IMG/VR virus record: IMGVR_UViG_3300009130_000005
Span: 52,467 to 116,466 of that record
DNA length: 64,000 nucleotides
Direction: 5' to 3' (one strand)
From: a virus
Shown here: positions 1-64,000 of the stretch, one piece after another
Position numbering within the stretch: position 1 is the stretch's first letter
Layout of the letters: each line of letters starts with the position of its first letter
Notes under the pieces: model-generated
Database searches by the model: none
Told to the model about the DNA's origin: nothing
What the model saw: only the letters and a program-made list of their open reading frames with translations
Position numbers and translations under genes: made by a program

Positions 1-14
1 AGGTAAAAGACAAG

Positions 15-476
15 ATGGAAGCCTACAAGGAGGCACAAAAAACCCTTCAAGAAGGTTTGAAAAAGAGACTCAAGGATTTAGGAGAAAAACCCTCAAGAGA
101 AGCAGTAAGAAAGGAAGTTGAGAAATTTAAAGCAGAAAACAAATCAGCAATAGATTCTCAAAAATCTTTAGGTAAGGATATTCAAGATTGGCATAAAGAC
201 AATAGACCCGAGAGGCCAAAAAGACCCGAACCAAGCGAAGATGTAAAAAATAAAATGAATGCCCTCAAAGAGCAACAAGAAGCTTTTAAGGGTGTTAGAG
301 ACGCTTTCAGGCAAGCAATGGAGCGATCAAAAGATATGAGCAAAGAAGATAGAGATGAATTAATTAAACAATTTAAAGAAGCGAGCGCTGAAAATCATAA
401 AGCAATCAAAGAAGCTCACAAAGCTTTACAAAAAGAAATAAGAGAAATAAAACAAGAAGGTGATCGTAGACAATAA
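15..476 (+). CDS. Charged helical/coiled-coil hypothetical protein, probably 5'-truncated by the window edge
   Basis: Frame is open from position 3; K/E/R-rich helical sequence with RPERP repeats. Confidence 0.6.
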   Translation: MEAYKEAQKTLQEGLKKRLKDLGEKPSREAVRKEVEKFKAENKSAIDSQKSLGKDIQDWHKDNRPERPKRPEPSEDVKNKMNALKEQQEAFKGVRDAFRQAMERSKDMSKEDRDELIKQFKEASAENHKAIKEAHKALQKEIREIKQEGDRRQ

Positions 477-493
477 TTAAAACAAGGATAGAT

Positions 494-1135
494 ATGAAAA
501 AGTTGTGGATAGTAATACTGGCTGTGTTGTGTACAAATTTGTACGCACAAAAAAATAATAACAAACCCAAGGACGAAGAACCTGATCAATTACCTACGCA
601 AACTGAAGAACCTACTAAAGAAGAACCTTCGGTTGATGATAACACAAAACCATCATTACCACCAATTGATTTTGTAGATGAGGTTGAAAACAGTGGAGGT
701 CCTGAAGTTATTGAAGAACTTGAGAAGGTTAAAAAAGAGAAAGATGATTTGGCAAAGATCATTGTTGATAAAGAGGAAAACGAAGGCAAGTTACTTAAGA
801 GAATAGAAGAACTTCGTGTTTCAAAGGAATCACTTGAAAAAAACCTTGAAGCTGCAAGTGATTTGATTGACGAACTCAACAAAGAAAAAAAGCAATTGAA
901 ATCAAACATCTCGGATTTACAAACAGAACTTGATAAACCTGTTGGTTCTTTATTTGATGGTTGGGTTTACTTACCCAAGTCTGGTTGGATTTATACTTCA
1001 CCTAAAATTTATCCGTATGCGTTTTCTCAAAATGACGGATGGTTAAAATACGAACTTGGTACAGACCCAAGACGAGTATTTTATTTTAAGGAAGATGCTT
1101 GGAAAGTTTTGAATAAAAAGAAAAACAAATTATAG
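494..1135 (+). CDS. Secreted protein: signal peptide, coiled coil, aromatic Trp/Tyr-rich C-terminal domain
   Basis: MKKLWIVILAVLCTNLYA signal; C-terminus GWVY..GWIY..YPY..GWL.Y..W. Confidence 0.7.
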   Translation: MKKLWIVILAVLCTNLYAQKNNNKPKDEEPDQLPTQTEEPTKEEPSVDDNTKPSLPPIDFVDEVENSGGPEVIEELEKVKKEKDDLAKIIVDKEENEGKLLKRIEELRVSKESLEKNLEAASDLIDELNKEKKQLKSNISDLQTELDKPVGSLFDGWVYLPKSGWIYTSPKIYPYAFSQNDGWLKYELGTDPRRVFYFKEDAWKVLNKKKNKL

Positions 1136-1174
1136 AGACAAGACAAGACGGGGATAGAAGAAAATAATTAGCAA

Positions 1175-1786
1175 ATGATAGATCATCAGTATAAATGCAT
1201 TTTTATTCATATTAACAAATGCGGAGGAACAACCTTAGATAGATTATTTAAGGCAAACGCTCGTGGACACAAATCCATTCTATCATACCAAAAGGCTTAC
1301 CCAAAAAAATTTGACTCTTATTTTAAATTTTCTTTTACGAGAAATCCATGGGACAAAATGGTGTCGTTTTACCATTACCATGTCAGAAGAGGGTGGCCTT
1401 TTAACTGGGATTGGAATAAGAATAACGCCCCTAACTTTGAAGATTTCATTAAAATAATTCACACTTATTCAGAAGAAAAAGAAAAAAAGATATGGCCGAA
1501 GAAACAGATTCGAAAGCATAAGACAACAACTATGCGCATGAGTAATCATTTAGATTGGCTGTGTAGTGATAGTGGAGAGATATTAGTTGACTTTATAGGC
1601 AAATTAGAGAATTTTCAATCAGATTTCGATCAAGTCTGCGACAAAATAGGAATGCCAAGGCGAAATCTACCGCACAAAAACAAAAGCAAACACAAGCATT
1701 ATAGAACTTACTACAACGATGAAACGATTCAAATCGTTGCAGAACGATTCTCAAAAGATATTGATTATTTTGGATATCAATTTTAA
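1175..1786 (+). CDS. Sulfotransferase family 2 (PAPS-dependent)
   Basis: HINKCGGT 5'-PSB, RNPWDKMVS 3'-PB, DFIGKLEN and Y..D...FGY motifs. Confidence 0.9.
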   Translation: MIDHQYKCIFIHINKCGGTTLDRLFKANARGHKSILSYQKAYPKKFDSYFKFSFTRNPWDKMVSFYHYHVRRGWPFNWDWNKNNAPNFEDFIKIIHTYSEEKEKKIWPKKQIRKHKTTTMRMSNHLDWLCSDSGEILVDFIGKLENFQSDFDQVCDKIGMPRRNLPHKNKSKHKHYRTYYNDETIQIVAERFSKDIDYFGYQF

Positions 1787-1808
1787 TTTTAAATTAAACC
1801 TATGAAAG

Positions 1809-1835
1809 AACCGCTGTGATTACGGCGGTTTTTTT
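1809..1835 (+). terminator. Rho-independent terminator
   Basis: AACCGCTGTGATTACGGCGGTT hairpin followed by a T-run. Confidence 0.8.
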
Positions 1836-1849
1836 GTGTAATACATTAT

Positions 1850-2101
1850 ATGTTAAGGTTTTTGCCTGTTTTATTGCTCCTTGGCTGCGTTTCTACGCGT
1901 GGCCCACAGCCTTCTGATACCGAATTTAAAGAAGAAGACAGAAACTGGAAACAAGTGTATGTAGAAGAAATGGAAATTGCCAACGAAAACAACGACACAG
2001 AGGCTTATTATTTTTTTCTACAAGAGATTGTCAAAGAAGAATATAAATTAAAATTCGGAAAAGATCTACCCCCCAATCCTGTTATAAAAATATTAAATTA
2101 A
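1850..2101 (+). CDS. Small lipoprotein
   Basis: LLLLGC lipobox; GTGTA motif starts 14 nt upstream of ATG. Confidence 0.65.
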   Translation: MLRFLPVLLLLGCVSTRGPQPSDTEFKEEDRNWKQVYVEEMEIANENNDTEAYYFFLQEIVKEEYKLKFGKDLPPNPVIKILN

Positions 2102-2105
2102 AGCG

Positions 2106-2531
2106 ATGAAAACTGGAATTACCTTCTCAACTTTCGACTTGCTTCATGCGGGCCATGTAATGATGCTGCAAGAAGCTAAAAGCGTATGCGATTATTTAAT
2201 TTGCGGCTTACATGTTGACCCGAAAATAGAAAGACCTCAAAAAAATTCTCCGACACAATCTCTCCCAGAAAGATATATGCAGCTTTCTTCAGTAAAATAT
2301 GTTGACGAGATTATACCCTATCAATACGAACAAGACCTTTGGGATATTTTAAAAGCATACCAAATAGATATTAGAATAGCTGGAGCAGACCATAAGGGTA
2401 CAGAATTTAGCGGTTTAGATATTTGCAGGAATTTAGGAATAGAAGTTTACTATAATCACAGAGACCACGATTTCTCAAGCACAGAACTAAGAAAAAGAAT
2501 AGCTCAAGCAGAAAAAGAAAAAGATGTTTGA
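2106..2531 (+). CDS. Glycerol-3-phosphate cytidylyltransferase-like (TagD family) nucleotidyltransferase
   Basis: FDLLHAGH (HxGH), YVDEIIPY and SSTELR motifs. Confidence 0.9.
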   Translation: MKTGITFSTFDLLHAGHVMMLQEAKSVCDYLICGLHVDPKIERPQKNSPTQSLPERYMQLSSVKYVDEIIPYQYEQDLWDILKAYQIDIRIAGADHKGTEFSGLDICRNLGIEVYYNHRDHDFSSTELRKRIAQAEKEKDV

Positions 2532-2562
2532 CATTTAAAGGCTAAAATGATAAAATGCCTTT

Positions 2563-2964
2563 ATGTTAAACTTAAAGTACTTAATTGTGGTAATGATAGC
2601 TTTTTTATTGGGAACGCAATCAAATTTCAATAAACCTATTGCAAAACAAAAGCAAGAACCAAAGATTCTTGAATCAAACAAGCTCAAGGTTTTAGTTACT
2701 CATACGGAAGGTTCATACCTCATGGAAATCAATAGTGTTCCCAAACCGTTTGACGTTGATGGTAGTTACCCTTATGTATTATGGGTTAACGGGAAAAGGT
2801 TTAAATTGCCAATGAAAGACCTCAAGGAAATGATTGCGAAAATTGGAGAAGAAAATATACCACCTATAGATAATAATGATATACACAAAGGCTGGATGAG
2901 ATCCTTTTTTGCTGTAGATAACGCAGATTTTCTTGAATCTAAGGAAAAAATGGCAAGGCAGTGA
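2563..2964 (+). CDS. Hypothetical protein with N-terminal hydrophobic segment
   Basis: ORF; TTGACA(2528)-N17-TAAAAT promoter with ATG 6 nt later. Confidence 0.6.
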   Translation: MLNLKYLIVVMIAFLLGTQSNFNKPIAKQKQEPKILESNKLKVLVTHTEGSYLMEINSVPKPFDVDGSYPYVLWVNGKRFKLPMKDLKEMIAKIGEENIPPIDNNDIHKGWMRSFFAVDNADFLESKEKMARQ

Positions 2965-2970
2965 AAGATA

Positions 2971-3225
2971 ATGAACATTACAAAAAAATTAAAACATATT
3001 AATTTTGAATGGAGTGAGTCAGAAAAAACTTTTACAATTACAGAAGAAGATGGCAACAGAGTAATCTTAAATAAAGTTTACGCTTTTGCTTTTATGCGGT
3101 TTGTGGTTCGTATGGCTCAGAGAAACTGGCTCAGAACAGGAATGCAGAAAAATAACGATAGCGACACAAGTATAAAAGATGAACTTTTAGAAAATCCAAA
3201 GCAAATTGAGTTTAACTACGAATAA
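2971..3225 (+). CDS. Hypothetical protein
   Basis: ORF packed in operon. Confidence 0.55.
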   Translation: MNITKKLKHINFEWSESEKTFTITEEDGNRVILNKVYAFAFMRFVVRMAQRNWLRTGMQKNNDSDTSIKDELLENPKQIEFNYE

Positions 3226-3995
3226 TGTCTTACAAACTAACAAGGTACCATAATCGCTTGGGCAACAATATAAGGCAGGTAATTAATGCTTGCACGGCTG
3301 CACACAAAGACGGGGCTCATGGGGTAATAATACCTCGACACAGATGTTTTAAAAAAACATTCATACCAATACATAACAATAATTCCGAAAAAAGAAAAAG
3401 AAAAACATGGTTCCATACACCCAAACAAAGAAAATGCATGGACCACGAGATGACATCACCGAAGAAAATAGTCGACTTATACCTTCAAGACTTTCTCTGG
3501 ACTTCTCCAGAATATAACAATACAAAAGATTTAGTTTTGCACGTAAGAAGCGGTGATATTTTTCGAGGGAAAGGCGCGAGCAGGCATTACCTTCAACCGC
3601 CTTATTCTTTTTATGTTAAATGCATAGAGTCTTCGGAAAAAAATCACATACTTTTAGTTACGGAAAAAGATAGAAGAAATCCAATTATCAATCAGCTTGA
3701 GAAAGACTTTTCAAATAACATATCAATACAAACCTCTAGCCTAAAAGAGGATGTTAAAGCAATTCTGCAGGCAGAAGAGCTTGTGCTAGCAAAATCCAGC
3801 TTTTCTAGACAGTTAAGTTTATTCTGCCCCTTCTTAAAGAAGGTTCATTCTCCATTTTGGCCGTATTCAGTAGGCGGTATAGATTCAATTAACTATAAGT
3901 TTCCTAATTATAAAACAGAACCTTGGAAAAATTCCAAGGAACAGCGCGAAAAAATAATGAGTTACAAAAAAGAGAACATAAAGTTATTCACTTAG
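3225..3995 (+). CDS. Alpha-1,2-fucosyltransferase-like (GT11-like) glycosyltransferase
   Basis: RLGNNI, VLHVRSGD and SSFS motifs. Confidence 0.7.
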   Translation: MSYKLTRYHNRLGNNIRQVINACTAAHKDGAHGVIIPRHRCFKKTFIPIHNNNSEKRKRKTWFHTPKQRKCMDHEMTSPKKIVDLYLQDFLWTSPEYNNTKDLVLHVRSGDIFRGKGASRHYLQPPYSFYVKCIESSEKNHILLVTEKDRRNPIINQLEKDFSNNISIQTSSLKEDVKAILQAEELVLAKSSFSRQLSLFCPFLKKVHSPFWPYSVGGIDSINYKFPNYKTEPWKNSKEQREKIMSYKKENIKLFT

Positions 3996-4158
3996 CTAAA
4001 TATTTACCCATATTTTCTGAAAAAAAGTAAACTTGTTGCATTAATTCTTCTCGCTTCTTACCTTTTTCTTTCTTTGCCTTTTCGTATAAATTCAACACAA
4101 AGTCTGCATCTATCTTATATTTAATCTTAACTTCTTTTGTTTGTTTTTTGTCTTTCAT
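3988..4158 (-). CDS. Small basic hypothetical protein (56 aa, not in ORF track)
   Basis: MKDKKQTKEVKIKYKIDADF...; GTGTA motif 14 nt upstream on the - strand. Confidence 0.6.
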   Translation of the reverse strand: MKDKKQTKEVKIKYKIDADFVLNLYEKAKKEKGKKREELMQQVYFFSENMGKYLAK

Positions 4159-4243
4159 AAATAATATTACACCTTAAAATTTCTAATTTAAAGATTGTCC
4201 GTGTATAATTAATTACAAGACAAAAACCCTTAATTATAAGAAT

Positions 4244-4630
4244 ATGCCTATAAATACAAACCCAACTGGATTATTTCCTAAAGCTCAGCTCGGAAGTGAT
4301 TCACCGTATACTTACCTTGCTGACGGCGATAACATTACGTCCACGGGGGGAGGAGTTTACATTCCTTTAGTCGATCTCGATGACTATATTCCCTCAGCAG
4401 ATGTACTTGACGAGAATCATGGTGATGCAGACTACAGATATCTTTTATTAGCTCTAAATGAGGCTGTAATGGACCATCACGGAAGCTTGTCTGCATTAGA
4501 CAAACCTAAAAATGCCACTCTTACGGAAGGAAATTTGCAAACTTCGAAAGATGGTAAAACTACGAAAGTATTCACTCAAAAATTCTTCTATGATACTTCG
4601 GACTTAAGGCTGAAGCCAGGCGACGAATAA
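4244..4630 (+). CDS. Hypothetical protein, possibly late/virion
   Basis: ORF; GTGTATAA at 4201; terminator downstream. Confidence 0.6.
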   Translation: MPINTNPTGLFPKAQLGSDSPYTYLADGDNITSTGGGVYIPLVDLDDYIPSADVLDENHGDADYRYLLLALNEAVMDHHGSLSALDKPKNATLTEGNLQTSKDGKTTKVFTQKFFYDTSDLRLKPGDE

Positions 4631-4649
4631 GTAAACTTTTAATTTAACC

Positions 4650-4681
4650 AAAAAAAGCCCAAGATTTTCTTGGGCTTTTTT
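4650..4681. terminator. Rho-independent terminator (symmetric A/T tails)
   Basis: AAAAAAGCCCAAGA-TTT-TCTTGGGCTTTTTT. Confidence 0.85.
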
Positions 4682-4717
4682 ATTGACTTTTTTGCTAATC
4701 AATGCTATCATTTACCC

Positions 4718-4963
4718 ATGAAATTAAATGCAAAACAAAAAAAAGTCTTACTTAAGTGCGCAGAAGAACTTAACGAACTATCAACAGTTTTGCTACAGGA
4801 AGTTAATAAAAGAAAATGCAAATACAATGATATTGTCTCAGAAATGCGAGATGTAGAAGCAAGAATTATGGATTTAAGAGACATGCTTATGCCTGACAAA
4901 AATTACCCTAACTACAACACCAAGAGTTTAAAGCTTGGAGATGCAAAAAAATTTCCTTTTTAA
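4718..4963 (+). CDS. Hypothetical protein (leaderless start at 4718)
   Basis: TTGACT(4683)-N17-TATCAT then ATG at 4718. Confidence 0.6.
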   Translation: MKLNAKQKKVLLKCAEELNELSTVLLQEVNKRKCKYNDIVSEMRDVEARIMDLRDMLMPDKNYPNYNTKSLKLGDAKKFPF

Positions 4964-5185
4964 CTATAATGTATAAAACCTTTTTTCCCACCAAGGCTTT
5001 TTTGTAGACTGCTTGTCTAAATATTCCAATATTTGTGTTTTTAGGACTTGACCTTCTACTGAATTTTTGATATAGTTATCCAATGATTGATTCTTTAATT
5101 TGGCCATTCCGCTCCAGTCTTCAAACTGAGCCTCAGTTAGCCTTAAATATATTTCTTTAAATTTAATTTTATCATCAGGGTCCAT
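4964..5185 (-). CDS. Ribbon-helix-helix-like small DNA-binding protein
   Basis: IYLRLT..Q...W...AK...SLDNYI pattern. Confidence 0.5.
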   Translation of the reverse strand: MDPDDKIKFKEIYLRLTEAQFEDWSGMAKLKNQSLDNYIKNSVEGQVLKTQILEYLDKQSTKKPWWEKRFYTL

Positions 5186-5432
5186 ATCATAAATATATAC
5201 ACAATGAAAGACGAAAAAGACAGATTATATGAGTTCAGAGTATGCTACAATGAAGGAGCATATCACTCAGCGGTAAACAGTTATCACTATTATCAAGCCT
5301 ATAACGCTTATGATGCATTACATTTTCATTGCAAAATGATGGAAAGGCGAAATATTGACTGTCAAATAATTTCAGTTGAAAGAAAATGTCCTTGGAGAAA
5401 CAACTGGGTAGACGAAAGTGCAGTTATCCACA

Positions 5433-5984
5433 ATGAGCATTAAAATTATAGAGGGTAATCTTTTAGATTTCCCGCCATATTGCAAAATTGACCCTAATAA
5501 ATATTTAGGAATAAATAATATTGCTCATTCTTGTAATACTAGGAATATTATGGGAGGAGGAATTGCTTTGCAAATAAAGAACAGGTATCCCCAAGCGTAT
5601 GAAGCGGATACCGAGGCTTACAATAAAGAGTACGACAAAAATGGTCAGTACATTAATTGGTTAGGTAAATATTCAAAAGTCGAGATTGAAAGCAAATTTC
5701 TTCCGAACAACAAAGGAAGAATTTACAATCTATATACTCAAGCTAGTGTGGGAAGAGATAAAAGACAGGTCAGCTACGAAGTATTTTGGAGAGCATTAAA
5801 AAATATGCAAGAAGATTTGCTCTTTATTCAGCATGAAACAGGAGAACCTCAAGTATTAGGTTTACCTTACGGAATTTCCTGTGGACTTGCAGGAGGTAGT
5901 TGGAAAATAATAAAAGCAATTATTGAAGATATTTTTATTGATTGTTTAGTAAAATGTTACATAGTTAAATTTGAATATGCATAA
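5433..5984 (+). CDS. Macrodomain protein (Poa1p/TARG1/DarG-macro-like ADP-ribose hydrolase)
   Basis: IIEGNLLD, HSCN..MGGGIALQI, YNLYTQ and PYGISCGLAGGSW motifs. Confidence 0.88.
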   Translation: MSIKIIEGNLLDFPPYCKIDPNKYLGINNIAHSCNTRNIMGGGIALQIKNRYPQAYEADTEAYNKEYDKNGQYINWLGKYSKVEIESKFLPNNKGRIYNLYTQASVGRDKRQVSYEVFWRALKNMQEDLLFIQHETGEPQVLGLPYGISCGLAGGSWKIIKAIIEDIFIDCLVKCYIVKFEYA

Positions 5985-5985
5985 A

Positions 5986-6061
<76 letters not shown>

Positions 6062-6067
6062 TTTTAT

Positions 6068-6153
6068 GCGGATGTGGCGGAATCGGTAGACGCTACGGAC
6101 TTAAAATCCGTTGCCCATAGGGCGTGTGGGTTCAATTCCCACCATCCGTACCA
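6068..6153 (+). tRNA. tRNA-Leu(TAA)
   Basis: GCGGATG/CATCCGT acceptor stem, ACGGA-CTTAAAA-TCCGT arm, long variable arm, CCA. Confidence 0.95.
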
Positions 6154-6318
6154 TTTTTTCTCATTGAAATATACGCCTTTAGTTCGCTTCGTTCTTTCTC
6201 GCTCATTTCAGAGAAAGCCTTCTTAGCTTGCAAAAAGGCAATTTTAACCCTTCTTCCGACTGGCGCATCAAAATTTGGATCACTCATATATTTCAATGTA
6301 AGATAATCAATAATATCA

Positions 6319-6687
6319 TTATTCATAAAATAATCCAAAACCCAACTTTTCAAGTATATAATTTTTTTGTTTTTCTCCCATGTTCCTTACTAAATAATGA
6401 ACGTAATCCCTTATCCTCATTTCTCTTTTTTTAGGATCTCCATTCACAAAATACATAAACATCGAACGATTATATAGCTCATCGAAAAGATATTCTTTTA
6501 TTTTGAGATTTAATGACTTTTTGTATATTTCCATTTTTTCATTTTGTGTCATGGCTTCGTAAGTCTCAGAAGCCTCTGTGGTAGCTTTCATTTGATTAAC
6601 AATAACAAAGCGACCATCCATAGCATTTAATTTTCTTTGATATATATATTCAAGTATCAAAGATCTTTCTTTGTAAGTAATTTTCAT
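6319..6687 (-). CDS. Hypothetical protein
   Basis: ORF; start MKITYKE lies downstream of a GTGTA motif at 6711-6715 on the - strand. Confidence 0.6.
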   Translation of the reverse strand: MKITYKERSLILEYIYQRKLNAMDGRFVIVNQMKATTEASETYEAMTQNEKMEIYKKSLNLKIKEYLFDELYNRSMFMYFVNGDPKKREMRIRDYVHYLVRNMGEKQKNYILEKLGFGLFYE

Positions 6688-6791
6688 AAGCAATAGTTCT
6701 TTATAATTTATACACGCCAACAAACATAAACTGACTTAAAAATCAAAAAAAACTTGACTTTGAACAGGAATTATGAGACAATATAAAAATA

Positions 6792-9700
6792 ATGAACAAA
6801 ACAAGATACACAGAATTTATTATTCTCACAGAAATGTGGCAAGACGGAAAATATATAGAGGTTTCAGAAACTATTTTTGAAGAAGATTGGCCTCATGGAA
6901 AAGTTGCCAGATTTTGCGCATATATAGCTAAGCACCTCGGGTTAAACGAGCTTAATATTTTTTCAAGAATGATATAAATATGAATTCATACATTAAAGAG
7001 TTAGCAATAAAACTAGACGTACTTAACGAAGAAATTAAGGTAATTGAGTCACGAATCCAACCTCACGATTGCGGTCATCTCAAAACAGCGGTAAGCGTAA
7101 TGAAGGAGAGAGCAAAGGAAATTAGAGAAGAGCTTTATAATTTTAATGAGTAAATATGATTCAGTATGGGAAACTCATGATTTTGTAATAAAAAAGCTTA
7201 CGATCAATGAGGATAAATACAATAACCTTCTAGCAAACATGAATAGCTATGTCGTAATGTTTAAGAAGGGAGCAATAAAAAGAGAAGAAATCCTAAAAAT
7301 ACTAAAAGAAGGCAGGAAAGTATGTAGCGCATTAGATAGCCTATACAAGAAACATTTATTAAGTATTAGGGAAATCAGAGAATTAATTAAAGATGACGAT
7401 GTTCCTAGAGAGCGAGTACCCACGGCAGAAGTGGTAGATGAACTAGAATCGAGCACTAGAGAGCTTATGACAACTATGGCTCAATCTAGAGAGCTTTTTG
7501 ACATTATAGAAGAGGAGATTAATTATGGATGATAACATTTGCCCAGTCACAGATAGAGAAGATGTAATAGATGATTGCTATATTACTATCGAGTTCGGCT
7601 ACGGAAGCGATAAAGACATGATGACTTATAATTTTAATACTGTACATGATATCGTGGGAAAAAAGGTTCTAGAGGCGATACAATCGCTTATGCCAAAAGG
7701 TAGGTCTGTTGAAGATTTCGGCAGAAATACGATGGAAGAACTATTTAATGAAAACTGGTGGGAAGAACTTTCTAAAGAAGAAAGAGAAGACTACAGAAAA
7801 AGATGGGGGTTAAAATAATATGAGAGAAGATAATACGACAACAAGAACTTATTTATTAATTGACTATGGAAGACCCCATGCCCATGAATATACAGGCAAG
7901 AAGGTTAAAATGACAGAGCAAGAAGCTCATGACAGAAATTATGCTTTTGCGATAAACAGGGCAAATAAAAGATATATTAAAGATGTTGGGTAATTTTAAC
8001 CCAAAAGCAATTCAAGAACTTGGCAACCTAAGAGCAGAGGTTGAAGTGAATGATCCTTTATTTAATTTTGCTAAAACGCATCTTAAAAAAACCTCTTTTA
8101 ATACCGAACAAGAACTAATTGAATTTTTAAAAAAATTACCAGACGATGAATGTGATAGGTTCATATCCATGCTCACCTCCGTACAGTGAGTACAGGAAAA
8201 AAGTGAAATCAAAGCTAGATAAAAAAGCTCCCAAACTCCCAACAGATACCTGTATGTATATAAATTTCGTCCAAGAGGTATTACAGGATTTGTATGATGA
8301 TACGGATTGCAAATTATTAGAAGGTAAAATAAAGTTAATGAATGAAACATTAGAGTATGTGAGAGGAGCCAACGAATCACTTAGGTCCAATGCTTCATTT
8401 TGGCGAAATAAGTATATAGACAAATATGAAAAAAAATCTTGACAAATATAATTTAAAGTGGTACTATTAAGGCATGTCAAACAAAAAAGGATATTCAACC
8501 ATAGAAGGATGTATTAGACAGTCTTGCGATTTACCATTAGATAAATGGAGAATAGAAACCCGAAAAGGTGGAGCTGAGATTTATGTTGAATGCGCAAATC
8601 GGTCTATTTTCATTGGAGAAGGTTATAGTCATCAAGAATATGGCGAAAGCATGGTTCTTGCAAGCGTTATTGAAAAAGCATTAAATGAATACGAAGAAGA
8701 GTACGAATGCCACGACAAAGGAACAAACTCTCACTTTGATGGACATTGAGCAAAGAAGTCTTAAGTATGTTGAATTTCATATGTTTGAAACATTCAAACC
8801 TGTTTTTTTAGAACAAATGCAAGCTCACGGATTATGGCATGATTCAGAAGGTTATCCTAGATACGAGAGCATTCTCGAAAATAACATAAGCTATCTTTTC
8901 CCACCTTTTGATCCAGATAGCGATGAGTATGATACATATCAATTTGGAGAAAACGAAGATTAATACATGAAAGAAGAAATAGCAGAAAACGTTTATTTTA
9001 ATAGAGGCTATGAAAAAGGATATTCAGAAGCACAGGAATATCTTTCAAAAAAGTTTGAAAAAATTTTAAGTAAAAACGCACATCAATCATACGAAAAAGG
9101 CTTTAGAGAGGGAGCAAATCAAAAAGACAATAAACCATGCGTTTGCGGTTTTTGGGGAGATAAATAAATGAAAATATCAATTACAACAAATAATAAAGTA
9201 TTTACTGTTGAAGATGAACTTGGTTTTGACTGCACAGGCATAAATGAAGCAGTAGAAATGTTCAAGGGTTTACTGGTGTGTGCAGGATTTCACCCCAGCA
9301 ATGTTGACGATGCTTTTAATACAGAATATCAATGGTTTACCGAAGAGGAAAGAAATGACAATATGCAAGGTCATCTAAGTCACTCAAATAAAATAGTTAA
9401 AGATTGGCATGAAGATTGTCTGAATGGAAAATGATTAATTGGATTAAAGTTGCAGATGAAATTCCCGAAGAAGGTGTAAGATTGCTTTACTTTTTTGAAG
9501 GCACAGGAGTATGGACAGGTTTTTACTATGGCAGAGACGAAGACTACCCCGATTCAAATGACCATATATTTGGTAGCAATGCAGGATTTTTGACAGGTGA
9601 TGTGACTCATTATTGTTACATTAATTACCCCGAAGGTGAAGATGCAGAGTGGAGAGTTGACGCAGATAGAGAATTTTTTGAAGAAACTAAATTTCAAATC

Positions 9701-10087
9701 AACAAAATGAAAGAACCCATTGGCTAATCATGTTTGCAATATCGACACATTTTTAAAATATGTCGATAAAACTGAAAAATATGTACATATATGAAAACAT
9801 TACATAATACTAAAAATTGCAATTACAGAAGATTCTTGCATAAAAAATTAAAGCACGGCAAAATAAGCGGTAAGTTTTATAAGTTTCTTTGCAGAAATTT
9901 TCCCTATCGAGTTACCGCAAGAGAGGTACAAATTTGTGTCACACAAGTTCTTAATGGTAAAATGACTGAAAATAAAGCTATTTCTACCCTGCAAGGAGCA
10001 AGTAATGAACTTAGACGGCAACAAGAGATGTACAAATCAAATGTAGAGTGCAGAAAGAAAACAGGATTGAAACAAATAAATAAATGA
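6792..10087 (+). other. Cluster of about 13 small hypothetical phage CDSs
   Basis: Tightly packed + strand ORFs (6792, 7146, 7525, 7983, 8146, 8474, 8685, 8967, 9168, 9416, 9791); sigma70 promoters near 6753 and at 8439. Confidence 0.7.
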
Positions 10088-10174
10088 AACTGCTAAAATG
10101 GGTGTGGGAATCAATTTGCGTAATATTAATTCTTTTTTATTGCATTTGCGCGAGTTTTATGCTAATATTTAATA

Positions 10175-10483
10175 ATGAATAAATACGAAGTAGAAATACA
10201 AGAAAACAAAGAAGGTGAACTATACTTTCAAATTCCAGAAGAGTTACTTGATAAGTTGGGGTGGAAAGAAGGCGACGAACTGAAGTTTATTGAAAAAGGA
10301 AATAGCGCATTTCAAATAAAGAAAATGCGCTATGAGTCAATTGAACTTGATTTCACAGAAGAAGAGTTATACAAATATATGCTTGCAGCTCACGAAAACA
10401 AAATGAGCTTCGATGAGTGGGTAGAGATGGCTATATCATCATTCCTAAAGGCTTATGACTCAGATGAGTCAAATAATAAGTAA
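10175..10483 (+). CDS. AbrB/MazE/SpoVT-family DNA-binding protein
   Basis: GELYFQIPEELLDKLGWKEGDELKF motif. Confidence 0.8.
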   Translation: MNKYEVEIQENKEGELYFQIPEELLDKLGWKEGDELKFIEKGNSAFQIKKMRYESIELDFTEEELYKYMLAAHENKMSFDEWVEMAISSFLKAYDSDESNNK

Positions 10484-10622
10484 GATTTTATATCACATAG
10501 GTGATTGTATTAGCCTATTACTTAAGTTAAATTTCTTTAGTTGGCTTTATCCAATTTACAATAAAATAATGTTATTAAGTTGTAGGCTTGACAAACACGG
10601 AAAAATATGGGAGAATAAATAA

Positions 10623-11630
10623 ATGATATTAGGACTTACATGCATTAGCGAACACCTCAAAGACAAGGATAAGAAAAAATATTCTTTTCGTACTATGACC
10701 CGAAAGCGGTTTCATCAACTTGAGAGGCATGACGCAATCAATCAGTTATCAGAAAGAATTCTGCACAATGTAAGAACTACGAGATACATAATCAACCATT
10801 GTATATCTCATAACATACTTCATTACCGCTTAAGTTCTGCTCTATTTCCCTTAATCACTGACAGTCAAACAGATGTAAATCTCGACGACCTTGATCCCAT
10901 TTGCTTAACTCAAATTAAAGAAGAGTTAGAATTTGCAGGCAAAATAGCATATAAACATAATTTATCTATTGGCTCTCATCCCGATCAGTTCAATGTTCTT
11001 GCCTCCACCAATGAAGATGCAGTAAACAGAACAATTAACGAACTAAATTTTCAAGCAAGCGTTCTTGATATGCTAGGTCTTCCGCAAGACCATACCACCC
11101 CAATGAACATTCATATTAATTATACTCCAAAAATGGATGAAGGCTACGGAATGGTTGCAGATAGATTTTACAAGAATCTTATGCGTTGCGATGCAGGAGT
11201 ATTCAATCGACTAACTATCGAGAACGAAGATAAAGGCTTCTTCAATGTAGATAATTGCATTAATTTTAGCGAATATTTACTTGATACATATGATTTTAAT
11301 TTGCCTGTATGCTACGATAACTTGCACGACTTCTGCAATCCATCAGAAGAGCGTAATCTTACATTTCAAGCAGAGCGTTGTGCATATACATGGGTAAGCA
11401 CAAGACAGCCCACAGAAGCTCCTTATAATAACTTTATTTCTCCTGTCTTTCATTGGTCTGAAGGTAGACCCGATAAGCCAAGAGCTCATGCAGATTATTT
11501 TGCACTAGGCAACCTACCGCCTCATATAGCAATTGATCCCGATTATCCTGCAAAATGGGAATGTGAAGTTAAGGCTAAAGACAAAGCGATTTTCACACTA
11601 AGAGAATCTATTTTCGCAGAAATGACTTGA
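10623..11630 (+). CDS. uvsE: UV-damage endonuclease
   Basis: YRLSSALFP, HPDQFNVLAS, NIHI, LTIENED, YDNLH, FHWSE, RAHADY and ECEVKAKD motifs. Confidence 0.93.
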   Translation: MILGLTCISEHLKDKDKKKYSFRTMTRKRFHQLERHDAINQLSERILHNVRTTRYIINHCISHNILHYRLSSALFPLITDSQTDVNLDDLDPICLTQIKEELEFAGKIAYKHNLSIGSHPDQFNVLASTNEDAVNRTINELNFQASVLDMLGLPQDHTTPMNIHINYTPKMDEGYGMVADRFYKNLMRCDAGVFNRLTIENEDKGFFNVDNCINFSEYLLDTYDFNLPVCYDNLHDFCNPSEERNLTFQAERCAYTWVSTRQPTEAPYNNFISPVFHWSEGRPDKPRAHADYFALGNLPPHIAIDPDYPAKWECEVKAKDKAIFTLRESIFAEMT

Positions 11631-11662
11631 CCGCTTACAAATAATAAGTTATAATATATGAC

Positions 11663-14600
11663 ATGACAAATTTGGAAAAAGCTATTAACGCAATGGAAGG
11701 AACAAAGCTAGAAATAGAAGACATAATTTTTAAAGTTGGAGATGCCAAACAGAGTCCCACGGAAGACGAGCTACTCAATTTACTAATTGGAGTACAGGCA
11801 TTATTTTCAGTTAGACAGGAGAGAATAAAGCAAGAGTTAAATAATATTTCTGAACCGCATCATTTTAATGAGCAAGCATAATCTTTATATTGCCCCTAAA
11901 CATGGTAAATATAAATTAATAATTACAGATAAAAAAACTAAAGAAGAAGTCCTCTTAGCTGAAGACGAAAACCAATCAAATTTATTACAAATAATGGATC
12001 AATTTGCTAGGTCCAAATATTCAAGACAATTAACTGGAAGCGATATATACCTATATGAAGGATAAATTAAAAGAAGAACAAATAAAAACTCCACTCAAGG
12101 TTCAAGAAGAGCAAGAAGAAATAAAAGAAGTAGAAAAAGAAATCAGAGATATTGAAGCAGAACTTGATTGGGCTGAATCTCAAGCCTCGGATGATTATAA
12201 ATACATTACTCATCTTGAGCATAGACTTGATAAGCTATACGAGAAATATAACCAAATGGATAATTATGAATCCTTCTAAACCTAGCATCAAAATGCCCCA
12301 TGTTGGTCTCTGCGAAGTAGAAATTCATTATTCTCCCGACTTAATTAGAAATAGAATTTCATATGGTTTTTGGAAGCCAATTGTTGAGAATATGGCATGG
12401 ATGCCTTTTCACAAATTAGTTCATGCAACTAGCATTATGTGGAGCCAAATGGATTCTGCTCATAAATTCGGAACAATGAGGCAAGCAGGTTTTGAGCTAG
12501 AATCGCTTGCTCTCTGTCTTTTAGAAACAAAAAAGAATTTTAATCTTGACAAATAATCAACTAAGTAGTATACTTATGTCATGTCTAAAGAAGAAAAGTA
12601 TCTTAAGCAAATAATTAGCTCCTGCGAGCTTATCCTTGACGACCTTGAGCAAGGTGCAAGTATATCTCAAAGAGACTTTAATATGCTAGGTCATGCAGAT
12701 GAAATAATGTTCAGTATGCAACAGAATGTAAGCAAGGAGCTTAATCCATCTCATTATAATATCAATGCAGGATATAGTAACAATAATAAATAGCTTTTTT
12801 ATTTTTATAGGATGTTTTATTGGTCTTTGGTTGGTAATGTTTTTAGCTTTTTTTTACGATGACTAGGATTGTAGATCGGATGGTAGAAGACCTCTTAAAT
12901 CTCTATTATAAACAAGCCTCTGAACTTCGTAAAGGAACTATTTTTGGAGGGTGGCATGAAGATGATGTAGAAAAACTAATCTCTAGAGCCTTATGGAGAC
13001 ATGGAAACCAATCTATTACATTAAAAATTAATAAAGAGCTAGACGATCATCATATCAGCGTTGAAATTGTAGACATAGAAAAACCAAATAATGAAGAATA
13101 ATATTTTTGAGAAGATTATGGTTATAGAAGACCACATAAATAAGTTACTACAAGATTTAGATTTAGGTTTTGAGCATTGTGAAAAAAATCACGATGAGAT
13201 TACACAAGAGCTTGTTAATGCTTCAAAATCAATTTCAAAAATATATAGACTAAATAAGGAAAATTTTGATGGCTGACTTTTGTTTGGATTGCGCAGAGAA
13301 TCTTTTCGGAAAAGAATTACCTTCTGACTTTGAAGGTATTCTAACAGAAGAAGAAGAAGGGTATACAATATCGGTTCTATGCGAAGGTTGTGGCTATATT
13401 GAGGTAGATCATTTAGGTAAAAAGGTAGATAAAGAATGTTAAACAAATACAAAAGAGAAAAGAATAAATCCCAAATATTCAAAGACTACCATGTGGTTGT
13501 CGATGAAGATGGAATAGAAAGAGACTATTGGTTTTCTGCTCAAAGCGAAGATCATGCTTTGGATATGTTTGCAACATTTGCAGAAGCTAAAAACCTTAGT
13601 GCAGAAATAATAAGCGTCACACAAGAATGAAAATCAAAGTAGGGTTAAGGGGTAATTCAGATGCAGTATATGGTGTCATCATAAAGTTTGATGACCTTAG
13701 CCTTGTAAGTTCTGACAATATTTTTCTTATCGGTGAAGAGAATAGAAATAAAATGGGGAAAGACCTAGTTTCATTGCTTGAGTCTTTGTCTTGTGTCGAT
13801 AACCAAATAGAAATAGGTGATAAATTAATCCCAATGATTGAGAGAGAATTAAATATAGAAGAAGGAACTTTAAATAGATTTATAAATGAGTGAATCACAA
13901 TATAAGATATACAAATTAATAAGGAAATTAATGAATGATCTTTCTGAAGAAGATTTGAAAGAATTAATTTTAGAAACAAATCAACATGACAGAGGATGAA
14001 TCAATTCGCCCTTGGGGGTATGGTTACAATAGTGCCTTGCGAATCCTTAGAGAGTTTGACAAAAAAGTATTTGACTTGACAGATAAGGATGATATATATA
14101 ATGTAGGTAAATCTAATTTATATAATATCCAAAAAGATTTAATCCATGAAATATATGGAGCAATAAAAAAAGAGAAAGAAGAATATACCGATGACCAATT
14201 TAGTTAATTTTATAAAAAGATTGTTTCGATTATTCCGCAGGGAGAAAGAGCCGAAATTATCTAAAGCACAAATAGACGAACTAATTGAATCAAATAAAGA
14301 CATACTATCTAAATTAAAAGATTAATGAAATTATCATTGACATTACATGGAAAAACTTATAGCGTAGAATCTGATGAGCAATTCGATGGAACGCAAGTGT
14401 CTGAATTGGTTGAGCAATTCAAAGGTTTACTTGTTAATGCAGGGTATCATCCACATAATGTTGACGAGCTTTTTAATACAGAATATCAATGGTTTAATAA
14501 TGAAGATTCAGACTTAGAAAAGCGAGTAAAAACTTTATACGGAGATGACGAAAAAATAGAGCCAAATAACAATGAGTGAAATAATGGATGATTTCGATGC

Positions 14601-17014
14601 AGGGAAAACGTTTGCACAAAATAAAGTGCTTGAGCTTATGGATGAAGTAATAGACGAATATAGAACTATTGCAAGAGAAGAGAAGATGGATTCGGAGTCT
14701 AGCAGAATACCCAAAGCTCAATTAAACGCAGTGCTTTTTATGAAACATTGGATTCTTAATGATGGTATTGAAGATGAAGAAGGAAACAGAGTATGCTTAG
14801 TTTGGTAAAAATAAATCTAGGGCTAGACCTCATAAATCACTTTAATAAAAAAATCAAAAAACTAAAAGCGAATGATAATGTCGCAAATAATGCACACATT
14901 TATGCAATGAAAAGTTTTATAAAAACAATCGAAAACGAGCTATCAAAATAACATGAGGCTACGAGCAATCTTTTGTTGTCTTTATTTTAGCATCCTGCCT
15001 TGGTGGGTCTACGAAAACAAAAAACATTACAGAAGAACATATTGGAAACATCTTAAATTAAACTTTGGTCAAACAAAGATTTGGCTTCTCAAAAATGAAA
15101 CGCAAGAAGATGTTGACTTTGAAAGAGAGGTAAACCCAAGTTGGAAAAAGGTTTTCTCAAATATGATAAGAAAAAAGGCTTGACAAACTTTCAGTCTTAT
15201 AATATAGTTTAGGGATTATGAGTGGAGAAGGACTATCAGTTAGCTTTAGAAGAACGGCAATGACCCAAAAGTCAAATCAAGAACTTCTTAGGGAGTTTCA
15301 AGATTTAGTTTATTCTAATAAAAAAATAATGTCGCACATGAAATGGTATGGTCGTGACCATAGTGTTGAAATTATGGAGCATGGGGACGAAGAGTTAGCT
15401 GAGTGGCAACGAGAAGCAGTTGCCATCAAAGATACTTTTGAATTTACTATTAGCGTCTATGACTCTTGGCATGAAGATGCAGACATATACGAATCACATA
15501 AGCGAGATGATAGCTTTGTTTCTCTTGCGAGTGAATTTGCTAGGGATAATTGGTTGCATTATTTCCCCGAAGGCTTTCCTGCTGAATGGATAGAGACGAA
15601 AACTATTGATGGAGAAAAATGTTGGAATCACTTTAATGTTAAACCCGATGATAAAAACATTGACAAGATATGCCAAATATGGCATTCTTATGGGATGGAC
15701 ATGATTACGGAATCTTCTGACAAGATGAAGCGTTCCTATTGGGAGAGAGCAAGAGAAGGAATCAAAGCAATAATGGAGAAATAAAATGAAAGACGAAATC
15801 TTAGTTGAAGAAAAATTTGTAAAGAATAGAGCTAAACCGCTTTATATAATTACATCCTTCCACTCAAAGGCGATTAATAATATAACTCGCAGGAAAAGCA
15901 TTGACGAGGTAGACTTGCAGTCCTTACACGACTTAGGCTACGCAATAGCTCTAAATAAACTTGATGCTTATGGTCACAAGACCTACATCAAGCACAACCT
16001 AAGAACCCTCAAGCACAACCTAAGAACCCGAAAAGAAATGAAGCACAGATAATGAAATACCAAGTAGGAGTAAAGATTTACAATAGTTTTGAAGTTGAGG
16101 CAAGCTCAGAACAAGAAGCGGAACAAAAAGTTAGAGAGCTAGATGTACATAAAACTTTAATGGATTGCGATTACAATATATGCTACATTGACGAAATAAA
16201 ACAAACAGAAAATTTAAGCAATAAAGAAATCAAGGAAAGAGCCGTGCAAGGCAAAGGTTGGTACTAATGAATTCCTTAGAGCTTAAAGATGCGATTCAAT
16301 CTGAAATTGATAGATTGAGTTCAAACCACGAAGAAGCAAATATAAACTTAATAAATAATGTATTAAGACCAATGCTTTTATTTATTGATGACCATAATAA
16401 AATTATGGCAGAAATATCTAGGATTGGTGGTAAACATAGCCTGTAATGTTCAATGATGGCATATCTAACGAGTTTGAAGAAGCTCACCAAAAAGGCTTAA
16501 CTAGAGGCTTTGATTTAGGTTGGTCTTATAAAGGAAGGTTTGATAGGCAAATAATCCGAGACGAAATAAATAAATTACAAAAAAGCAAACGACCAAATAA
16601 GAGTGCAATAGAAGCGTTGCAGAGCGTATTGGCAAAGATGGTGAAGCATCCCAATAACAGAGAGAACATCACCTTCAATAGTTGGTAGTTAATTTTATCC
16701 AAAAAAATTTACTACTCTCTCTTAAAAAATGTGTTGACATTCATCACTAGGTCTGTCAGTATTGAATCATGTCAAATAAACGAGGAAGAAAAAAAGGCTA
16801 TTGTCCTTATGTGGACATTACCTATGAGTCTCTAGGGGACTATTTAGGGAAGAAGGGATTGGTAAGAGTTAGTCGCTCTTGGCTTGAAGGTCTTGGTTAT
16901 GAAATATCTGAGTCCAATGAAATAATTATCCCCGAAGTAATCTTAACAGAAAAAGAATCAAGTAAAGTAGAAGAGGAGTCGAAAATTGAATACAAACTTA
17001 CACACTTTGAATAG
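11663..17014 (+). other. Cluster of about 22 small hypothetical phage CDSs
   Basis: Packed + strand ORFs with sigma70 promoters at about 11627, 12546, 15180 and 16734. Confidence 0.7.
15988..16029 (+). repeat. In-frame 21-bp tandem duplication
   Basis: TCAAGCACAACCTAAGAACCC x2, giving KHNLRT twice. Confidence 0.9.
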
Positions 17015-17966
17015 GCATAAACGCTATTTCCCCGAACTCATTGGGCAGTTAGCAGTAAAGAAAAAACTATCATTTTATCTTGATGCGTTTGAAGCAACAA
17101 AACTATCTCCATTTTTGTGTTTAGTTGGAGCTAAGGGTTTAGGCAAAACAGAGTTTGCAAAAGCCTATGCAAAAAACTTACACAATGATGATGGTAACGG
17201 CAGAGCTTTCCTAGAGCTTAATTGCTCGACTATCAAAAATAATGAGCAATTTTTTGAGCAGATATTTATGCCAATTATCCATGATAATGAGGTAACAATT
17301 TTGTTCGATGAAGCTCATGCTTTACCTAAAGATTTGACTATGGCTTTTTTGACTATCTTCAATACAGAAAAGAACCATACAAAAAACTTTGAATGGGATG
17401 GAATGAATTTTGAGTTTGACTTCAAGCGTCAAACCTTTATTTTTGCTACAACGGAAAGTGACAAGATTTTTCCACCGCTCAAGGATAGGCTTACTACCAT
17501 TGACTTTGAGCCATATTCAAGAGATGAGCTTGCAGAAATTGTAAAGCTCTGTACTCCAAATATCACATTTACGGATGGTGCTTTGGAGAAGGTTGCAAAA
17601 TCAGTTCGTAATAACCCAAGAAATGCAGTTATGCGTTCCAAGGAGATTGTTTTGTTTTGTGCGAGCAAAAATACAACTGAGTTCACGGAAGAATCATTCG
17701 ATGAGCTTTCGGATGCAATAGGAATACTTCCATACGGAATTTCCTATACAGAAAGACAAATACTAGATGTACTCAAGGAATGTGGAAGTTGTTCGCTGAC
17801 AACCCTTTCAGCAAAGATTGGTTTGAGTGCTTCCGCTCTCCGTAGAGACCATGAAATGTATTTGCTCAACAAGAACCTCATGGAGATTGACGGCAAGCGT
17901 AAGATTACCGCTCAAGGCATCAAGGTTTCCGACCTCGCAAACGCAACACTTGCCTCGGAAGGCTAG
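16986..17966 (+). CDS. ruvB: RuvB-like AAA+ ATPase (Holliday junction branch-migration helicase family)
   Basis: LIGQ..VKKKL, Walker A GAKGLGKT, LFDEAH, FATT, PLKDR, NPRNA and a winged-helix C-terminus; start codon uncertain. Confidence 0.8.
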   Translation: MNTNLHTLNRHKRYFPELIGQLAVKKKLSFYLDAFEATKLSPFLCLVGAKGLGKTEFAKAYAKNLHNDDGNGRAFLELNCSTIKNNEQFFEQIFMPIIHDNEVTILFDEAHALPKDLTMAFLTIFNTEKNHTKNFEWDGMNFEFDFKRQTFIFATTESDKIFPPLKDRLTTIDFEPYSRDELAEIVKLCTPNITFTDGALEKVAKSVRNNPRNAVMRSKEIVLFCASKNTTEFTEESFDELSDAIGILPYGISYTERQILDVLKECGSCSLTTLSAKIGLSASALRRDHEMYLLNKNLMEIDGKRKITAQGIKVSDLANATLASEG

Positions 17967-18037
17967 TATTCATGCGGTATTAGCACTTTTTCAAAAAAAG
18001 TGTTGACTTTTACCAAACCTCTGTCATACTTGGTTAC

Positions 18038-21000
18038 ATGATTGATTTTACAAATGAATAGGAAGAATAAATAATTATGCAAGAAATAATAGATAAAATA
18101 TACGAGCGTATGGACTTCTGTGCAAATGCACATGGAGCAACGCAAGAAGATGAACACAATTACATTCTTGAGCTAAGTTGCTTGAATGAAGTTTTGGATA
18201 AAATAGAGAGATTCCCTTGGAATCATTTTGAAGATGAAGCTAACTAAATATCAAAAAGCTCGACTCCTTGAGTATAATTGGGATGTTTATACAACCGAAG
18301 ATGGTTCTCAAAATTGTGCTTGGATTAGCATCTCTCCCGAAGATGGCTCAATCTTTGGAGATGTAGTGGAAACTTTGGGCTTGACAGGAGAGGGTAAAGA
18401 TGTCAAGCTATTGATTGTAGCAACCGCAGAGGATACTGAAGATGAGTAATGCAGTAGATACTTCTTATAGCATATCCGTACCACTTTCAGCAGAAGAGTT
18501 GGAAGAAATTTTATATGAAGATAAATCATTTGAGTGGGTTTTCCCTACAAATGAAAACGAAAATATCAATATAACTATACATATACATCATGGAGAATAA
18601 ATTAGAAGCAATGAAAAACTTAATAATAAAAACTGAGTCAGACATAAATGAGGTTACCGAGGCATTGAATGATGCAGGTATTCGTTGCATTGTCTATGAA
18701 ATGGATGAATATGTTTCGGTATTTGAAAAGCTCGCTAAACTAAAAGAGCTTGCAGGAGAGGAATAAATTACTATGAGAGCATATCTGATTGAACAACTCA
18801 AAGAGCTAGTCAAGTACGAGCAAATAAAGAAGGAACACGCTAATGAGATTTTAGAATTATTCGATGAAGAATCGGATGATACTAGCGAACAAACCGCTTT
18901 CGAGAAAGCACAACAAGATATGCGAATAGCATTACAAGGAGAATGGCAGTAATGAAAATAAAAACTTATGAAGTAGAAATATCAAGCACTACCTATCGCA
19001 CCTACTATATAGATGCAGAATCCCCAAAAGAAGCACAAGCGAGAGCATTTGAAGAAGTAGACGCTGATTGGGAAATAAGCAAGGCATGGAAGCAAAACGC
19101 AGAGGTTGCTTTCTGCGAACCTAAAGGTGGAACATCCGACATGAGCAACGAGGAATTCGGAAAATACATTCGTGGAGAATAAAATGCTTGACACATCTCA
19201 ATAACCTGTCATTATAGAAGCATGAAGATAAAAAATAAATGGGACGAAGAGTTTGAAGTAAGTGTCGGTGATTGGGTAGGATTCAAATGCGACATTGAAC
19301 AAATTGGAAGAGTGAAAGAAATTCAAAGAAGAGGAGCATTGATTATTGAAAACGAAGATGGATTCGATGGAGACTATATCGGTGGAGATACCGAAGCATT
19401 GGTTGGATTCGATGAAGTGTGGAAAGAAAGCTAATAATGAGAACAACTGAAAGACAATTAAGACAAGGAGAACCAACCATTGACGATATGCGTTGGGACA
19501 TCGCAGAACACGAAGCAATGAACATGGGTACTAAATTACTCATAGAGCTTCTATATCACGGAACAGAAGGGTTAGAGAATATGAATGACTTGGAAGTTCG
19601 TGACGAATGGGAAATGTTATTTGGAGATACAGAGTAATGGGATTGGCACAAGAAATAAATGAAAGACTAGACGCAATGCTTGCATTGGGTAATGACGAAA
19701 AAAGCCTAGAAGTTAAGCAAACCTTAATAAAGGAGCTTAATAAAATAACAGGCAATGGTCAAAATGTAAGAGAAGTGTTCAATAACATTTATTATGTCAA
19801 TGACATGATGCAAGATAGACTTTTAGTTCAAAAAGAAAATGAATCAAATAATTATAATAAGGCAAATAAGTGCGACAACTCGCACGAATCAATGAAAGGA
19901 AAAATGAAATGAATAATGTAACAAATATAGACTACGAGTTGCTTGCAGAGCAAAGAGAAACCCTTCTTAACGCTATTTGGGAAGATGAGCAATCTCCGCT
20001 TTGGGGAGTGGTCAATCTACTTGACGCACTTATTGATGCAGAAGATAGCATCAAGGTAAATCGTTGATGTTCAACAAGTAAAGCTCAAAAGAAAAAAAAG
20101 GCTTGACATTACCCAATGACCTGTCATAATGGATGGCATGATGAACAAAACAGAATGTAAAGAACAACTTCAACAAGATATAGTTTCTTATCTTGATGGC
20201 ATGGATGACGAGATTGTTTCCCATGTTTGCAATATAGCAATAAGCAACATCAATCAAATTGAAGAGTCAAATGAAGTTGTTCGCCAAACCGAGTTGGACG
20301 AGAAATTGTCTCAACTTATATTATCAATAAACAAGGGAACAGAAACCCTTAACTTAATCGCACAAATTATTAGGAGTAAGTAAGTATGAAAGTAGAAGAA
20401 ATGTTCGCAGGAAAAGAAGTAGAATTTTTTTACAAGAAAGATAATTCCATTGTACTAGAAGGAGAGCATATAGGATATGATGTAGAAGTAGGCAATGAGG
20501 TTCAGTTGGTTCTGAACGATGACATCTATTGGAATCCCGATGCGTCCGTGGAATAGTCTTAATTTTCAAGGAAAATTTGTATTGCTAATGTGCATTGTAA
20601 ATTTTTTATTCGCAATCTTTTTTGCGGTAAATGGAAGCTCACTTGCAATACTATCAATTTCTTGTGCAATGCTCTGTGGCATAAGCACATATTCAGATAA
20701 ATACAAACGATATTAAGTGTAATTATAAGCGAAAGGAACACACCATGTACTTCAACTATGCAAAAGTAAGATGGGATATATTCTCACCACAAGATATTTA
20801 CTTCAAAAGCAGTATTCTCACAAGAGGATTGGAAGATGATATAAATATAATTTCATACAAAAATAAGACCGACTTCCATCGGAACTATACTCACGGAGTT
20901 TTTGTCAAATTCAATCATGTAAAAGAAGATTATCCAAATGTAGAGATAAATCTTATGGATAGAAGGCAAAGGAAAAATGGGAGCAGACCAATGTATCGCC

Positions 21001-21272
21001 ATCAGTATTTCGATAACCTTGTCTACATTTATAGCTACCATAAGATGCAAGAATGGGTCAAAGACCCGACAGACCCAACAGGTTGGAAGATGGTAACTAA
21101 AGGGCAACCTTTACCTAACGAAGAAGGTTATGCAATAGACTTTCACAACTTCCAAGGATACTCTCAAGAGATTTGCCAAGAGCAAATGGACATCGTTTAT
21201 TCCGTCCGTAACTTCTTGATTGAGAGAATTTTACCGATAAAGCAAAAAAAAGTGTTGACAATGGTAGCCTAG
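18038..21272 (+). other. Cluster of about 14 small hypothetical phage CDSs
   Basis: Packed ORFs; promoters at about 18003, 19188 and 20103. Confidence 0.65.
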
Positions 21273-21320
21273 TGTGCCATACTTATGGAATAACAATCAA
21301 AAACCCGAAAGAAAAAAATT

Positions 21321-23558
21321 ATGATTATTGCACAAGACAAAGCTAAAAGAATAGTTCAATCGCACGACTTTGATGAAGTCAAATGCACCATTGACGCAGA
21401 AGATATGCGTTATGTGGCATCGTTGTTGAGAAACAACTATTCCAAACCTATACTTGCGGTCATCCGTGAGATTACTGCAAATGCACTTGACGCTAACCTA
21501 GAAGCAGGAGCAAAGAAACGAGCAATCGTAAAAGTTCCATCTTCTTTTAGCCCTGTTTTCTCTGTAAGAGATTTCGGAGGCGGTTTATCGCAAGAAGATG
21601 TATTCGGATTGTATTCTAAGTACGGCAAGTCAACCAAGAGAGATTCAAACAACTATATCGGTGCTTTCGGTATAGGTAAGTTTGCTCCACTTTCTTATGG
21701 AAACAACTTTACTTGCGTATCCTATCATGGTGGAAAGAAAACTTCATACGATATTTATGTCAATGACGATGACGATACGAAGATTTCCAAGTTGCATGAA
21801 GAACCTAGCAACGAGCCAACAGGCTTGTGCGTAGAGGTTGCAGTTGCAGATAGTGATGTAGACAAGTTCAAGGAAGAGATTAGGTCTTTCTTCAAGGTCT
21901 TTCCAAAAGATGAGCTTCCCGAATTTAAGGGTATAGATGAAGAAGATTTCTTCCCTGTTTATGCAAATGCACTAGAAGGCAAGGATTGGTTCTTTGTTGA
22001 GCAGAAGAATGACAGGTACTACGGACATAGTTACAACTATGGTAGCCAATCGTATGCAATTATGGGTAGAGTTGCCTATCCCCTCGACCCTTCTGCTATC
22101 AATTTTGATGGCGAGGATGCAGAGGCATTGCGTGACCTAGCTCAATCGCAAGGATTTTATGTGCAATTCCCTATTGGAGACTTGAAACTCCACCATAGTC
22201 GTGAATCGCTAGAGTACAACAAACCGACTCAAAAGAAGATTCTTGAACGCTTGCGTGTGGTCAAGGCTGAAATTGAGGAAATGGCGAAAGAGCGTCTTGA
22301 AGGTGCTGAAGATTTGTGGGACGCAAAGTGCAAGTATGCACAAGTAATGAACGCAATTCCGTATTCATTACAAAATGTTTTTCGCAATAGTTTCTCATGG
22401 CAAGGCACTAAAATTACGAGCTTGACTTTCGATAGACCTTATGGTATGCACGAAAACCTTATCATCAAAGAGTATCGTAAGCGTGATGATGCTAATGCGA
22501 CAGATGGGTACAAAGTGCAAACCACATCTTGCTCAAGAGTTATGTGCCAAGTTGACGCATTGCTTGTTATTCAAGATGCTCCAAAGTACGGACTCTCTCT
22601 AAGGGCTAGGACTTTATTCAACGAAAATCCTAATGTAGATGTTATCTATTCTGTTGAGGCAAAAGATTCTCAAGCAGAAGATTACATAAAGGATGATTGG
22701 GACTTTGACTTAATTTTACCTAAAAACAAGATTAGCTTTGTTAAGGTTGATAAGGCAAAACTCCAACAAGGCACTCGCTCAAGCGGAGAAAGTCGTGCAA
22801 GCGTACCTTTGTTTCAGTTTGAAAAGCAGAGTAGTTGGGGAAACAGGAACTCAGATTTTTGGCTCAATGTAGACAAGAAGCTAGATGAACTTGATTTTTC
22901 AGACGATAAGAAGAAGGTTTATGTGGCTATTACTGCTTACAAGTTGACTGACCATTCCGATTCCTTAGACCAACTGCATACAAAAGTTAAGGCAGTTAAG
23001 GAGCATGACGAAGAACTCGTATTGTATGGTGTTCGCAACAAGGATGTTAAGAAGTTGGACAAGACCGAATGGGTAGAGTTCTACGATTACATGAAGGAAG
23101 TTTCTCTTGAATACTGCAAGGAGCATATCGGAGCAATCAAGAAGGGACGCAAGACGAGAGAGATTGTGAACAATTCTCACAAGTCTGACTCTTGGAGCAA
23201 GTTGCAGAGCGTCCTCACGAATGACAATCTGTTCTCAAGCCTTGACTTAGCCTCAAAGCATCCTCTGCTTGAGCTATACGCTCAATACAAGGCTTGCAAG
23301 AACGCTTCTGCTAATGCAGAGTTCAATGCTATGCTACTCTCTGTTGCAGAGAAGCATCATGCGGAAGAAGTGTCCAAACTCGCTCCTGTCAAGTACACTT
23401 GGCAAATGCTTGAAGCTGATTGCAAAGAAATTTGCGACAAGTACCCTCTGTTGGTCAACATTTCCAATCAAGTTTCCTACTACACAAGGATGAACGAGGA
23501 CAACTTCGGCAAGAATATTTCCGATTTCATCAAATTAGTTGACGAAAATCAAAAATAA
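21321..23558 (+). CDS. rIIA: RIIA-like protein (GHKL/HATPase N-terminus)
   Basis: AVIREITANALDA, SVRDFGGGLS, STKRDSNNYIGAFGIG and SRESLEY motifs; adjacent to rIIB. Confidence 0.85.
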   Translation: MIIAQDKAKRIVQSHDFDEVKCTIDAEDMRYVASLLRNNYSKPILAVIREITANALDANLEAGAKKRAIVKVPSSFSPVFSVRDFGGGLSQEDVFGLYSKYGKSTKRDSNNYIGAFGIGKFAPLSYGNNFTCVSYHGGKKTSYDIYVNDDDDTKISKLHEEPSNEPTGLCVEVAVADSDVDKFKEEIRSFFKVFPKDELPEFKGIDEEDFFPVYANALEGKDWFFVEQKNDRYYGHSYNYGSQSYAIMGRVAYPLDPSAINFDGEDAEALRDLAQSQGFYVQFPIGDLKLHHSRESLEYNKPTQKKILERLRVVKAEIEEMAKERLEGAEDLWDAKCKYAQVMNAIPYSLQNVFRNSFSWQGTKITSLTFDRPYGMHENLIIKEYRKRDDANATDGYKVQTTSCSRVMCQVDALLVIQDAPKYGLSLRARTLFNENPNVDVIYSVEAKDSQAEDYIKDDWDFDLILPKNKISFVKVDKAKLQQGTRSSGESRASVPLFQFEKQSSWGNRNSDFWLNVDKKLDELDFSDDKKKVYVAITAYKLTDHSDSLDQLHTKVKAVKEHDEELVLYGVRNKDVKKLDKTEWVEFYDYMKEVSLEYCKEHIGAIKKGRKTREIVNNSHKSDSWSKLQSVLTNDNLFSSLDLASKHPLLELYAQYKACKNASANAEFNAMLLSVAEKHHAEEVSKLAPVKYTWQMLEADCKEICDKYPLLVNISNQVSYYTRMNEDNFGKNISDFIKLVDENQK

Positions 23559-23631
23559 GTGTTGACATATACCACAACATCTGAGATAATATATAGATAA
23601 TCAAAATTGAAAAACAAAGAAAGATTGAAAA

Positions 23632-24729
23632 ATGAGTAAAGTACCATACAACATGAGCGAGGATTCCATCACCATCTTTTGGGAAGGAAAGCCTTATACG
23701 ATTAGAAAAGATAACGCAAATTTCTCTGCGGTAAAGCAAGCACTACTTGATGCTCGCTATGAGGATGTCGGTTCGCTACTAGACATTGCCAAAGCAGTAG
23801 AAGATTTCGTAGAGGGTGATGTAGAAGTCCGTGACGAAGTAGTTTACTACAAGGGCAAGCATCGTTTGCATGGAGTTGTCGTAGACAAGCTCTTGGAGAT
23901 GTTGCGTAGTGGCATGAAGGACTCGACTCCTATCACCAACTACATCAGCAGACTCATGGAGAATCCTTCTTCTAACTCTGTTAGCGAGCTTTATACCTTC
24001 CTTGGGTATAAGTCGCTTCCAATCACTCCCGAAGGGAATGTGTTAGGGTACAAGGGAGTTCAATCCGATTTTTGGTCAACCACAGGCAATGCAGATACCA
24101 TTGTCAAGCAAGGTCAGACCAACGAACGGCATCAGATTTTCAATGGAGTAGGAGAAACCATCGAAGTCCAACGCAGAAGCGTGGATGACAACAAGGACAA
24201 TCATTGTTCTTTCGGACTCCATGTTGGTTCGTATGATTATGCGAACGGATGGGCAGGAGATGGGGGAAGATTGCTTCTTGTGGAGTTTGACCCACAGGAT
24301 GCAGTTTCCGTTCCTACTGATTGCAACTTTCAGAAGTTGAGGGTCTGCAAGTACAAGGTAGTGGCAGATATTACCGACTCTCGCAAAGAGCTTGATAAGG
24401 CGGTCTACGAGGCTAATAAGCCTATCTACGGCTCAAACAATGACCTATCTGAATTGGATGAAGATTGGGATGACTATGATGACGAAGAATCCTTTGACGA
24501 GGAAGAAGTTTCCGATTGGGAAGATGAGAGCGTTCGTCTGATGGTTCGCAATTATGTTGAGAACAAGCATGAGCAAGGAGTTCTTCCAACGCTCAAGCAA
24601 ATCCAAAGTCGGCTTAAGGGTGAATCCATGACTTGTCGTGAGATTGCTAGTCTTGTAGAGGATTTGGGATATGTTGTCGGTGATGACGAAGATGTTCCAT
24701 TCTCACAACAAGAAGTATCGACATTCTAA
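23632..24729 (+). CDS. rIIB: RIIB-like protein
   Basis: LPITPEGNVLGYKGV, VDD....CSFGLHVG and DAVSVPTDCNFQKLRVCKYKVV motifs. Confidence 0.88.
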   Translation: MSKVPYNMSEDSITIFWEGKPYTIRKDNANFSAVKQALLDARYEDVGSLLDIAKAVEDFVEGDVEVRDEVVYYKGKHRLHGVVVDKLLEMLRSGMKDSTPITNYISRLMENPSSNSVSELYTFLGYKSLPITPEGNVLGYKGVQSDFWSTTGNADTIVKQGQTNERHQIFNGVGETIEVQRRSVDDNKDNHCSFGLHVGSYDYANGWAGDGGRLLLVEFDPQDAVSVPTDCNFQKLRVCKYKVVADITDSRKELDKAVYEANKPIYGSNNDLSELDEDWDDYDDEESFDEEEVSDWEDESVRLMVRNYVENKHEQGVLPTLKQIQSRLKGESMTCREIASLVEDLGYVVGDDEDVPFSQQEVSTF

Positions 24730-24780
24730 TAAAAATTTCTAACAACTTAGATACAAACAAAAAAAGGATATAGTAAAAAA

Positions 24781-25035
24781 ATGGAAACACAACAAGTAAA
24801 TGTAGTAGATTCTTCTCTTAGAGAAGCAAATGACGCTCAAGTTGATGCGGTATGGGCAATCCTCAAGTATCGGGAAATCGGTATTTATCGTAAGCTCGCA
24901 TCCATCAGCGAAGTGTTGAATCTTGATTTTGAGGAAGTTGTTTCTCAATTTCCTAGTGATGAAGAAGGCAGAGTTCTTGACCACAAGACTCGCCACATGA
25001 TTCACGATACGCTTATTTCTCTTAGCGAGGAATAA
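24781..25035 (+). CDS. Hypothetical protein
   Basis: ORF following rIIB. Confidence 0.6.
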   Translation: METQQVNVVDSSLREANDAQVDAVWAILKYREIGIYRKLASISEVLNLDFEEVVSQFPSDEEGRVLDHKTRHMIHDTLISLSEE

Positions 25036-26929
25036 TCAAATGGCAAAGCGGTTGGGTGCAAGGTTGGGGTTTCTTGCCTCATCCGTTTTTGCTTTTATGA
25101 TTGGTTGGGTTGCCGTATCATGCGTTCTCTTAGGTTGCTCCATATTGGGCTATTACCGCCTTTGTGGGGTCGCTAGAAACGCTTGGTGCGGAATCCTCCC
25201 ATATCAACTATGGAGCGAACATAAACCGAGTGAATACGAGTCCTATGGTCAACATCTCAAGTTGAGGCTCAAGGCATCATTAAGATTCCTATTCTTTCGA
25301 GAAACCTTGTCAGACATTTCATCACAAGATTCTTTTCAAGTCAGCTTCAAGGATTGCTTCTCAAACCAAGAACAGAATACAGACAGAAATTGCGGTAAAG
25401 ATGAAAGCGAATACTCTTATTTATATCAAGGTTGGAAAGAAGGAAATGGCAACGAATGGAAAGTAAGTAAATAGAAATTTTCTTTTCATTATTCATTCAT
25501 AGAAAATTATTTTATACTTTGAAAGGCGAATATAATTCAAAACAATTCAAAATATAATTCTGAATAATTTATTATTATATTATAAAACATATATTTCCTG
25601 TTCAAATCCTATAATTTCAAATGCCTACGAGCAACCCATTTCAAACAACCAAATAAGAACAAGCATACATACAATACATATATAAGTAATATACAATATA
25701 TAAGTAAGAAATAAAGGAATATATAATAATCAACAAATAAGATAGAATGATGTTTACTAAGTCCACTCCTTTTCTCTTGCGATTAACCCCCACGCAAATT
25801 ACATTCAAAATTATTTATTATTAGAATTTACCGCACTTCACCTTTTATTCTTATTACTTCAAATAAATAGTTGAACTTTGTAATTGATTATACTTTATAC
25901 AATATATAATAGAATAGAAAGACAAACAATATGAACAAAATAAATAAATTATTCAATAATATAAAAAATTTTATAAAATTCGTGGCAAGCCTTGTCGTGG
26001 ATGTCGTGAGATTTGTAATTGATAGAATCCGAAATAAGGAAAACACAAATAAACATCAAGAAGAAAATCTAGCAACTAGAAGAGAAGCACAAATAAATGC
26101 AAATAAGCCAAAACCATTTTACCAAGAAAGAAATAAACATGGGTTTCCTCAAGATTGCTCCAAAGCAGTTACCAAATAATACCCACGCGAATTGCAAACA
26201 AAATTTTATCAAATAAAGTACAAATAATAATGTTAGACGCAAGTTGGGAATTTTATCTTATCGTTTCGCTTTTGATTGTTGTTGTTCTAGAAGTTCTGAC
26301 CACTTAATTTTACGCAATTTTTCGTGCGGTTTCGCCAGGATTCGCCTAAATAAAGGTGTTCCCGCATTTTTTTCTTAAATTTTTTCGATTTTGATTGACT
26401 TTCAACCCCCCATCTGTCAGTATAGTACCATGAATAATACAGAAATGCTCAAGCAAAACATCGTTGACAAGCGTTTGACGCTCGCAACACTCATGTACAA
26501 CGCATCTCAAGAGATGACCGAAGAAGAAGTGGACGCTATGAAGGCAGATTGCCAAAGACTTCACCTCTTTGCACTCAACGGAGATTTGCAAGGTGCATTG
26601 GACGGAACACAACAACTCATCGACCAAATCCAAGACAGGTTCAACAATGAGCGATAACTTTTGGGAAAATATGGAAAGTGTCTCTCAAGTAATGGAAGAC
26701 CTAGAGAATGAACATAAAAGATTTTTTAGTATAGATGAAGAAATTGAACTTCTTAATTATAAAGAAAATTTTGTAAAGTCATGTTTATTTTGGAATGATG
26801 CAAATAATGTATCCGATGAAGAAAAGATGTCTCGTATAAGATGGGAATATAATAATATGTTTGATAATCTTGTAAAATTGATTGATAATAATGTAGAAGA
26901 ATGGGAAAAAAATTGCGATAATAATAGAA

Positions 26930-27373
26930 ATGACGACTACGACATCGAAATCTACGACGAAGACGAAAAAGAAGAGTTCTGAGGAAGGCTCGACCTTAAT
27001 AAAGGCACTTGAGTCTACTTACGCATGGCAATATATCTGCGACAACAAATTCGGAAAGGAAAACATTCAAATATTAGACTACTCACCGCCAAATAAAAAG
27101 GATGTTGAGTGGCTAAGAAAGCAGGGGTACAATGCAGATGCCTACTCCCCAAATAAAGACCCGAAGCCCAAGCAGAAGTACGACATAGTTATAAGCAAAT
27201 ATTTATTGAATAAAATTGATAACGATACTGAACGAAATAATGTATTATATAATATAGGCAATTTGACTACTGGTGATGGTTCTATGTTCTTAGTATCAAG
27301 TAAAAGAAAAGAAAAAAAGCTAAGTGATTATTGTATTTTTTCAAATAAACATTTTTCAATCTATTTCATTTAG
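26930..27373 (+). CDS. Degenerate class I SAM-methyltransferase-like protein
   Basis: ILDY..., LRKQGY..DAYSP and KYDIVISKYLLNKI match the fold pattern; the glycine-rich motif I is missing. Confidence 0.45.
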   Translation: MTTTTSKSTTKTKKKSSEEGSTLIKALESTYAWQYICDNKFGKENIQILDYSPPNKKDVEWLRKQGYNADAYSPNKDPKPKQKYDIVISKYLLNKIDNDTERNNVLYNIGNLTTGDGSMFLVSSKRKEKKLSDYCIFSNKHFSIYFI

Positions 27374-27410
27374 GGATTGAAGATAGTTTTACCAAATAAT
27401 GTGTGTGATT

Positions 27411-27487
27411 GCGGGAGTAGCTCAGTTGGATAGAGCATCTGCCTTCTAAGCAGAGGGTCGTGAGTTCGAGTCTCACCTCCCGTGCCA
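27411..27487 (+). tRNA. tRNA-Arg(TCT)
   Basis: GCGGGAG/CTCCCGT acceptor stem, TCTGC-CTTCTAA-GCAGA arm, CCA. Confidence 0.95.
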
Positions 27488-27556
27488 AAAATTCTCTTAA
27501 ATTTTGTGAAAAAATGTGTTGACAAACGGGGTAGAATATGAGATACTATATAAACA

Positions 27557-29182
27557 ATGGGGAAAGAAGCCGATAGAGAAAGAGCCATAATGCGAGAAGT
27601 AATCAAGCTCCACAAGAAAATTGATTATCTTACAGACCAAGTAATGGAGCGACTAGACAAAATGACAGGCGAACAAGCCCAAAAAGATTTTCCGTTTGCA
27701 CCTACGCCTGACGAAGGTATAAAATCAATAAGAATAAAAGGAAGAAACAATGAGTAAATCCGCAACTTGCAGTCGCAATAGTAACATCCAACGCAATATC
27801 GAGAATGGACATTACATCCATAACTCTCGATTCCGTAACTACGGAGAACTTCCCGAAGACCGCCCAAGTTGGGACTTTCGGGTAAAGCGTCACGGACAAG
27901 CACTTGCCAAACTAGAACAAGCAGAAAGAAAGATTCGTAAACATGGATAATTCAACACAAAAATATGTGGAGTTTGATAAGCTCCAATGGGTATGTAATA
28001 AGCCTTTGCCAAGTGTCGGCACAGAGGTAAATGTCACTATCAATGGCATTGGTCGTTCGGTAGTAGAAAAGTATTTCGTGGAACACGGATTCATTGGACT
28101 TATTGTTCAGCCACAAAATCCACCGACTTGGTATCGAGAGCAAAATAAGTCTACGAAGGATTCGGCACTTTATGATTGGACTCATTGCCATGTATTTCCT
28201 GCGGAAGTCTCCGAGCTTCAAGTTCGGAATAATGATGGGAAAGCAGACGAAGAGTTCTACAAAAAGGTACTTCACCCTGCATGATTGATTCAGAAAACTT
28301 TTATCTTGTCAAGCAGATTGCTGACCTTCTTGAAAAGAAACTTGATCTCAAGGTTAAGGATCACGGAATGTGGAGAATACAATGTCTCATACATGATATG
28401 ATTGAAGAGAAAGAACATATAACAAATAATAAGGAGAAAGAGAAAATTCATTTAGCGTAATATAATAACAATAAACAAAATCTTTGTAAATAAGCGGTTG
28501 GCGTAAGTCCTTCGAGCGGAGGGGTTTGCAAAAATCGCCCGCCGATTTTCTTGAGTTTGTCAAGCTAAATGATTGATAAACTTGTTTGTGAATCATATTT
28601 GCGTTTTTTGATTCACAAACGCTAAAAAACTTTTTTCAATTTCACAAAGAAAAAGGTTGACTTCACCCCAAAACCTGTCATACTAGGTACTATGAATTAC
28701 GCACAAGAACAACTAGAATACCTTGAGTGGAAGGCTCAAGCCGAACAAGAAAAACGATATCACCCATGCGACATTAGCGAGGGAGTCTATGCTCTAGTGG
28801 ATGATGATAGTCCTAGCGAATCGCCAATGTTTTTCCTTACATTGGAAGGAGCATCAACTTATGCAGAGGGAAGTTACCCTTATTGCAATGGCAATTGGTC
28901 GGTATATAGAATTGGTCAAAAGGTAATGTAACTTTTTCCTTGACAAAGCACCGATAATTTGAGAGAATATATACTATGACACAAAGAAATGCACACATCG
29001 ACACTCCCGAACAAATTGACGCTTTCAGAGCAAGAGTATTGTTGAGGGGATTGAAACTAGAAACGCTAGGAATGACTAAACGAGGAGCATCTTGTTATTC
29101 CATTATCAAGCAAGAGTATGGGCTGAAGGGCAGTAAGCAAAAAGTTTACGAGAACTTCAAGAAAATCCTTGACATGAGATAG
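27557..29182 (+). other. Small hypothetical CDSs (27557, 27750, 27943, 28692, 28976)
   Basis: ORFs behind TTGAC promoters at about 27519, 28657 and 28940. Confidence 0.65.
28531..28549 (+). repeat. Composite element copy 1 (core palindrome)
   Basis: AAAATCGCCCGCCGATTTT. Confidence 0.9.
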
Positions 29183-29202
29183 ATAATTTGAGAGAATACA
29201 CT

Positions 29203-30408
29203 ATGCAAAAACTAGAAAAGCTATACAAGATAGACTCGCTTGGGAAACTGAGAGAGTGGACAATGGTTATTGACGGAGACTCATTTCACGCAGAGAAGGG
29301 TTTAGTTGGAGGTAAAATCGTATGCGATAAGCCAACGACTGCAATCGGCAAGAACGAAGGTAAGGTCAACGAGACTACCAACGAAGAACAAGCATTGCTT
29401 GAGGCTCAAGCAAGATGGGACAAGAAACTCAAGGAAGGTTATGCTCTCACTCCAAAGGAAGCAGAAACCATGAGTTATTACGAACCCATGCTTGCACAAA
29501 AGTTTGAAGATAGAGAGAAAGAGATTCAGTCTGTATTTGACAATGAAGGCAAAGTCTTTTCTCAAGCCAAACTAGATGGCATCCGTTGCATCATTCGCAT
29601 GGAAGATGGAGAGATAGTTGCTCGTACTCGCAAGGGTAGGACTATCGACACAATCCCTCATGTGATTGAGGAACTGAGCGTGTTCTTTGACTGCAACGAA
29701 GATGCGATACTAGATGGTGAGTTGTACAATCACGACTTGAAGCACGACTTCAACAAGATTGTTTCTCTTGTACGCAAAAAGACTCCCGAAATGACCAAAG
29801 GTGATTCGGAAAAAAGTTTTGCAAGAAAAGAAGCAAAGTATGCTGACGCATTGCAAGAGTCTAAGGGTTTGATTCAGTATTGGGTTTATGATTGCCCAAA
29901 GTTGTCAGATGCTTACGATGAGTCAATCGCCTTCTCCGCTAGAAACTTTATGCTACAAGGAGAGTTCACGGATGTAGTGGATGGGAACTCTGTCAAACTC
30001 GTACAGACAGATGAGTCACAATCGTTTGATGAACTTGACGAAAAGTATTCAGAGTATATGCAAGATGGTTACGAAGGGCAAATGGTTCGCATCGACTCTC
30101 CATATGAGAGCAAGCGTTCAAAGTCTTTGCTCAAGCGTAAAGAGTTCCAAGATGCAGAATACAAGGTAATTGACATTGAAGAAGGTAATGGCAATCGTAG
30201 TGGTACTGCAAAGCATTTGGTGTGCTATTGCGAGGAAACTGACCAAACCTTCAACTCAAATGTCAAGGGCAACTTTGACTATCTTGCAGAAATCTTAGAG
30301 AACAGAGAATACTATATTGGCAAACTTGCCACAATCAAGTTCTTTGAGCTTACACCTGATGGAGTGCCTCGCTTTCCTTATGCGATAGCATTTCGAGACT
30401 ACGAATAA
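29203..30408 (+). CDS. ATP-dependent DNA ligase
   Basis: KLDGIRC, LDGELY, EGQMVR, LLKRK and PRFP motifs; leaderless ATG at 29203. Confidence 0.95.
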   Translation: MQKLEKLYKIDSLGKLREWTMVIDGDSFHAEKGLVGGKIVCDKPTTAIGKNEGKVNETTNEEQALLEAQARWDKKLKEGYALTPKEAETMSYYEPMLAQKFEDREKEIQSVFDNEGKVFSQAKLDGIRCIIRMEDGEIVARTRKGRTIDTIPHVIEELSVFFDCNEDAILDGELYNHDLKHDFNKIVSLVRKKTPEMTKGDSEKSFARKEAKYADALQESKGLIQYWVYDCPKLSDAYDESIAFSARNFMLQGEFTDVVDGNSVKLVQTDESQSFDELDEKYSEYMQDGYEGQMVRIDSPYESKRSKSLLKRKEFQDAEYKVIDIEEGNGNRSGTAKHLVCYCEETDQTFNSNVKGNFDYLAEILENREYYIGKLATIKFFELTPDGVPRFPYAIAFRDYE

Positions 30409-30429
30409 ACCACAAACATATTGCGAAAA

Positions 30430-31023
30430 ATGATTGACCCAAAAAAAGTTACAGACTACAACAGAAACGAATGGCAACTGCAAGAGTTCCTTATCTACTG
30501 CGTATGCGTTGCAGGTAAGAAGAGTGAAATTGAATCACCAAAGGTTCGCAAGTTTTGCATGGATGCAAGATTTGGATTTGGACTAACTCCATTTGAGCTT
30601 ATACGCAAACTGCTTTCAGTCTCTTCTGTAGAAGAAGATGGTTTGATGCAACATCTCAAGAAGTATAAGATTGCACCATATCAGCAACGCTATAATAGCT
30701 TCAAGGATATTGCAACCTTACTTGACGGAGATTTGCGTGAGGTTACAATTGATCAGTTGCAAGAGGTTCGTGGGATCAGCACGAAGACTAGCAGATTCTT
30801 TCTTACTCACTCAAGAGAGGATTTCGATGAACCTGTACTTGATACGCATATTTTGCGATTCCTTACTGACTTTGGATACAAAGATGTTCCGCAGTCAACC
30901 CCTCAGAACCCAAAGGTTTACGAAAAGTTTTCCAAGATATTCAGAAGTATTGCTAGATTTGAGGGTAAAAGCGTTACCGACTTTGATCTAGAGGTATGGA
31001 CTAAGTATTCCTACGGAAATTGA
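30430..31023 (+). CDS. HhH-GPD DNA glycosylase-like protein (OGG/EndoIII superfamily)
   Basis: VRGISTKTSRFFL HhH motif with Lys; VLDTHILRFL catalytic Asp; FDLEVW. Confidence 0.8.
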   Translation: MIDPKKVTDYNRNEWQLQEFLIYCVCVAGKKSEIESPKVRKFCMDARFGFGLTPFELIRKLLSVSSVEEDGLMQHLKKYKIAPYQQRYNSFKDIATLLDGDLREVTIDQLQEVRGISTKTSRFFLTHSREDFDEPVLDTHILRFLTDFGYKDVPQSTPQNPKVYEKFSKIFRSIARFEGKSVTDFDLEVWTKYSYGN

Positions 31024-31058
31024 TTGACAAAGACAACAACTTCAACTACTATATTATT

Positions 31059-31787
31059 ATGCAAACATTACAGAAAGCGAAAAAAGATAATTCACGCATT
31101 GCTCGTCATGCTGACATCATAGTAACCTCTGATAGGTACAAACGAGTAGACAACTTCTTCAGCAACCTATCGCTAGGAGTCGTCAAGAAAGAAGAGGCTT
31201 ATTGGGACGAGCTTACCATCCGTGACGATGCAGAGTATTTCGCTCGTTGGGTCTTTGGTATAATGAGCGTTCATACTACATGGGAGAGCAATGTGCGAGG
31301 TTATAATCTCGCCATGCAAGACTTGTCTTGGACAACCTCTAAGGATAGACTAGAGCAGATGGTCATTGATGCAAAGGTTGGAATGTACGAAAGACGCAAC
31401 AAGGGCTTATGGCAACTTGTTGACAAGTTCCGTGAAGACCCAAAGCAGTTCTACAAGAAAGAAGATGAAACTTGGCAAGAGTGCAGAAATCGTCTTATAG
31501 GTAGCATTTATGGTTTGGCTAACGCAAAGACAACTTACTCTATTGCGTTGGCATTCCCTACTGAAGCTCGTCTATGTTGCCTAGATGTCCATTTGCTACG
31601 CTTTATGGGGCATGACCTCAAAAAGGGTCACGCAAGCAATCTGAAGGTCTACGAGGAGATGGAGAACGAGTGGCTAGAGCGTTGCGACAAGTATGATGTC
31701 TCACCCAATGTTGCAAGAGAAATCTATTGGAATAAAGTCCAAAACAGAAGAAACTCTCGCTATTGGTCTTATTGCTTAGAGCGATAA
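31059..31787 (+). CDS. Second HhH-GPD DNA glycosylase-like protein
   Basis: IYGLANAKTTYS and CLDVHLLRFMG motifs. Confidence 0.7.
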   Translation: MQTLQKAKKDNSRIARHADIIVTSDRYKRVDNFFSNLSLGVVKKEEAYWDELTIRDDAEYFARWVFGIMSVHTTWESNVRGYNLAMQDLSWTTSKDRLEQMVIDAKVGMYERRNKGLWQLVDKFREDPKQFYKKEDETWQECRNRLIGSIYGLANAKTTYSIALAFPTEARLCCLDVHLLRFMGHDLKKGHASNLKVYEEMENEWLERCDKYDVSPNVAREIYWNKVQNRRNSRYWSYCLER

Positions 31788-32345
31788 CAAGAAAGGATAT
31801 TATCATGGGTATACATCAAAACGCTCCAAATCTTAACGCATTGATGGAAGAGGGAGAACTTCCCGATGATGCGATATATTATCCTGAATATGACAAGGCA
31901 ATCCTTGGATTCACGACAAAAGGTCAAATCGTATACGATGTAGACGCTTGTGTGCAATGCTTAGTCGATGACCAAGACATGGGTTACGAGGAGGCTACCG
32001 AATATTTTTGGTTCAATACGGAAGGTGCTTACTTTGGTGACAAAACACCAATTTTCCTAAACCAAAGGGCGCAACATAATGGATAATATTGTTATGTTTT
32101 TCTTTTATGTTTTTATTGCCTATTTACTTTTCCTTCAATACCGATAGAATAAGATGTGAACAAAAGTGAAATAGAGGAATACTTCGAAGCTATCAATTGG
32201 TTTGAAAAGCTGCAAAAGGATGAAGTAGAAATAGAGCAAATAGTCCAAGAGATGTTCCGACTATTCCCCTATACAAGCACAAAGTTATTGCACCAAGGTT
32301 TCTTTATGGCGATTGTCTCAATGAACTGATTATCAGCGATTTGGG

Positions 32346-32364
32346 AAAATCGCCCCACGATTTT
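32346..32364 (+). repeat. Composite element copy 2
   Basis: AAAATCGCCCCACGATTTT. Confidence 0.9.
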
Positions 32365-32473
32365 TTTAAAGCCACATAAATCCTTCATTGTCAACAGTTT
32401 TCGTAAGAAAAAAACTTTAGTTTTATGCAATTTAGGGGTTGACTTCACAAGCTTTTCTGTCATACTATATATT

Positions 32474-32872
32474 ATGAAACGCACTAAGAATGACAAGAAG
32501 TATGATCTCGACTTTGACCGCAAAGTCTTTGTCTATAAAAACTTGCACAAGGGTTGTTGGAGCATCAAGCAAGATGGTCTTGTTAAGGCTCACGCAACGG
32601 AGTTGACCCTTTATGGATGTAATATGTATGTGAACCGCAAAGGTAGGCAAAGAGTATTGAGGGAAAAAAGAAAGAATGTTCATGCAGGAATCAAAGGCTA
32701 CCTCAGGGATGCAGAGCTTGAGCGTGTTTGGGGCGACTTGCCCGAAGATCAGTTTGACGAGATAACATACAATCCTTACAAGTATTCCTCATTCGTTCAC
32801 ACTAAGGATGAGTCTCCTCGTTGGTTTGGGATTATCGCAAAACTTGAAGAAAAAAGAGTACTTATTGCTTGA
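32474..32872 (+). CDS. Conserved phage hypothetical protein
   Basis: VYKNLHKGCWSI and GRQRVLREKRKNVHA, a recurrent phage family pattern. Confidence 0.7.
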   Translation: MKRTKNDKKYDLDFDRKVFVYKNLHKGCWSIKQDGLVKAHATELTLYGCNMYVNRKGRQRVLREKRKNVHAGIKGYLRDAELERVWGDLPEDQFDEITYNPYKYSSFVHTKDESPRWFGIIAKLEEKRVLIA

Positions 32873-33159
32873 CAAAACGCATAAACCCAACTAGACTACT
32901 ATAATGAAACACAAACTAAGCCGAGAAGACCTTGAGGTAATCTTTGATGTCCTCAATGTTTATGACCCAAACGACATAAGCCATGTCTACCCCGAAATGG
33001 GAGAAAGCGAATTCACTACGCAAGTTGAAAAAACTTGGAAGAAAGTCTTGAGTATGCTAGACTATGACCCAACCATTTCATGGGATTATACTCTTGGGAA
33101 GCCCGATCCGTTCTGCGAAAATGCTTGACAATCACGACCAAAACTGAGAGAATATAACC

Positions 33160-33561
33160 ATGAAAACACTATATATCGTAAGAGGACTTCCAGGAAGTGG
33201 CAAGTCTAGCCTAGCAAAGAAAGTCACGGAGTTAGTATACTCTGCTGACGATTTCTTCACCAACAAGAAGGGTGAATACAATTTCAACGCCAAACTACTC
33301 GGCAAAGCACATGAGTGGTGTTGGGGCAAAGTAAGAGATGCAATGTTCATTGGAGCAAATGCAGTTGCCGTTGCCAATACCTTCACTCAAGCATGGGAGG
33401 CAGAAAAGTATTATCAGATTGCAGAGGAATACGGATACTCTGTCTTTGTAATTGAATGTCAAAATGACTTCGGTAATGTCCATGATGTACCACAAGAAAG
33501 TATTGATGCAATGAGAGAAAGATGGGAAAAAGACTTGACTCCTGTCGCCAATCTGTCATAA
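33160..33561 (+). CDS. P-loop kinase (AAA_33 / polynucleotide-kinase-like)
   Basis: IVRGLPGSGKS, SADDFF, VANTF and NVHDVP motifs. Confidence 0.85.
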   Translation: MKTLYIVRGLPGSGKSSLAKKVTELVYSADDFFTNKKGEYNFNAKLLGKAHEWCWGKVRDAMFIGANAVAVANTFTQAWEAEKYYQIAEEYGYSVFVIECQNDFGNVHDVPQESIDAMRERWEKDLTPVANLS

Positions 33562-33593
33562 TTGAACACATAACACTAACAAAAGGATATATT

Positions 33594-34010
33594 ATGGGAT
33601 TAGACCAATATGCATACGCAACCCCTAAAGGGACAGAAGAACAAGAAGAACTCGCTTATTGGAGGAAGCACAATCGACTCCAAGGATGGATGGAGCAACT
33701 TTGGGAAGACAAAGGTAGACCATTCGATGGAGAGAAAGATGAAGGAAACCCAATGGGTGATTTCAACTGCGTTCCTGTTGAACTTACTTTGTCAGACCTT
33801 GAACAACTTGAGGCTCATGTAGAAAACAAAGCATTGCCCGAAACAGGTGGGTTCTTCTTTGGTAGCGACTCCTTTGGTTGGACAACTGAAGATGGCGAAG
33901 AGTATGGAGAGAATGATTATCATTACAAAGAAGATGACCTCCAATTCATCGAAAAAGCTCGTAAAGCTATCGAAGAAGGCAAGAAGGTATTCTACAACTG
34001 CTGGTGGTAA
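33594..34010 (+). CDS. Conserved phage hypothetical protein
   Basis: MGLDQY, YWRKHN and LPETGGFFFG motifs. Confidence 0.75.
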   Translation: MGLDQYAYATPKGTEEQEELAYWRKHNRLQGWMEQLWEDKGRPFDGEKDEGNPMGDFNCVPVELTLSDLEQLEAHVENKALPETGGFFFGSDSFGWTTEDGEEYGENDYHYKEDDLQFIEKARKAIEEGKKVFYNCWW

Positions 34011-34011
34011 G

Positions 34012-35329
34012 ATGCAAGTATTGAAACAAATTATTGAACATTGGGGTTTTGTTGACTCTCAACAATTACCCGAACTAGCAAAGCATTTTCCCGATACTCC
34101 GCTTGTTATCAAATGGGGAGCAATGCCAAGAGAGCAAATCGTTGCATCAAAAGTTGCTGAACGCATCAAAGAGGTTGAGCAATGGAATCAAGACTATGTT
34201 CGTGAGGTTTTTATTTGCTCTGAACAATTTCGCAAGCTCAAAGAAGTTTTTGGGTTGACAGATGCCTCCTAATCTGAGAGAATACTATAATGCAAACAAT
34301 AGATATCACACCAACTTGGGAGGCTTGCGTCAAGATATACATGGCAGTCCTTGAAAATGAAAACGCATCCTTCACAGGAAAAAGAGAAGCGAGAGCAGAA
34401 CTCATTCGCCTAGCAAAGATAGTAGACAATCAGAACGATAAGGCAAAACAAAAGGAGGAAAACTTTCACCCCGATACAAAAGATAACAACCGATACAACA
34501 ACGCAGATGTTGATGTAGATATGCTAAACCAAATGTACAACCAAACTATATAATCATGGGCAAAAAAGCTAGAGAAAAAGGAATACCTAACGCAGAAACG
34601 CATAAAGCTCTGCACACAATCGCAAAGAAGTCTTCTCACGGAGGCAACAAACCATTGGTAGAATCTTTGACTAATCCTAATGTGATGGTCACGCAAAAGG
34701 TTCGCAAGGCACAAGAAAGAAGGAGGGCAGTATAATGGGAGAATGGGATTCATATATTGATGCAGTTGTCGCAGTAGACGAACTTGGCACTTTACCTCCT
34801 TTGGAGTCTGAACCCGAATACGATGCGGATTCTGACACATGGGCTTTACACTTTGAATACGAAGACCCTATGATGGGCGGTAACGATATGGTGACCTTGC
34901 ACTTCGATAAAGAAGAGGATGCAATCTTTACTGCAAACAAAATTGTAAGCGATAGGCATATCGCAATGTTGGAACTAGAAAGAAAGAAAGCTGAAAAAGT
35001 CCTTGACAAACAAGGCTAATTGTGGCATACTATATATTATGAAACTGAAAAAGAAAAAGACAAAACTCGAAAACACTATCACTAACCTTCTTGCGCGTGG
35101 CACAGCCATTGCAAGTTTTGACTACAACGGAGTTTCTCGTAATGTAATCATTGGGGCAAACGCATCGTCCCAAGGAGACAGGCAATGGGGGCAAATGTCC
35201 AACAAGGCTATTGTTGAACACAAGGGAAAGAAGTATCTTTCTGCTCGTGTCAATAACGACATTGGTCATGTCAAGGCATTCTCCCTCGACAAAATTTCCA
35301 ATTTTCAAGTTGATGGTTCTGTAGTGTAA
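34012..35329 (+). other. Small hypothetical CDSs (34012, 34290, 34735, 35039)
   Basis: Packed ORFs; promoters at about 34255 and 35003. Confidence 0.6.
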
Positions 35330-35352
35330 CCGTTGGTTAGTGGTGTGTTCAT

Positions 35353-35384
35353 ACGGAGGGTCCATTCGGGCCCTCCGTTTTTTT
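35353..35384 (+). terminator. Rho-independent terminator
   Basis: ACGGAGGGTCC-ATTC-GGGCCCTCCGT followed by a T-run. Confidence 0.85.
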
Positions 35385-35436
35385 GTATCCCTGCAAATAG
35401 GCAGTCATAAGTATTTGCTCTATCGGGGGTTACGAA

Positions 35437-35462
35437 AAAATCGCCCGCCGATTTCGTGCCAA
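35437..35462 (-). repeat. Composite element copy 3 with sigma54-like box
   Basis: Reverse complement reads TTGGCACGAAATCGGCGGGCGATTTT. Confidence 0.9.
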
Positions 35463-35565
35463 TTTCACAAGTATCTAATGGGTAGGCAGATAGGCTCACA
35501 AAAAAAAACACCCGATTAAGCTTTTTTTTCTTGCAATTACCTCAGATTCTGTCATACTTATAGTT

Positions 35566-35691
35566 ATGAAAGTGAGAGAGATAAAGATAAGAAAGACCAT
35601 TCTTTTCACCAAGTCTCGCCCACACAAGGTAAAGAAGAACACACTACATCGCAAACGCAAACACAAGGAGAACCTAAATCATGTATCTTAA
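35566..35691 (+). CDS. Small basic ArfA-like peptide (41 aa, not in ORF track)
   Basis: MKVREIKIRKTILFTKSRPHKVKKNTLHRKRKHK; own promoter; paralog at 40525-40629. Confidence 0.6.
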   Translation: MKVREIKIRKTILFTKSRPHKVKKNTLHRKRKHKENLNHVS

Positions 35692-35976
35692 CGAAGAATA
35701 TAACGAAAACGAAATCACTACCGCACTTGACGCAAACGAGCAAGCTATGGACTTGGTTTATGAGTTCGCAATCGCTCCAATGGAGAAAGAAATGACAGAA
35801 GAACAAGCCTACGCAATCGCTATTGCAGGTGCAACCTTGAAGACCATTGCCCAAAAAGCATACGCTTACGAAAAAATGCAAAAAGGTCAAAATTTGCAAA
35901 ATTAGGGGTTGACAAACGCACGAATTTTTGAGATAATTATAACCATAATCAAGATAATCCAACACGAAAAAAAATT

Positions 35977-36729
35977 ATGAATAGACTAAACCTAAACATC
36001 TGCGGTGGCGAACATACTAAAGTGGGCTTCGATGAAGTCTGTGCAGTAGAGACTCCGCAAGCTACTGAAACTTGGCGACCAATCAGCCATAGCTACCTCA
36101 TCGACAGGGTTCGCACCCATCTTGATGACAATGGCTACGAGATTGTCGCTGAAAACCACAACCTCGCTCGTTTCGGGCAACGCTACTTTGGATTGTTCCA
36201 AGTAAACAACAAGGACAGAGAGCAAGGCGATAGAGGCACTATCCTCGGACTTCGCAATGCTCACGACAAGTGCTTTCCTGCAGGACTTTGTGCAGGTGAC
36301 GCTCCTTTCGTTTGCGACAACCTTGTTTTTCACAATGAGATTGTCCTTGCTCGTAGGCATACCAAGAACATTATGACTGACCTTCCGCAAGTCATCGCTC
36401 GTACCATCGGCAAGTTGTCGGGTATGTGGAACACTCAAGACAAGCGGATTGAGTCCTACAAGGACTATGATGTCACCAATGCTCAAGCAAATGACCTTGT
36501 CATCCGTGCTTACCAAGCAGGAGCAATCAGCAAGGCAAAGATTGCTGATGTCGTTGAGCAATGGGAAACTCCCGAACACCCCGAATTCAAGGATAGGAAC
36601 ATGAACTCCTTGTACAATGGGTTTACGGCAGTTCTCCGTGGCGGTGTCATGCAGTTGCCAAAGCGTTCTGACGCTCTGCACTCTGTTCTTGACTCTGAAG
36701 TCGGACTGACTCTCGCAACCAAATCTTAA
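35977..36729 (+). CDS. DUF932-family protein
   Basis: TPQATETWRPISH, LGLRNAHDK, FVCDNL, RRHT and LYNGFT motifs. Confidence 0.8.
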   Translation: MNRLNLNICGGEHTKVGFDEVCAVETPQATETWRPISHSYLIDRVRTHLDDNGYEIVAENHNLARFGQRYFGLFQVNNKDREQGDRGTILGLRNAHDKCFPAGLCAGDAPFVCDNLVFHNEIVLARRHTKNIMTDLPQVIARTIGKLSGMWNTQDKRIESYKDYDVTNAQANDLVIRAYQAGAISKAKIADVVEQWETPEHPEFKDRNMNSLYNGFTAVLRGGVMQLPKRSDALHSVLDSEVGLTLATKS

Positions 36730-36753
36730 TCATAAACCATAGGAATAACTGAT

Positions 36754-36996
36754 ATGAAGCATAACAACCTCTCATCTGTTCTCAATAACCTCAAAGGGCG
36801 ATTCGTTTCGGTTCTTGTCAAGGATGGTGCAAATCGCACTTCCTATTCGGCAAAGCTGAAGAGTCACAACTCTGAGGTGGTAACCTTCGTTGATACTAAC
36901 GAAAGCAAGGGGCGAGTCTTTCGCAAGGTTCGCAGGTCTGCGGTGCTTGGGCTGAAAAGCGGTAAGCATTCGTTCCGTAGGACGAAAGCCCTGTAA
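36754..36996 (+). CDS. Small basic hypothetical protein
   Basis: ORF with AGGA ribosome-binding site. Confidence 0.6.
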   Translation: MKHNNLSSVLNNLKGRFVSVLVKDGANRTSYSAKLKSHNSEVVTFVDTNESKGRVFRKVRRSAVLGLKSGKHSFRRTKAL

Positions 36997-37065
36997 AGGG
37001 CAAATAGGCAAATAGCCGACCAAATAGTCCCAAGGGCGCAAGCCCTTGGGGCTTAGTGGTTTACG

Positions 37066-37092
37066 GAAATCGCCCAGCGATTTTCATGCCAA
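37066..37092 (-). repeat. Composite element copy 4 with sigma54-like box
   Basis: Reverse complement reads TTGGCATGAAAATCGCTGGGCGATTTC. Confidence 0.9.
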
Positions 37093-37111
37093 AGTTTTTT
37101 TGAGAAAAGGC

Positions 37112-37139
37112 TTGACTTATGGCTGACTTCTGTCATAAT
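37112..37139 (+). promoter_or_regulatory. Sigma70 promoter for the ncRNA locus
   Basis: TTGACT-N16-CATAAT with extended TG; no ATG follows. Confidence 0.75.
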
Positions 37140-37169
37140 TGTATTCAGTTCTTTTGATAATCAAGTTGT

Positions 37170-37295
37170 GGGCTTGTAGCTTAGTCTGGTCTAGAGCCTT
37201 GTCCTCCTTCATCGTGAAATTCTAGATAAATTAGCGAACGGAGTAATTACCCGTGGAGCAAACAAGAGGCGGGGGTTCAAATCCCTCCAAGCCCT
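37170..37295 (+). ncRNA. tRNA-like RNA with a 57-nt structured insert in place of the anticodon loop
   Basis: GGGCTTG/CAAGCCC acceptor stem, TAGCTTAGTCTGGTCTAGAGC D-arm, TTGT/ACAA stem, GGGGGTTCAAATCCCTC T-arm; no encoded CCA. Confidence 0.8.
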
Positions 37296-37329
37296 GCTCT
37301 TTCAGTAGATGCAAACGCATTGAACAACG

Positions 37330-37520
37330 AGGCGTCAGTACACGCCTACAACCCTTCGGGGAGAGAGAAAGAGGTACAACACACAACACTTTGGGCATAC
37401 AACGGACAAGGCTATGGCGAATGAGTTATATCTTGCCAAGGATAGGAGGCGAAAGCCGTTTGAACTAGCAGTAAGAATAGCAACAAGTCGGTGGGATGCG
37501 AGTGGTTGACCAATGCCCAA
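37330..37520 (+). ncRNA. Putative structured ncRNA(s)
   Basis: AGGCGT/ACGCCT hairpin, CCC-TTCG-GGG, GGC-GAAA-GCC and a TTGGGCAT/ATGCCCAA closing stem. Confidence 0.55.
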
Positions 37521-37574
37521 TCTTTTTCAAAAAAAACCCTTGACAAAAACACATAATCTGTCATACTTATAATC

Positions 37575-38413
37575 ATGAATAACACGGAATCACAATTAGC
37601 TTCATTTGAAAATTTGGAATTCAATCAACACCCTCGCTTTGCTGAAGGCACGGCTATTCAAGCGAGACTCAAGTTTGGGTCGAGAGACCAATTTGAGATT
37701 TCAGTCGTCCAAAACATTGGAAGTGGCACAGGCTTATATGGTCACGAGGATGACAACACTTACGAAGTCGCAATGTGGTTCGATGGAAGAAACACCATGC
37801 TTCCCTTATCTCTTTACGACGATGTTCTCGCAGGACAATCTCCAAGCGACATCACTCGCCTAATGCATCAAGCACATCTCAACGATTTTGCTTGGGTTAC
37901 CCTTCTTCACTCTTTGCGAGACGAACATCGCAAGGAAATGGAGCTTGACAACTAACCTTAACTCTGTCATTATATATGAATTACTCAACCATAGAAGGTT
38001 GCATAAGACAATCAACACAAAACAAAATTATGGATACACAAAACAACCAATATATAGTTCTCAAGAATGGAGAACCAATGAACATCAAAGGAACGCTTGA
38101 GCAAATTACTCATCATGTACGCTTGCTAGAGCAAGGACTCAATCGACACCTCCAACACTCACCCTATACTATCGGCAAAGCCGATGCAAACTAATTACAA
38201 ACAAAAAAAGGTATAACTATGAACGAATTCATAAATGCGGTAGATAAAATTGTAACGGCTCAACTTGGACTAAGCGTCCATGACTTAGAGGACTTTGCTT
38301 TTTGCGATTACTATGACGAAACTTTTGACCCCGATGGTTACGACTATCAAAATGCAGTCGAATCCTGTGCGGAAGATTTTCTCGCTGAAGTTGGGAATCT
38401 CTTTGTGATGTAG
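37575..38413 (+). other. Small hypothetical CDSs (37575, 37976, 38219)
   Basis: Leaderless ORFs after promoters at about 37540 and 37944. Confidence 0.65.
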
Positions 38414-38497
38414 TGATGTGATTAGTCTCTAGGGCGAAATAGGAAGATGCCAAATACCTACCCTAGTTCGCAAGTCCTTAGGCATCAGGGGCTTGCG

Positions 38498-38516
38498 AAA
38501 ATCGCCCCGCGATTTT
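38498..38516 (+). repeat. Composite element copy 5
   Basis: AAAATCGCCCCGCGATTTT. Confidence 0.9.
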
Positions 38517-38805
38517 TTTAAAGCGTTTTGTAAGTAATTAGCCTCCAATGCTTTACGAAAGAAAAAAAGTTAGTTTTATGCGTTTTTGGGGTTGACTTAA
38601 CCCCCTATTTCTGCATAATGGTATATATGAACGCTAAAGAAAGAATGAATGAATGGAAAAAGCTTCCCGCTAACACTATCCCGTGGGAAACTTTCAAACG
38701 CCTAGTGTCTCAGTTCGGAATGGACGAAGGCATAAAGAAAGCTCAAAAGATAATTGAAAAAAAGGGTTGACTTCACACGAAAATCTGTCATACTAAAGGG
38801 ATATT

Positions 38806-39528
38806 ATGATAAAACAAACATTGCTCACATCAGGAAACGCTAAAATTGTCAAGGGCGAAAAACTTGGCTACATTACAAAAGGGCTTCACTTCGCTCCTGC
38901 AAACCTTTCGGGGTTTGAGGTTTGCCGTTGGAGAAGCAAGGGTTGCACAATGGCTTGCCTCAACACAGCAGGTCGTGGACAAATGGACTCTATTCAAAAT
39001 GCTCGCATCGCAAAGACAAAGCTATTCTTCGAGAAGCAGTTTGACTTTCTTGCAAAGCTAACAAAAGAGATTGCTTCCACTATCAAGTCAGCAGCCAAGA
39101 AAGAAATGCAAGCAGTTTTTCGTTTGAACCTCACGAGCGACATTGCATGGGAATCTGTTTTCTTTGATGAAGAAAAGCCTCAAAACATTTTCGACAAGTT
39201 TCCCGAAACGAAATTTTATGATTACACTAAGTCTTTCGGGCGTATGGCTCAATTCCTCAATGGCGAGTTGCCAAGCAATTACCATTTGACTTTCTCAGCT
39301 TCCGAGCATAACCAAAAGCTAGTCGAGATGGTTTTGGAAATGGGGGGTAATGTTGCCGTGGTCTTTCGTGACCAACTGCCTTGTACTTGGAAGGGTTTTG
39401 AAGTTGTCAATGGTGATGCAAACGATTTGCGTTTCCTTGACAAGTCGGGCGTGGTCGTTGGGCTTATCGAAAAAGGTCTTGCCAAAAAGGACGAAACAGG
39501 ATTCGTACAGGAAGGGGTAAATTCATGA
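38806..39528 (+). CDS. Phage gp88-like protein (Cys-cluster, radical-SAM-like)
   Basis: VC......C...CL..AGRG, RLNLTSDI.W, FYDYTK, YHLTFS and GD..DLRFLD motifs. Confidence 0.8.
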   Translation: MIKQTLLTSGNAKIVKGEKLGYITKGLHFAPANLSGFEVCRWRSKGCTMACLNTAGRGQMDSIQNARIAKTKLFFEKQFDFLAKLTKEIASTIKSAAKKEMQAVFRLNLTSDIAWESVFFDEEKPQNIFDKFPETKFYDYTKSFGRMAQFLNGELPSNYHLTFSASEHNQKLVEMVLEMGGNVAVVFRDQLPCTWKGFEVVNGDANDLRFLDKSGVVVGLIEKGLAKKDETGFVQEGVNS

Positions 39529-39767
39529 GTGACTATTACGAATCAGCAAAAGGAATAATGATAACGAGAGACCGAGCCTTGCAAGAGATTCGGAATCACA
39601 ATCTAGAAAACTTTGAAGAATTTTTTGAAGACTTAGGAGACAGAGAACATTATGATGCACAATCCGTCTTGATTTGGCTAGGATACTAAATAGCCAGTTT
39701 TCAGGACATTCAGCAAATAGGCAAATAGCTAGTCTTGACCTAAGTTACTCAGTAGTAGGCATTTGCG

Positions 39768-39794
39768 AAAATCGCCCCGCGATTTTTATGCCAA
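39768..39794 (-). repeat. Composite element copy 6 with sigma54-like box
   Basis: Reverse complement reads TTGGCATAAAAATCGCGGGGCGATTTT. Confidence 0.9.
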
Positions 39795-40524
39795 TCGCCT
39801 AAGCTCTTGATTGAAAAGCTGTTAGGAGGGCCAAACCCATACCATTGCCAAGATAGCAATGACGGGCCAACCCATAACAAAAACTAATTGTGCTAATTCC
39901 ATATGATTACCTTTCGTTGAAAACTCCTGCGTTTTGCTCTTGGAACTTGAAGTGGCTATCGTGGCAACGAGAGCGAGAACCGCCAAGCTCACGAAAGTTT
40001 CGAATCTCACGAGAGACTTCAAAGCGAGCTTGCCAAGCCTTACCCCAAGCGTCAGATTGCTCTTGTAGAGACTTTGAGGAATCCCAAAGGGCGTTGCACT
40101 CTCTGTTGAGAGTTTCGAATTTTTTGTTCAATTCTTTTATTTCTAACATAAGTATAATCTAATCTATTTTTTCGTAAATTGCAAGCAAAAAGTGATAAAG
40201 TTATTCACATTGCATAGCTTTCATTTCATCTCCAATCTCTTTCATGATTCGGGCTTGCTCGTTTTCTTTGTCGAGCTTTGCCTTTTCATGCTTGAGGTCG
40301 AAAAGTTGACCTTTCAGATCTCTAAGAGTTCCGCCAAAAACATCGTTGGCAACTGCGATAGTCATTGCAGTTTCGGGCGTAGCCCTTGCGTTCATGCGAT
40401 CAAGTGCGTTTTGCATTTCAGCAATTTCAATTTCCTTAAGGCGAATGTGTTCTTCTATTTTCATCAATTTCATATATATAATGTAGCAGAGTTAGTTAGT
40501 AATTGCAAGCAAAATCGTATCAAG

Positions 40525-40629
40525 TTATTCACAATCTTTCTTGTGCTTAACCTTGCGTGAGTATTTGGACTTGTCCTTGTGAGGGCGAGCCTTAGTGAAA
40601 ACGATTGGGATTCTTACCTTAACTTTCAT
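40525..40629 (-). CDS. Small basic ArfA-like peptide (34 aa, not in ORF track)
   Basis: MKVKVRIPIVFTKARPHKDKSKYSRKVKHKKDCE; TTGACA promoter immediately upstream. Confidence 0.6.
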   Translation of the reverse strand: MKVKVRIPIVFTKARPHKDKSKYSRKVKHKKDCE

Positions 40630-40718
40630 ATATAGAATATAGCATATAAAGTTAGCTTTGTCAAATTCTTTTTTCAATTATTTTGCAATGCAAACCTCTG
40701 ACTATCAAAGGCTTAGCC

Positions 40719-40737
40719 GAAATCGGCGGGCGATTTT
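40719..40737 (-). repeat. Composite element copy 7 (core inverted relative to copies 1-6)
   Basis: GAAATCGGCGGGCGATTTT on the + strand. Confidence 0.9.
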
Positions 40738-41005
40738 CGACTCAGAAGTCGTGCTGGGCGTGGTAGCCGTAGTCGATGTCCTCAGACTCCTCGAAGTCGA
40801 GGAGGGCAACCCTGTCCTGCAGGTCACCGATTTCGTTGCGAATCGCAACTCGGTCAGCAACCGAAAGGACGCAGTCCTTAAGGGTTTCGTGAAGGATGGA
40901 GATTTCTTTGAGCATTTCTGATTTAGTCATACATACAACATACCCAAGAAACAGGCAAAAGTCAAGAAAAACTTTCAACTATTTTATGGACTTATTCTAT
41001 CAGGA

Positions 41006-41031
41006 AAAATCGCCCGCCGATTTCGTGCCAA
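41006..41031 (-). repeat. Composite element copy 8 with sigma54-like box (26 bp identical to copy 3)
   Basis: AAAATCGCCCGCCGATTTCGTGCCAA. Confidence 0.9.
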
Positions 41032-41264
41032 AAACTTTTTTGCTAATTTCATCATTTTTTGCTTGCGTTTACCTTGCTTTCTGTCATTATATAGGGATGA
41101 ACACAACAAGAAAACCTCTAACCTTAGATTATACAAAATGGACATCCTAACAATTATTGCTCTTACGATCATTCTTTTTCGAGAAATTCAAAATTTTTAG
41201 TTGACAGAACTTAAAAACTAGTCTAGTATCATATACAGAATCAAGATTGCTAACCTAAACAAAA

Positions 41265-41903
41265 ATGAACATTGCACAAACTATTGATCCCAAACTCATC
41301 GAAAACTCCCTCAACTCTGTTGCAACCAATGGGGTAACGCATCACGGCTACGCTTTTGAAGAGTTTCTTATTCTCGCCCTTGGATTTACCGAGGAAGATG
41401 GCACAACCTACCGATCCGTCAAGCAAGGTGGAACTCAACTTCACAACCAAGATTTCGACATTCCTGCCGAGGTTGTCGCTCGCAATCCAATCATTCCCCA
41501 AAGTCTCCAAGGGAATTGGTCGGTTAAGGCTTGCGAACATGGCAAGACGATTGGCTTAGGCATGGCAAGCAATCAGTTTGACGCATGGGCTAAGGATGGC
41601 ATCGTGCAAGCAATCGCATTCTACAAGAAAGAAGGTGATCGCAAGGTGGTAACTCATTTCTCAATCCATCGCATCGAGCCATCCGCAAAGCTATGGGGCA
41701 ACCTCACAAAGGAAAAGATTGCCGAGATCGACCCAATGGTTCGCAAGGACAAGTCGATCACATGGTCAAAAGAGCAAACCAAAAAGCTCAACAGGTCAGC
41801 AAACGGCATGATTGGGTTGCGTAACATTTCAAGAGAAAAGACCAACTCAAGAAACCTTCAATGCTACATGACTTTTTCCAATTATATGCAATTAGTTGCT
41901 TGA
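41265..41903 (+). CDS. Putative PD-(D/E)xK restriction-endonuclease-like protein
   Basis: HGYAFEE..., DFDIP and WSVK spaced like an E...D...(E/S)xK catalytic core. Confidence 0.45.
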   Translation: MNIAQTIDPKLIENSLNSVATNGVTHHGYAFEEFLILALGFTEEDGTTYRSVKQGGTQLHNQDFDIPAEVVARNPIIPQSLQGNWSVKACEHGKTIGLGMASNQFDAWAKDGIVQAIAFYKKEGDRKVVTHFSIHRIEPSAKLWGNLTKEKIAEIDPMVRKDKSITWSKEQTKKLNRSANGMIGLRNISREKTNSRNLQCYMTFSNYMQLVA

Positions 41904-41934
41904 CAAAAACCCTAGAATCTGAGAGAATACAATT

Positions 41935-42180
41935 ATGCAAAACACTACTACATACAACGGATGGAAGAATCACGCCACTTGGAATGTCGCACTTTGGATT
42001 GGTGGCGACCAAGGACTCTACGAGTTCGCCAAGGAATGCGAAAGCTACAACGATTTTGTGGAGCAACTCCGTGAGGTTTCGGGTGATAGCTCTATCGGAT
42101 ACCAAACCCCCGACAGGGTAGCTTGGAACGATTCGGGCATTGACATTCCCGAGCTAGACGAGTACATCGCAAACCTCTAA
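41935..42180 (+). CDS. Conserved phage hypothetical protein
   Basis: YNGWKNHATWNVALWI..D.GLY motif. Confidence 0.75.
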   Translation: MQNTTTYNGWKNHATWNVALWIGGDQGLYEFAKECESYNDFVEQLREVSGDSSIGYQTPDRVAWNDSGIDIPELDEYIANL

Positions 42181-42199
42181 CACTCAAAGCCTTACGCGA

Positions 42200-42226
42200 T
42201 TGGCACAGAAATCGCGGGGCGATTTT
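42200..42226 (+). repeat. Composite element copy 9 with sigma54-like box
   Basis: TTGGCACAGAAATCGCGGGGCGATTTT. Confidence 0.9.
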
Positions 42227-42676
42227 TAATCGATTTTTTTTTGCGCATTTCTTTGCCATTCAAGGGGTTATGCAATATTTTTGCACGAGATTGCATTTTT
42301 GGGCATTTTTTCTCCGCGAAGGGTGAAAGTTTTTTTGTTTTTCTATTAGTTGTATATCAAGGACTTATGACAATTTAAGGTAGCTGAATACGAATTTGCT
42401 TGCGGTTTTGTCAATTTCTGTCATACTGTATTACATGATTAAGATTAAGAAAGTAACCCCAAAGTTCACGAAAGGCGATGTCCTTATTTCACGAGACAAC
42501 AAAGTCTTTCAATTCATCGAGGCAGTCGAGCATGACACGCTTGGCACGATTGCCAAAGTTCGCCCTTACAGGACAAACCGAGAAGTCGGTATCCGTTTCG
42601 AGGATGTAAAACTTCATCCGTTTTTTTCTTAATTTAGCCCTTGACAGGAACCCCTTTTATCTCTAGTATTACAATC

Positions 42677-42961
42677 ATGACAGAATCACAAAGACTCGAA
42701 CTCATCGCTAACGCAGTAGCTTCCGCCAACAAGGTCGCTCCACAGTTTCAAGGACTCCTTGACGAGCTAAAGGCTGAAAAGCTCGCTGAGGACTTAGTTC
42801 TCGAACATGGTACTCAACACGCCTCGAAGGAGGACATTGAAGAGGAGTTTGTCTCCCTCGATGCAGTCGAGTCCGACAAGGACGACATTGACGAAGATGA
42901 CGAGAACGTTGTCGATATGGATTTCGTCAGCGAGTCCATGCGTGAAATTTTCAATTCCTAA
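42677..42961 (+). CDS. Acidic small protein, paralog A
   Basis: MTESQRLELIAN...; highly similar to 46397-46690. Confidence 0.8.
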   Translation: MTESQRLELIANAVASANKVAPQFQGLLDELKAEKLAEDLVLEHGTQHASKEDIEEEFVSLDAVESDKDDIDEDDENVVDMDFVSESMREIFNS

Positions 42962-43162
42962 CCACTAACAGAAAGGCAATCATGTATATTCTCAAAAGTA
43001 TTCTCAACCAAGCGGGCGCCGTTTGGCAAGTCGAATCCATTGCCATGCGCAAGGTAGAGGCCGAAAGGCTTCTCAAGCGTAGGCTTTCAACCAATGACGG
43101 TTCTCGCCGTTACGGGTTGTTTCCCGCTTCATAAACCCTTAAGACTTAGCCACTTATGAAAG

Positions 43163-43188
43163 TGGCACAGAAATCGCGGGGCGATTTT
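43163..43188 (+). repeat. Composite element copy 10 with sigma54-like box
   Basis: TGGCACAGAAATCGCGGGGCGATTTT. Confidence 0.9.
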
Positions 43189-44359
43189 CGCTAACCCCTT
43201 GGACATCAGTAAGTTAAGCCCTAAAAAAAGATAACTTTCTTCATTTTTTTTTGCAATAGCCCTTGACAAAAGGGGTTTCCTGTGCTATATTATATACATG
43301 ATTAAGAATAAAACTAGACTCATCGAGATTCACGAATGGACTTCATTCATCTCTGTCAAGATTCACGAAGATGGAGATTACCCACGGGTTCGCTCCGCAA
43401 GTACTCTCAAGTACTTCAACGAGATTCTGAAGGATGAGCTTTCGCACGCCCGTTCTCTTGGTTACGAGCCACAAATCAAACGCTCAGGCGTTGGCAAGTT
43501 TGGCGGTATCAAGTACAAAGACTTGCACAAACTAAAAAGTGCTTGACAAAAACCCTCAACTTCTCTATATTACAACCATGAATAGAAAACAAGAATTGCA
43601 AAAACTTATCGACGAAAACCTTAGCGAAGCCGAAGCAGGCGACTCAAAAGCAAGGGGCATCGTTATCAACGCACAAGCCGAGCTTGACGATATCGCCAAC
43701 GAAGAAGGCGAATCCGCTTGGGAACTTTTCGCACAACAACAAAGAAATTTGATTGAATTTAGCTTGACTTTCTGAGCTAAGTTTCATAGAATGCCTTTAT
43801 ATTATGAAAAACATCACACAAGAAATCCAAAGACTAACCTCAACGCTTCAAGCTTTGACTCAGCAAAGAATCCTTGCCATGCAACAAGGTAGGCATTCAG
43901 AAGCTCAGCAGATTCAATCTGTGCAAGTTGACATTGACAACAAAATCCAACAACTAGAGAAAAACATATGAAAATTTTTGACAAAATCCGCATAACAGCA
44001 GACGAGCTTATCAAGTCTGAAATTCTTGAGGCTGTATCTGAGCAAATCCGAGTTCCCTCTTCAAGCCTTGCAGATTGCAGGGAGTGGTCTAATTGGGACT
44101 ATTCGGGCATCTATTTCGTGCATAGCAACAAAAGATGTGCAAGAGTTTGGATTGACGAAGAAACCTTCAAAGCAACCCGTTGCGAACTATTATGATGACA
44201 GAACTAATTATCGCCTTGGGACTCGCAAGCTCTGCTTGTTGCGTCCTTTTTCTTATTCAAGCCTTTCTTGAGCATAGAGAACTCGAGAAACTCAAAAAAG
44301 AATTTGAGGAGCTTGAGGAAATGGAGTTCTAACTACCTGAATCTCAATGCTTTAGGCGA

Positions 44360-44386
44360 TTGGCACAAAAATCGCGGGGCGATTTT
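44360..44386 (+). repeat. Composite element copy 11 with sigma54-like box
   Basis: TTGGCACAAAAATCGCGGGGCGATTTT. Confidence 0.9.
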
Positions 44387-45793
44387 GGGTATCTCTTTGA
44401 TAACCAACGACTTAACCCCGAAAAAAAACAAACTTTTTTCGCAATTTCATCATTTTTTTCTTGCAATTAGCCCAAAACTAGTTTATCATGTAGGCATGAA
44501 TAAAATTGAAAAGATTGAAAAGCTCCAAAAGGACATTGCCTTTTGGCAAGACAAACTCAACCGCTCACGCAAGGAGTCTCTCCGCTCCATTCGTGCGGTA
44601 CATCTCAACCACGCACGAAACGAGTTGAAAAAACTTCAAGAAAGTGCTTGACTTTTTCGCAAAACTAGACTAGATTATATACCATGAACACTACTACTAA
44701 ACTAATCAATTCAAAGTGGGATGCAATCCATTCCGCTCAAACCACTATGGGCAATGTCCGAAACGACTTGTTTGATAATGTCGCCCTTGCCTTGTCTCGC
44801 ATCGAGGGAAAACTCGCATTTCTCAATTCAGATGATACGCTTGACGGCAAGCCAAGAGTGACTGAGGGTCATTCCCAAGAAGTTGCCAAGCAAGTTCAGC
44901 AAGAAGTTGCTGACACTCGCAAGGCATTGGACAAGATTTTTGTTCAACTAACCGATGGTAAGAACTCACTTTTTGACTCCTAAGATTATGCCTTACAAAA
45001 CACAATCAGAAATCCTTTACAAGTACCCCGATAGCGGTGACGAGTTCGTTACCCATGCAAGTGGTCGTCCCGACATACGAGAGGGTTATGGAATGACTGA
45101 AGATGATGCTTGCAGTCGTGAGTGGTTCGAGAAAGGTGGTCGCAACAAGGTTGTCATTCTCAAGTCTGAGCAGATTAGCCAAGACGAGTACAACCAATGG
45201 ATTGACCATTGCAACATCAAGTATGAACATATCTCTCGCAACCATCGCAATGGGGTAGAGTAAAAAAACCCTTGACATATTCGCCATATTACTACATACT
45301 CATATTATGATTACGATAAAAAGACACCCAAACCTAGACAACTGGATAAATGTTCTACGCTTCAACAAAGTTATGGAGCAAACCACTTCAAGAGTCAAAG
45401 CGTTGAAACTCGCAAAGACTTTTTCCAAAAAGTTCAACGAGCCAATGGTGGACGCTGACAAGGGAGAGATTCATTTGCGTCATGGGTAACCTACAAAAAC
45501 ATCTCGAAAAAAACAATCCTTTCGTGATTACATCCATTGACAGAAGGACAATTATTTTGCGTAAGGATTCGGAACATTACACACCAAAGAAAAACGACAG
45601 AATCTTGTCTATTGATTGCGTACTCGCAAACTCGGACAGGTTGAGAGAGATACAAGAAGGGATTTTTGAGTTGCTATGAGTTGGGATATTTTACTTTTCT
45701 TGCCGTGGGTTGCCGTGTTTTGGGTTATGTTTGTTGACCTGTTCAGCATGGACTCAGATTGGTAAGTTGTTGCGATTCAGTCACTTGCAGAAG

Positions 45794-45819
45794 TGGCACA
45801 GAAATCGCGGGCCGATTTT
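45794..45819 (+). repeat. Composite element copy 12 with sigma54-like box
   Basis: TGGCACAGAAATCGCGGGCCGATTTT. Confidence 0.9.
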
Positions 45820-46396
45820 CGGCATCCCCTTGATAGTCAATGAGTTAAGCCTGAAAAAAAGATAACTTTTTTCGTTTTTTTGTGTTTTAGGGGTTGACTT
45901 TCGGGGATTTTCTGTCATACTGCAATGTATGATAAACATTAGCATATTCGCCATCGTTTCCTTTTTCGCTTGGTCTGAGCAAGCCCAAACCTCCGAGGAG
46001 TTGCCATCCCTAGAGGCAAGCCCTTTCGCTTCTGATTTCGGCACAAGTGCCGAGCATAGAGCAAACATGGAGTGGCACGCTTCACACATCGCCAAACTAC
46101 AAGAAGAAAAAAAGTAAAAAAACTTCATTTAGTCCTTGACTTTTACGGATAATTCCATTATATTTTACATATGATTAAGATTGAAAAGAACGAAAACTTC
46201 AAGCAATTCCTTAACATCTTCGTTGGAGGTTTCCTTGTTGACCAAGTAAAAAGCCGAGCAGAAGCTCTCAAGATTGCAAACAAGCTTTGCAAGTCAAGAA
46301 ACGAAAAGGGATTTTCCTTTCTTGGTTTTCCAATGGAAAAGGGCGAAAAGTAAAAAAACCCTTGACAAAAACCCTTTTATCTGATTGAATACTATT

Positions 46397-46690
46397 ATGA
46401 CAGAATCACAAAGACTAGAACTAATTGCCAACATGGTAGCTAACGCAAAGCAACACAAGATTGCTCCCGAGTTTCAAGGACTCTTTGAGGAACTCAAAGC
46501 TGACAAACTTGCCGAGGATTTAGTCCTTGAGCATGGAACTCAGCACGCCTCCAAGGAGGACATTGAGGACGAGTTCGTTTCTCTCGATGCGGTTGAGTCC
46601 GAAAAGGACGAGGACGACTTCGATAACGACGAGAACCTCGTTGACATGGTCACCATCAGCGGTGAGATGGCAGAGATTTTCAACTCCTAA
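46397..46690 (+). CDS. Acidic small protein, paralog B
   Basis: MTESQRLELIAN...LAEDLVLEHGTQHASKEDIE. Confidence 0.8.
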   Translation: MTESQRLELIANMVANAKQHKIAPEFQGLFEELKADKLAEDLVLEHGTQHASKEDIEDEFVSLDAVESEKDEDDFDNDENLVDMVTISGEMAEIFNS

Positions 46691-46702
46691 CACTAACACA
46701 CT

Positions 46703-46879
46703 ATGACAAAACAACACTTCACCGCAGTAGCGGAAACTCTCAACCTCTCTTTTCGTAATGCTCCGAGCGAGCAAGCCGAAAACATCTTAACAACGCTTGC
46801 CTGCAACTTGGCAGACCAATTCGAGGCAGTAAACCCTCGATTCAATCGGTCAAAGTTTTTGGCGGTTGCGTTAGCCTAG
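46703..46879 (+). CDS. Conserved small phage protein (not in ORF track)
   Basis: MTKQHF..VA...LADQFEAVNPRFNRSKF. Confidence 0.65.
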   Translation: MTKQHFTAVAETLNLSFRNAPSEQAENILTTLACNLADQFEAVNPRFNRSKFLAVALA

Positions 46880-47009
46880 AAACACCCCCCCGTTTTTCTC
46901 AAAAAACCCGAGGCGAAGGGCGGGGAAATCGGGCGGGGGTGGTATTTTTCAATATAGAATTGAATTTTGTAATTTATAATAATTGCTTGAACGAAAAAAA
47001 AATCGGACC

Positions 47010-47396
47010 TTACTCGATTTTAAGTAATTTCCTTTTTTTTGCTTTCTTTGGCACGGTAACAGTTAATATACCATCTTGAACCTTAGCAGATGCAGAGTCA
47101 GGGTCAACATCACTATATACCGCGAATTCTCTTTTAATCTCTGAATTCATTCTATCGTTAATCTTTTTTGATCCTTCTATAATTACTCTATCATTTAGTA
47201 CTTCAACTTTGATATCTTTCTTGCTCAATCCAGGAACAGTAGCAGTAATTACATACTCCCCATCTTTTTCCTCTACATCTGTCTTAAACTTATAGGAACT
47301 CATTGCGGAATCCACAATTGAATTAGAGTCAAGATTAAAAAAATCGGACAGCAAGGAGCTTCCGAAACCATAATAATTGTTAAGTGAATTTTTCAT
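47010..47396 (-). CDS. Small heat-shock protein (Hsp20/alpha-crystallin)
   Basis: TDVEE...YVITATVPGLSKKDIKV and AKVQDGILTVTVPK motifs. Confidence 0.93.
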   Translation of the reverse strand: MKNSLNNYYGFGSSLLSDFFNLDSNSIVDSAMSSYKFKTDVEEKDGEYVITATVPGLSKKDIKVEVLNDRVIIEGSKKINDRMNSEIKREFAVYSDVDPDSASAKVQDGILTVTVPKKAKKRKLLKIE

Positions 47397-47407
47397 ATAT
47401 TCATATT

Positions 47408-47424
47408 TGCAATATACGTGCCAA
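47408..47424 (-). promoter_or_regulatory. Sigma54 (RpoN) -24/-12 promoter of hsp20
   Basis: Reverse complement reads TTGGCACGTATATTGCA, a perfect consensus; predicted +1 falls at about the ATG. Confidence 0.85.
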
Positions 47425-47547
47425 TTTAAATTGGCTTAAAATAGACAAGATTTAATAATATTTGCGCCAAACCGTCACAGTGTAGAGACACATTGCGACG
47501 CAGCAAATTAAACCTAGATAAAAAAGCTTCAATTATTATTATAAACA

Positions 47548-48651
47548 ATGAATTTAGCATTTATAGGAATAGGCAAATTGGGAATATGCATATCTGCATT
47601 ATTTTCTAAAAATGGATACCTCATATCTGCTTACGATAAATCTGTAAATTCTTCATCTGATCTGCTCTCTGACTCAAGATTAAGAGAACCAGGATTAAAT
47701 ATAATTAAAAATAATATTAAAAAATTTAAAATTAAAAAAAGCTTAGGCTCTGCGATAGGTTCCGCCGAAACAGTTTTTGTTTGCATAAACACTCCGTCAT
47801 TAAGCTGCGGAAAATATGACACAAGCGGTTTATTTGAAATTTGCCAAAAAATAAAAGAAAAAAATATAAAAAACAAGACACTGGTGATTGTTTGTACGAC
47901 GAATCCAGGAGATTGTGAGAAAATGCAAGATATACTGCGAGAAAATATGATCAACGTTGTATATACTCCCGAATTTATTGCGCAGGGCTCAATCATCGAG
48001 GATTTATCTAACCCAGATATGGCTATATATGGCGGAGAAGAGGATGCCTGTAGGAAAATTGCAGAAATTTACAGAAAAACTTTCAATAAAAAAGTTACAG
48101 AGTTTTATATGTCTCACACTTCTGCAGAGATAGCAAAAATTGCAATTAATTCCTTTCTGACTATAAAAATTTCTTTTGCCAATTCAATCGGGCAAATCAT
48201 GCATAAATCTGATCAAACCCAAGAGATAAAAAAAGTTCTTACCGCAATAGGTTCGGATTCTAGGATTGGGCAAAAGTTTCTTAATTTTGGTTTTGGTTTT
48301 GGAGGGCCTTGCTTGCCTAGAGATAATGTCGCATTATACGAGCACGCTAAAAGCAAAGGGGTTAACTTTAATTTAGGTATTGCCGCGGATGAGCTAAATA
48401 AGATTCATGAAGATTTTTTGGTAGAAATGCTTGTTAGTCAAAACAAAAAAAATCTGCCATTTTATTTTCAGACAATTTTTTACAAAAAAGGAACTAAAAT
48501 ATCTTCGCCCAGCCAGAGGAAAAATATATGCGTTCAGCTTCTGGATAAAGGTTATGACGTTATTGTGAAGGAGTGGACTGATGATCCTGAGATTACCAAT
48601 AGAGTTGCTTTTGGTGTTCCGACTATGGAGGTATTTAATGTTGCGTTCTGA
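47548..48651 (+). CDS. UDP-glucose/GDP-mannose 6-dehydrogenase family protein
   Basis: GIGKLG, CINTP, PEFIAQG, AEIAKIAIN and GFGGPCLPRD motifs. Confidence 0.9.
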   Translation: MNLAFIGIGKLGICISALFSKNGYLISAYDKSVNSSSDLLSDSRLREPGLNIIKNNIKKFKIKKSLGSAIGSAETVFVCINTPSLSCGKYDTSGLFEICQKIKEKNIKNKTLVIVCTTNPGDCEKMQDILRENMINVVYTPEFIAQGSIIEDLSNPDMAIYGGEEDACRKIAEIYRKTFNKKVTEFYMSHTSAEIAKIAINSFLTIKISFANSIGQIMHKSDQTQEIKKVLTAIGSDSRIGQKFLNFGFGFGGPCLPRDNVALYEHAKSKGVNFNLGIAADELNKIHEDFLVEMLVSQNKKNLPFYFQTIFYKKGTKISSPSQRKNICVQLLDKGYDVIVKEWTDDPEITNRVAFGVPTMEVFNVAF

Positions 48652-49477
48652 TATAATTTATTACTATATAGGAGAGCTTGGAACTTTAAACATAAGCTTT
48701 CTCGGTTATCTCGATCAAGAATTTAAGAAATTTCCAGAAAAAAAAATAAAAATAATAACTTACTCGGGATTTGGAGAGCTGCTGGAATTTATCTTCAGCA
48801 AGAATATCGAAGCAATATGCCCACCTGCTTTGGAAGAGTATAAAGCTCACGCGTTCAAACATAAGCTAAATATAAATGAGTCTCGAATACCCGAATTGGC
48901 TGGCGCTATAAACCTATATGAGGCCTTCTCTGATGAAATCAAATTGACTGACAACTTTAAGCGTGTTGTTAATCGGTATCCTCCCAGAATAAGTTCACCT
49001 TTATCTGGATCAGGCTTAGATAATGGAAACATAATTAATATTCAGTCAAGGGTCGGAAAAAAAGTAGGTGCAGACAGAAATATTAAAAAAAACATGCTCT
49101 TTGAGATAGTTAATTTATGCCTACAGGAGTCAAGTGCTCAAGTTGTTGTTCATGGGTTATGCGACAAGAGGATTCGTAGAATTGATCCTAATAGAGTTTC
49201 TTTTTGCACTAGTTTGGTCGATGGAATATCTTATATGCATAAGTCAAAACTTACAATATGCGCACATTCTGGATTTACTGCTTTTGCTTTAAATTGCGCA
49301 AGCAATGTTGCAGTTTTAATTCCAGGAGAATTTCCAAAGTCTAGCAGGGACGTAATCCTCTCTAATGTATTTCAGACTTACACCGAGACAATTTATTATA
49401 AAAAAAAGACACAAGCTTTTGATAGAGAAAAACTAAAAATCACAATTTCTAGAGCGTTTAATGAAAATTCACTGTGA
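48638..49477 (+). CDS. Putative GT-B glycosyltransferase (GT9-like)
   Basis: GELG near the N-terminus; SKLTICAHSG..AFA; operon context. Confidence 0.45.
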   Translation: MLRSDIIYYYIGELGTLNISFLGYLDQEFKKFPEKKIKIITYSGFGELLEFIFSKNIEAICPPALEEYKAHAFKHKLNINESRIPELAGAINLYEAFSDEIKLTDNFKRVVNRYPPRISSPLSGSGLDNGNIINIQSRVGKKVGADRNIKKNMLFEIVNLCLQESSAQVVVHGLCDKRIRRIDPNRVSFCTSLVDGISYMHKSKLTICAHSGFTAFALNCASNVAVLIPGEFPKSSRDVILSNVFQTYTETIYYKKKTQAFDREKLKITISRAFNENSL

Positions 49478-49841
49478 AATATCAATCGGGGAGCTTTTTG
49501 ATAAAGTTTCAATTTTAAACGTTAAGTCAAAAATGATTAATGATAATAGATTAAAAGATGTAAAACTTGAACAGCAACTTTTAGCCATTAAGATGGATAG
49601 TATTAATTGTGCTGAGAAAGAATTTTTCTTGCAAAAGTTGAATCATATACATGAGAAAATGTGGAGAATAAATGATTTAAAAAGAGAAAAGGCTATGAGG
49701 GGCGAGCTTGACGAAGAATTTATTAAAATTTCAGTAGAAGAGGATGTCTACAATGATCAGAGGTTTGAAATTAAAAGAGAGATTAATGAGTTTTATAAAT
49801 CTGAAATATTTGAACAAAAGGGTTATGATAAATACAAATGA
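49461..49841 (+). CDS. DUF6165-like protein
   Basis: ISIGELFDKVSIL and NDQRFEIKREIN motifs. Confidence 0.75.
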   Translation: MKIHCEISIGELFDKVSILNVKSKMINDNRLKDVKLEQQLLAIKMDSINCAEKEFFLQKLNHIHEKMWRINDLKREKAMRGELDEEFIKISVEEDVYNDQRFEIKREINEFYKSEIFEQKGYDKYK

Positions 49842-50785
49842 AAAAAGTAATAGTCACTACCACAATTAACCCACCTTCTAAGGCGCTAATGGCATTTGCA
49901 AAGATGCCCGATTGGAAGATGATTGTTGTTGGAGATAAAAAAACCCCTCATGATGCTTATAGGGCTATTGAAGATATAATATATCTTGACCCAGATGCTC
50001 AGCAGACAAAGTATCCAAGCTTAAGCTCTATGCTTGGCTGGAACACTATACAGAGAAGAAATATTGGATTCATTGAAGCCTACAGAATGGGTTGTGAAAT
50101 TATGGCGACAGTTGATGACGATAACTACCCATACGAAGATTGGGGGAAGAACTTGATTGTTGGCAAAACTTTGGATATTGATTTTTTTAAAACAGAGAAT
50201 ATTTCGTTTGACCCATTTTCCGTAACCAATAACTCTCATCTGTGGCACAGGGGATTTCCTGTAGAATTAATAAAATTAAGAAAAAACAACAAATATTGCG
50301 GAAAGAAAAAAATTAAAATTTTAGTACAATCCGACTTAGAAGATGGGGATCCAGATGTTGATGCTATATGTAGAATCTATGAATCAAGACCTATAGTTAA
50401 ATTTAATAATATAGAGCCTTTTTCTTCTGACAAGATTGCGCCTTTCAATAGTCAGAACACATTTTTGCACAGAGAGTGCATACCTTATTATTCAATGATA
50501 CATCTTGAGGAAAAGTATGACAGCAGAATGGACGACATCTGGGGAAGCTTTTTGCTCCAACATTTTTTATCTGAAAAAATGCCCTTCGTTGCATTTACGA
50601 AACCATCTGTATATCAAGATAGAAATGATCATAATTTTGTTACGGACATGGAAAGGGAGATTACTGGGTACAGGCTGAATAGTAAACTATTAAGCGATAT
50701 AAGCAATTATAAAAAAATAATTCCACGCGAATCAATTCGCTGTATTGACGAATATGAAAGATCATTTAGGGCCAATAAGATTTAA
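49838..50785 (+). CDS. STELLO/DUF288-like glycosyltransferase (GT-A, RGP-related)
   Basis: TTIN.P, IVVGDKKTP, RRNIG, DDDN, FNSQNT and RMDDIW motifs. Confidence 0.8.
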   Translation: MKKVIVTTTINPPSKALMAFAKMPDWKMIVVGDKKTPHDAYRAIEDIIYLDPDAQQTKYPSLSSMLGWNTIQRRNIGFIEAYRMGCEIMATVDDDNYPYEDWGKNLIVGKTLDIDFFKTENISFDPFSVTNNSHLWHRGFPVELIKLRKNNKYCGKKKIKILVQSDLEDGDPDVDAICRIYESRPIVKFNNIEPFSSDKIAPFNSQNTFLHRECIPYYSMIHLEEKYDSRMDDIWGSFLLQHFLSEKMPFVAFTKPSVYQDRNDHNFVTDMEREITGYRLNSKLLSDISNYKKIIPRESIRCIDEYERSFRANKI

Positions 50786-51374
50786 GGTAGATCTTTATGA
50801 GTATGTTTACTTTAGTAACCCAAAGGTATGCTCTACAACAATCCTTTGCGCAATGAAAGAGGCGGGGCATATATCTGGCAGTCAGATACACGGCAAGCAC
50901 GCCGAGAAGGCTTATGCCTTCTTGCCTCAAGACGAATGCTCTAGTTATTTTAAATTCGGCTTCGTCAGAAATCCTTGGGGAAGAGTCGCTTCTCTTTTTT
51001 TAGATAAAAAAACCTTAAAGAGGCGTCAGGATGAGTACGGAAACTTTTTAAGAAAAATTCCAAGGAAGAATTTTGATGCTTTTTTGAAATATATTGAAAA
51101 CATTGATTTAGTGAGCGCAGATTGGCACCTGAGGCCTCAACTGATTAATTTAAATAACTTAAAAGGTCTAAATTTTGTAGGAAGGTTTGAGAATTTTACT
51201 AAAGACTGCAGTTTTATTGGCGAGCGAATAGGAATATGCCCAAGCTTGTTTAAATGGAAAAATAAATCCAAACAAGGATCGTATGACTATAGAGACTTGT
51301 ACTCGCAAAAGCAAAAAGAGATTGTAGCAAAATTATACAAGGAGGATATTGAGGTATTTGATTATGAATTCTAG
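50754..51374 (+). CDS. Sulfotransferase family 2
   Basis: NPKVCSTT, FVRNPWGRVAS, HLRPQ and FVGRFEN motifs. Confidence 0.9.
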   Translation: MKDHLGPIRFKVDLYEYVYFSNPKVCSTTILCAMKEAGHISGSQIHGKHAEKAYAFLPQDECSSYFKFGFVRNPWGRVASLFLDKKTLKRRQDEYGNFLRKIPRKNFDAFLKYIENIDLVSADWHLRPQLINLNNLKGLNFVGRFENFTKDCSFIGERIGICPSLFKWKNKSKQGSYDYRDLYSQKQKEIVAKLYKEDIEVFDYEF

Positions 51375-52002
51375 AGAAGTTAAAATTTTAAAAAATAATT
51401 GCCACTATAGGATCGGAGACTTGGTACTTAGGGACGGACTTAGGTGGAAAAAAGATAGGCGTGCGATTATGTCAGATAGTATTTATAAAAAATCAATACT
51501 TGGCGAATACTTATCTAAGCTAAAGGGCAAAGCAAACTTTAAGCTATTAGCTAAAATTTGCGAAAGTAGACGTTCAGGGGGTGTTCCTGATAATCAATTA
51601 CTTATTCATATAAGGGCTGGAGATATAGCCTTAGAGCCTAAAAGGCATGAATCTTGTTTTATGTTTAATCTTGAAAAACTTATTGAATCTATAGAGAAGA
51701 AAACAACAAAAGAAATTAAAAAAATTAAAATTATCACCGCCTTGCATTACGGTTCAAATGAAGATAATGGGGCCTATTTTTTTTCCAATAAAAGCTACAA
51801 AAGAAATATCGAGACGCTTGATTCTATTGTTAGTCTGATTCAGTCAAAACTTAAAATCTCAGCAGGAATTGATGAAGCAGGCTTAGAGGGGGTTGAGTTA
51901 ATAGATGATCATTTTTTGAAATTAACTGGTGCCAAGAATGTATTGATAGACCATGGAAGCTTCGGGAAAGTAGTAAAGCAAGTAAGGAAGGTGGCAAGAT
52001 GA
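51364..52002 (+). CDS. Putative fucosyltransferase-like protein
   Basis: LIHIRAGD and GSFG motifs; operon context. Confidence 0.45.
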   Translation: MNSREVKILKNNCHYRIGDLVLRDGLRWKKDRRAIMSDSIYKKSILGEYLSKLKGKANFKLLAKICESRRSGGVPDNQLLIHIRAGDIALEPKRHESCFMFNLEKLIESIEKKTTKEIKKIKIITALHYGSNEDNGAYFFSNKSYKRNIETLDSIVSLIQSKLKISAGIDEAGLEGVELIDDHFLKLTGAKNVLIDHGSFGKVVKQVRKVAR

Positions 52003-52967
52003 AGATTTTAGTTTCGGGAGCAGGAGGCTTTATCGGCGGTTTTTTAGTAAAATCTTTAATTGATTGCGGTCACGAGGTTATTGCTGTAGATATTAAAAAT
52101 AAATCAAACTGGCTTCAGATTTTTAACGCCGCAAAAAATATTCAGGCAGATATGCGTTTAAGAGAAAACTGGATAAAAGCGTCAAAAAATATAGATCGCA
52201 TATATAACCTTGCGTGCAATATGGGGGGAATGGGTTTTATTCAGAATAACCACGCCTTATGTATGGAGAGTGTTTTAACTCAGGCTCATGCATTAATTGC
52301 CGCTAGGGAGAATGGCGTTAGAGAAATTCTTTATAGCTCTTCGGCTTGTGTGTATCCTATTGGACTTCAAGATGTTGTGAAAGATAGTTTAGATCAAGGC
52401 CTTAAAGAATCAGATGCAATTCCAGCGAACCCTGAAGATGGTTATGGTTGGGAGAAACTATTCAGTGAGATTATGACAGGGTATTTCTCTCGAGACTTTG
52501 GAATTAATTCAAGAATATGCAGATATCATAATGTCTATGGCCCGTTTGGGACATGGAAAGGGGGAAGGGAGAAGGCTCCCGCAGCAATTTGCCGAAAAGT
52601 TATAGAAGCAAAAATAAACGGGGGCAATGAAATCAAAATTTGGGGAGACGGCGAACAAACAAGATCGTTCATGTATATAGATGACTGTATAACTGGAATG
52701 GATTTAATTTGGTCAAAGGGTGATTCTGAACCCTTAAATCTCGGTAGCAACGAAATGGTTTCTATCAATCAGTTGGTTGATATAGTTGAAGATATTGCTC
52801 AAGTTAAGTTAAAGAGAATTTATAATACAGATGCTCCTGTAGGCGTTAGAGGTAGAAATAGTAACAACGATTTAATTAAGGCTAAAATAGGATGGAGTCC
52901 TTCTATTAAACTAGAAGAGGGCATAGAAAAGACATATAAATGGATATATGAACAATTCCCAAAATAA
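51999..52967 (+). CDS. NAD-dependent epimerase, GDP-mannose 3,5-epimerase-like
   Basis: GAGGFIG, NMGGMGFI, SSSACVYP, YGWEK and GGREKAPAA.CRK motifs. Confidence 0.9.
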   Translation: MKILVSGAGGFIGGFLVKSLIDCGHEVIAVDIKNKSNWLQIFNAAKNIQADMRLRENWIKASKNIDRIYNLACNMGGMGFIQNNHALCMESVLTQAHALIAARENGVREILYSSSACVYPIGLQDVVKDSLDQGLKESDAIPANPEDGYGWEKLFSEIMTGYFSRDFGINSRICRYHNVYGPFGTWKGGREKAPAAICRKVIEAKINGGNEIKIWGDGEQTRSFMYIDDCITGMDLIWSKGDSEPLNLGSNEMVSINQLVDIVEDIAQVKLKRIYNTDAPVGVRGRNSNNDLIKAKIGWSPSIKLEEGIEKTYKWIYEQFPK

Positions 52968-53715
52968 AAAACAAGGGTTCCTGTACGCCGCAATGGGAAA
53001 AAAATGTCTTAGTGAGTTTTTACTTTCACTTAAAACCCTAAAAGAACAAATGCCTGATTCCAGCGTTTCGCTCGTTACGGATGTAGATATCGATCTAGAA
53101 GGGGTTCACGTAATTAAGTTAGAGCCTCCAAAGTTTGGAAGCGGAAGTATGAGGGGTTTTATTTATAAAACTCTAGCTGTTAAATTAAGCCCATATAAGA
53201 AAACTGTTTTTTTAGACTGCGACACTTACATTTTAAAGCCATTATTTTTTATGTTTGATTTGGTTGAAAGTTTTGATATCTGTGCTGCATTAAGCCCTTA
53301 TGACAGTGTTTGGCCAAAGCTTGGGAATAAAAAGCTTTTTGGCTTCACTCCTGTGAATTCTGGCGTATTATGTTTTTCTGATCAACCCAAGTCGAGTGAG
53401 ATTATAAATAAATGGTCAGAAGTTTTAATTTCAAAAGTTAAGTCTTCATCGGTAAGAAAAGGGGAAGGAGACCAGACTTCATTGAACGAGGCAATTCTTT
53501 TAAATAAAGGAGGTTTGTGCGTATTGCCGAATAATTTTAATTTAAGGATCTTCAACGGAAAAAACCGTAAGCTTGCTCCTGCCGTAGTAGAGGGAGAGGT
53601 ATATATAGTTCATACTCACAAAAAAATTGAATGTCACCTGTCAGACATAAACAGTACTAAAAAAATAAGGGCAATTTATATTAAGCAGGGTAGACCTGTG
53701 ATGATAGTGTATTAA
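52948..53715 (+). CDS. GT-A glycosyltransferase (GT8-like)
   Basis: SPYKKTVFLDCD, NSGV and GDQ motifs. Confidence 0.75.
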   Translation: MNNSQNKKQGFLYAAMGKKCLSEFLLSLKTLKEQMPDSSVSLVTDVDIDLEGVHVIKLEPPKFGSGSMRGFIYKTLAVKLSPYKKTVFLDCDTYILKPLFFMFDLVESFDICAALSPYDSVWPKLGNKKLFGFTPVNSGVLCFSDQPKSSEIINKWSEVLISKVKSSSVRKGEGDQTSLNEAILLNKGGLCVLPNNFNLRIFNGKNRKLAPAVVEGEVYIVHTHKKIECHLSDINSTKKIRAIYIKQGRPVMIVY

Positions 53716-53722
53716 TTATATA

Positions 53723-54352
53723 ATGAAATCAAAAGCTCCATGTATTTACGTATGCAACCCAAAGAAATATATCTATATTAAAAATCCAAAAGCTGCGTGC
53801 TCTTCGGTTTTGCAGGTTATATATGATTGGGGTTATGGTCCAGTAAGACGCCATCCTCTTCATCGCAAGGGTAATGGTGAGATATATAGGAGAATTAAAG
53901 AAGATTTTAAGCCCGATTACTTTAAGTTTTCTTTTGTGAGAAATCCGTGGAGCAGGTTTGTTTCTCTTTTTCAGGACAAGACCAAGAATACCATCGGAAC
54001 AAAATGGGCGATGAAAAGATGGAAAGGATACAAAAATCATACTTTTGAGGAGTTTGCAAAAGCAATGCTTGAAAGAGGTGTAAATAATATAGATAGACAT
54101 TCTCGCCTACAATACTTAAATTTAAATAGAGGAGAGTACATAGATTTTTATGGCAAAGTTGAGAACTTTGAGGAGGATATGAATTATGTTGCCAGTAAAA
54201 TAGGTCTAGAGATCCAAAATATTCCCTGGAAAAATAAGGCTGTCAAGAAAGACTATAGAGAATACTATAACAATGAAACAATAAAGATTGTTGAAGAAAT
54301 ATATCAAAAAGACATAGAAGCCTTCGGATATACTTTTGATGGTCAAAAATGA
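53723..54352 (+). CDS. Sulfotransferase family 2
   Basis: NPKAACSS, FVRNPWSRFVS and FYGKVEN motifs. Confidence 0.9.
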   Translation: MKSKAPCIYVCNPKKYIYIKNPKAACSSVLQVIYDWGYGPVRRHPLHRKGNGEIYRRIKEDFKPDYFKFSFVRNPWSRFVSLFQDKTKNTIGTKWAMKRWKGYKNHTFEEFAKAMLERGVNNIDRHSRLQYLNLNRGEYIDFYGKVENFEEDMNYVASKIGLEIQNIPWKNKAVKKDYREYYNNETIKIVEEIYQKDIEAFGYTFDGQK

Positions 54353-54386
54353 TTTGAAAAGGGGTTTTTAAATATTATCATTAGGT

Positions 54387-55079
54387 ATGGAAGATTCTGA
54401 GAGGCAGCATGTATGTATAGTTGGTAATTCGGCGTCAATTAGAGGTAGGGGCCTTGGCGCAAAGATCGACGAGTTCGAGAATGTATGCAGGATTAACGAT
54501 TGGGTTGTCAATGGATACCAGAAAGACGTTGGCACAAAAATTACTCATTGGGTTTCGGGAGTAGGCAAACAAATACCCTCTTGGAGTAAAGGCAGATCGT
54601 TAAAGGGCAAATATACCATTATTCTTTGGCCTCACCAAATGTTTAGCAACTGGTCGTCTTATGCAGAGAAGCAACACAATACTGACGGATCTCTTTTCCA
54701 AGCAGGCCCATATATAAAGAAAGAAATACTAGGTAGACTAGGATACAAATTAAGTGAATACTCTATATGGAAAGATAATGATACATCTGATATATATGAT
54801 ACAAGAGAGAATATAACATTTGTTCCTCATTACATATGTAAGAAAATCGCGGAAAATACTGTTGCGTACCCGACAACGGGACTCGCAACAATTGCTTATT
54901 TTAAATTTGTATTGAAGTATAATGTCTATACTATTGGCTTTGACTTCTTTCTAGAAAATAAAGACCATTACTGGGATAACAACAATGGAAATCCCTTAAA
55001 GATAGAGTTTCATGATCTGGAGAAAGAAAAAGCTGTTTATGACCGAATGCTTGAAGAAGGCTTAATTAAAGAGCTTTGA
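54387..55079 (+). CDS. GT29 sialyltransferase-like protein
   Basis: Sialylmotif L (CIVGNS..G..ID...V.RIN...DVGTK), S (PTTG..GFD), III (HYW) and VS (HDLEKE). Confidence 0.8.
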   Translation: MEDSERQHVCIVGNSASIRGRGLGAKIDEFENVCRINDWVVNGYQKDVGTKITHWVSGVGKQIPSWSKGRSLKGKYTIILWPHQMFSNWSSYAEKQHNTDGSLFQAGPYIKKEILGRLGYKLSEYSIWKDNDTSDIYDTRENITFVPHYICKKIAENTVAYPTTGLATIAYFKFVLKYNVYTIGFDFFLENKDHYWDNNNGNPLKIEFHDLEKEKAVYDRMLEEGLIKEL

Positions 55080-55256
55080 TATGGCTTCTTTTAATTCTTT
55101 TGTTTCTTCTACGGTCAATTTAACACTTCCATTATAATCATCTGATATTGTGATATGATCACCTTTATCACTATTATGATGTGTTATTTTTGGACAGCAT
55201 CTTCCTCTTCCACATAATATAATTGTTTTTGAATTTTCGTTGTGTTCGATTTTCAT
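55062..55256 (-). CDS. Small hypothetical protein with CGRGRCCP motif
   Basis: ORF. Confidence 0.6.
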   Translation of the reverse strand: MKIEHNENSKTIILCGRGRCCPKITHHNSDKGDHITISDDYNGSVKLTVEETKELKEAISKLFN

Positions 55257-55289
55257 AATAAATAAAGATTTACAAGGAGTTGCAAGTTT

Positions 55290-55502
55290 TCACTTGCTGC
55301 TCCTTTTTTTCTTTTTGGCCTTGTATACTTTTATGTAGTCATAAGCTGCTTGATAAACTCTTTCTGACCTGCCTTTTTTTATCATATCGTAGGGTGTTTG
55401 GTTGTCAAGCTTAGTGTTCGGGGTACCCAGCCAAGTCACTGCCTCATATGGGGGCAGATTCTTTGACAGCATTTCCATAGTGTTGAAGTCTTTGCGGTTC
55501 AT
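55290..55502 (-). CDS. Stand-alone Xre/MbcA/ParS antitoxin C-terminal domain (DUF2384-like)
   Basis: A..WLGTPN..LDNQTPYDMI..G...V motif; TATACT -10 just upstream of the ATG at 55502. Confidence 0.7.
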   Translation of the reverse strand: MNRKDFNTMEMLSKNLPPYEAVTWLGTPNTKLDNQTPYDMIKKGRSERVYQAAYDYIKVYKAKKKKRSSK

Positions 55503-55563
55503 TATCTTATAGTATAATTCCTCACCCACTAGTCTACACTTTTTTTTATGTGTATATAGTGTT

Positions 55564-55998
55564 ATGGGACCAGTTTTAAATACAATAATAGGTGCAGGAA
55601 TAAAGTTGGGAGCTAACCTTATCAACTATTGGTTAGAGCAAAAACGTGCTGACCAAATGATCTTGGCAGCGAGAGACACTGAAATGCTTAAGGCATTAAT
55701 AGAAAACCAATCCAAGCAGGCATTGGACCCGTTCGTCAAAGTTACTAGGAGAATACTTTTTCTGACAATTACTTTTACAATGTGCTTTCTGATGATATAT
55801 TACGCAATGAACCCTAGTATCAGCTATGATTTAATCGTACCTAAGGGAGATGGGGCTAGAACAGGATTCTTCAGTTGGGTTTTTGGAGCAAAAGATTGGG
55901 AGATGGTGAAAATGACAGGGGGCCTAATGCTAGCATCTTTTATGGATTTATGTTTTATGATAATAGGTTTTTACGCTATCCCTAGCAGATCAAGATGA
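55564..55998 (+). CDS. Membrane protein, holin candidate
   Basis: Two or three hydrophobic segments and a basic tail; GTGTA 14 nt upstream. Confidence 0.5.
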   Translation: MGPVLNTIIGAGIKLGANLINYWLEQKRADQMILAARDTEMLKALIENQSKQALDPFVKVTRRILFLTITFTMCFLMIYYAMNPSISYDLIVPKGDGARTGFFSWVFGAKDWEMVKMTGGLMLASFMDLCFMIIGFYAIPSRSR

Positions 55999-56303
55999 AA
56001 AAGCTTTTAATATTATTATTATTGTTTACCTTTGGAGGTTGCATGTCAAGCTCTCTATTTAATAAAAAGAATACTTCTAATCCGATTGTTATTCAGAAAG
56101 AAGATATCGAATTTGAAGATATTGATCTAAATGAAGATGGCGATATATCTAGGCAAGAAGTTAAGGTTTTTAATAAATCAAACAAAACGCAATCCGCTGC
56201 ATACGAAACCTCTGCCCCAATCTGGGTTACAGTAGGTATCATATCTTTAACATTGGTTATGTGTCTCGTGTCAGCTTTAATAAAATGTAATAAAAGTGAG
56301 TAA
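55995..56303 (+). CDS. Lipoprotein with EF-hand loop and C-terminal TM helix
   Basis: FGGC lipobox; DLNEDGDISRQE; IWVTVGIISLTLVMCLVSALI. Confidence 0.6.
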   Translation: MKKLLILLLLFTFGGCMSSSLFNKKNTSNPIVIQKEDIEFEDIDLNEDGDISRQEVKVFNKSNKTQSAAYETSAPIWVTVGIISLTLVMCLVSALIKCNKSE

Positions 56304-56904
56304 GTTACTAGAGGGAATCATTGCAATAGAAGGCTTGGTCGTTGCCTTTCTTACTATAATCACTACTTTTGGAGGATTATGGCTTAAGAAAAGGTGGTTT
56401 GCTAAATCTGACCAACATAATCTTGAGAAAATCTCATCGAAAAATTCAGAGGTGATTAAACTGCTAAAAGGTCTACTTGGTGATTTTGAGGCAGATAGGG
56501 CTTACGTTTTTGAGTTTCATAACGGTGATTATTTTTTGTCTGGCATGCCTATGCAGAAATTCACCTGCACCTATGAGGTTGTTGCTGATGGCGTTAGTGC
56601 GGAATGTCATAATCCTGGAGAATATAGAATGTCAAATTATAATGACTACATTAGCGCAATAATTCACGATAGAGATTATTTTATTAAAAGCGTTTCTTCC
56701 ATGAATGAAGATGCTTTGTTGAAGTCTTTGCTTACAAAAAAAGGAGTTAAGAGTCTTTATAATATACCTATCAGAACTTTTTCTGGCAAAACTGTCGGAT
56801 TTATAGGTGTTGATTTTGTGAAAAACGAAAAAGTGTTAGACGATTGCCAGGTTAACCTCTTGAGGTCTTCCGCAAAACTGATTACAGGGTATATTGCTCA
56901 TTAG
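56296..56904 (+). CDS. N-terminal TM plus GAF-domain protein
   Basis: ADRAYVFEFHNG and GVKSLYNIPI..GKTVGFIGVDF motifs. Confidence 0.8.
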   Translation: MSKLLEGIIAIEGLVVAFLTIITTFGGLWLKKRWFAKSDQHNLEKISSKNSEVIKLLKGLLGDFEADRAYVFEFHNGDYFLSGMPMQKFTCTYEVVADGVSAECHNPGEYRMSNYNDYISAIIHDRDYFIKSVSSMNEDALLKSLLTKKGVKSLYNIPIRTFSGKTVGFIGVDFVKNEKVLDDCQVNLLRSSAKLITGYIAH

Positions 56905-56935
56905 AAACTTTAGTTATTTGTTTTATAATAATATT

Positions 56936-57301
56936 ATGGCGTTTACTTACTGTTCTTCATGTGGCACAAAAATCGAATTCTCTTCACAAAAGCCTAACTT
57001 TTGCTCAAGCTGTGGCGAGCCATTAAGTGGTTCCGTTGCAAACGGTAGCTCTAAAACGCCCTCAAAACAACAACCTGAGCCAAGCCATGAGGCGAACTAC
57101 AAAAACATGACAGGCCTTGATTATGAGTTCATAAGAGGCAATTCTCACGAAATTACAATCGGCAACACTGTTGGCGGGCCTACCATGGGGAGCCTTTCCC
57201 GCAGAAAATACCAAAGCAAAACAGGAGACGTCATTAAGGATATCGCCAAGGACTGCGGCTCAAGCAAAACCAAGGATATCGACGACGTTGAAAAAGGCTA
57301 A
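56936..57301 (+). CDS. Zinc-ribbon protein
   Basis: YCSSCG...PNFCSSCG. Confidence 0.75.
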   Translation: MAFTYCSSCGTKIEFSSQKPNFCSSCGEPLSGSVANGSSKTPSKQQPEPSHEANYKNMTGLDYEFIRGNSHEITIGNTVGGPTMGSLSRRKYQSKTGDVIKDIAKDCGSSKTKDIDDVEKG

Positions 57302-58001
57302 ATATGAAGATCATCACGATTTAGTAATCGAAGAGATCAATAAAAGGCGGGGAAAATGGTTCTTGACCTCCGTCACCTGGATGGATTTTGATGATGTAAA
57401 GCAGATGATATCCGCCCACATACATGCTAAATGGAGTCAGTATGATCCTGAAAAGCCATTAAAGCCTTGGGTTAATAAAATTATTACCAATCAAATGAAA
57501 AATATATTGCGTAATAATTACTCTAATTTCGTCAGACCCTGCTTAAGTTGCCCTTTTAACTTAAACATGGACGCTGCAGATGGAAAAGGAGATTGCTCTT
57601 TTACAAAAAATGGAGAACAGGATGCTTCTTGCCCCTTGTTTGCAAAATGGGAAAGAACTAAAAAGTCTGCTTACGATATCAAGATGGCGGTTTCAATAGA
57701 TGGTACATCTCACGAAGCTCATTCTATAACAAAAAAAGAGTATGACATAATTTCTGCCGAAGAACGTTTGCATGCCGAAATGAAATTGCAATTGGGAGAG
57801 AGGCAATATAAGGTTTATGACCTTCTGTATGTGCAGCATAAAGATGAAGCTGAGGTCGCCAAAGAAATGGGTTACAAAACCTCTGAGTCTGGCAGAAAAG
57901 CTGGATATAAGCAAATTAAAAATCTAAAAAAACAATTTAAAGAAAAAGCCAAGAAAATTATGGCAACAAAAGATATATTTATAGATGAAACAAGGTATTG
58001 A
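57288..58001 (+). CDS. Phage sigma70-family (late) sigma factor with a Cys-rich insert
   Basis: Region 2 DFDDVKQ..YDPEKPLKPWVNKII.NQ..N; region 4 LGERQYKVY....EVAKEMG; start codon uncertain. Confidence 0.75.
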   Translation: MKKAKYEDHHDLVIEEINKRRGKWFLTSVTWMDFDDVKQMISAHIHAKWSQYDPEKPLKPWVNKIITNQMKNILRNNYSNFVRPCLSCPFNLNMDAADGKGDCSFTKNGEQDASCPLFAKWERTKKSAYDIKMAVSIDGTSHEAHSITKKEYDIISAEERLHAEMKLQLGERQYKVYDLLYVQHKDEAEVAKEMGYKTSESGRKAGYKQIKNLKKQFKEKAKKIMATKDIFIDETRY

Positions 58002-59046
58002 GTTGAGTGAGGATCAAAAAAGTTTCATTGACCAAAATTATGAAACTATAACCGACCTAATAGAGATGACCCGTGCTGTATTTATGGATGAGTCTCTAGA
58101 CGGAAGAACAAAAGAGGGTAGGGCCGTTAGGGCTTATTTAGTGGAAAAAGGGGTGAAGTTTAGCACCACAAAAGCAAAACCTGCAAAAGAAGTTGCGCTG
58201 AATAACGAACAAAAGGAATTTATCAAGCAATACTCTGCAGACGGAATGAACGCTTTTCAGATTGCAAAAATTATTTTTACCAAAGAAGGTATTACTCCTT
58301 TAAGTAAGGAAACTATGGTTGTTACTGAATATATAAGAGATGAAATGCCAGAAAGCCTTTCTGTTGAAGATTCCGCTAGGGGGCTGGAGTATTGTCCTCC
58401 TGCGTCCAAACTAGCAACCATGAAGAAAATTAACGAAGCTGCTAGGGTTAACTTAACTGAATCTAAACTTACTCGAACGGAGGAGATGTGCATTGAGTCT
58501 ACTATGAATATTTTAAATTCGCCTAGATTTATGCATCAAATGAATAGTTATACAGATATGAATGATAGAAAGCTATTTGAGGCAGAAATGGTGCGCTCCA
58601 CTTGGGATAAGTATGACTTAACTACAGACGAAATAAACCTATACGTTAATGTATGCATGGATTACATAAATTTAAAGCAGATAGAAAAACAAAAATTAAA
58701 ATTAAATGAAATGTTTGATGATGCTGAGGAAGGTAATGATTTTACCATAAGGCTCACTGAAATTTTAAAAACAAAAAGTGAAGAATACAATCAATGTGTG
58801 GGTAGAATAGATAGGGTTATCACAAAGCTTCAAGGCGACAGGTCAAAAAGGCTGAACTCAAAACAAAGTCAAACTGCAAGCGTCCTGTCTCTTGTTAACC
58901 TTTTTCAAGAAGAGGAGGAGAGGGCTATCATGGTTAAAATGGCAGAAATGCAGAATTCTCTAATTGAGGAAGAGGCCGATAGAATGGAAAGCATGCCATC
59001 GTGGAAGGCAAGGATACTTGGAATATCTAGAGATGAAGCGATATGA
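57985..59046 (+). CDS. Conserved hypothetical protein in the packaging module
   Basis: Long ORF with coiled-coil C-terminus, upstream of terL. Confidence 0.6.
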   Translation: MKQGIELSEDQKSFIDQNYETITDLIEMTRAVFMDESLDGRTKEGRAVRAYLVEKGVKFSTTKAKPAKEVALNNEQKEFIKQYSADGMNAFQIAKIIFTKEGITPLSKETMVVTEYIRDEMPESLSVEDSARGLEYCPPASKLATMKKINEAARVNLTESKLTRTEEMCIESTMNILNSPRFMHQMNSYTDMNDRKLFEAEMVRSTWDKYDLTTDEINLYVNVCMDYINLKQIEKQKLKLNEMFDDAEEGNDFTIRLTEILKTKSEEYNQCVGRIDRVITKLQGDRSKRLNSKQSQTASVLSLVNLFQEEEERAIMVKMAEMQNSLIEEEADRMESMPSWKARILGISRDEAI

Positions 59047-59395
59047 GAACCCTATACCTTTTGTTTACCACATAAAAGAGGTATGCAAAATAATTGATGG
59101 CGATACTGTGGATTTGCTTCTAGACCTTGGTTTTGGAATATTCACCAAAAAGAGGGTTAGATTATGGGGTATAGATACTCCCGAAATAAGAACAAGAGAT
59201 TTAGAGGAAAAACGTAGGGGTTACGCTGCAAAAGAAAGGTTAAATCAACTTATGGCCGAAGCAAGCGAGGGGTCTCTTATGCTCCATTCAAATGGAATAG
59301 GTAAATATGGAAGAGTTTTAGGTACAATATATAATAAGAAATTAAACCTAAATATGAAAATGGTTTCAGAAGGACACGCAAAAAATTATGAATGA
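59033..59395 (+). CDS. Thermonuclease (SNase) family protein
   Basis: IIDGDTVD, RVRLWGIDTPE and GKYGRVLG motifs. Confidence 0.92.
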   Translation: MKRYENPIPFVYHIKEVCKIIDGDTVDLLLDLGFGIFTKKRVRLWGIDTPEIRTRDLEEKRRGYAAKERLNQLMAEASEGSLMLHSNGIGKYGRVLGTIYNKKLNLNMKMVSEGHAKNYE

Positions 59396-60338
59396 GCCAA
59401 CATTTAAGTGCAAAGAATGCGGGGAAACTTTTAAAAGCGAAAGGTCTCTCCATGCCCATCTGAAAAAGCACAACTTAACTGTTGCGGAATATTATACAAA
59501 ATTTTACCCAAGAATAAATATTCTTACTGGAAAACCTTTGCCTTTCAAAAATAAAGCAGACTACTTTAGTAAGGATTTTACATCGAGATCTCAAATGATT
59601 AAGTGGCTAAAGAAGGAGGGTAGTTCTAAAACAGTAAAGGAATACATTGTCAAAAAACTAAAAGAAAGAATAGAACTAAAGAGCATGAAGAAGGCTCCTT
59701 GCAGTATAGATCTTGATTTATCCGAAATGCCCCCTCTTGATTTCTACAGGAGTACGTTTGGTAGTTACGGAAAGGTGTGCTCTGCTTTAGGTCTTCCCCC
59801 AACTTATCCCGATCCTATTGTTGCTAATTTTTTTGATGAAAATTCTTCGTATAAAGATATGAAAATATTTATAGATACAAGAGAGCAGAAGCCGTTGAAG
59901 TTTCCGAGTTCTGAGTCTCTGAAGTTGGATTTTGGAGATTACACTACAGGCGGAGATGATTATTCCTATACATATGTAGATAGAAAGAGTGAGTCCGATT
60001 TTAAGTCAACGCTTTCTGTGGGGTATGATAGGTTTAAGAAAGAGTTAGAGAGAGCAAGAGAGTTTAATAGTTTTTTGTATGTTCTTGTTGAAAGCGATGT
60101 TGAAAAAATAAAAAAGAATAACTTGTTCGCTCCGCACAAAGTAAATCTTCCGTATATATTTCATAACACCAAGTCTTTAGTTAGAGAGTATTCCGATGTA
60201 TGCCAATTTTTATTTTCTGGAGGAAGAAAGGCTTCAGAGTATTTGATTCCTAGGCTGCTTAAATTTGGCAAGAGGCTATGGACCTGTGATCTTCAATATT
60301 ATATTGACAAGAGAATAGAGGAGAAAAGCAGGTCATGA
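59388..60338 (+). CDS. C2H2 zinc-finger plus ERCC4-type nuclease
   Basis: CKECG..F...SL.AHLKKH; IDTREQ, GDY and VDRKS motifs. Confidence 0.82.
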   Translation: MNEPTFKCKECGETFKSERSLHAHLKKHNLTVAEYYTKFYPRINILTGKPLPFKNKADYFSKDFTSRSQMIKWLKKEGSSKTVKEYIVKKLKERIELKSMKKAPCSIDLDLSEMPPLDFYRSTFGSYGKVCSALGLPPTYPDPIVANFFDENSSYKDMKIFIDTREQKPLKFPSSESLKLDFGDYTTGGDDYSYTYVDRKSESDFKSTLSVGYDRFKKELERAREFNSFLYVLVESDVEKIKKNNLFAPHKVNLPYIFHNTKSLVREYSDVCQFLFSGGRKASEYLIPRLLKFGKRLWTCDLQYYIDKRIEEKSRS

Positions 60339-62200
60339 GCTGGGAAGTTGGTAATCAAATTCCAAGAAAATCTTTCAAGGATATAAATCAAGAGATTCTT
60401 GGCACGAAGGGTTATATTGATGAAAAAGAGGCTAAAATTTTACTGTACAAGTTTCTACGTAATAACATTACTTTCGCAACAGATTTACTTGCAGGCATAA
60501 AACTTTTTCCGTTTCAGCACATGGCTGTTAAGTCAATGTTTCAAACAGATTATTTTTTAGGCGTTTGGAGTAGAGGTATGTCAAAGTCTTGGACGACAGG
60601 AGTATTTGCCTTTATGGACGCAATACTTAACCAAGGCGTACAAATAGGAATTTTGTCTAAATCTTTTAGGCAGGCAAAAATGATTTTTAAAAAAATAGAA
60701 GATATTGCAAACAAGCCTGAAGCGGCGCTTCTTTCCCAATGCATTACTAAAACATCAAAAACAAATGATCAATGGACTCTGCAAATTGGAGATAGTCAAA
60801 TTCACGCCCTACCTCTAGGTGACGGTGAAAAGCTTAGAGGATTTAGGTTTCACAGGATAATTATTGATGAGTTTTTGCTTATGCCTGAGAGGATTTATAA
60901 TGAGGTTATAATACCATTCCTTTCTGTGGTAGAGAACCCTACCCAGAGAGAAGATCTTTATAATTTAGAAACTAAATTGATTGAAAAAGGAGAAATGCGT
61001 GAAGAAGATAGGTACGTGTGGCCAAACAATAAATTAATTATGCTTTCATCTGCCTCTTATAAATTTGAATATATGTACAAAGTCTATGAGCAGTTTGATA
61101 ATTTAATCATGCAAGGAAATAAATCTCCTACTGAGGCAAATAGAGTTGTTATGCATTTTAGTTATGACTGCGCCCCTCAGCAGCTTTACGATCAAAACCT
61201 CATCGATCAAGCTAAAGCTTCAATGAGTCAATCTCAGTTCGATAGGGAATTCGGTGCAGTATTTACGGACGATAGTTCTGGATACTTTAAGACCTCAAAA
61301 ATGGCTGAATGCACCGTGCAAGAAGGTCAGGCTCCAAGCGTAGAAATATCTGGAGACCCTAACTCGAAATACTTGCTGGCTTTCGACCCTAGCTGGGCAG
61401 AAAGTGAAAGTAGTGATGATTTTGCCATACAAGTGTTTAAGCTTAATGATGAAACTAAGCAAGGCGTTTTAGTTCATAGTTATGCTTTGGCAGGAACGCC
61501 AATGAGAAAACATATAACTTATATGCATTATATCCTTACTCATTTTAATATAGTTGCTATAGTTGGAGATTATAATGGTGGAGTTCAATTTCTGAGCGCA
61601 GCGAATGAGAGCGCCTTGTTTAAAAAAAGCAAAATTAAAATAGATACTATTGATTCAAATTTTGACGATATAGAAAATTACCACAAAGCATTGATTGATG
61701 CAAAAAGCCAATACAATCTGGACTCAAAAAGAATATGCGTTTTAAGGAAACCTACTAGCGCATGGATCAGGAGGGCAAACGAACTCCTGCAATCTAATTT
61801 TGACCACAAGAGGGTTTGGTTCGCCTCAAAGGCTATAGATGAATTTTATTCAGCTCAAATTAAAAAGAGTGTACCAATTAAAGATTTAAAGTTTTCGAAT
61901 ATTATTGACAAAGAAAAACAAGGAAACAAGGCAAAGATTATCGACTTTGTTGAACATCAAGAGGATATGATTCAATTAACTAAAACAGAGTGTTCGTTAA
62001 TTCAAATTACCACCTCGCCTCAAGGAACGCAGACATTTGACTTGCCTCCAACATTAAAGAGGCAGACTGGACCAGAGAAGGCAAGGAAGGATAGTTATTC
62101 TGCTTTGGTTTTGGGCAATTGGATGGTTAAGACTTATTATGACATGATGGATGCAAAAAGAGATAATGTTGCCACCTTTACCCCAATGTTTATTCGTTAA
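60335..62200 (+). CDS. terL: Terminase large subunit
   Basis: LFPFQ, SRGMSKS Walker A, LRG.R...IIIDE, F.REF, AFDPS and KDSYSAL motifs. Confidence 0.88.
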   Translation: MSWEVGNQIPRKSFKDINQEILGTKGYIDEKEAKILLYKFLRNNITFATDLLAGIKLFPFQHMAVKSMFQTDYFLGVWSRGMSKSWTTGVFAFMDAILNQGVQIGILSKSFRQAKMIFKKIEDIANKPEAALLSQCITKTSKTNDQWTLQIGDSQIHALPLGDGEKLRGFRFHRIIIDEFLLMPERIYNEVIIPFLSVVENPTQREDLYNLETKLIEKGEMREEDRYVWPNNKLIMLSSASYKFEYMYKVYEQFDNLIMQGNKSPTEANRVVMHFSYDCAPQQLYDQNLIDQAKASMSQSQFDREFGAVFTDDSSGYFKTSKMAECTVQEGQAPSVEISGDPNSKYLLAFDPSWAESESSDDFAIQVFKLNDETKQGVLVHSYALAGTPMRKHITYMHYILTHFNIVAIVGDYNGGVQFLSAANESALFKKSKIKIDTIDSNFDDIENYHKALIDAKSQYNLDSKRICVLRKPTSAWIRRANELLQSNFDHKRVWFASKAIDEFYSAQIKKSVPIKDLKFSNIIDKEKQGNKAKIIDFVEHQEDMIQLTKTECSLIQITTSPQGTQTFDLPPTLKRQTGPEKARKDSYSALVLGNWMVKTYYDMMDAKRDNVATFTPMFIR

Positions 62201-62232
62201 TTGAAAAAAAACTTAAGTCCCATATTATCTTT

Positions 62233-62988
62233 ATGGGTTTATATTACGAGTGTGGGGCAGGGCTTGTACCTGCGTATTTTGCAAGAGCTGATTTTGGCAT
62301 GGATGCTTACATTTTTTCATCTGGACCATCTTTGTCTAAGCTCGACCTTTCCGTTTTTGAAAATAAGCCAATATATAAGGTTGGAATAAATACGACCTAT
62401 CCAAAAATAAAACCTGATATGTGGATTGGTATGGATTATCCAAAGTGTTTTAATTCAAATTTATGGAATGAGCCAATACCTAAAATTCTTCGACATTCAT
62501 ACAATCGGCATTCTGTTGGAGATAAGCCAGTCAGAGACTTTCCTATGGTTTATTTTGCTGACGTTGAAGAGGTGGAAAAAGCCTACGAACAGACATTCAT
62601 GAGGAGGTCTCACAAAACAAAATTTATATGGACAAATAACACATTTACTACAACCTTACATATATTGATATGGATGGGCTTTAAAAGGATTCATCTACTT
62701 GGTTCTGATTTTGGCTCAACAGGAGAGGATTATTTTGATGACTCAACTGACGCAAGACCATTTAACCATGACAAAACTTCCTCATCGGGATCCATATCAG
62801 AAAAACAGCAAAAGTTAAATAAGAGACTTTACCTTCAACAAATAAAATATTTAAAAAACTTTAACGCAGAATGCGAGAAGAGGAATATAGAGCTTATATC
62901 TTGCTCTTATCATTCTCCAGTAAATGTTTTCCTTAAGTATTTAGACCCAAAGGTTGCAGTAGGGCAGTCAGAAGAAAGAGCAAAGTAA
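62233..62988 (+). CDS. DUF115/Maf (MptE-like) glycosyltransferase-fold protein
   Basis: IFSSGPSL, VGIN and MGFKRIHLLGSD motifs. Confidence 0.7.
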   Translation: MGLYYECGAGLVPAYFARADFGMDAYIFSSGPSLSKLDLSVFENKPIYKVGINTTYPKIKPDMWIGMDYPKCFNSNLWNEPIPKILRHSYNRHSVGDKPVRDFPMVYFADVEEVEKAYEQTFMRRSHKTKFIWTNNTFTTTLHILIWMGFKRIHLLGSDFGSTGEDYFDDSTDARPFNHDKTSSSGSISEKQQKLNKRLYLQQIKYLKNFNAECEKRNIELISCSYHSPVNVFLKYLDPKVAVGQSEERAK

Positions 62989-63028
62989 AAGTTAACTTTT
63001 AACTTTTGTTGGACTTTAATTTTTTTAG

Positions 63029-63036
63029 GTGTATTA
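63029..63036 (+). promoter_or_regulatory. GTGTA late-promoter-like motif
   Basis: GTGTATTA 14 nt before the portal ATG; same spacing at 1836, 4172(-) and 55550. Confidence 0.7.
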
Positions 63037-63042
63037 TTAATT

Positions 63043-64000
63043 ATGCCAAGGAAATATACAAAAACATCAGAGTATTGGGATAAGTTTAAGAAGCCACCTA
63101 ATAACAATATGAACGAGTTGTTTGCACAGGGGGCAACTTCTGAGCCCAAGTTTTGTGGAAGCAATTACTACACTCAGGCGGATTATGCCAGAGTTGGGCC
63201 AAAGTCTGGAGAAAGCGGAGTTTCAAGATCCAATAAAATATTCAAGAGCACAAAAGGTAGTAGGTATGCGAATATACAAGAAGGTTTATTGCCGTTTGAA
63301 CATAATGCCAGTGGAATTTCTGTAAGAGAATCAATTGAGCTTTGCCAAAAGGCTTATTGTAATGTTGCAATATTTAGGAATGCTATAGATATTATGGCAG
63401 AATTTGCTAATTCTCCAATTCACCTTGAGGGGGGTACTGGTCCAGCGAAAGAGTTTGTTTCAAAATGGCTAGAGAGAATAAAAGCTTGGTCTTTAAAGGA
63501 TCAATATTTCAGGGAATACTATAGGAGTGGTAATGTATTCTTTTATAGAATTGATGGAAAATTTGATAAGGATGATTTTAAGAAAATATCTTCAATTTAT
63601 GGCTCCGAAGGGCAGATTCCTTTAGGGAAAATCCCCATAAGATACATTCTTCTTAATCCGTATGATATCGTCGCCACAAGAACTACAGCGTTTGATGAGG
63701 GAGACTACAAGAAAGTGTTGTCAGAATATGAATTGGATAGACTGCGCAACCCTCAAACTAAAGAAGATAAAGAGCTTTTTGATAGTTTGCCAGCAAAAAC
63801 AAAAAAAGAAATTAAGAACAAAGGCTTTTCTCAGGAAGGAGTTGATATGGTCCTTGACCCAGAAAAACTTTCTTATAGCTTTTACAAAAAACAAGACTAT
63901 GAGCCCTTTGCGATACCTTTTGGTTTCGCCGTGTTAGACGACATAAACTGGAAGCTTGAGCTTAAAAAGATTGACCAAGCAATAAGTAGAACAGTTGAGA
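63043..64000 (+). CDS. Portal protein (3'-truncated; absent from ORF track)
   Basis: MPRKYTK... reads open to the window end; LCQKAY.NVAIFRNAIDIMAEF, YYRSGNVF and KKQDYEPFAIP; lies downstream of terL. Confidence 0.7.
   Translation, partial: MPRKYTKTSEYWDKFKKPPNNNMNELFAQGATSEPKFCGSNYYTQADYARVGPKSGESGVSRSNKIFKSTKGSRYANIQEGLLPFEHNASGISVRESIELCQKAYCNVAIFRNAIDIMAEFANSPIHLEGGTGPAKEFVSKWLERIKAWSLKDQYFREYYRSGNVFFYRIDGKFDKDDFKKISSIYGSEGQIPLGKIPIRYILLNPYDIVATRTTAFDEGDYKKVLSEYELDRLRNPQTKEDKELFDSLPAKTKKEIKNKGFSQEGVDMVLDPEKLSYSFYKKQDYEPFAIPFGFAVLDDINWKLELKKIDQAISRTVE

What the first reader, a model, noticed from the sequence alone, without database searches (positions are those of the whole stretch)
28504..45850. 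Twelve-copy composite DNA element (GC-core palindrome, sigma54 box, double IHF-like palindromes) dividing the early region into gene modules
Seen: the 19-bp imperfect palindrome RAAATCG-N5-CGATTTY occurs between genes at 28531, 32346, 35437, 37066, 38498, 39768, 40719, 41006, 42208, 43170, 44368 and 45801. I did not see it elsewhere in the window. Copies are usually flanked by one or two 25-bp palindromes and followed by A/T tracts and a sigma70 promoter. Pairs share about 90-100 bp of similarity (copies 2/5 and 10/12). Spacing shrinks from 3.8 kb to about 1 kb toward 41 kb. The 1-4 kb modules between copies carry 1-6 small genes, including duplicated genes and one inverted block. Inference: a protein-bound nucleoprotein array. 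It could be a set of recombination sites for cassette shuffling, a DNA-entry/organisation signal (cf. the T5 injection-stop region), or a decoy for host factors. I know of no described phage element with this architecture.
Basis: partly seen in the sequence, partly recalled or inferred. Interest (0 to 1): 0.9.

Follow-up and report, generated by a model that had tools for sequence, protein, structure and literature searches.

The report
Repeated palindrome marking phage gene-module borders
An uncultured marine phage separates its small early-gene blocks with twelve copies of one short palindrome, most of them carrying a flank that looks like a sigma-54 polymerase docking site, and related phages have swapped gene blocks at these marks.

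Summary
RAAATCG-N5-CGATTTY occurs 12 times at the stated coordinates and nowhere else in the 116-kb phage contig. The same element forms arrays in six related IMG/VR phage contigs and is missing from a more distant relative. In relatives the full unit is a roughly 33-bp palindrome, TTGGCAYR-AAATCG-SSSSS-CGATTT-YRTGCCAA. The "sigma54 box" is its outer arm. All 45 arms examined keep GG-N10-GC, because a 1-nt shift of the arm comes with a matching change in the loop. A palindrome-free box of the same type sits 12-13 nt before a leaderless hsp20 gene in 7 of 7 genomes. The palindrome makes a weak RNA hairpin, and separate terminators lie beside some copies. Synteny breakpoints concentrate at the elements, and one relative carries a hybrid copy. 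A restriction-endonuclease-like gene lies inside every array whose record reaches that part. Best reading: a PeSL-like border cassette whose palindrome is a protein docking site, probably for sigma54-type polymerase, and whose repetition drives module shuffling. The binding partner is unproven. This scan found the same element type before on related phage DNA.

The parts
28531..28549 (.). copy 1 core palindrome (loop CCCGC), no TGGCA arm
32346..32364 (.). copy 2 core (loop CCCCA), no arm; an extra GCGATTT half-site lies 4 nt upstream
35437..35462 (-). copy 3 core plus right arm GTGCCAA; on the minus strand it reads TTGGCACG-AAAT-CGGC (GG-N10-GC)
37066..37092 (-). copy 4 core plus right arm (TTGGCATGAAAATCGC on the minus strand)
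38498..38516 (.). copy 5 core, no arm
39768..39794 (-). copy 6 core plus right arm; lies at the point where plus- and minus-strand genes converge, with no promoter beside it
40719..40737 (.). copy 7 core, no arm; upstream of the minus-strand promoter 40664-40636
41006..41031 (-). copy 8 core plus right arm; flanked by divergent sigma70-like promoters, and the nearest element upstream of the restriction-endonuclease-like gene
42200..42226 (+). copy 9 left arm TTGGCACA plus core
43162..43188 (+). copy 10 left arm plus core
44360..44386 (+). copy 11 left arm plus core
45793..45819 (+). copy 12 left arm plus core
35353..35378 (+). canonical intrinsic terminator (11-bp GC stem plus T7) 59 nt upstream of copy 3; shows that the palindrome is not the module's terminator
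37026..37053 (.). GC hairpin with a GCAA loop upstream of copy 4, preceded by AAATAG repeats; at the same position relatives have hairpins of other sequence
41265..41903 (+). 212-aa restriction-endonuclease-like (PD-(D/E)xK-like) gene between copies 8 and 9; found in every record whose array reaches that part
47010..47396 (-). hsp20 gene at the right border of the array
47409..47423 (-). TGGCACG-N4-TTGC box 12 nt before the hsp20 ATG; conserved in 7 of 7 genomes with a variable spacer
39800..40965 (-). inverted block of two minus-strand modules bounded by copies 6, 7 and 8

Best explanation
The twelve copies are the invariant core of a clade-specific composite border element. Its order is: stop codon, AAATAG repeats and a GC hairpin or terminator, the interrupted palindrome AAATCG-SSSSS-CGATTT with zero, one or two TTGGCAY arms, A/T tracts, a sigma70-type early promoter, and a leaderless first gene. 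The core acts as double-stranded DNA read by a sequence-specific protein, not as an RNA hairpin. The arm plus the first G-C of the loop forms a -24/-12-type (GG-N10-GC) box, so the most likely reader is RNA polymerase holoenzyme of the sigma54 type. That holoenzyme would dock, or fire, at module borders. A second, symmetric reader of the AAATCG half-sites is likely. Because the roughly 19-35-bp unit is repeated between modules, general recombination between copies, within a genome or between co-infecting relatives, has moved, inverted, lost and gained modules, as PeSL cassettes do in T4-type phages. Shown: copy number, clustering, clade conservation, the spacing rule, the hsp20 box and the breakpoint association. 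Inferred: which protein binds and what binding does.
For: Non-random and clustered. Conserved as arrays in relatives: 10, 9-10, 10-12 and 7-9 copies in G001, G002, G006 and G011, at least 3 and at least 2 in the truncated G003 and G008, and 0 in G005, whose large terminase is 71% identical. Sequence rather than pairing is conserved. Variant copies carry single-sided changes that break pairing, and I saw no compensated pair in the arms (listing). Loops are at least 4 of 5 G/C in a 36-42% GC region. The fold is weak: dG ranges from -4.2 to -14.9 kcal/mol, z from +1.1 to -3.5, and 5 of 24 strand folds do not use the palindrome. Only copy 9 is terminator-like by the scan, and a canonical terminator lies 59 nt upstream of copy 3. 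Spacing rule: 45 of 45 arms keep GG-N10-GC. The 27 arms one nt from the core have loops starting GC, and the 18 arms two nt away have loops starting C, in 29 distinct combinations. Independent box: TTGGCAYG-N4-(T/A/C)TGCAA lies 12-13 nt before the hsp20 ATG in 7 of 7 genomes, with otherwise diverged flanks. Breakpoints at gaps holding an element versus other gaps: 7/10 vs 8/34, 6/10 vs 3/28, 5/8 vs 0/18 and 5/8 vs 0/15. G001's element at 35592 has the left flank of window copy 4 and the core and right flank of copy 8. A phage precedent for sigma54 use is YuA (PMC10914365, passages).
Against: Four of 12 window copies have no arm at all but keep the core, so the core must have a reader other than sigma54. 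The -12 part reads TCGC or CGGC, not the usual TTGC (consensus recalled). By orientation, 3 of 8 window arms would fire antisense into the 3' end of the preceding plus-strand module. No sigma54 domain was found in the 76%-complete contig, and no enhancer-binding protein either: the PF00158 hits lie in a ClpC-like ORF, and the control rings in all 14 genomes. The host is unknown and the clues conflict. Planctomycete-type families PSCyt2, PSD1 and DUF1501 point one way. In contrast, 79 of 80 best ClpC matches are Actinomycetota, and L5 gp82/gp88 families are present; from memory, that phylum lacks sigma54. The 45 arms are related by descent, so the effective sample is smaller. Copies 1-3 are collinear in all relatives, and some indels (window 43968-45271 versus G001) are not bounded by elements. 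The breakpoint tests share ancestry and count some shadow ORFs. No helical phasing to the sigma70 promoter was seen (Rayleigh p = 0.19 at 10.5 bp).
Confidence: 0.45

Rival explanations
1. The interrupted palindrome is the recognition site of the phage's own restriction-endonuclease-like protein (window 41265-41903). Nicks or breaks made there, in this genome or in co-infecting relatives, start the recombination that shuffles modules. The sigma54-like arm is a separate feature or incidental.
For: The protein model is confident (pLDDT 90.3). All 13 structural matches with Z of at least 5 are type II restriction enzymes or MutH: MutH Z 7.1, 3ndh 6.9, Sau3AI 6.2 and SfiI 5.7; BglI scores 4.4. E32, D65 and S86-x-K88 are invariant in 17 sequences. 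From memory, a D...SxK active-site variant is known from Cfr10I-type enzymes. Palindromes interrupted by N5 are typical sites of SfiI/BglI-type enzymes (recalled). In IMG/VR, 6 of 6 loci encoding a relative lie in array-bearing contigs, each with an element just upstream. The gene is absent from G005, which has no element. In the six records that hold the gene, 35 of 44 arms lie on the side of the core facing it. The phage also encodes a RuvB-like protein, a Holliday-resolvase-like protein and a ligase.
Against: Foldseek found no match at E of 0.001 or better (best 0.077). The tool notes that Z under 8 is common for unrelated folds. Gene and element share one narrow clade, so their co-occurrence is a single evolutionary event. 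No methyltransferase or immunity mechanism was found to explain why 12 intact sites persist beside an active nuclease. In G001 the polarity is weak (6 vs 4), and arms appear to travel with their modules. No binding or cleavage test was possible.
Confidence: 0.2
2. The core is the operator of an unidentified dimeric phage or host regulator that controls the early hyperplastic region globally from many dispersed sites. Recalled parallels are the 12 KorB operators of plasmid RK2, the P1 C1 operators and the L5 stoperators. The arms only extend the palindrome.
For: The half-sites are invariant in all copies, with or without arms, in seven genomes. Two-armed copies form a roughly 33-bp palindrome. 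Copy 8 lies between divergent promoters 38-41 nt away on each side. Most copies lie 24-117 nt upstream of a sigma70-type promoter, with A/T tracts and IHF-like TTGATA motifs in between. Extra half-sites lie beside copies 2, 9 and 11.
Against: No credible DNA-binding gene was found. The only hit among 105 small ORFs is an acidic AbrB/MazE-like protein. A plain symmetric operator does not predict that the arm keeps its distance to the loop's GC rather than to the half-site. There is no helical phasing.
Confidence: 0.2
3. It is only a bidirectional intrinsic terminator or RNA-stabilising hairpin at the ends of the modules.
For: It lies after stop codons. Copies 4, 5 and 6 fold to -13 to -15 kcal/mol on the plus strand. 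Copy 9 passes the terminator scan. Copy 6 sits at a convergent junction.
Against: The stems are A/U-rich and weak, and most copies lack a U tract. Separate GC hairpins or a terminator lie just upstream. The stem sequence is invariant without covariation in about 55 copies, unlike terminators. Terminator-like sites are not enriched in the region (22 found, 18.3 expected).
Confidence: 0.07
4. It is a decoy or organisation signal: a solitary CRISPR-repeat mimic (RNA anti-CRISPR), or a T5-like DNA-entry stop region.
For: The unit has the length and hairpin of some CRISPR repeats. Repeat-mimic RNAs in phages are on record (PMC10651486, search listing only).
Against: A metagenome scan for closely spaced pairs returned at least 120 stretches of an unrelated AAATCGTGNCACGATTT-type repeat. 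Single matches in unrelated viral contigs lack the arms. The element is symmetric, unlike CRISPR repeats. The copies are spread between genes rather than gathered in one non-coding stop region.
Confidence: 0.04

Closest known systems
PeSL (promoter-early stem-loop) cassettes of T4-type phages (Arbiol et al. 2010, PMC2839356; Comeau et al. 2014, PMC4122927)
   Same: Composite intergenic cassettes in a hyperplastic early region. Both have an AT-rich tract, a strong sigma70-type promoter and a stem-loop, sit upstream of small ORFan genes, and mark the indel and replacement junctions between related phages.
   Different: PeSL stem-loops are G/C runs of no fixed sequence and act as strong terminators. 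Here one 12-base half-site pair is invariant, folds weakly, carries a -24/-12-type arm, lies 24-117 nt from the promoter, and the genes are leaderless. Mini-circles were not tested. The phage is not a T4-type myovirus by any test made here.
Sigma54 (RpoN) -24/-12 promoters, and their use by Pseudomonas phage YuA (PMC10914365, passages; Ceyssens 2008 as cited there)
   Same: A TGGCAY box with GG-N10-GC spacing kept in 45 of 45 arms. A conserved box of the same type stands at leaderless distance before hsp20.
   Different: The -12 part is TCGC or CGGC. The boxes sit on a palindrome and often face each other. Many point antisense. No activator, enhancer site or sigma54 gene was found, and the host is unknown.
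Dispersed operator sets: KorB OB sites on RK2, P1 C1 operators, mycobacteriophage L5 stoperators (PMC9283540, search listing only; the rest recalled)
   Same: About a dozen copies of one short site spread between transcription units, at variable distance from promoters.
   Different: Stoperators are asymmetric, oriented with transcription and read by a known repressor. Here the site is symmetric, its orientation is uncoupled from transcription, and no reader is identified.
Type II restriction sites interrupted by N5 (SfiI, BglI) and site-specific nicks in T5-like and phiKMV-like phage DNA (recalled)
   Same: A palindrome interrupted by five free bases, with a restriction-endonuclease-like gene inside the array.
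   Different: No cleavage, nicking or methylase evidence. Fold similarity is only middling (Z 4.4-7.1).

Membership tests
PeSL regulatory cassette | Strong sigma70-type early promoter with an AT-rich upstream tract | tested here: met
   11 of 12 copies have such a promoter within about 120 nt on at least one side.
PeSL regulatory cassette | Stem-loop that terminates or attenuates upstream transcription | tested here: inconclusive
   The palindrome folds weakly. Separate GC hairpins or a terminator lie upstream at some copies. No RNA data were available.
PeSL regulatory cassette | Junctions of indels and replacements between related phages lie at the motif | tested here: met
   Breakpoints are enriched at element gaps in 4 of 4 comparisons, and one relative carries a hybrid element. 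Not all indels are bounded by elements.
PeSL regulatory cassette | Mini-circles formed by exchange between nearby copies | not testable with these tools
Sigma54-dependent promoter | GG and GC dinucleotides separated by 10 nt (TGGCAC-N5-TTGC type) | tested here: met
   45 of 45 arms in seven genomes; 8 of 12 window copies have an arm.
Sigma54-dependent promoter | -12 element TTGC(A/T) | tested here: not met
   The elements read TCGC or CGGC. The hsp20 box does read (T/A/C)TGCAA.
Sigma54-dependent promoter | Sigma54 and an AAA+ enhancer-binding activator available | tested here: inconclusive
   Neither was found in the 76%-complete phage contig. The host is not identified.
Sigma54-dependent promoter | Transcript 5' end about 12 nt downstream of the GC | not testable with these tools
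   No RNA run is listed for this DNA.
Rho-independent terminator | GC-rich stem followed directly by a U tract | tested here: not met
   Only copy 9 passes the scan. The stems are mostly A-U, and 5 of 24 folds do not use the palindrome.
L5-type stoperator | Asymmetric site in one orientation relative to transcription, with a cognate repressor gene | tested here: not met
   The site is palindromic, and core orientation differs between copies 1-6/8 and 9-12 although all these modules are on the plus strand. No repressor-like gene was found.
Integron attC / site-specific cassette site | Cognate tyrosine or serine recombinase | tested here: not met
   PF00589 and PF00239 gave no match at E of 1 or better in the contig; the contig is 76% complete.
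CRISPR repeat mimic (solitary repeat unit) | The same repeat forms spaced arrays in cellular genomes | tested here: inconclusive
The host genome was not available.
PD-(D/E)xK restriction-endonuclease-like protein (window 41265-41903) | Restriction-enzyme core fold with conserved acidic and lysine residues | tested here: inconclusive
   The top 13 VIA matches (Z 5.0-7.1) are all restriction enzymes or MutH. E32, D65 and S86-x-K88 are invariant. The best Foldseek E-value is 0.077.

The most novel reading that the evidence does not exclude
The element is a two-reader switch with no described parallel. Host sigma54 polymerase docks on the arm, and the phage's own restriction-enzyme-like protein reads the interrupted palindrome that forms the same promoter's spacer. 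One 33-bp unit would then both gate transcription across module borders and serve as a nuclease-triggered exchange point. This would amount to an integrase-free cassette system for phage accessory genes, arranged with polarity around the nuclease gene.
Probability: 0.12. Interest if true: 0.85.

Novelty: new variant of a known kind. Interest (0 to 1): 0.55.

Why it matters
If the reading holds, it extends the PeSL idea (regulatory cassettes as the joints of phage genome mosaicism) to an unrelated, widespread clade of uncultured marine phages. It adds a sequence-specific, probably protein-read joint. It would also be one of very few cases of a phage using sigma54-type sites, here as a repeated structural feature of the genome. 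The spacing rule (45 of 45 arms) and the hybrid junction give concrete hypotheses that can be tested at the bench. The element is also a practical marker for finding module borders and accessory-gene cargo in metagenomic phage contigs.

Tried and rejected
Terminator-only reading: rejected as the main function.

CRISPR-repeat mimic: the metagenome scan returned at least 120 stretches, of which 120 loci were examined. They carry an unrelated AAATCGTGNCACGATTT-type repeat.

Helical phasing to the sigma70 promoter: not seen (Rayleigh p = 0.19 at 10.5 bp and 0.02 at 10.0 bp; the promoter calls include likely false positives).

Other sigma54-like sites: TGGCAY-N5-TTGC occurs 3 times in the contig against a simulated mean of 0.32 (0 of 100 simulations reached 3). 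One of the three (window 35098) is not conserved in 4 of 4 relatives. Another lies inside a 247-aa ORF. TGGCACAAAAATCG at window 56962 lies in a zinc-ribbon coding sequence.

Similarity searches in the cultured-phage collection: no DNA match, and the large terminase is at most 28% identical.

Host identification: the first genome scan found nothing. The ClpC scan points to Actinomycetota, while DUF1501 points to Planctomycetota. This is unresolved. No WhiB was found.

AbrB/MazE-like protein (window 10175-10480): acidic, and found in G001 and G006 only among 5 records, three of which are fragments or lack the region. It is not a convincing reader.

PHROGs search of 10 proteins gave only unnamed families.

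Expression: no RNA holder is listed.

Self-association of the nuclease-like protein: the complex job gave no verdict.

Supplementary files of papers were not consulted. The YuA promoter tables (Tables S3-S5 of PMC10914365) might bear on the comparison.

Full report
**Observation.** Allowing two mismatches adds none. The window is the last 64 kb of a 116,466-bp virus contig. In the whole contig, even ATCG-N5-CGAT occurs only at these 12 places, all within 17.3 kb. The contig is a tailed phage. It encodes a large terminase with a T4-type N-terminal domain, ribonucleotide reductase, a DNA polymerase III alpha-like protein, a ligase, a one-piece tmRNA and many sulfotransferases. It has no DNA match among cultured phages, and its large terminase is at most 28% identical to theirs.

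**Anatomy.** All copies lie between ORFs. On at least one side, 11 of 12 are followed by A/T tracts and a sigma70-type promoter. Copy 6 lies where plus- and minus-strand genes converge and has no promoter beside it.
- Promoter-like sites are dense in the region (62 found, 36.2 ± 5.5 expected).
- Many start codons lie 6-8 nt after the -10 box with no Shine-Dalgarno sequence. The early genes therefore appear leaderless, which explains why nearly every small gene has its own promoter and why there are far more promoters than palindromes.
- Upstream of several copies lie AAATAG repeats and a GC hairpin with a GCAA or GTAA loop. Copy 3 has a canonical terminator 59 nt upstream.
- Copies 2/5 share 151 nt at 73.5%, and copies 10/12 share 94 nt at 84%.

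**Relatives.** More than 580 IMG/VR stretches encode a relative of the large terminase. The element occurs as an array only in the closest ones:

| Record | Terminase identity | Copies | Note |
|---|---|---|---|
| G001 | 85% | 10 | |
| G002 | 81% | 9-10 | |
| G006 | not measured | 10-12 | closest relative by DNA, 80-89% identity |
| G011 | not measured | 7-9 | |
| G003 | 82% | at least 3 | truncated |
| G008 | 81% | at least 2 | truncated |
| G009 | 81% | at least 1 | truncated |
| G005 | 71% | 0 | 107 kb |

 G005 has homologues of several of the modules but no element. Single matches in unrelated contigs lack the flanks and look like chance.

In relatives many copies show the full unit, a roughly 33-bp palindrome TTGGCAYR-AAATCG-SSSSS-CGATTT-YRTGCCAA. 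It can be present on either side, on both, or on neither.

**RNA hairpin or DNA site.** As RNA, the elements fold at -4.2 to -14.9 kcal/mol, with z-scores from +1.1 to -3.5, and 5 of 24 strand folds do not use the palindrome at all. Only copy 9 passes the terminator scan. Across about 55 copies the half-sites do not covary. Variant copies carry one-sided changes at the outer positions. Hairpins at the same position upstream of the element differ in sequence between relatives but stay hairpins, so the terminator role probably belongs to them. I conclude that the core is read as double-stranded DNA by a sequence-specific protein.

**The spacing rule.** In seven genomes, 45 of 45 arms keep GG-N10-GC.
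- When TGGCAY lies one nt from AAATCG (27 arms), the loop starts GC.
- When it lies two nt away (18 arms), the loop starts C, so the G of AAATCG supplies the GC.
- There are 29 distinct arm/spacer/loop combinations, and the other loop positions vary.

A plain symmetric operator does not predict this. It is the hallmark of -24/-12 promoters (consensus recalled; -12/-24 placement in PMC11704786, passages).

An independent box, TTGGCAYG-N4-(T/A/C)TGCAA, lies 12-13 nt before the ATG of the minus-strand hsp20 gene in 7 of 7 genomes, with a variable spacer and diverged surroundings. By contrast, an intragenic look-alike is not conserved.

Against a simple promoter reading:
- Four of 12 copies lack arms.
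- The -12 part is TCGC or CGGC.
- Three of 8 window arms point antisense.
- No sigma54 or activator gene is in the contig.
- The host is unresolved, with planctomycete-type genes on one side and actinobacterial-type ClpC and L5-like families on the other.

Sigma54 use by a phage has a precedent in YuA (PMC10914365, passages).

**Recombination.** Modules left of copy 4 are collinear in all relatives. To the right they are permuted, inverted, absent or novel. Gaps that hold an element are breakpoints far more often than other gaps:

| Comparison | Element gaps that are breakpoints | Other gaps that are breakpoints | p |
|---|---|---|---|
| Window vs G006 | 7/10 | 8/34 | 0.019 |
| Window vs G001 | 6/10 | 3/28 | 0.0045 |
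| Window vs G002 | 5/8 | 0/18 | 0.00085 |
| Window vs G011 | 5/8 | 0/15 | 0.0017 |

 These tests share ancestry, count some shadow ORFs, and include gaps widened by missing modules. At base level, G001's element at 35592 joins the left flank of window copy 4 to the core and right flank of copy 8. Some indels are not bounded by elements. No tyrosine or serine recombinase is present. A RuvB-like protein, a resolvase-like protein and a ligase are present. This matches PeSL-mediated shuffling (PMC2839356, abstract and section 13; PMC4122927, abstract), not integron-type exchange.

**A candidate second reader.**
- Its model has pLDDT 90.3.
- Foldseek finds nothing at E of 0.001 or better.
- All 13 VIA matches with Z of at least 5 are type II restriction enzymes or MutH.
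- E32, D65 and S86-x-K88 are invariant.
- In IMG/VR its relatives occur in 6 of 6 cases in array-bearing contigs, and it is absent from G005.
- Of 44 arms, 35 lie on the side of the core facing this gene. In G001, however, the count is 6 vs 4, and arms seem to travel with their modules.

This association comes from a single clade, and no binding test was possible.

**Verdict.** The element is a clade-specific variant of a known kind of regulatory border cassette, with an unusual sequence-specific core and a sigma54-type arm. Its reader and its effect on transcription remain inferred. The same element type was reported earlier in this scan on related phage DNA. I re-derived the spacing rule, the recombination link and the nuclease-like gene on this genome.

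Noticed in passing
window 27500-47000 and relatives: The early genes appear leaderless. The ATG lies 6-8 nt after the -10 hexamer, there is no Shine-Dalgarno sequence, and nearly every small gene has its own TTGACA-17-TAnnnT promoter.
   Followed up: partly
window 37170-37295 (+): Rfam's tRNA model matches end to end over 126 nt (43.7 bits), but ARAGORN calls no tRNA, so a tRNA-like RNA carries a large insert. It has its own promoter (37112-37139) and lies in a module that is absent from G001, G002 and G011 and relocated in G006.
   Followed up: no
window 47010-47423 (-): A phage hsp20 gene has a conserved sigma54-type box at leaderless distance in 7 of 7 related genomes. The G005 homologue has a different upstream region with an AAGGA motif.
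   Followed up: partly
G000 8357-11757 (before the window); window-wide: The contig carries a planctomycete-type gene trio (PSCyt2/PSD1 and DUF1501) and 8 Sulfotransfer_2 ORFs. Its ClpC-like gene, however, matches Actinomycetota best, and L5 gp82/gp88 families are present. The host signals conflict.
   Followed up: partly
metagenome loci L240 onward: An unrelated, abundant repeat of the AAATCGTGNCACGATTT type occurs in clusters of 2-7 within about 100-400 bp, on 31-36% GC contigs from a few metagenomes. Its nature is unknown.
   Followed up: no
window 37000-37065, 35390-35436, 38430-38497, 39700-39767: AAATAG(G) repeats (2-3 copies, 8-12 nt apart) precede the GC hairpins upstream of several elements, and also do so in relatives. 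Their function is unknown. On the minus strand they read CUAUUU, like a U-rich terminator tail.
   Followed up: no
window 57171-58001 (+): A 276-aa protein has a weak Sigma70 region 2 match (E 2.2e-4, below Pfam's cut-off) just upstream of the terminase region. It may be a phage late sigma factor.
   Followed up: no
window 16986-17966; 10623-11630; 29188-31787: The phage carries a DNA repair and recombination kit: a RuvB-like ATPase, UvdE, an ATP-dependent ligase and two adjacent Ogg-HhH glycosylase-like genes. A Holliday-resolvase-like ORF lies somewhere among the small ORFs.
   Followed up: partly
L237 11-27 and 2624-2640 (G005): The element-free relative has two copies of a different palindrome, TTTTTT-GCACG-AAAAAA, with identical flanks in its corresponding region. 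It may be an analogous border mark.
   Followed up: no
window 35977-36729 (+): The DUF932-like protein is far better conserved than its neighbours (90-99% identity in G001, G002, G006 and G011, against 40-85% for the neighbours).
   Followed up: no

Follow-up and report, generated by a model that had tools for sequence, protein, structure and literature searches.

Sigma-54-type boxes on a palindromic repeat in the early region of a marine phage

Introduction

What might a phage gain from placing boxes that resemble sigma-54 (RpoN) promoters beside a palindrome that recurs among its early genes, and are such boxes docking sites for the sigma-54 RNA polymerase of the host? The question is raised by a 64,000-nucleotide stretch of DNA (the window) in a 116,466-bp record of an uncultured marine phage. 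Sigma-54 is a rarely studied host transcription route, and its use by phages has been documented in very few cases, such as phage YuA. If the host sigma-54 polymerase does dock on a repeated border element, it would be recruited as an array, independently of orientation and for something besides mRNA, possibly insulation, titration of a stress sigma factor or antisense control. Docking would also tie a shuffling of early genes like that at promoter-early stem-loops (PeSLs) to a second host transcription route. We found no printed description of palindrome-fused sigma-54-type arrays in phages.

The repeat array

The palindrome, AAATCG-N5-CGATTT, is 17 bases long and marks the borders of small early-gene modules, usually together with a sigma-54-type box. 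All 12 copies in the virus record (counted as those within 4 substitutions of the commonest copy) lie inside the window, with cores starting at 28532, 32347, 35438, 37067, 38499, 39769, 40720, 41007, 42209, 43171, 44369 and 45802. The motif TGGCAY-N7-GC has 11 matches in the window compared with 2.06 +/- 1.43 in 100 shuffles, none of which reached 11. Eight of these matches adjoin a core and are referred to here as arms, and the other three are at 35098(+), 41597(+) and 47409(-). A preliminary description of the array, which had reported TGGCAY beside the core in eight of the 12 copies, was borne out as to sites, strands and sequences, as was its observation that the arms keep the GG-N10-GC spacing (8/8 in the window) even where the palindrome is shifted by 1 nt (TGGCAC-G-AAATCGGC versus TGGCAC-AG-AAATCGC).

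Copies 1 (28532..28548) and 2 (32347..32363), the second of which is a degenerate palindrome, have no arm, nor do copy 5 (38499..38515) and copy 7 (40720..40736), which lies immediately past the stop of a minus-strand gene at 40742-40931. The arms of copies 3, 4, 6 and 8 are on the minus strand. Copy 3 (35438..35461) consists of a core at 35438-35454 and the arm TGGCACGAAATCGGC at 35447-35461, with a predicted sigma-54 start near 35435; this start points back toward the plus-strand gene at 35039-35329, and a canonical terminator is present at 35353-35378. Copies 4 (37067..37091; arm TGGCATGAAAATCGC at 37077-37091) and 6 (39769..39793; arm TGGCATAAAAATCGC at 39779-39793) have predicted starts near 37065 and 39767 that are antisense to plus-strand genes at 36754-36996 and 39525-39689, respectively. 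Copy 8 (41007..41030) has the arm TGGCACGAAATCGGC at 41016-41030 and is located in a divergent promoter region, where its predicted start near 41004 is co-directional with the minus-strand gene at 40931-40742. The plus-strand arms belong to copies 9 (42201..42225; arm TGGCACAGAAATCGC at 42201-42215), 10 (43163..43187; arm at 43163-43177), 11 (44361..44385; arm TGGCACAAAAATCGC at 44361-44375) and 12 (45794..45818; arm at 45794-45808), whose predicted starts are near 42227, 43189, 44387 and 45820. Sigma-70-type -35 elements follow copies 10, 11 and 12 at 43263, 44461 and 45894.

Spacing and arm sequence in related phages

The preliminary description had made its sigma-54 reading depend on conservation of the spacing in homologous elements. 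Among 71 elements from the window and 14 related contigs (15 contigs in all), GG-N10-GC is kept in 60/60 arms in a search that permitted spacers of 1 to 4 nt. The length of the spacer is tied to the core bases that follow it, with 2 nt preceding GC in 34 arms, 3 nt preceding C in 26 and no mixed forms. Three orthologous positions alternate between the two spacing states. The 3-nt state invariably reads TGGCAT+RA, so the rule may be upheld by gene conversion among the copies rather than by independent compensation. Orthologues of copy 4 in four related contigs (G001, G002, G003 and L146) have the 2-nt/GC form, and those of the armless copy 5 in L126, L163, L201 and L216 have an arm.

The arms also follow the sigma-54 -24 consensus, YTGGCAC(G/A), at positions that the search left free: a T precedes TGGCA in 52/60 arms, position 6 is a pyrimidine in 60/60 and position 7 is a purine in 59/60. 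The commonest arm in the window is identical at 14/17 positions to the experimentally confirmed E. coli glnA site, and arms share with the E. coli promoter glnAp2, TTGGCACAGATTTCGCT (PMC4591121, table 1), the TTGGCAYR at -24, GG-N10-GC and the TCGC variant at -12. The sigma-54 reading is weaker at the -12 element, where TGC(A/T) is not found and none of the 60 arms has T at -14 (C in 26, G in 34), because this position falls inside AAATCG. The glnA site has TCGC at -12 and thus C at -14 (PMC4591121, table), which indicates that T at -14 is frequent but not obligatory, whereas none of the E. coli sites compared matches the majority form CGGC (34/60 arms). Unlike promoters of the glnAp2 type, the phage boxes are phage-borne in eight or more copies, the palindrome fills -18 to -2, some copies have an arm on either side, and the arms often face into the 3' end of the previous gene. 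No enhancer was detected at the phage elements.

Arms occur on both sides of the core in 10/71 elements, always with a separation of 22 nt and a common dyad centre, and 40/60 arms are single-sided. Cores without an arm make up 21/71 elements, so the core works without one. As a control, a canonical box at 35098(+) within a conserved ORF is lost at synonymous sites in relatives, and conservation therefore separates real matches from chance ones.

Arm direction and gene context

Arm direction is unrelated to gene direction in the window and contig G001. Five arms are sense and three antisense in the window, the corresponding numbers in G001 are three and six, and for the two together eight arms point with a downstream gene and nine into the 3' end of a gene. 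No ORF begins at the predicted start site of any element arm, and a box that does have an ORF there is found only at hsp20 (see below). No RNA run containing the phage was found. These observations agree with the earlier suggestion that the boxes are not ordinary promoters. It had further been proposed that the boxes diverge from a centre at 41-42 kb, and in the window four left-pointing arms (copies 3, 4, 6 and 8) do precede four right-pointing ones (copies 9-12), a perfect split with a chance of 1/70 by simple arithmetic. This polarity is absent in relatives, however, as illustrated by the syntenic region of G001, where the order is <-, <-, -><-, <-, ->, <-, -><-, and we thus regard it as a trait of the module order of this genome rather than of the element.

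The host clade and the hsp20 promoter

The host of the phage is likely a member of the Verrucomicrobiota, based on the closest homologues of a phage DUF1501 protein, which are 46-50% identical and belong to that phylum. The sigma-54 reading would have failed in a host that lacked rpoN; the RpoN DNA-binding domain of sigma-54 is encoded by 5/5 Verrucomicrobiota genomes examined as representatives of this probable host clade, each of which also has 3-6 Sigma54_activat genes. The four phage records, at 39-76% completeness, contain no gene for RpoN or for a true activator.

The phage hsp20 gene (47010..47396, minus strand) encodes a protein of 128 aa with a Pfam HSP20 match (1.2e-15). A canonical sigma-54-type -24/-12 box, TTGGCACGTATATTGCA, is located at 47408..47424 on the minus strand, and its predicted start at 47397 is one base ahead of the hsp20 ATG. 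The motif TTGGCAYG-N4-NTGCA is found 12-13 nt upstream of the hsp20 ATG in 4/4 related phages, in which the Hsp20 proteins are just 41-72% identical and the remaining upstream DNA has diverged. Homologues of hsp20 in 2/5 of the Verrucomicrobiota genomes each have a single sigma-54-like box, correctly oriented and about 70 nt upstream, and all six hsp20 promoters examined have TGC with T at -14. Judged by its sequence, hsp20 is thus the one phage gene that appears to possess a conserved, genuine-looking and leaderless sigma-54 promoter. Control of chaperones, including small heat-shock proteins, by sigma-54 has been predicted in Planctomycetota and Bacteroidota (PMC12316311), and the hsp20 promoter would link a marine phage of probable Verrucomicrobiota to this predicted chaperone regulon of PVC bacteria and Bacteroidota. 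It may also serve as an internal positive control for experiments. Taken with the element boxes, this textbook promoter suggests that the phage probably uses the host sigma-54 route.

Possible functions of the element

The reading we favour, to which we assign a probability of about 0.5, is that the palindromic border element, which is specific to the phage and lies within a PeSL-like shuffling region, serves as a docking place for host sigma-54 polymerase. The arm, (T)TGGCAYR-N6-GC, would be a putative docking site for the sigma-54 holoenzyme that has been grafted onto the palindrome at the borders of early-gene modules. The -24 GG would come from the arm and the -12 GC from the palindrome, at a distance of exactly one helical turn, so that the palindrome would span approximately -18 to -2 of the putative promoter. 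Since arm placement follows neither gene direction nor ORF starts, the arms probably do not act as mRNA promoters, and the preferred mode is occupancy, in which a stable closed complex would mark or insulate the module border and tie up sigma-54 polymerase. Alternatively, an activator could trigger firing, which would result in read-in at some copies and antisense transcription at others. We infer binding at the arms, and with it every consequence of binding, from the motif, the spacing rule and its conservation, the hsp20 promoter and the rpoN and activator genes of the clade. A finding that counts against this reading is that intragenic sigma-54 sites in E. coli showed no roadblock effect (PMC4591121).

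It is conceivable, though in our view doubtful, that the arms are instead the outer half-sites of an extended dyad, TTGGCAYR...core...YRTGCCAA, which would be an operator at module borders for a dimeric DNA-binding protein, phage-encoded or other, with the likeness to sigma-54 sites being coincidental. The constant separation and common dyad centre of the two-armed elements are what one would expect of such an operator, as are the absence of T at -14 and the free orientation relative to genes, and the core is phage-specific, with 0, 0, 3, 0 and 0 copies in five genomes (4-7 Mb) from the candidate host clade. Two-armed elements are a minority, however, and single-arm states are stable at orthologous positions across genomes. 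By our reading the arms and AAATCG/CGATTT have dyad centres half a base pair apart, so that a single symmetric protein does not match the two. Such an operator is also at odds with the agreement with the -24 consensus at unconstrained arm positions and with the real-looking promoter of a like TTGGCAYG flavour in the same phages. It is scarcely credible that the arms are carried along neutrally in a repeat family that spreads by duplication and conversion, their resemblance to sigma-54 sites having no function. Two arm-plus-half-core 'alleles' together with conversion could explain the spacing rule, and arms have been lost at some orthologous positions (window 38499 and 40720, for example), but slippage in the A-run should have produced rule-breaking arms and there are none among the 60. 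Arms also persist where contig flanks have diverged to about 50% identity, a comparison that carries a bias, since contigs were selected for the presence of arms.

The element might also work as RNA, in the form of a hairpin that, like a PeSL, terminates or attenuates transcription in both directions and whose copies double as recombination points and in which TGGCA is only a loop or the partner in an alternative stem. We regard this as unlikely. The core is built as an A-run, a stem and a T-run, and a stem-loop followed by a near-consensus sigma-70 early promoter, a hallmark of PeSLs (PMC4122927), is present here: the distance from core start to -35 is 92 nt in copies 10, 11 and 12, 93 nt for the -35 at 38592, and 45 nt at 37067. 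Where a copy has GCGATT upstream, its fold is an alternative hairpin that has GGCAC in the loop (-11.5 to -12.1 kcal/mol, z -2.2 to -2.5). Contigs join modules both at promoter repeats (35567>37522, 37545>38635 and 43522>46351) and at elements (35387>40720, and 41008>46785 inverted), these being joints in metagenome contigs at 85% likeness with short sides. The core hairpin is weak, however (-7.8 kcal/mol in the sole centroid fold that forms it, and -8.9 to -12.1 kcal/mol for segments of 41 nt, which often fold via an alternative stem), and a terminator scan was passed by only one of the 12 cores, at 42207-42227. The composite of arm, core and conserved distal flank is found both with and against the direction of transcription, and a stem does not explain why, in 60/60 arms, the length of the spacer goes with the core base that comes next. 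At 35438 and at G002 13023, the latter with a counterpart in L146, the core is already preceded by a canonical terminator made up of a hairpin and a T-run, so that core and arm lie in spacer DNA, which favours a role at the DNA level.

Less probable than an RNA role is an extension of the docking reading in which the palindrome, extruded as a small cruciform in supercoiled phage DNA, would expose a fork junction immediately past the -12 GC. In this way the phage would lock host sigma-54 polymerase at module borders or fire it without an activator, and a family of hairpin-gated sites would partition and reshuffle the early genes. The element also has a parallel in the hairpin promoters of the coliphage N4 virion RNA polymerase, which likewise have a short stem with a 3-nt loop just upstream of a start site in early phage DNA. 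A giant virion polymerase gene is absent from the record, in which the largest ORF is 857 aa, and in contrast to N4 the early genes here have sigma-70 promoters.

Comparison with known systems

The array resembles the PeSLs of T4-type phages (PMC2839356, PMC4122927), which are repeated stem-loops with near-consensus sigma-70 promoters between small accessory ORFs of a plastic region, where modules are inserted or deleted between related genomes with joints at the repeats. PeSLs as described have no sigma-54 box, whereas the phage composite combines one with the repeat in both orientations. The carrier is also not a T4-type myovirus: the terminase shares about 25% identity with its counterparts in Clostridioides and Bacillus phages, and we found no close cultured relative, although rIIA, rIIB and a clamp loader are present.

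For Pseudomonas phage YuA, PMC10914365 reports dependence on sigma-70 and sigma-54 (citing Ceyssens et al. 2008) and one sigma-54-type promoter mapped by cappable-seq. YuA is virulent and makes use of a host sigma-54-type promoter, as the present phage probably does, but, as presented there, this is a single ordinary promoter rather than a repeated palindrome-fused array, and the host belongs to a different phylum. The intragenic and antisense sigma-54 sites of E. coli, for which decoy and interference roles have been discussed (PMC4591121), provide another parallel in that sigma-54 binds many sites there other than classical promoters, including antisense ones. Those sites are scattered singly in coding DNA, whereas the phage sites form an intergenic repeat family fused to a palindrome.

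Core elements and the spacing of their arms

The 17-bp palindromic core AAATCG-N5-CGATTT is present in 12 copies, all of which occupy intergenic spacers between 28.5 and 45.8 kb of the window, and it occurs nowhere else in the record. The motif TGGCAY-N7-GC has 11 matches in the window against 2.06 expected, a number reached in none of 100 shuffles. Eight of these matches adjoin a core, where the TGGCAY box is referred to as the arm of the element, and their sequences and strands are exactly as listed in the preliminary description. When TGGCA is separated from AAATCG by 3 nt the core goes on with C, and when the spacer is 2 nt the core goes on with GC. Spacer length thus offsets the next core base or bases, which leaves GG and GC 10 nt apart in both forms, the arrangement of the -24 and -12 elements of a σ54 (RpoN) promoter.

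An exact-core scan identified three related viral contigs whose syntenic early regions contain 9, 8 and 6 cores. A further 11 related contigs were taken from 119 metagenome stretches on the basis of low GC content together with either several cores or a TGGCA/TGCCA arm beside a core; L098, L099 and most of the other stretches were left out as chance core matches in high-GC DNA. The combined set includes 71 elements (21 armless, 40 one-armed and 10 two-armed) and hence 60 arms. That the GG-N10-GC spacing is conserved in homologous elements, as the preliminary description requires, is borne out in 60 of the 60 arms, with 34 having a 2-nt spacer and GC, 26 having a 3-nt spacer and C, and none having a mixed form or a spacer of 1 or 4 nt. 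Positions that the search left free match the -24 consensus as well, since a T precedes TGGCA in 52 of the 60 arms, a pyrimidine follows it in all 60, and a purine comes next in 59. A comparison of identity between arms and flanks is circular, as the sets were picked for having TGGCA, and is given no weight.

At three orthologous positions, both spacing states are seen in different genomes. The 3-nt state is always TGGCAT followed by RA, so conversion between copies explains the rule as well as repeated compensation does. Arms that break the rule, which are expected from slippage in the A-run, are absent among the 60 arms, and this argues for selection on the spacing.

A conserved putative promoter upstream of hsp20

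Three matches to the motif in the window lie away from cores. One of these is a canonical σ54-type box, TTGGCACGTATATTGCA (47408-47424, minus strand), located 12 nt before the ATG of a gene for a 128-aa Hsp20 protein (47010-47396, minus strand), with the predicted σ54 promoter and start region spanning 47397-47424. All three viral relatives have an hsp20 orthologue (identities of 72, 49 and 41%), and in each relative TTGGCATG-N4-NTGCA is found 12-13 nt before the hsp20 ATG while the other upstream DNA differs, meaning that the box is kept in all four related phages. Based on the rule that σ54-dependent transcription starts 19 nt after the center of the 17-mer (PMC4591121), hsp20 transcription is predicted to begin 1-2 bases before the ATG, which would yield a leaderless message like those of the σ70-driven early genes of this phage. 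No inverted repeat that might serve as a shared enhancer is common to the DNA upstream of hsp20 in the four phages. Across the whole genome, no ORF other than hsp20 is correctly spaced from a box.

A perfect TGGCAC-N5-TTGC box at 35098-35112 (plus strand) within a conserved 96-aa ORF was rejected as a promoter, since it is not kept at synonymous sites in the relatives and thus arises by chance from a run of conserved codons. Judged by conservation, the hsp20 box and the arms stand apart from chance matches. Another perfect σ54-type box is located outside the window (G000:C1:32241-32255 of the phage record, minus strand), where it is antisense inside a 247-aa ORF.

Probable host clade and its σ54 machinery

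The phage carries PSCyt2/PSD1 (DUF1549/DUF1553) and DUF1501 genes outside the window (G000:C1:8357-11757). Among 75 confirmed DUF1501 loci from one-genome-per-species contigs, the closest relatives are from Verrucomicrobiota (46-50% identity), many of them labelled Akkermansiaceae or Verrucomicrobiales. Nearly all DUF1501 proteins of Planctomycetota are 31-38% identical, with one exception near 49%. The likeness of DUF1501 to Verrucomicrobiota proteins is the best clue to the host, and Verrucomicrobiota is the probable host clade. Host assignment through UDP-glucose dehydrogenase gave no match in genome contigs, and its Atlas neighbors are viral clusters.

A host that possesses rpoN was presupposed by the preliminary description, and the candidate clade agrees with this, as the σ54 DNA-binding domain is found in five of five Verrucomicrobiota genomes, each of which also encodes three to six activator ATPases. 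We infer that the host has σ54. Hsp20 homologues are present in two of the five genomes, and each is preceded, at a distance of about 70 nt, by a correctly oriented σ54-like box, the sole such box in 3.3 kb. According to PMC12316311, predicted σ54 promoters are enriched at chaperone genes, including those for small heat-shock proteins, in Planctomycetota and Bacteroidota. Neither RpoN nor a genuine activator gene was found in the phage records. A candidate for a phage-encoded activator was rejected, as its PF00158 matches fall in an 832-aa open frame that has two matches to this AAA+ model; as a control, the model matched in all 14 reference genomes.

Arms as promoters or docking sites

The suggestion that the arms are not ordinary promoters agrees with their mixed direction relative to genes, the lack of an ORF at any arm-predicted start, and a polarity that is free relative to transcription. 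[quoted passage not shown] The idea of a conserved RNA downstream of sense-pointing arms was rejected, as the folds there do not surpass those of shuffles (z +0.40 and +0.95), with one copy at -2.09. Strong hairpins are found on the arm-distal side of tail-type copies, which are copies that follow genes at 35-40 kb. In 14 of 15 such copies the strand in gene sense gives the better fold, compared with the strand transcribed in the arm direction; these rows are partly orthologous and so not independent. In our reading, W_38499, L163/L216 and G1_11593 have mismatches on the latter strand where the sense strand has G-U pairs. Both observations indicate that the distal hairpins belong to the 3' end of the upstream mRNA and are not part of a transcript driven by the arm. 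A canonical terminator already precedes the core in two copies, one at 35438 and one at 13023 of the viral relative G002 (a copy with a counterpart in L146), and core and arm therefore lie in spacer DNA there. The core hairpin is weak as RNA, and only one of the 12 cores passes a terminator scan.

Elements consist of an arm, the core and a conserved distal flank, in that order, and are found in both orientations relative to transcription. Four arms in the window point left (35447, 37077, 39779 and 41016) and the other four, from 42201 to 45794, point right, from which it had been proposed that they diverge from a center at 41-42 kb. This proposal does not extend beyond the present genome, as arm directions are mixed in the syntenic regions of all three viral relatives. 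Cassette-type copies at 43-46 kb always lie 92 nt from the next promoter, and we regard the left/right split as a consequence of how the module types are distributed.

The best-supported reading, to which we assign a probability of roughly one half, is that the arms are docking sites for host σ54-RNA polymerase. Counting against it, T at -14 is found in 0 of 60 arms versus six of six hsp20 promoters examined. The TCGC form at -12 is also that of the confirmed E. coli glnA site (PMC4591121); no precedent for the majority CGGC form of the arms was seen among the E. coli sites examined. A dimeric DNA-binding protein that reads the two-armed copies as an outer dyad is an alternative, and these copies do make up a perfect outer dyad whose gap is constant at 22 nt, as expected for such a protein. 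The core is specific to the phage, with no enrichment across genomes of the candidate host clade, and it is probably read by something other than σ54. Under the docking-site reading, the sites would act by occupancy at module borders, which we favor over promotion of mRNA synthesis.

Use of σ54 by a phage has been reported for Pseudomonas phage YuA (PMC10914365). No printed description of a palindrome-fused, orientation-free repeated array of σ54 boxes in a phage was found in the literature searched. New here are the putative hsp20 promoter, whose conservation is internal evidence that these phages use σ54, a probable host clade that encodes rpoN and activators, the spacing rule with its conversion caveat, strand comparisons that speak against structured RNAs driven by the arms, and the lack of conservation of the polarity center.

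Genomic setting and possible module exchange

The IMG/VR virus record (116,466 bp, of which the window is the right 64 kb) is classed as linear and about 76% complete. It has genes for rIIA, rIIB, an ATP-dependent ligase, a clamp loader and the large terminase, as well as ribonucleotide reductase and PolIII-alpha-type polymerase genes in its left part. Megablast found no close cultured phage, and the best identities to any record are at most 28% for the terminase and at most 33% for rIIA. No ORF in the record exceeds 857 aa, which speaks against an N4-like virion polymerase.

The region from 26 to 47 kb is of early type with small ORFs and is enriched in σ70-like promoter matches (52 versus 29.3 +/- 5.6 in shuffles). 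Among its 22 plus-strand matches, at least 12 are near-consensus promoters ending 6-8 nt before an ATG (for example 37540-37577, 41900-41937 and 43263-43300), so most early genes look leaderless.

In contigs from four marine metagenome runs, parts of 34000-47500 that are not neighbors here are joined, either at repeated promoters (35567 to 37522, 37545 to 38635 and 43522 to 46351) or at elements (35387 to 40720, and 41008 to 46785 in inverted orientation). These joints, which come from contigs matched at 85% likeness with short sides, hint at population-level module shuffling. They resemble the module exchange mediated by PeSLs, the promoter-early stem-loop cassettes of T4-type phages, as described in PMC4122927. 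The elements resemble PeSL cassettes in their build and σ54 promoters in their sequence, and are full members of neither family.

Some copies have a third arm, GCGATT, just upstream of TGGCA (39760-39800, 42195-42235 and 44350-44390), which allows an alternative hairpin of -11.5 to -12.1 kcal/mol with GGCAC in the loop. Between the stop codon and the hairpin ahead of tail-type elements, the short repeat GCAAATAG occurs two or three times (36998-37025, 38425-38450, 39705-39722 and 35395-35405, plus strand), and the repeat is kept in relatives. ARAGORN found no tmRNA and did not call a tRNA-shaped RNA at 37170-37295 (plus strand), which contains an insert of about 55 nt, scores 43.7 bits with the Rfam tRNA model and has its own promoter at 37112.

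What the first reader, a model, noticed from the sequence alone, without database searches (positions are those of the whole stretch)
37170..37295. tRNA-shaped RNA whose anticodon loop is replaced by a 57-nt four-way-junction domain
Seen: intact acceptor, D and T arms, but 37204-37260 sits where the 7-nt loop should be. It folds as a CTCC/GGAG stem enclosing three hairpins: TTCA-TCG-TGAA, CTAG-ATAAA-TTAG and ACGG-AGTAATTAC-CCGT. It has its own sigma70 promoter (37112) and no encoded CCA, and no anticodon can be assigned. Established: 57 nt is too short for a group I or II intron. Inference: a new tRNA-mimic ncRNA (decoy for anticodon nucleases or synthetases, or a Y-RNA-like scaffold), or a tRNA with an unusual protein-spliced intron.
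Basis: partly seen in the sequence, partly recalled or inferred. Interest (0 to 1): 0.8.

Follow-up and report, generated by a model that had tools for sequence, protein, structure and literature searches.

The report
Phage tRNA-shaped RNA fused to conserved domain
A marine phage carries a gene shaped like a tRNA whose anticodon loop is replaced by two hairpins with self-pairing loops, fused to a highly conserved RNA domain; the two together look like an undescribed, widespread phage RNA that cannot read codons.

Summary
Window 37170-37295 matches Rfam tRNA (43.7 bits, cut-off 29), with about 52 extra bases in the anticodon loop. It has a sigma70-type promoter and no encoded CCA.

- **Conservation:** homologues keep the insert, and all tRNA stems covary.
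- **Fold:** It has a CUCC/GGAG stem and two hairpins. H1 has a UCUAGA loop and H2 has a GUAAUUAC loop.
- **Self-pairing loops:** loop palindromes persist through compensating changes. Examples are ACUAGU, CCUAGG, ACAUGU, UGAUCA and UAAUUA. This suggests RNA-RNA kissing.
- **Fused 3' domain:** directly after the discriminator lies an approximately 80-nt four-way junction (37296-37374). Its 26-base core occurs in 57 IMG/VR contigs and 4 MAG contigs. A tRNA-like body lies immediately upstream in 48 of 52 distinct units.
- **Not a known family:** nothing matches in Rfam 15 beyond tRNA, or in 50,697 phage records.
- **Not an intron:** no consistent anticodon can be assigned, no splicing enzymes were found, and contigs from RNA libraries carry the insert.

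The function is unknown. My best reading is a processed, non-decoding, tRNA-scaffolded phage ncRNA that self-associates.

The parts
37112..37139 (+). Sigma70-type promoter: -35 TTGACT 37112-37117, 16-nt spacer, TG 37131-37132, -10 CATAAT 37134-37139
   Evidence: 10 of 12 positions, TG present. The same TTGAC..TGTCATAAT lies at the same place in most related units aligned.
37147..37169 (+). Inferred 5' leader (AGUUCUUUUGAUAAUCAAGUUGU). The start is inferred from the -10 position and has not been mapped.
   Evidence: Sequence. GTTCTTTTGATA..TTGT is conserved in relatives. Removal by RNase P is inferred.
37170..37295 (+). tRNA-like body with the insert: acceptor 37170-37176/37288-37294, D arm 37179-37197, 'anticodon' stem 37198-37202/37262-37266, T arm 37271-37287, discriminator U37295. 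No CCA is encoded.
   Evidence: Rfam tRNA 43.7 bits. All four stems covary in 5 family-A sequences.
37204..37258 (+). Insert domain, a three-way junction closed by P0 (CUCC 37204-37207 with GGAG 37255-37258). C37203 and CAA 37259-37261 are unpaired at its base.
   Evidence: P0 is invariant in the 5 sequences, and one pair longer in L102.
37212..37237 (+). Hairpin H1: stem UCGU 37212-37215 with GCGA 37234-37237; 18-nt loop holding the palindrome UCUAGA at 37221-37226
   Evidence: 100% paired with 2 compensatory pairs. Equivalent hairpins with covarying stems and N-CUAG-N' loops occur in other families.
37238..37254 (+). Hairpin H2: stem ACGG 37238-37241 with CCGU 37251-37254; 9-nt loop AGUAAUUAC holding the palindrome GUAAUUAC at 37243-37250
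   Evidence: Stem kept, with G-U changes in L090. The loop is UGAUCA or UUGAUCAA in relatives and UAAUUA in the window's clade.
37296..37374 (+). Conserved 3' four-way-junction domain. P1 is 37297-37303 with 37367-37373. J1/2 is GUAG 37305-37308. P2 is 37308-37321. J2/3 is GAACAACGA 37322-37330. P3 is 37331-37346. J3/4 is UACAA 37347-37351. P4 is 37352-37361. J4/1 is AGAG 37362-37365.
   Evidence: Model R1 hits window 37294-37380 at 104.9 bits. In 45 distinct sequences, 7 of 8 P1 pairs and 4 of 5 P2 pairs have both-sided changes.
37375..37539 (+). Spacer up to the next promoter (37540-37567). No intrinsic terminator was found on the + strand. Contigs from RNA libraries cover it. It may belong to the same primary transcript.
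   Evidence: promoter found, no + strand terminator. (X17 piece 37317-37603, X20 piece 37364-37514).

Best explanation
The element is the 5' module of a bipartite, non-coding, non-decoding phage RNA.

**Shown**
- A host-type promoter precedes a tRNA-shaped body. Its acceptor, D, 'anticodon' and T stems are kept by covariation.
- A three-way junction replaces the 7-nt anticodon loop. It has stem P0 and hairpins H1 and H2, and their loops carry self-complementary hexamers or octamers.
- Two bases after the discriminator begins a conserved four-way-junction domain of about 80 nt with invariant junction strands.
- The unit is single-copy in this phage. It recurs in many uncultured aquatic phages, with very different tRNA-like bodies and inserts but the same 3' domain.

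**Inferred**
- The tRNA shape lets host RNase P cut the 5' leader, and perhaps lets RNase Z cut at 37295/37296. It also gives the RNA tRNA-like stability, like a natural tRNA scaffold.
- The two palindromic loops mediate loop-loop (kissing) pairing between copies, giving dimers or larger assemblies.
- The 3' domain is the effector part, binding a ligand or protein or acting catalytically.
- The RNA acts early in infection. What it acts on is unknown.
For: **tRNA fold**
- Rfam tRNA scores 43.7 bits against a cut-off of 29.
- In 5 family-A sequences 99.4% of cells are paired and 10 pairs change on both sides. 0 of 500 shuffles reach these values.

**Conservation of the insert**
- Identity to the window element is 90% in L014/L016 and 76% in L037. 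The insert pattern finds 6 viral stretches.

**H1 and H2**
- The H1 stem in family A has 2 compensatory pairs.
- Across families the H1 stems differ: GCAG/CUGC, CCAAG/CUUGG, GUGG/CCAC, CUUCAUC/GGUGAAG, UCCC/GGGA, CCAC/GUGG and UCGU/GCGA. The H2 stems differ likewise: GCGA/UCGU, CCAA/UUGG, CAAC/GUUG and ACGG/CCGU.

**Palindromic loops**
- Palindromes are kept through compensating changes. Examples are UCUAGA, ACUAGU, CCUAGG, GCUAGC, ACAUGU, and UGAUCA versus UAAUUA.
- I took 25 representatives less than 75% alike. In them, 9 of 22 predicted insert hairpin loops of at least 6 nt hold a 6-nt palindrome. Shuffled loops give a mean of 1.9, and 0 of 2000 shuffles reach 9.

**3' domain**
- Its 26-base core occurs in 57 viral stretches and 4 MAG contigs.
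- Model R1 finds 63 matches in 70 sources, 45 of them distinct. 96.7% of cells are paired against 81.9% when shuffled. P1 has 7 of 8 pairs, and P2 has 4 of 5 pairs, with both-sided changes.

**Fusion of the two parts**
- A T arm and acceptor lie directly upstream in 48 of 52 distinct units.

**Non-decoding**
- ARAGORN's 'anticodons' differ among orthologues: Ala(agc) versus Ile(gat) in family A, and Ile, Val, Lys, Gly, Thr and Ala in family B.
- G3:U70 occurs in 1 of 44 bodies. The discriminator is U in 27, A in 16 and G in 1.

**Presence in RNA libraries**
- A 151-nt contig of an oligo-dT RNA library joins the 3' part of an L037-like insert to window 37272-37372.
- A 220-nt metatranscriptome contig carries about 128 nt of an L031-like tRNA-like body plus window 37294-37366.
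Against: - The function is not shown by any result.
- Kissing is inferred only from palindromes and their compensating changes. Related sequences share ancestry, and some distant members have no palindromic loop. L127, L145 and L154 have none, and L088/L089 have CGAUCA.
- The MFE-based test depends on predicted loops.
- The single-sequence fold is no more stable than shuffles (z -1.17).
- J2/3, P3 and J3/4 of the 3' domain were the search pattern, so their invariance is partly ascertainment.
- The RNA evidence comes from assembled contigs of relatives at low depth (2-4.6). DNA carry-over is not excluded, and contigs cannot show ends.
- In L102 a family-A body is followed by only a truncated 3' domain, so the two parts are separable.
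- RNase P and RNase Z processing is untested.
Confidence: 0.55

Rival explanations
1. tRNA decoy or sponge. The abundant tRNA-shaped RNA titrates host enzymes that recognise tRNA shape, such as anticodon nucleases of anti-phage systems, tRNA-modifying toxins, or processing enzymes. The altered anticodon region traps them or resists cleavage.
For: - The L-shape determinants are kept. U8 is present in 38 of 44 bodies, a D stem with a GG loop in 38 of 44, and the T loop in all bodies found.
- Identity elements are not kept. This fits recognition by shape.
- H2 in family B is a 7-nt loop, CUGAUCA, that looks like an anticodon loop.
- The RNA has a strong early-type promoter among small accessory ORFs.
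- Phage tRNAs that counter tRNA-cleaving defences are discussed in reviews that appeared in the listing (listing only, not read).
Against: - This does not explain why the 3' domain is the most conserved part.
- It does not explain why the loops are palindromic.
- No defence system or target is known for these uncultured phages.
- The insert modules differ widely between lineages.
Confidence: 0.2
2. Processing handle. The functional RNA is the 3' domain alone. The tRNA-like body only recruits RNase Z (and RNase P) to give the domain a precise 5' end, as with the tRNA-like units upstream of herpesvirus MHV68 miRNAs (recalled). Alternatively, the 3' domain is a self-cleaving ribozyme that cuts at its own 5' edge.
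For: - The 3' domain starts a fixed 2 nt after the discriminator in nearly all units.
- It is more conserved than the body.
- It has about 22 invariant junction bases, as catalytic or ligand-binding cores do.
- In L115, L118 and L151 it occurs with no T arm upstream.
Against: - The insert modules H1 and H2 are themselves conserved and covary. A mere handle would not need that.
- Contigs from RNA libraries bridge the body and the 3' domain without a break.
- No known ribozyme family matches 37000-37500, even at E up to 10.
Confidence: 0.15
3. A functional tRNA with an unusual short intron, removed by a protein endonuclease and a ligase.
For: - ARAGORN in intron mode accepts it as a tRNA with a 52-nt intron.
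- The CAA bulge plus the 4-bp CUCC/GGAG helix recalls half of an archaeal bulge-helix-bulge motif (sequence).
- The body resembles Ile- or Ala-type tRNAs (my reading of the sequence).
Against: - The 'anticodon' differs between orthologues.
- Any 7-nt loop that can be formed has C or G, not U, at position 33 (sequence).
- G3:U70, needed for Ala identity (established knowledge), is absent.
- The second bulge and outer helix of a BHB motif are absent.
- No RtcB or tRNA-intron endonuclease lies on the contig. The contig is only 76% complete.
- The insert is more conserved than the exons across different bodies.
- An RNA-library contig retains the insert.
Confidence: 0.04
4. A DNA-level element. 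The palindromes (TCTAGA, TGATCA, TAATTA) would be binding or cutting sites for dimeric DNA-binding proteins. Alternatively, the region is a decayed tRNA pseudogene.
For: The motifs are classical 6-bp DNA palindromes.
Against: - The flanks of CTAG vary through all four Watson-Crick combinations rather than being fixed. This pattern fits pairing, not protein contact.
- The palindromes sit in loops of hairpins whose stems covary.
- tRNA stems covary, which a pseudogene would not keep.
- A conserved promoter drives the unit.
Confidence: 0.04

Closest known systems
Intron-bearing tRNA genes (bacterial group I introns in anticodon loops; archaeal bulge-helix-bulge introns)
   Same: A tRNA gene interrupted in the anticodon loop. 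ARAGORN's intron mode accepts it.
   Different: - At 52-58 nt, the insert is far below group I size (established knowledge). There is no group I hit in Rfam.
- There is no complete BHB motif and no consistent anticodon.
- The insert is conserved across unrelated bodies.
- No splicing enzymes lie on the contig.
tmRNA (SsrA)
   Same: A tRNA-like acceptor and T arm, with a large functional insertion where the anticodon arm would be.
   Different: - ARAGORN finds no tmRNA in the window.
- G3:U70 is absent.
- The D stem and 'anticodon' stem are intact.
- There is no tag reading frame or pseudoknots.
- The 3' end is not CCA but a fused structured domain.
Phage T4 stable RNA species 1 (rnaC), next to the T4 tRNA cluster
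   Same: A phage-encoded stable RNA of unknown function beside tRNA genes. It has a canonical T arm (CCGGGTTCGAATCCCGG) and a long non-tRNA body. In L125/L128 the present RNA also sits directly after an ordinary tRNA gene.
   Different: Model R1 of the 3' domain finds nothing in the T4 locus L162. I saw no H1 or H2 modules in the sequence.
Viral or cellular tRNA-like units used as processing signals (MHV68 tRNA-miRNA units; MALAT1 mascRNA), recalled and not tested
   Same: A non-aminoacylated tRNA-like fold joined to another functional RNA. Cleavage by tRNA enzymes defines the ends.
   Different: Those are eukaryotic systems with different partners. Here the tRNA-like part carries conserved modules of its own, and contigs from RNA libraries show the two parts still joined.
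Engineered 'tRNA scaffold' for recombinant RNA (Ponchon and Dardel), recalled; only reviews were listed
   Same: The same design: a foreign structured RNA replaces the anticodon loop of a tRNA, so the chimera is processed and stable.
   Different: This one is natural, phage-encoded and fused to a second domain.
Self-associating RNAs: HIV-1 dimerisation loop and phi29 pRNA (both recalled); ROOL, GOLLD and OLE RNA-only complexes (listing and start of abstract)
   Same: Hairpin loops with self-complementary hexamers. ROOL and GOLLD are also linked to phages and lie near tRNA genes (passages of PMC5737381).
   Different: There is no sequence or Rfam relation. Multimerisation here is only inferred.

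Membership tests
tRNA (Rfam RF00005) | Cloverleaf match above the gathering score | tested here: met
   43.7 bits against 29, covering model positions 1-71.
tRNA (decoding) | 7-nt anticodon loop with U33 and an anticodon conserved among orthologues | tested here: not met
   The loop is replaced by a structured insert, 58 nt where 6 loop positions belong. ARAGORN calls differ among orthologues. Any spliced loop would have C33 or G33.
tRNA (decoding) | CCA 3' end and aminoacylation | not testable with these tools
   CCA is not encoded; GCU follows and runs into helix P1. Whether CCA is added after cleavage is unknown.
tRNA-Ala (ARAGORN's call) | G3:U70 identity pair (established knowledge) | tested here: not met
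   The window has G3:C70. G3:U70 is present in 1 of 44 bodies.
Group I intron in a tRNA | A conserved P3-P9 core of roughly 200 nt or more | tested here: not met
   The insert is 52-58 nt. No Intron_gpI match was found at gathering score or at E up to 10.
Archaeal-type BHB intron | Two 3-nt bulges separated by a 4-bp helix, and a splicing endonuclease | tested here: not met
   Only one bulge (CAA) and the 4-bp helix are present. The far side is a junction. PF01974 is absent from the contig, and the control rang in 4 archaea.
tmRNA | tRNA-Ala-like domain with G3:U70, a tag ORF and pseudoknots | tested here: not met
   ARAGORN finds no tmRNA. There is no Rfam tmRNA hit. G3:C70 is present instead.
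Known small self-cleaving ribozymes (hammerhead, twister, twister-sister, pistol, hatchet, HDV-like) | Match to the family covariance model | tested here: not met
   Nothing at E up to 10 in 37000-37500, other than tRNA and two chance snoRNA rows. Nothing at gathering score in 7 related loci.
Bacterial Y RNA (YrlA) | tRNA-like module inside a Ro-binding stem formed by the 5' and 3' ends | tested here: not met
   No Rfam match. The topology differs: here the ends lie at the acceptor stem.
New bipartite family defined here (tRNA-like body plus 3' four-way junction) | 3' domain with P1-P4 and junctions GUAG / GAACAACGA / UACAA / AGAG, starting 2 nt after the discriminator | tested here: met
   Window 37294-37380 scores 104.9 bits with model R1. 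Helices covary.

The most novel reading that the evidence does not exclude
This would be a new class of phage RNA. A tRNA scaffold displays two self-complementary loops, and it is fused to a new catalytic or ligand-binding four-way-junction core. The RNA would assemble by kissing loops into RNA-only dimers or larger complexes, a small counterpart of ROOL and GOLLD. It would act early in infection. The 3' domain could be a new self-cleaving ribozyme or a new aptamer.
Probability: 0.3. Interest if true: 0.85.

Novelty: new variant of a known kind. Interest (0 to 1): 0.7.

Why it matters
If this holds, it adds a widespread, well-supported structured RNA family to the short list of phage non-coding RNAs.

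- **Natural scaffold.** It would be a natural counterpart of the engineered tRNA scaffold.
- **A clear assay.** Loop-loop pairing can be tested directly by native gels, compensatory loop mutants and cryo-EM.
- **A new core.** The 3' domain has about 22 invariant junction bases flanked by covarying helices. This is the signature of ribozymes and riboswitch aptamers, so it is a candidate for a new catalytic or ligand-binding fold.
- **A mix-and-match pattern.** The same 3' domain occurs with very different tRNA-like bodies and inserts. One P2 insertion is identical in units whose bodies differ. This points to modular exchange between phages.
- **Annotation.** Such genes should not be annotated as intron-bearing tRNAs or suppressor tRNAs, as ARAGORN's intron mode does here.

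Tried and rejected
- **Exact D-arm pattern.** The 22-nt pattern found nothing in viral contigs.
- **blastn against 50,697 phage records.** A 3-kb stretch around the element gave no match. The 96-nt 3' domain gave only pieces of 30 nt or less, with E of 0.07 or more. No cultured phage was therefore found by blastn; no covariance-model search of that collection was possible.
- **Nearest cultured relatives by protein.** These are distant. The large terminase is about 25% identical to Clostridioides and Bacillus phages. The GP88-like protein is about 46-48% identical to Pelagibacter, Xanthomonas and Stenotrophomonas phages.
- **MAFFT plus RNAalifold on 43 3'-domain sequences.** This returned only P3, because P4 and P1' were misaligned. 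I replaced it with an anchor-based parse and a covariance-model alignment.
- **Neighbouring genes.** In 52 units, no protein family follows the RNA across distant lineages. Pfam and PHROGs give no function for the flanking small ORFs.
- **T4 Rnl1 (PF09511).** No hit, but the control rang nowhere, so this says nothing.
- **RNA runs.** X18 gave no laid contig. None of the four RNA runs covered 37056-37270 of this particular variant. This is no evidence of absence.
- **Ideas considered and dropped.**
  - A leader triple helix on P1: the distant P1 types are not polypurine.
  - H1 or H2 loops pairing with the 3' domain or with the 16S 3' end: the complementarity is not kept in the UAAUUA variants.
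  - A mini-tmRNA stop-codon mimic: the UAA is UAC in L125, L160 and L161.
  - A hammerhead-like core: CUGUAGA is not CUGAUGA, and the domain is a four-way junction.
- **Literature.** Seven answered full-text searches listed no paper describing such an RNA. Supplements, for example the motif drawings of PMC5737381, are closed and could hold a related motif.
Full report
**1. What the window is**

The window is the 3' 64 kb of a 116,466-bp IMG/VR virus record that is about 76% complete. Its G+C content is 37%. It encodes a T4-type large terminase, an ATP-dependent DNA ligase, UvdE and a GP88-family protein. It also carries three ordinary tRNA genes, Thr-UGU, Leu-UAA and Arg-UCU.

No cultured phage is close. 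blastn of 3 kb around the element finds nothing in 50,697 phage records. The terminase is about 25% identical to Clostridioides and Bacillus phages. The stretch 36700-37700 is held at half or more of its sampled words by 11 runs, most of them labelled marine, seawater or plankton metagenomes.

**2. The observation**

Rfam's tRNA model matches 37170-37295(+) over its whole length. The score is 43.7 bits against a gathering score of 29. 58 nt stand where 6 loop positions belong. ARAGORN misses the element in default mode. In intron mode it reports 'tRNA-Ala(agc), intron 52 nt'.

It is TTGACT at 37112, a 16-nt spacer, TG, then CATAAT ending at 37139, matching 10 of 12 positions. No CCA is encoded. 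The single sequence does not fold better than shuffles (z -1.17). The case therefore rests on homologues.

**3. Homologues of the element itself**

I fetched loci around relatives of two flanking proteins. These gave full-length copies of the element at 90% identity (L014/L016) and 76% identity (L037). A pattern from the insert added L101-L103.

Five distinct family-A sequences align almost without gaps. On this alignment the acceptor, D, 'anticodon' and T stems each show pairs changed on both sides.

TTCA/TGAA and CTAG/TTAG never covary, and each loses a pair in L090. A competing stem is paired in all five sequences. It is UCGU 37212-37215 with GCGA 37234-37237, and two of its pairs are compensatory: U-A to C-G and G-C to A-U.

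The insert is therefore a three-way junction. It has stem P0, hairpin H1 with an 18-nt loop that holds UCUAGA, and hairpin H2 with a 9-nt loop that holds GUAAUUAC.

**4. A second family and shared modules**

ARAGORN's intron mode was run on the 100 loci held at that point. It flagged further 'intron tRNAs' at the equivalent place in related phages, with inserts of 34-53 nt. Their tRNA-like bodies differ; L031 even has a long variable arm. Their inserts share a different conserved sequence, which I call family B.

Both families have the same plan.
- **H1:** the stem covaries. Observed stems are GCAG/CUGC, CCAAG/CUUGG, GUGG/CCAC, CUUCAUC/GGUGAAG, UCCC/GGGA and CCAC/GUGG. The loop of 13-18 nt reads about (A/U)AU(A/U)-CUAG-(A/U)UAA.
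- **H2:** the stem covaries (GCGA/UCGU, CCAA/UUGG, CAAC/GUUG). The loop is mostly the 7-nt YUGAUCA.

The hexamers in both loops are self-complementary, and they stay so when they change.
- The H1 hexamer occurs as UCUAGA, ACUAGU, CCUAGG and GCUAGC, which are all four Watson-Crick flank types. It is ACAUGU in L030 and L129.
- The H2 hexamer is UGAUCA in most units. It is UAAUUA in the window's clade, where G to A and C to U change together. It is UUGAUCAA in L090.
- More distant members carry other palindromes in insert loops, such as UGUACA, UAGCUA, GCUAGC and GGUACC.

I tested this on 25 representatives less than 75% alike. Of 22 predicted insert hairpin loops of at least 6 nt, 9 hold a 6-nt palindrome. 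Shuffled loops give a mean of 1.9, and 0 of 2000 shuffles reach 9.

There are exceptions. L088/L089 have CGAUCA. L127, L145 and L154 have no palindromic loop hexamer.

I read this as selection for loop-loop pairing between copies. That is an inference.

**5. The element is half of a larger conserved RNA**

I aligned each unit with its flanks. Four parts are shared by families A and B:
- the promoter;
- a leader, GTTCTTTTGATA..TTGT;
- the tRNA-like body;
- about 80 nt directly after the discriminator, which is the best-conserved part.

A 26-base pattern from this 3' part finds 57 stretches in IMG/VR. It also finds 4 contigs in the GTDB species genomes, all of them short MAG contigs. In the loci then held, this gave 84 matches and 52 distinct units.

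In 48 of the 52 units a T arm and a 7-bp acceptor lie directly upstream. In 41 units the T loop is 42-48 nt before the anchor. In 3 units it lies further away because of an insertion in P2. In 4 units my first regular-expression hit fell inside P2, and one search recovered the T arm. L140 has an atypical T loop. L115, L118 and L151 have none.

The bodies number 44 distinct sequences of 103-224 nt. Two of them, L096 and L124, were given wrong 5' ends by my script. U8 is present in 38 of 44, and a D stem with a GG loop in 38 of 44. The discriminator is U in 27, A in 16 and G in 1. G3:U70 is present in only 1.

**6. The 3' domain**

I parsed the units by anchors. I then aligned them to a covariance model built from 12 seeds. 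The result is a four-way junction:
- P1, 8 bp;
- junction (G/A)UAG;
- P2, usually closed by a GNRA-type loop, and carrying insertions of roughly 40-55 nt in L090, L114 and L109;
- junction YGAACAACGA;
- P3, GGCGU with ACGCC, with a loop of 6-9 nt;
- junction UACAA;
- P4, 2-6 C-G pairs with a tetraloop;
- junction (G)AGAG;
- the 3' strand of P1.

Model R1 finds 63 matches in 70 sources, 45 of them distinct. 96.7% of cells are paired, against 81.9% in shuffles and at most 60.7% when the partners are slid. P1 has 7 of 8 pairs with both-sided changes, and P2 has 4 of 5. P1 types include CUCUUUCU/AGAAAGAG, UUUCCU/AGGAAA, CUUACACU/AGUGUAAG, CUGAUUUU/AAAAUCAG and CAUACACU/AGUGUAUG.

P3 and the junctions next to it were the search pattern, so their invariance is partly ascertainment.

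In the window the domain is 37296-37374, and R1 scores 37294-37380 at 104.9 bits. The T4 tRNA region has no match. Only 13 of 80 GP88-anchored loci have the domain within the DNA held. The 116-kb contig has a single copy. The RNA is therefore accessory and patchily distributed.

**7. It is not a known family**

Rfam 15 gives nothing but tRNA, both at gathering score in the window and at E up to 10 in 37000-37500. In seven related loci it gives only tRNA and manA RNA. The membership tests for tmRNA, YrlA, group I introns and the small ribozymes therefore fail.

Seven answered full-text searches listed no description of such an RNA. Supplementary files could not be read.

**8. Intron or not**

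The evidence against an intron is as follows.
- ARAGORN's anticodon differs among orthologues.
- Any 7-nt loop left after excision would have C or G at position 33.
- Ala identity needs G3:U70, which is absent.
- The insert is more conserved than the surrounding 'exons', and it sits in unrelated bodies.
- The contig has no RtcB and no tRNA-intron endonuclease, and both controls rang. The contig is incomplete.
- Four RNA-library runs were laid on the region. A 151-nt contig of an oligo-dT library carries the 3' part of an L037-like insert joined to 37272-37372. A 220-nt metatranscriptome contig carries about 128 nt of an L031-like body joined to 37294-37366. No joint was reported.

These are contigs of relatives at depth 2-4.6. 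DNA carry-over cannot be excluded, and contigs cannot show ends. I count them as a weak hint that the unspliced, uncleaved RNA exists.

**9. How it most likely works**

Shown:
- a promoter;
- a tRNA fold kept by selection;
- a structured insert with self-complementary loops;
- a fused, conserved 3' junction domain;
- a wide but patchy distribution in uncultured aquatic phages.

Inferred:
- Host RNAP transcribes the unit early.
- RNase P removes the leader at 37170.
- The tRNA shape gives stability, and perhaps allows an RNase Z cut at 37295/37296.
- H1 and H2 pair with the same loops of other copies.
- The 3' domain is the effector.

I put 0.55 on this package. I am much more confident (about 0.8) in its descriptive core, namely a non-decoding, conserved, bipartite ncRNA.

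The rivals are:
- a decoy for tRNA-targeting enzymes, 0.2;
- a mere processing handle, or a self-cleaving 3' domain, 0.15;
- an intron-bearing tRNA, 0.04;
- a DNA-level element or a pseudogene, 0.04.

**10. Comparison with what is known**

It works like the engineered tRNA scaffold, and loosely like tmRNA, in that a functional RNA stands in place of the anticodon arm. It also recalls viral tRNA-like units that are joined to other small RNAs. The nearest phage precedent is T4 species 1 RNA (rnaC), which has a canonical T arm and a long body next to the tRNA cluster, and whose function I recall to be unknown. The new RNA is a member of none of these families.

**11. Verdict**

The feature is real. 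Its function is unknown. I rate it a new variant of a known kind (phage or viral tRNA-like ncRNA), with interest 0.7.

Noticed in passing
L027 786-995; L030 11-220; L031 36-245; L032 2500-2704: manA RNA (RF01745) scores 71-77 bits in four related phage loci, several kb from the tRNA-like unit. No manA match was found in the window itself.
   Followed up: no
L102 (minus strand), about 5250-5750: This is a tandem arrangement. First comes a variant tRNA-like body without a CUAG loop, plus a full 3' domain. Next comes a family-A body followed by only the first 16 nt or so of the 3' domain. Then comes a small tRNA-like RNA ending in CCA, then a terminator-like hairpin.
   Followed up: partly
L090 10878-11015 and L114 908-1047 (also L109 11532-11656): Helix P2 of the 3' domain carries an insertion of roughly 40-55 nt. 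The insertion is identical in L090 (family-A body) and L114 (family-B body). This suggests that modules are exchanged between units.
   Followed up: partly
window 37375-37539: This is the spacer after the 3' domain. Contigs from RNA libraries cover 37317-37603 and 37364-37514. Read by eye, it holds a possible 31-codon ORF, ATG 37414 to TGA 37507-37509. Parts of it (AACTAGCAG..) recur in relatives. I did not analyse it.
   Followed up: no
L014, L022, L088, L089, L114, downstream of the 3' domain: A further conserved non-coding stretch (..AGTAC..GCCT..TAGG.., ending GGCTCTCAATTCACTT) follows the unit in several relatives. L002, L012, L030 and L111 have a different conserved stretch (TAGCGGAAGTAAT..GAATCCATGAATGAAAAA). 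These may be further small RNAs.
   Followed up: no
L125 and L128, just upstream of the unit: In these distant phages an ordinary tRNA gene with anticodon UCU ends about 10-12 nt before the tRNA-like body. The unit is therefore part of a tRNA array there.
   Followed up: no
L115 about 560-710: Here the 3' domain has no tRNA-like body upstream. Instead a hairpin whose loop holds UUCUAGAUUAA, the H1-type module, precedes it.
   Followed up: no
L162 1409-1547 (minus strand; phage T4 rnaC): T4 'species 1' stable RNA has a canonical T arm (CCGGGTTCGAATCCCGG) near its 3' end and a long non-tRNA body. It has no match to the 3' domain model.
   Followed up: partly
window 37540-37567: A second promoter of the same type: TTGACA, 16 nt, TG, CATACT, matching 10 of 12 positions. 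It precedes the 126-aa ORF 37575-37955, which has no Pfam or PHROG match. Relatives of this ORF lie near the RNA in 21 of 52 units, at varying distances.
   Followed up: partly
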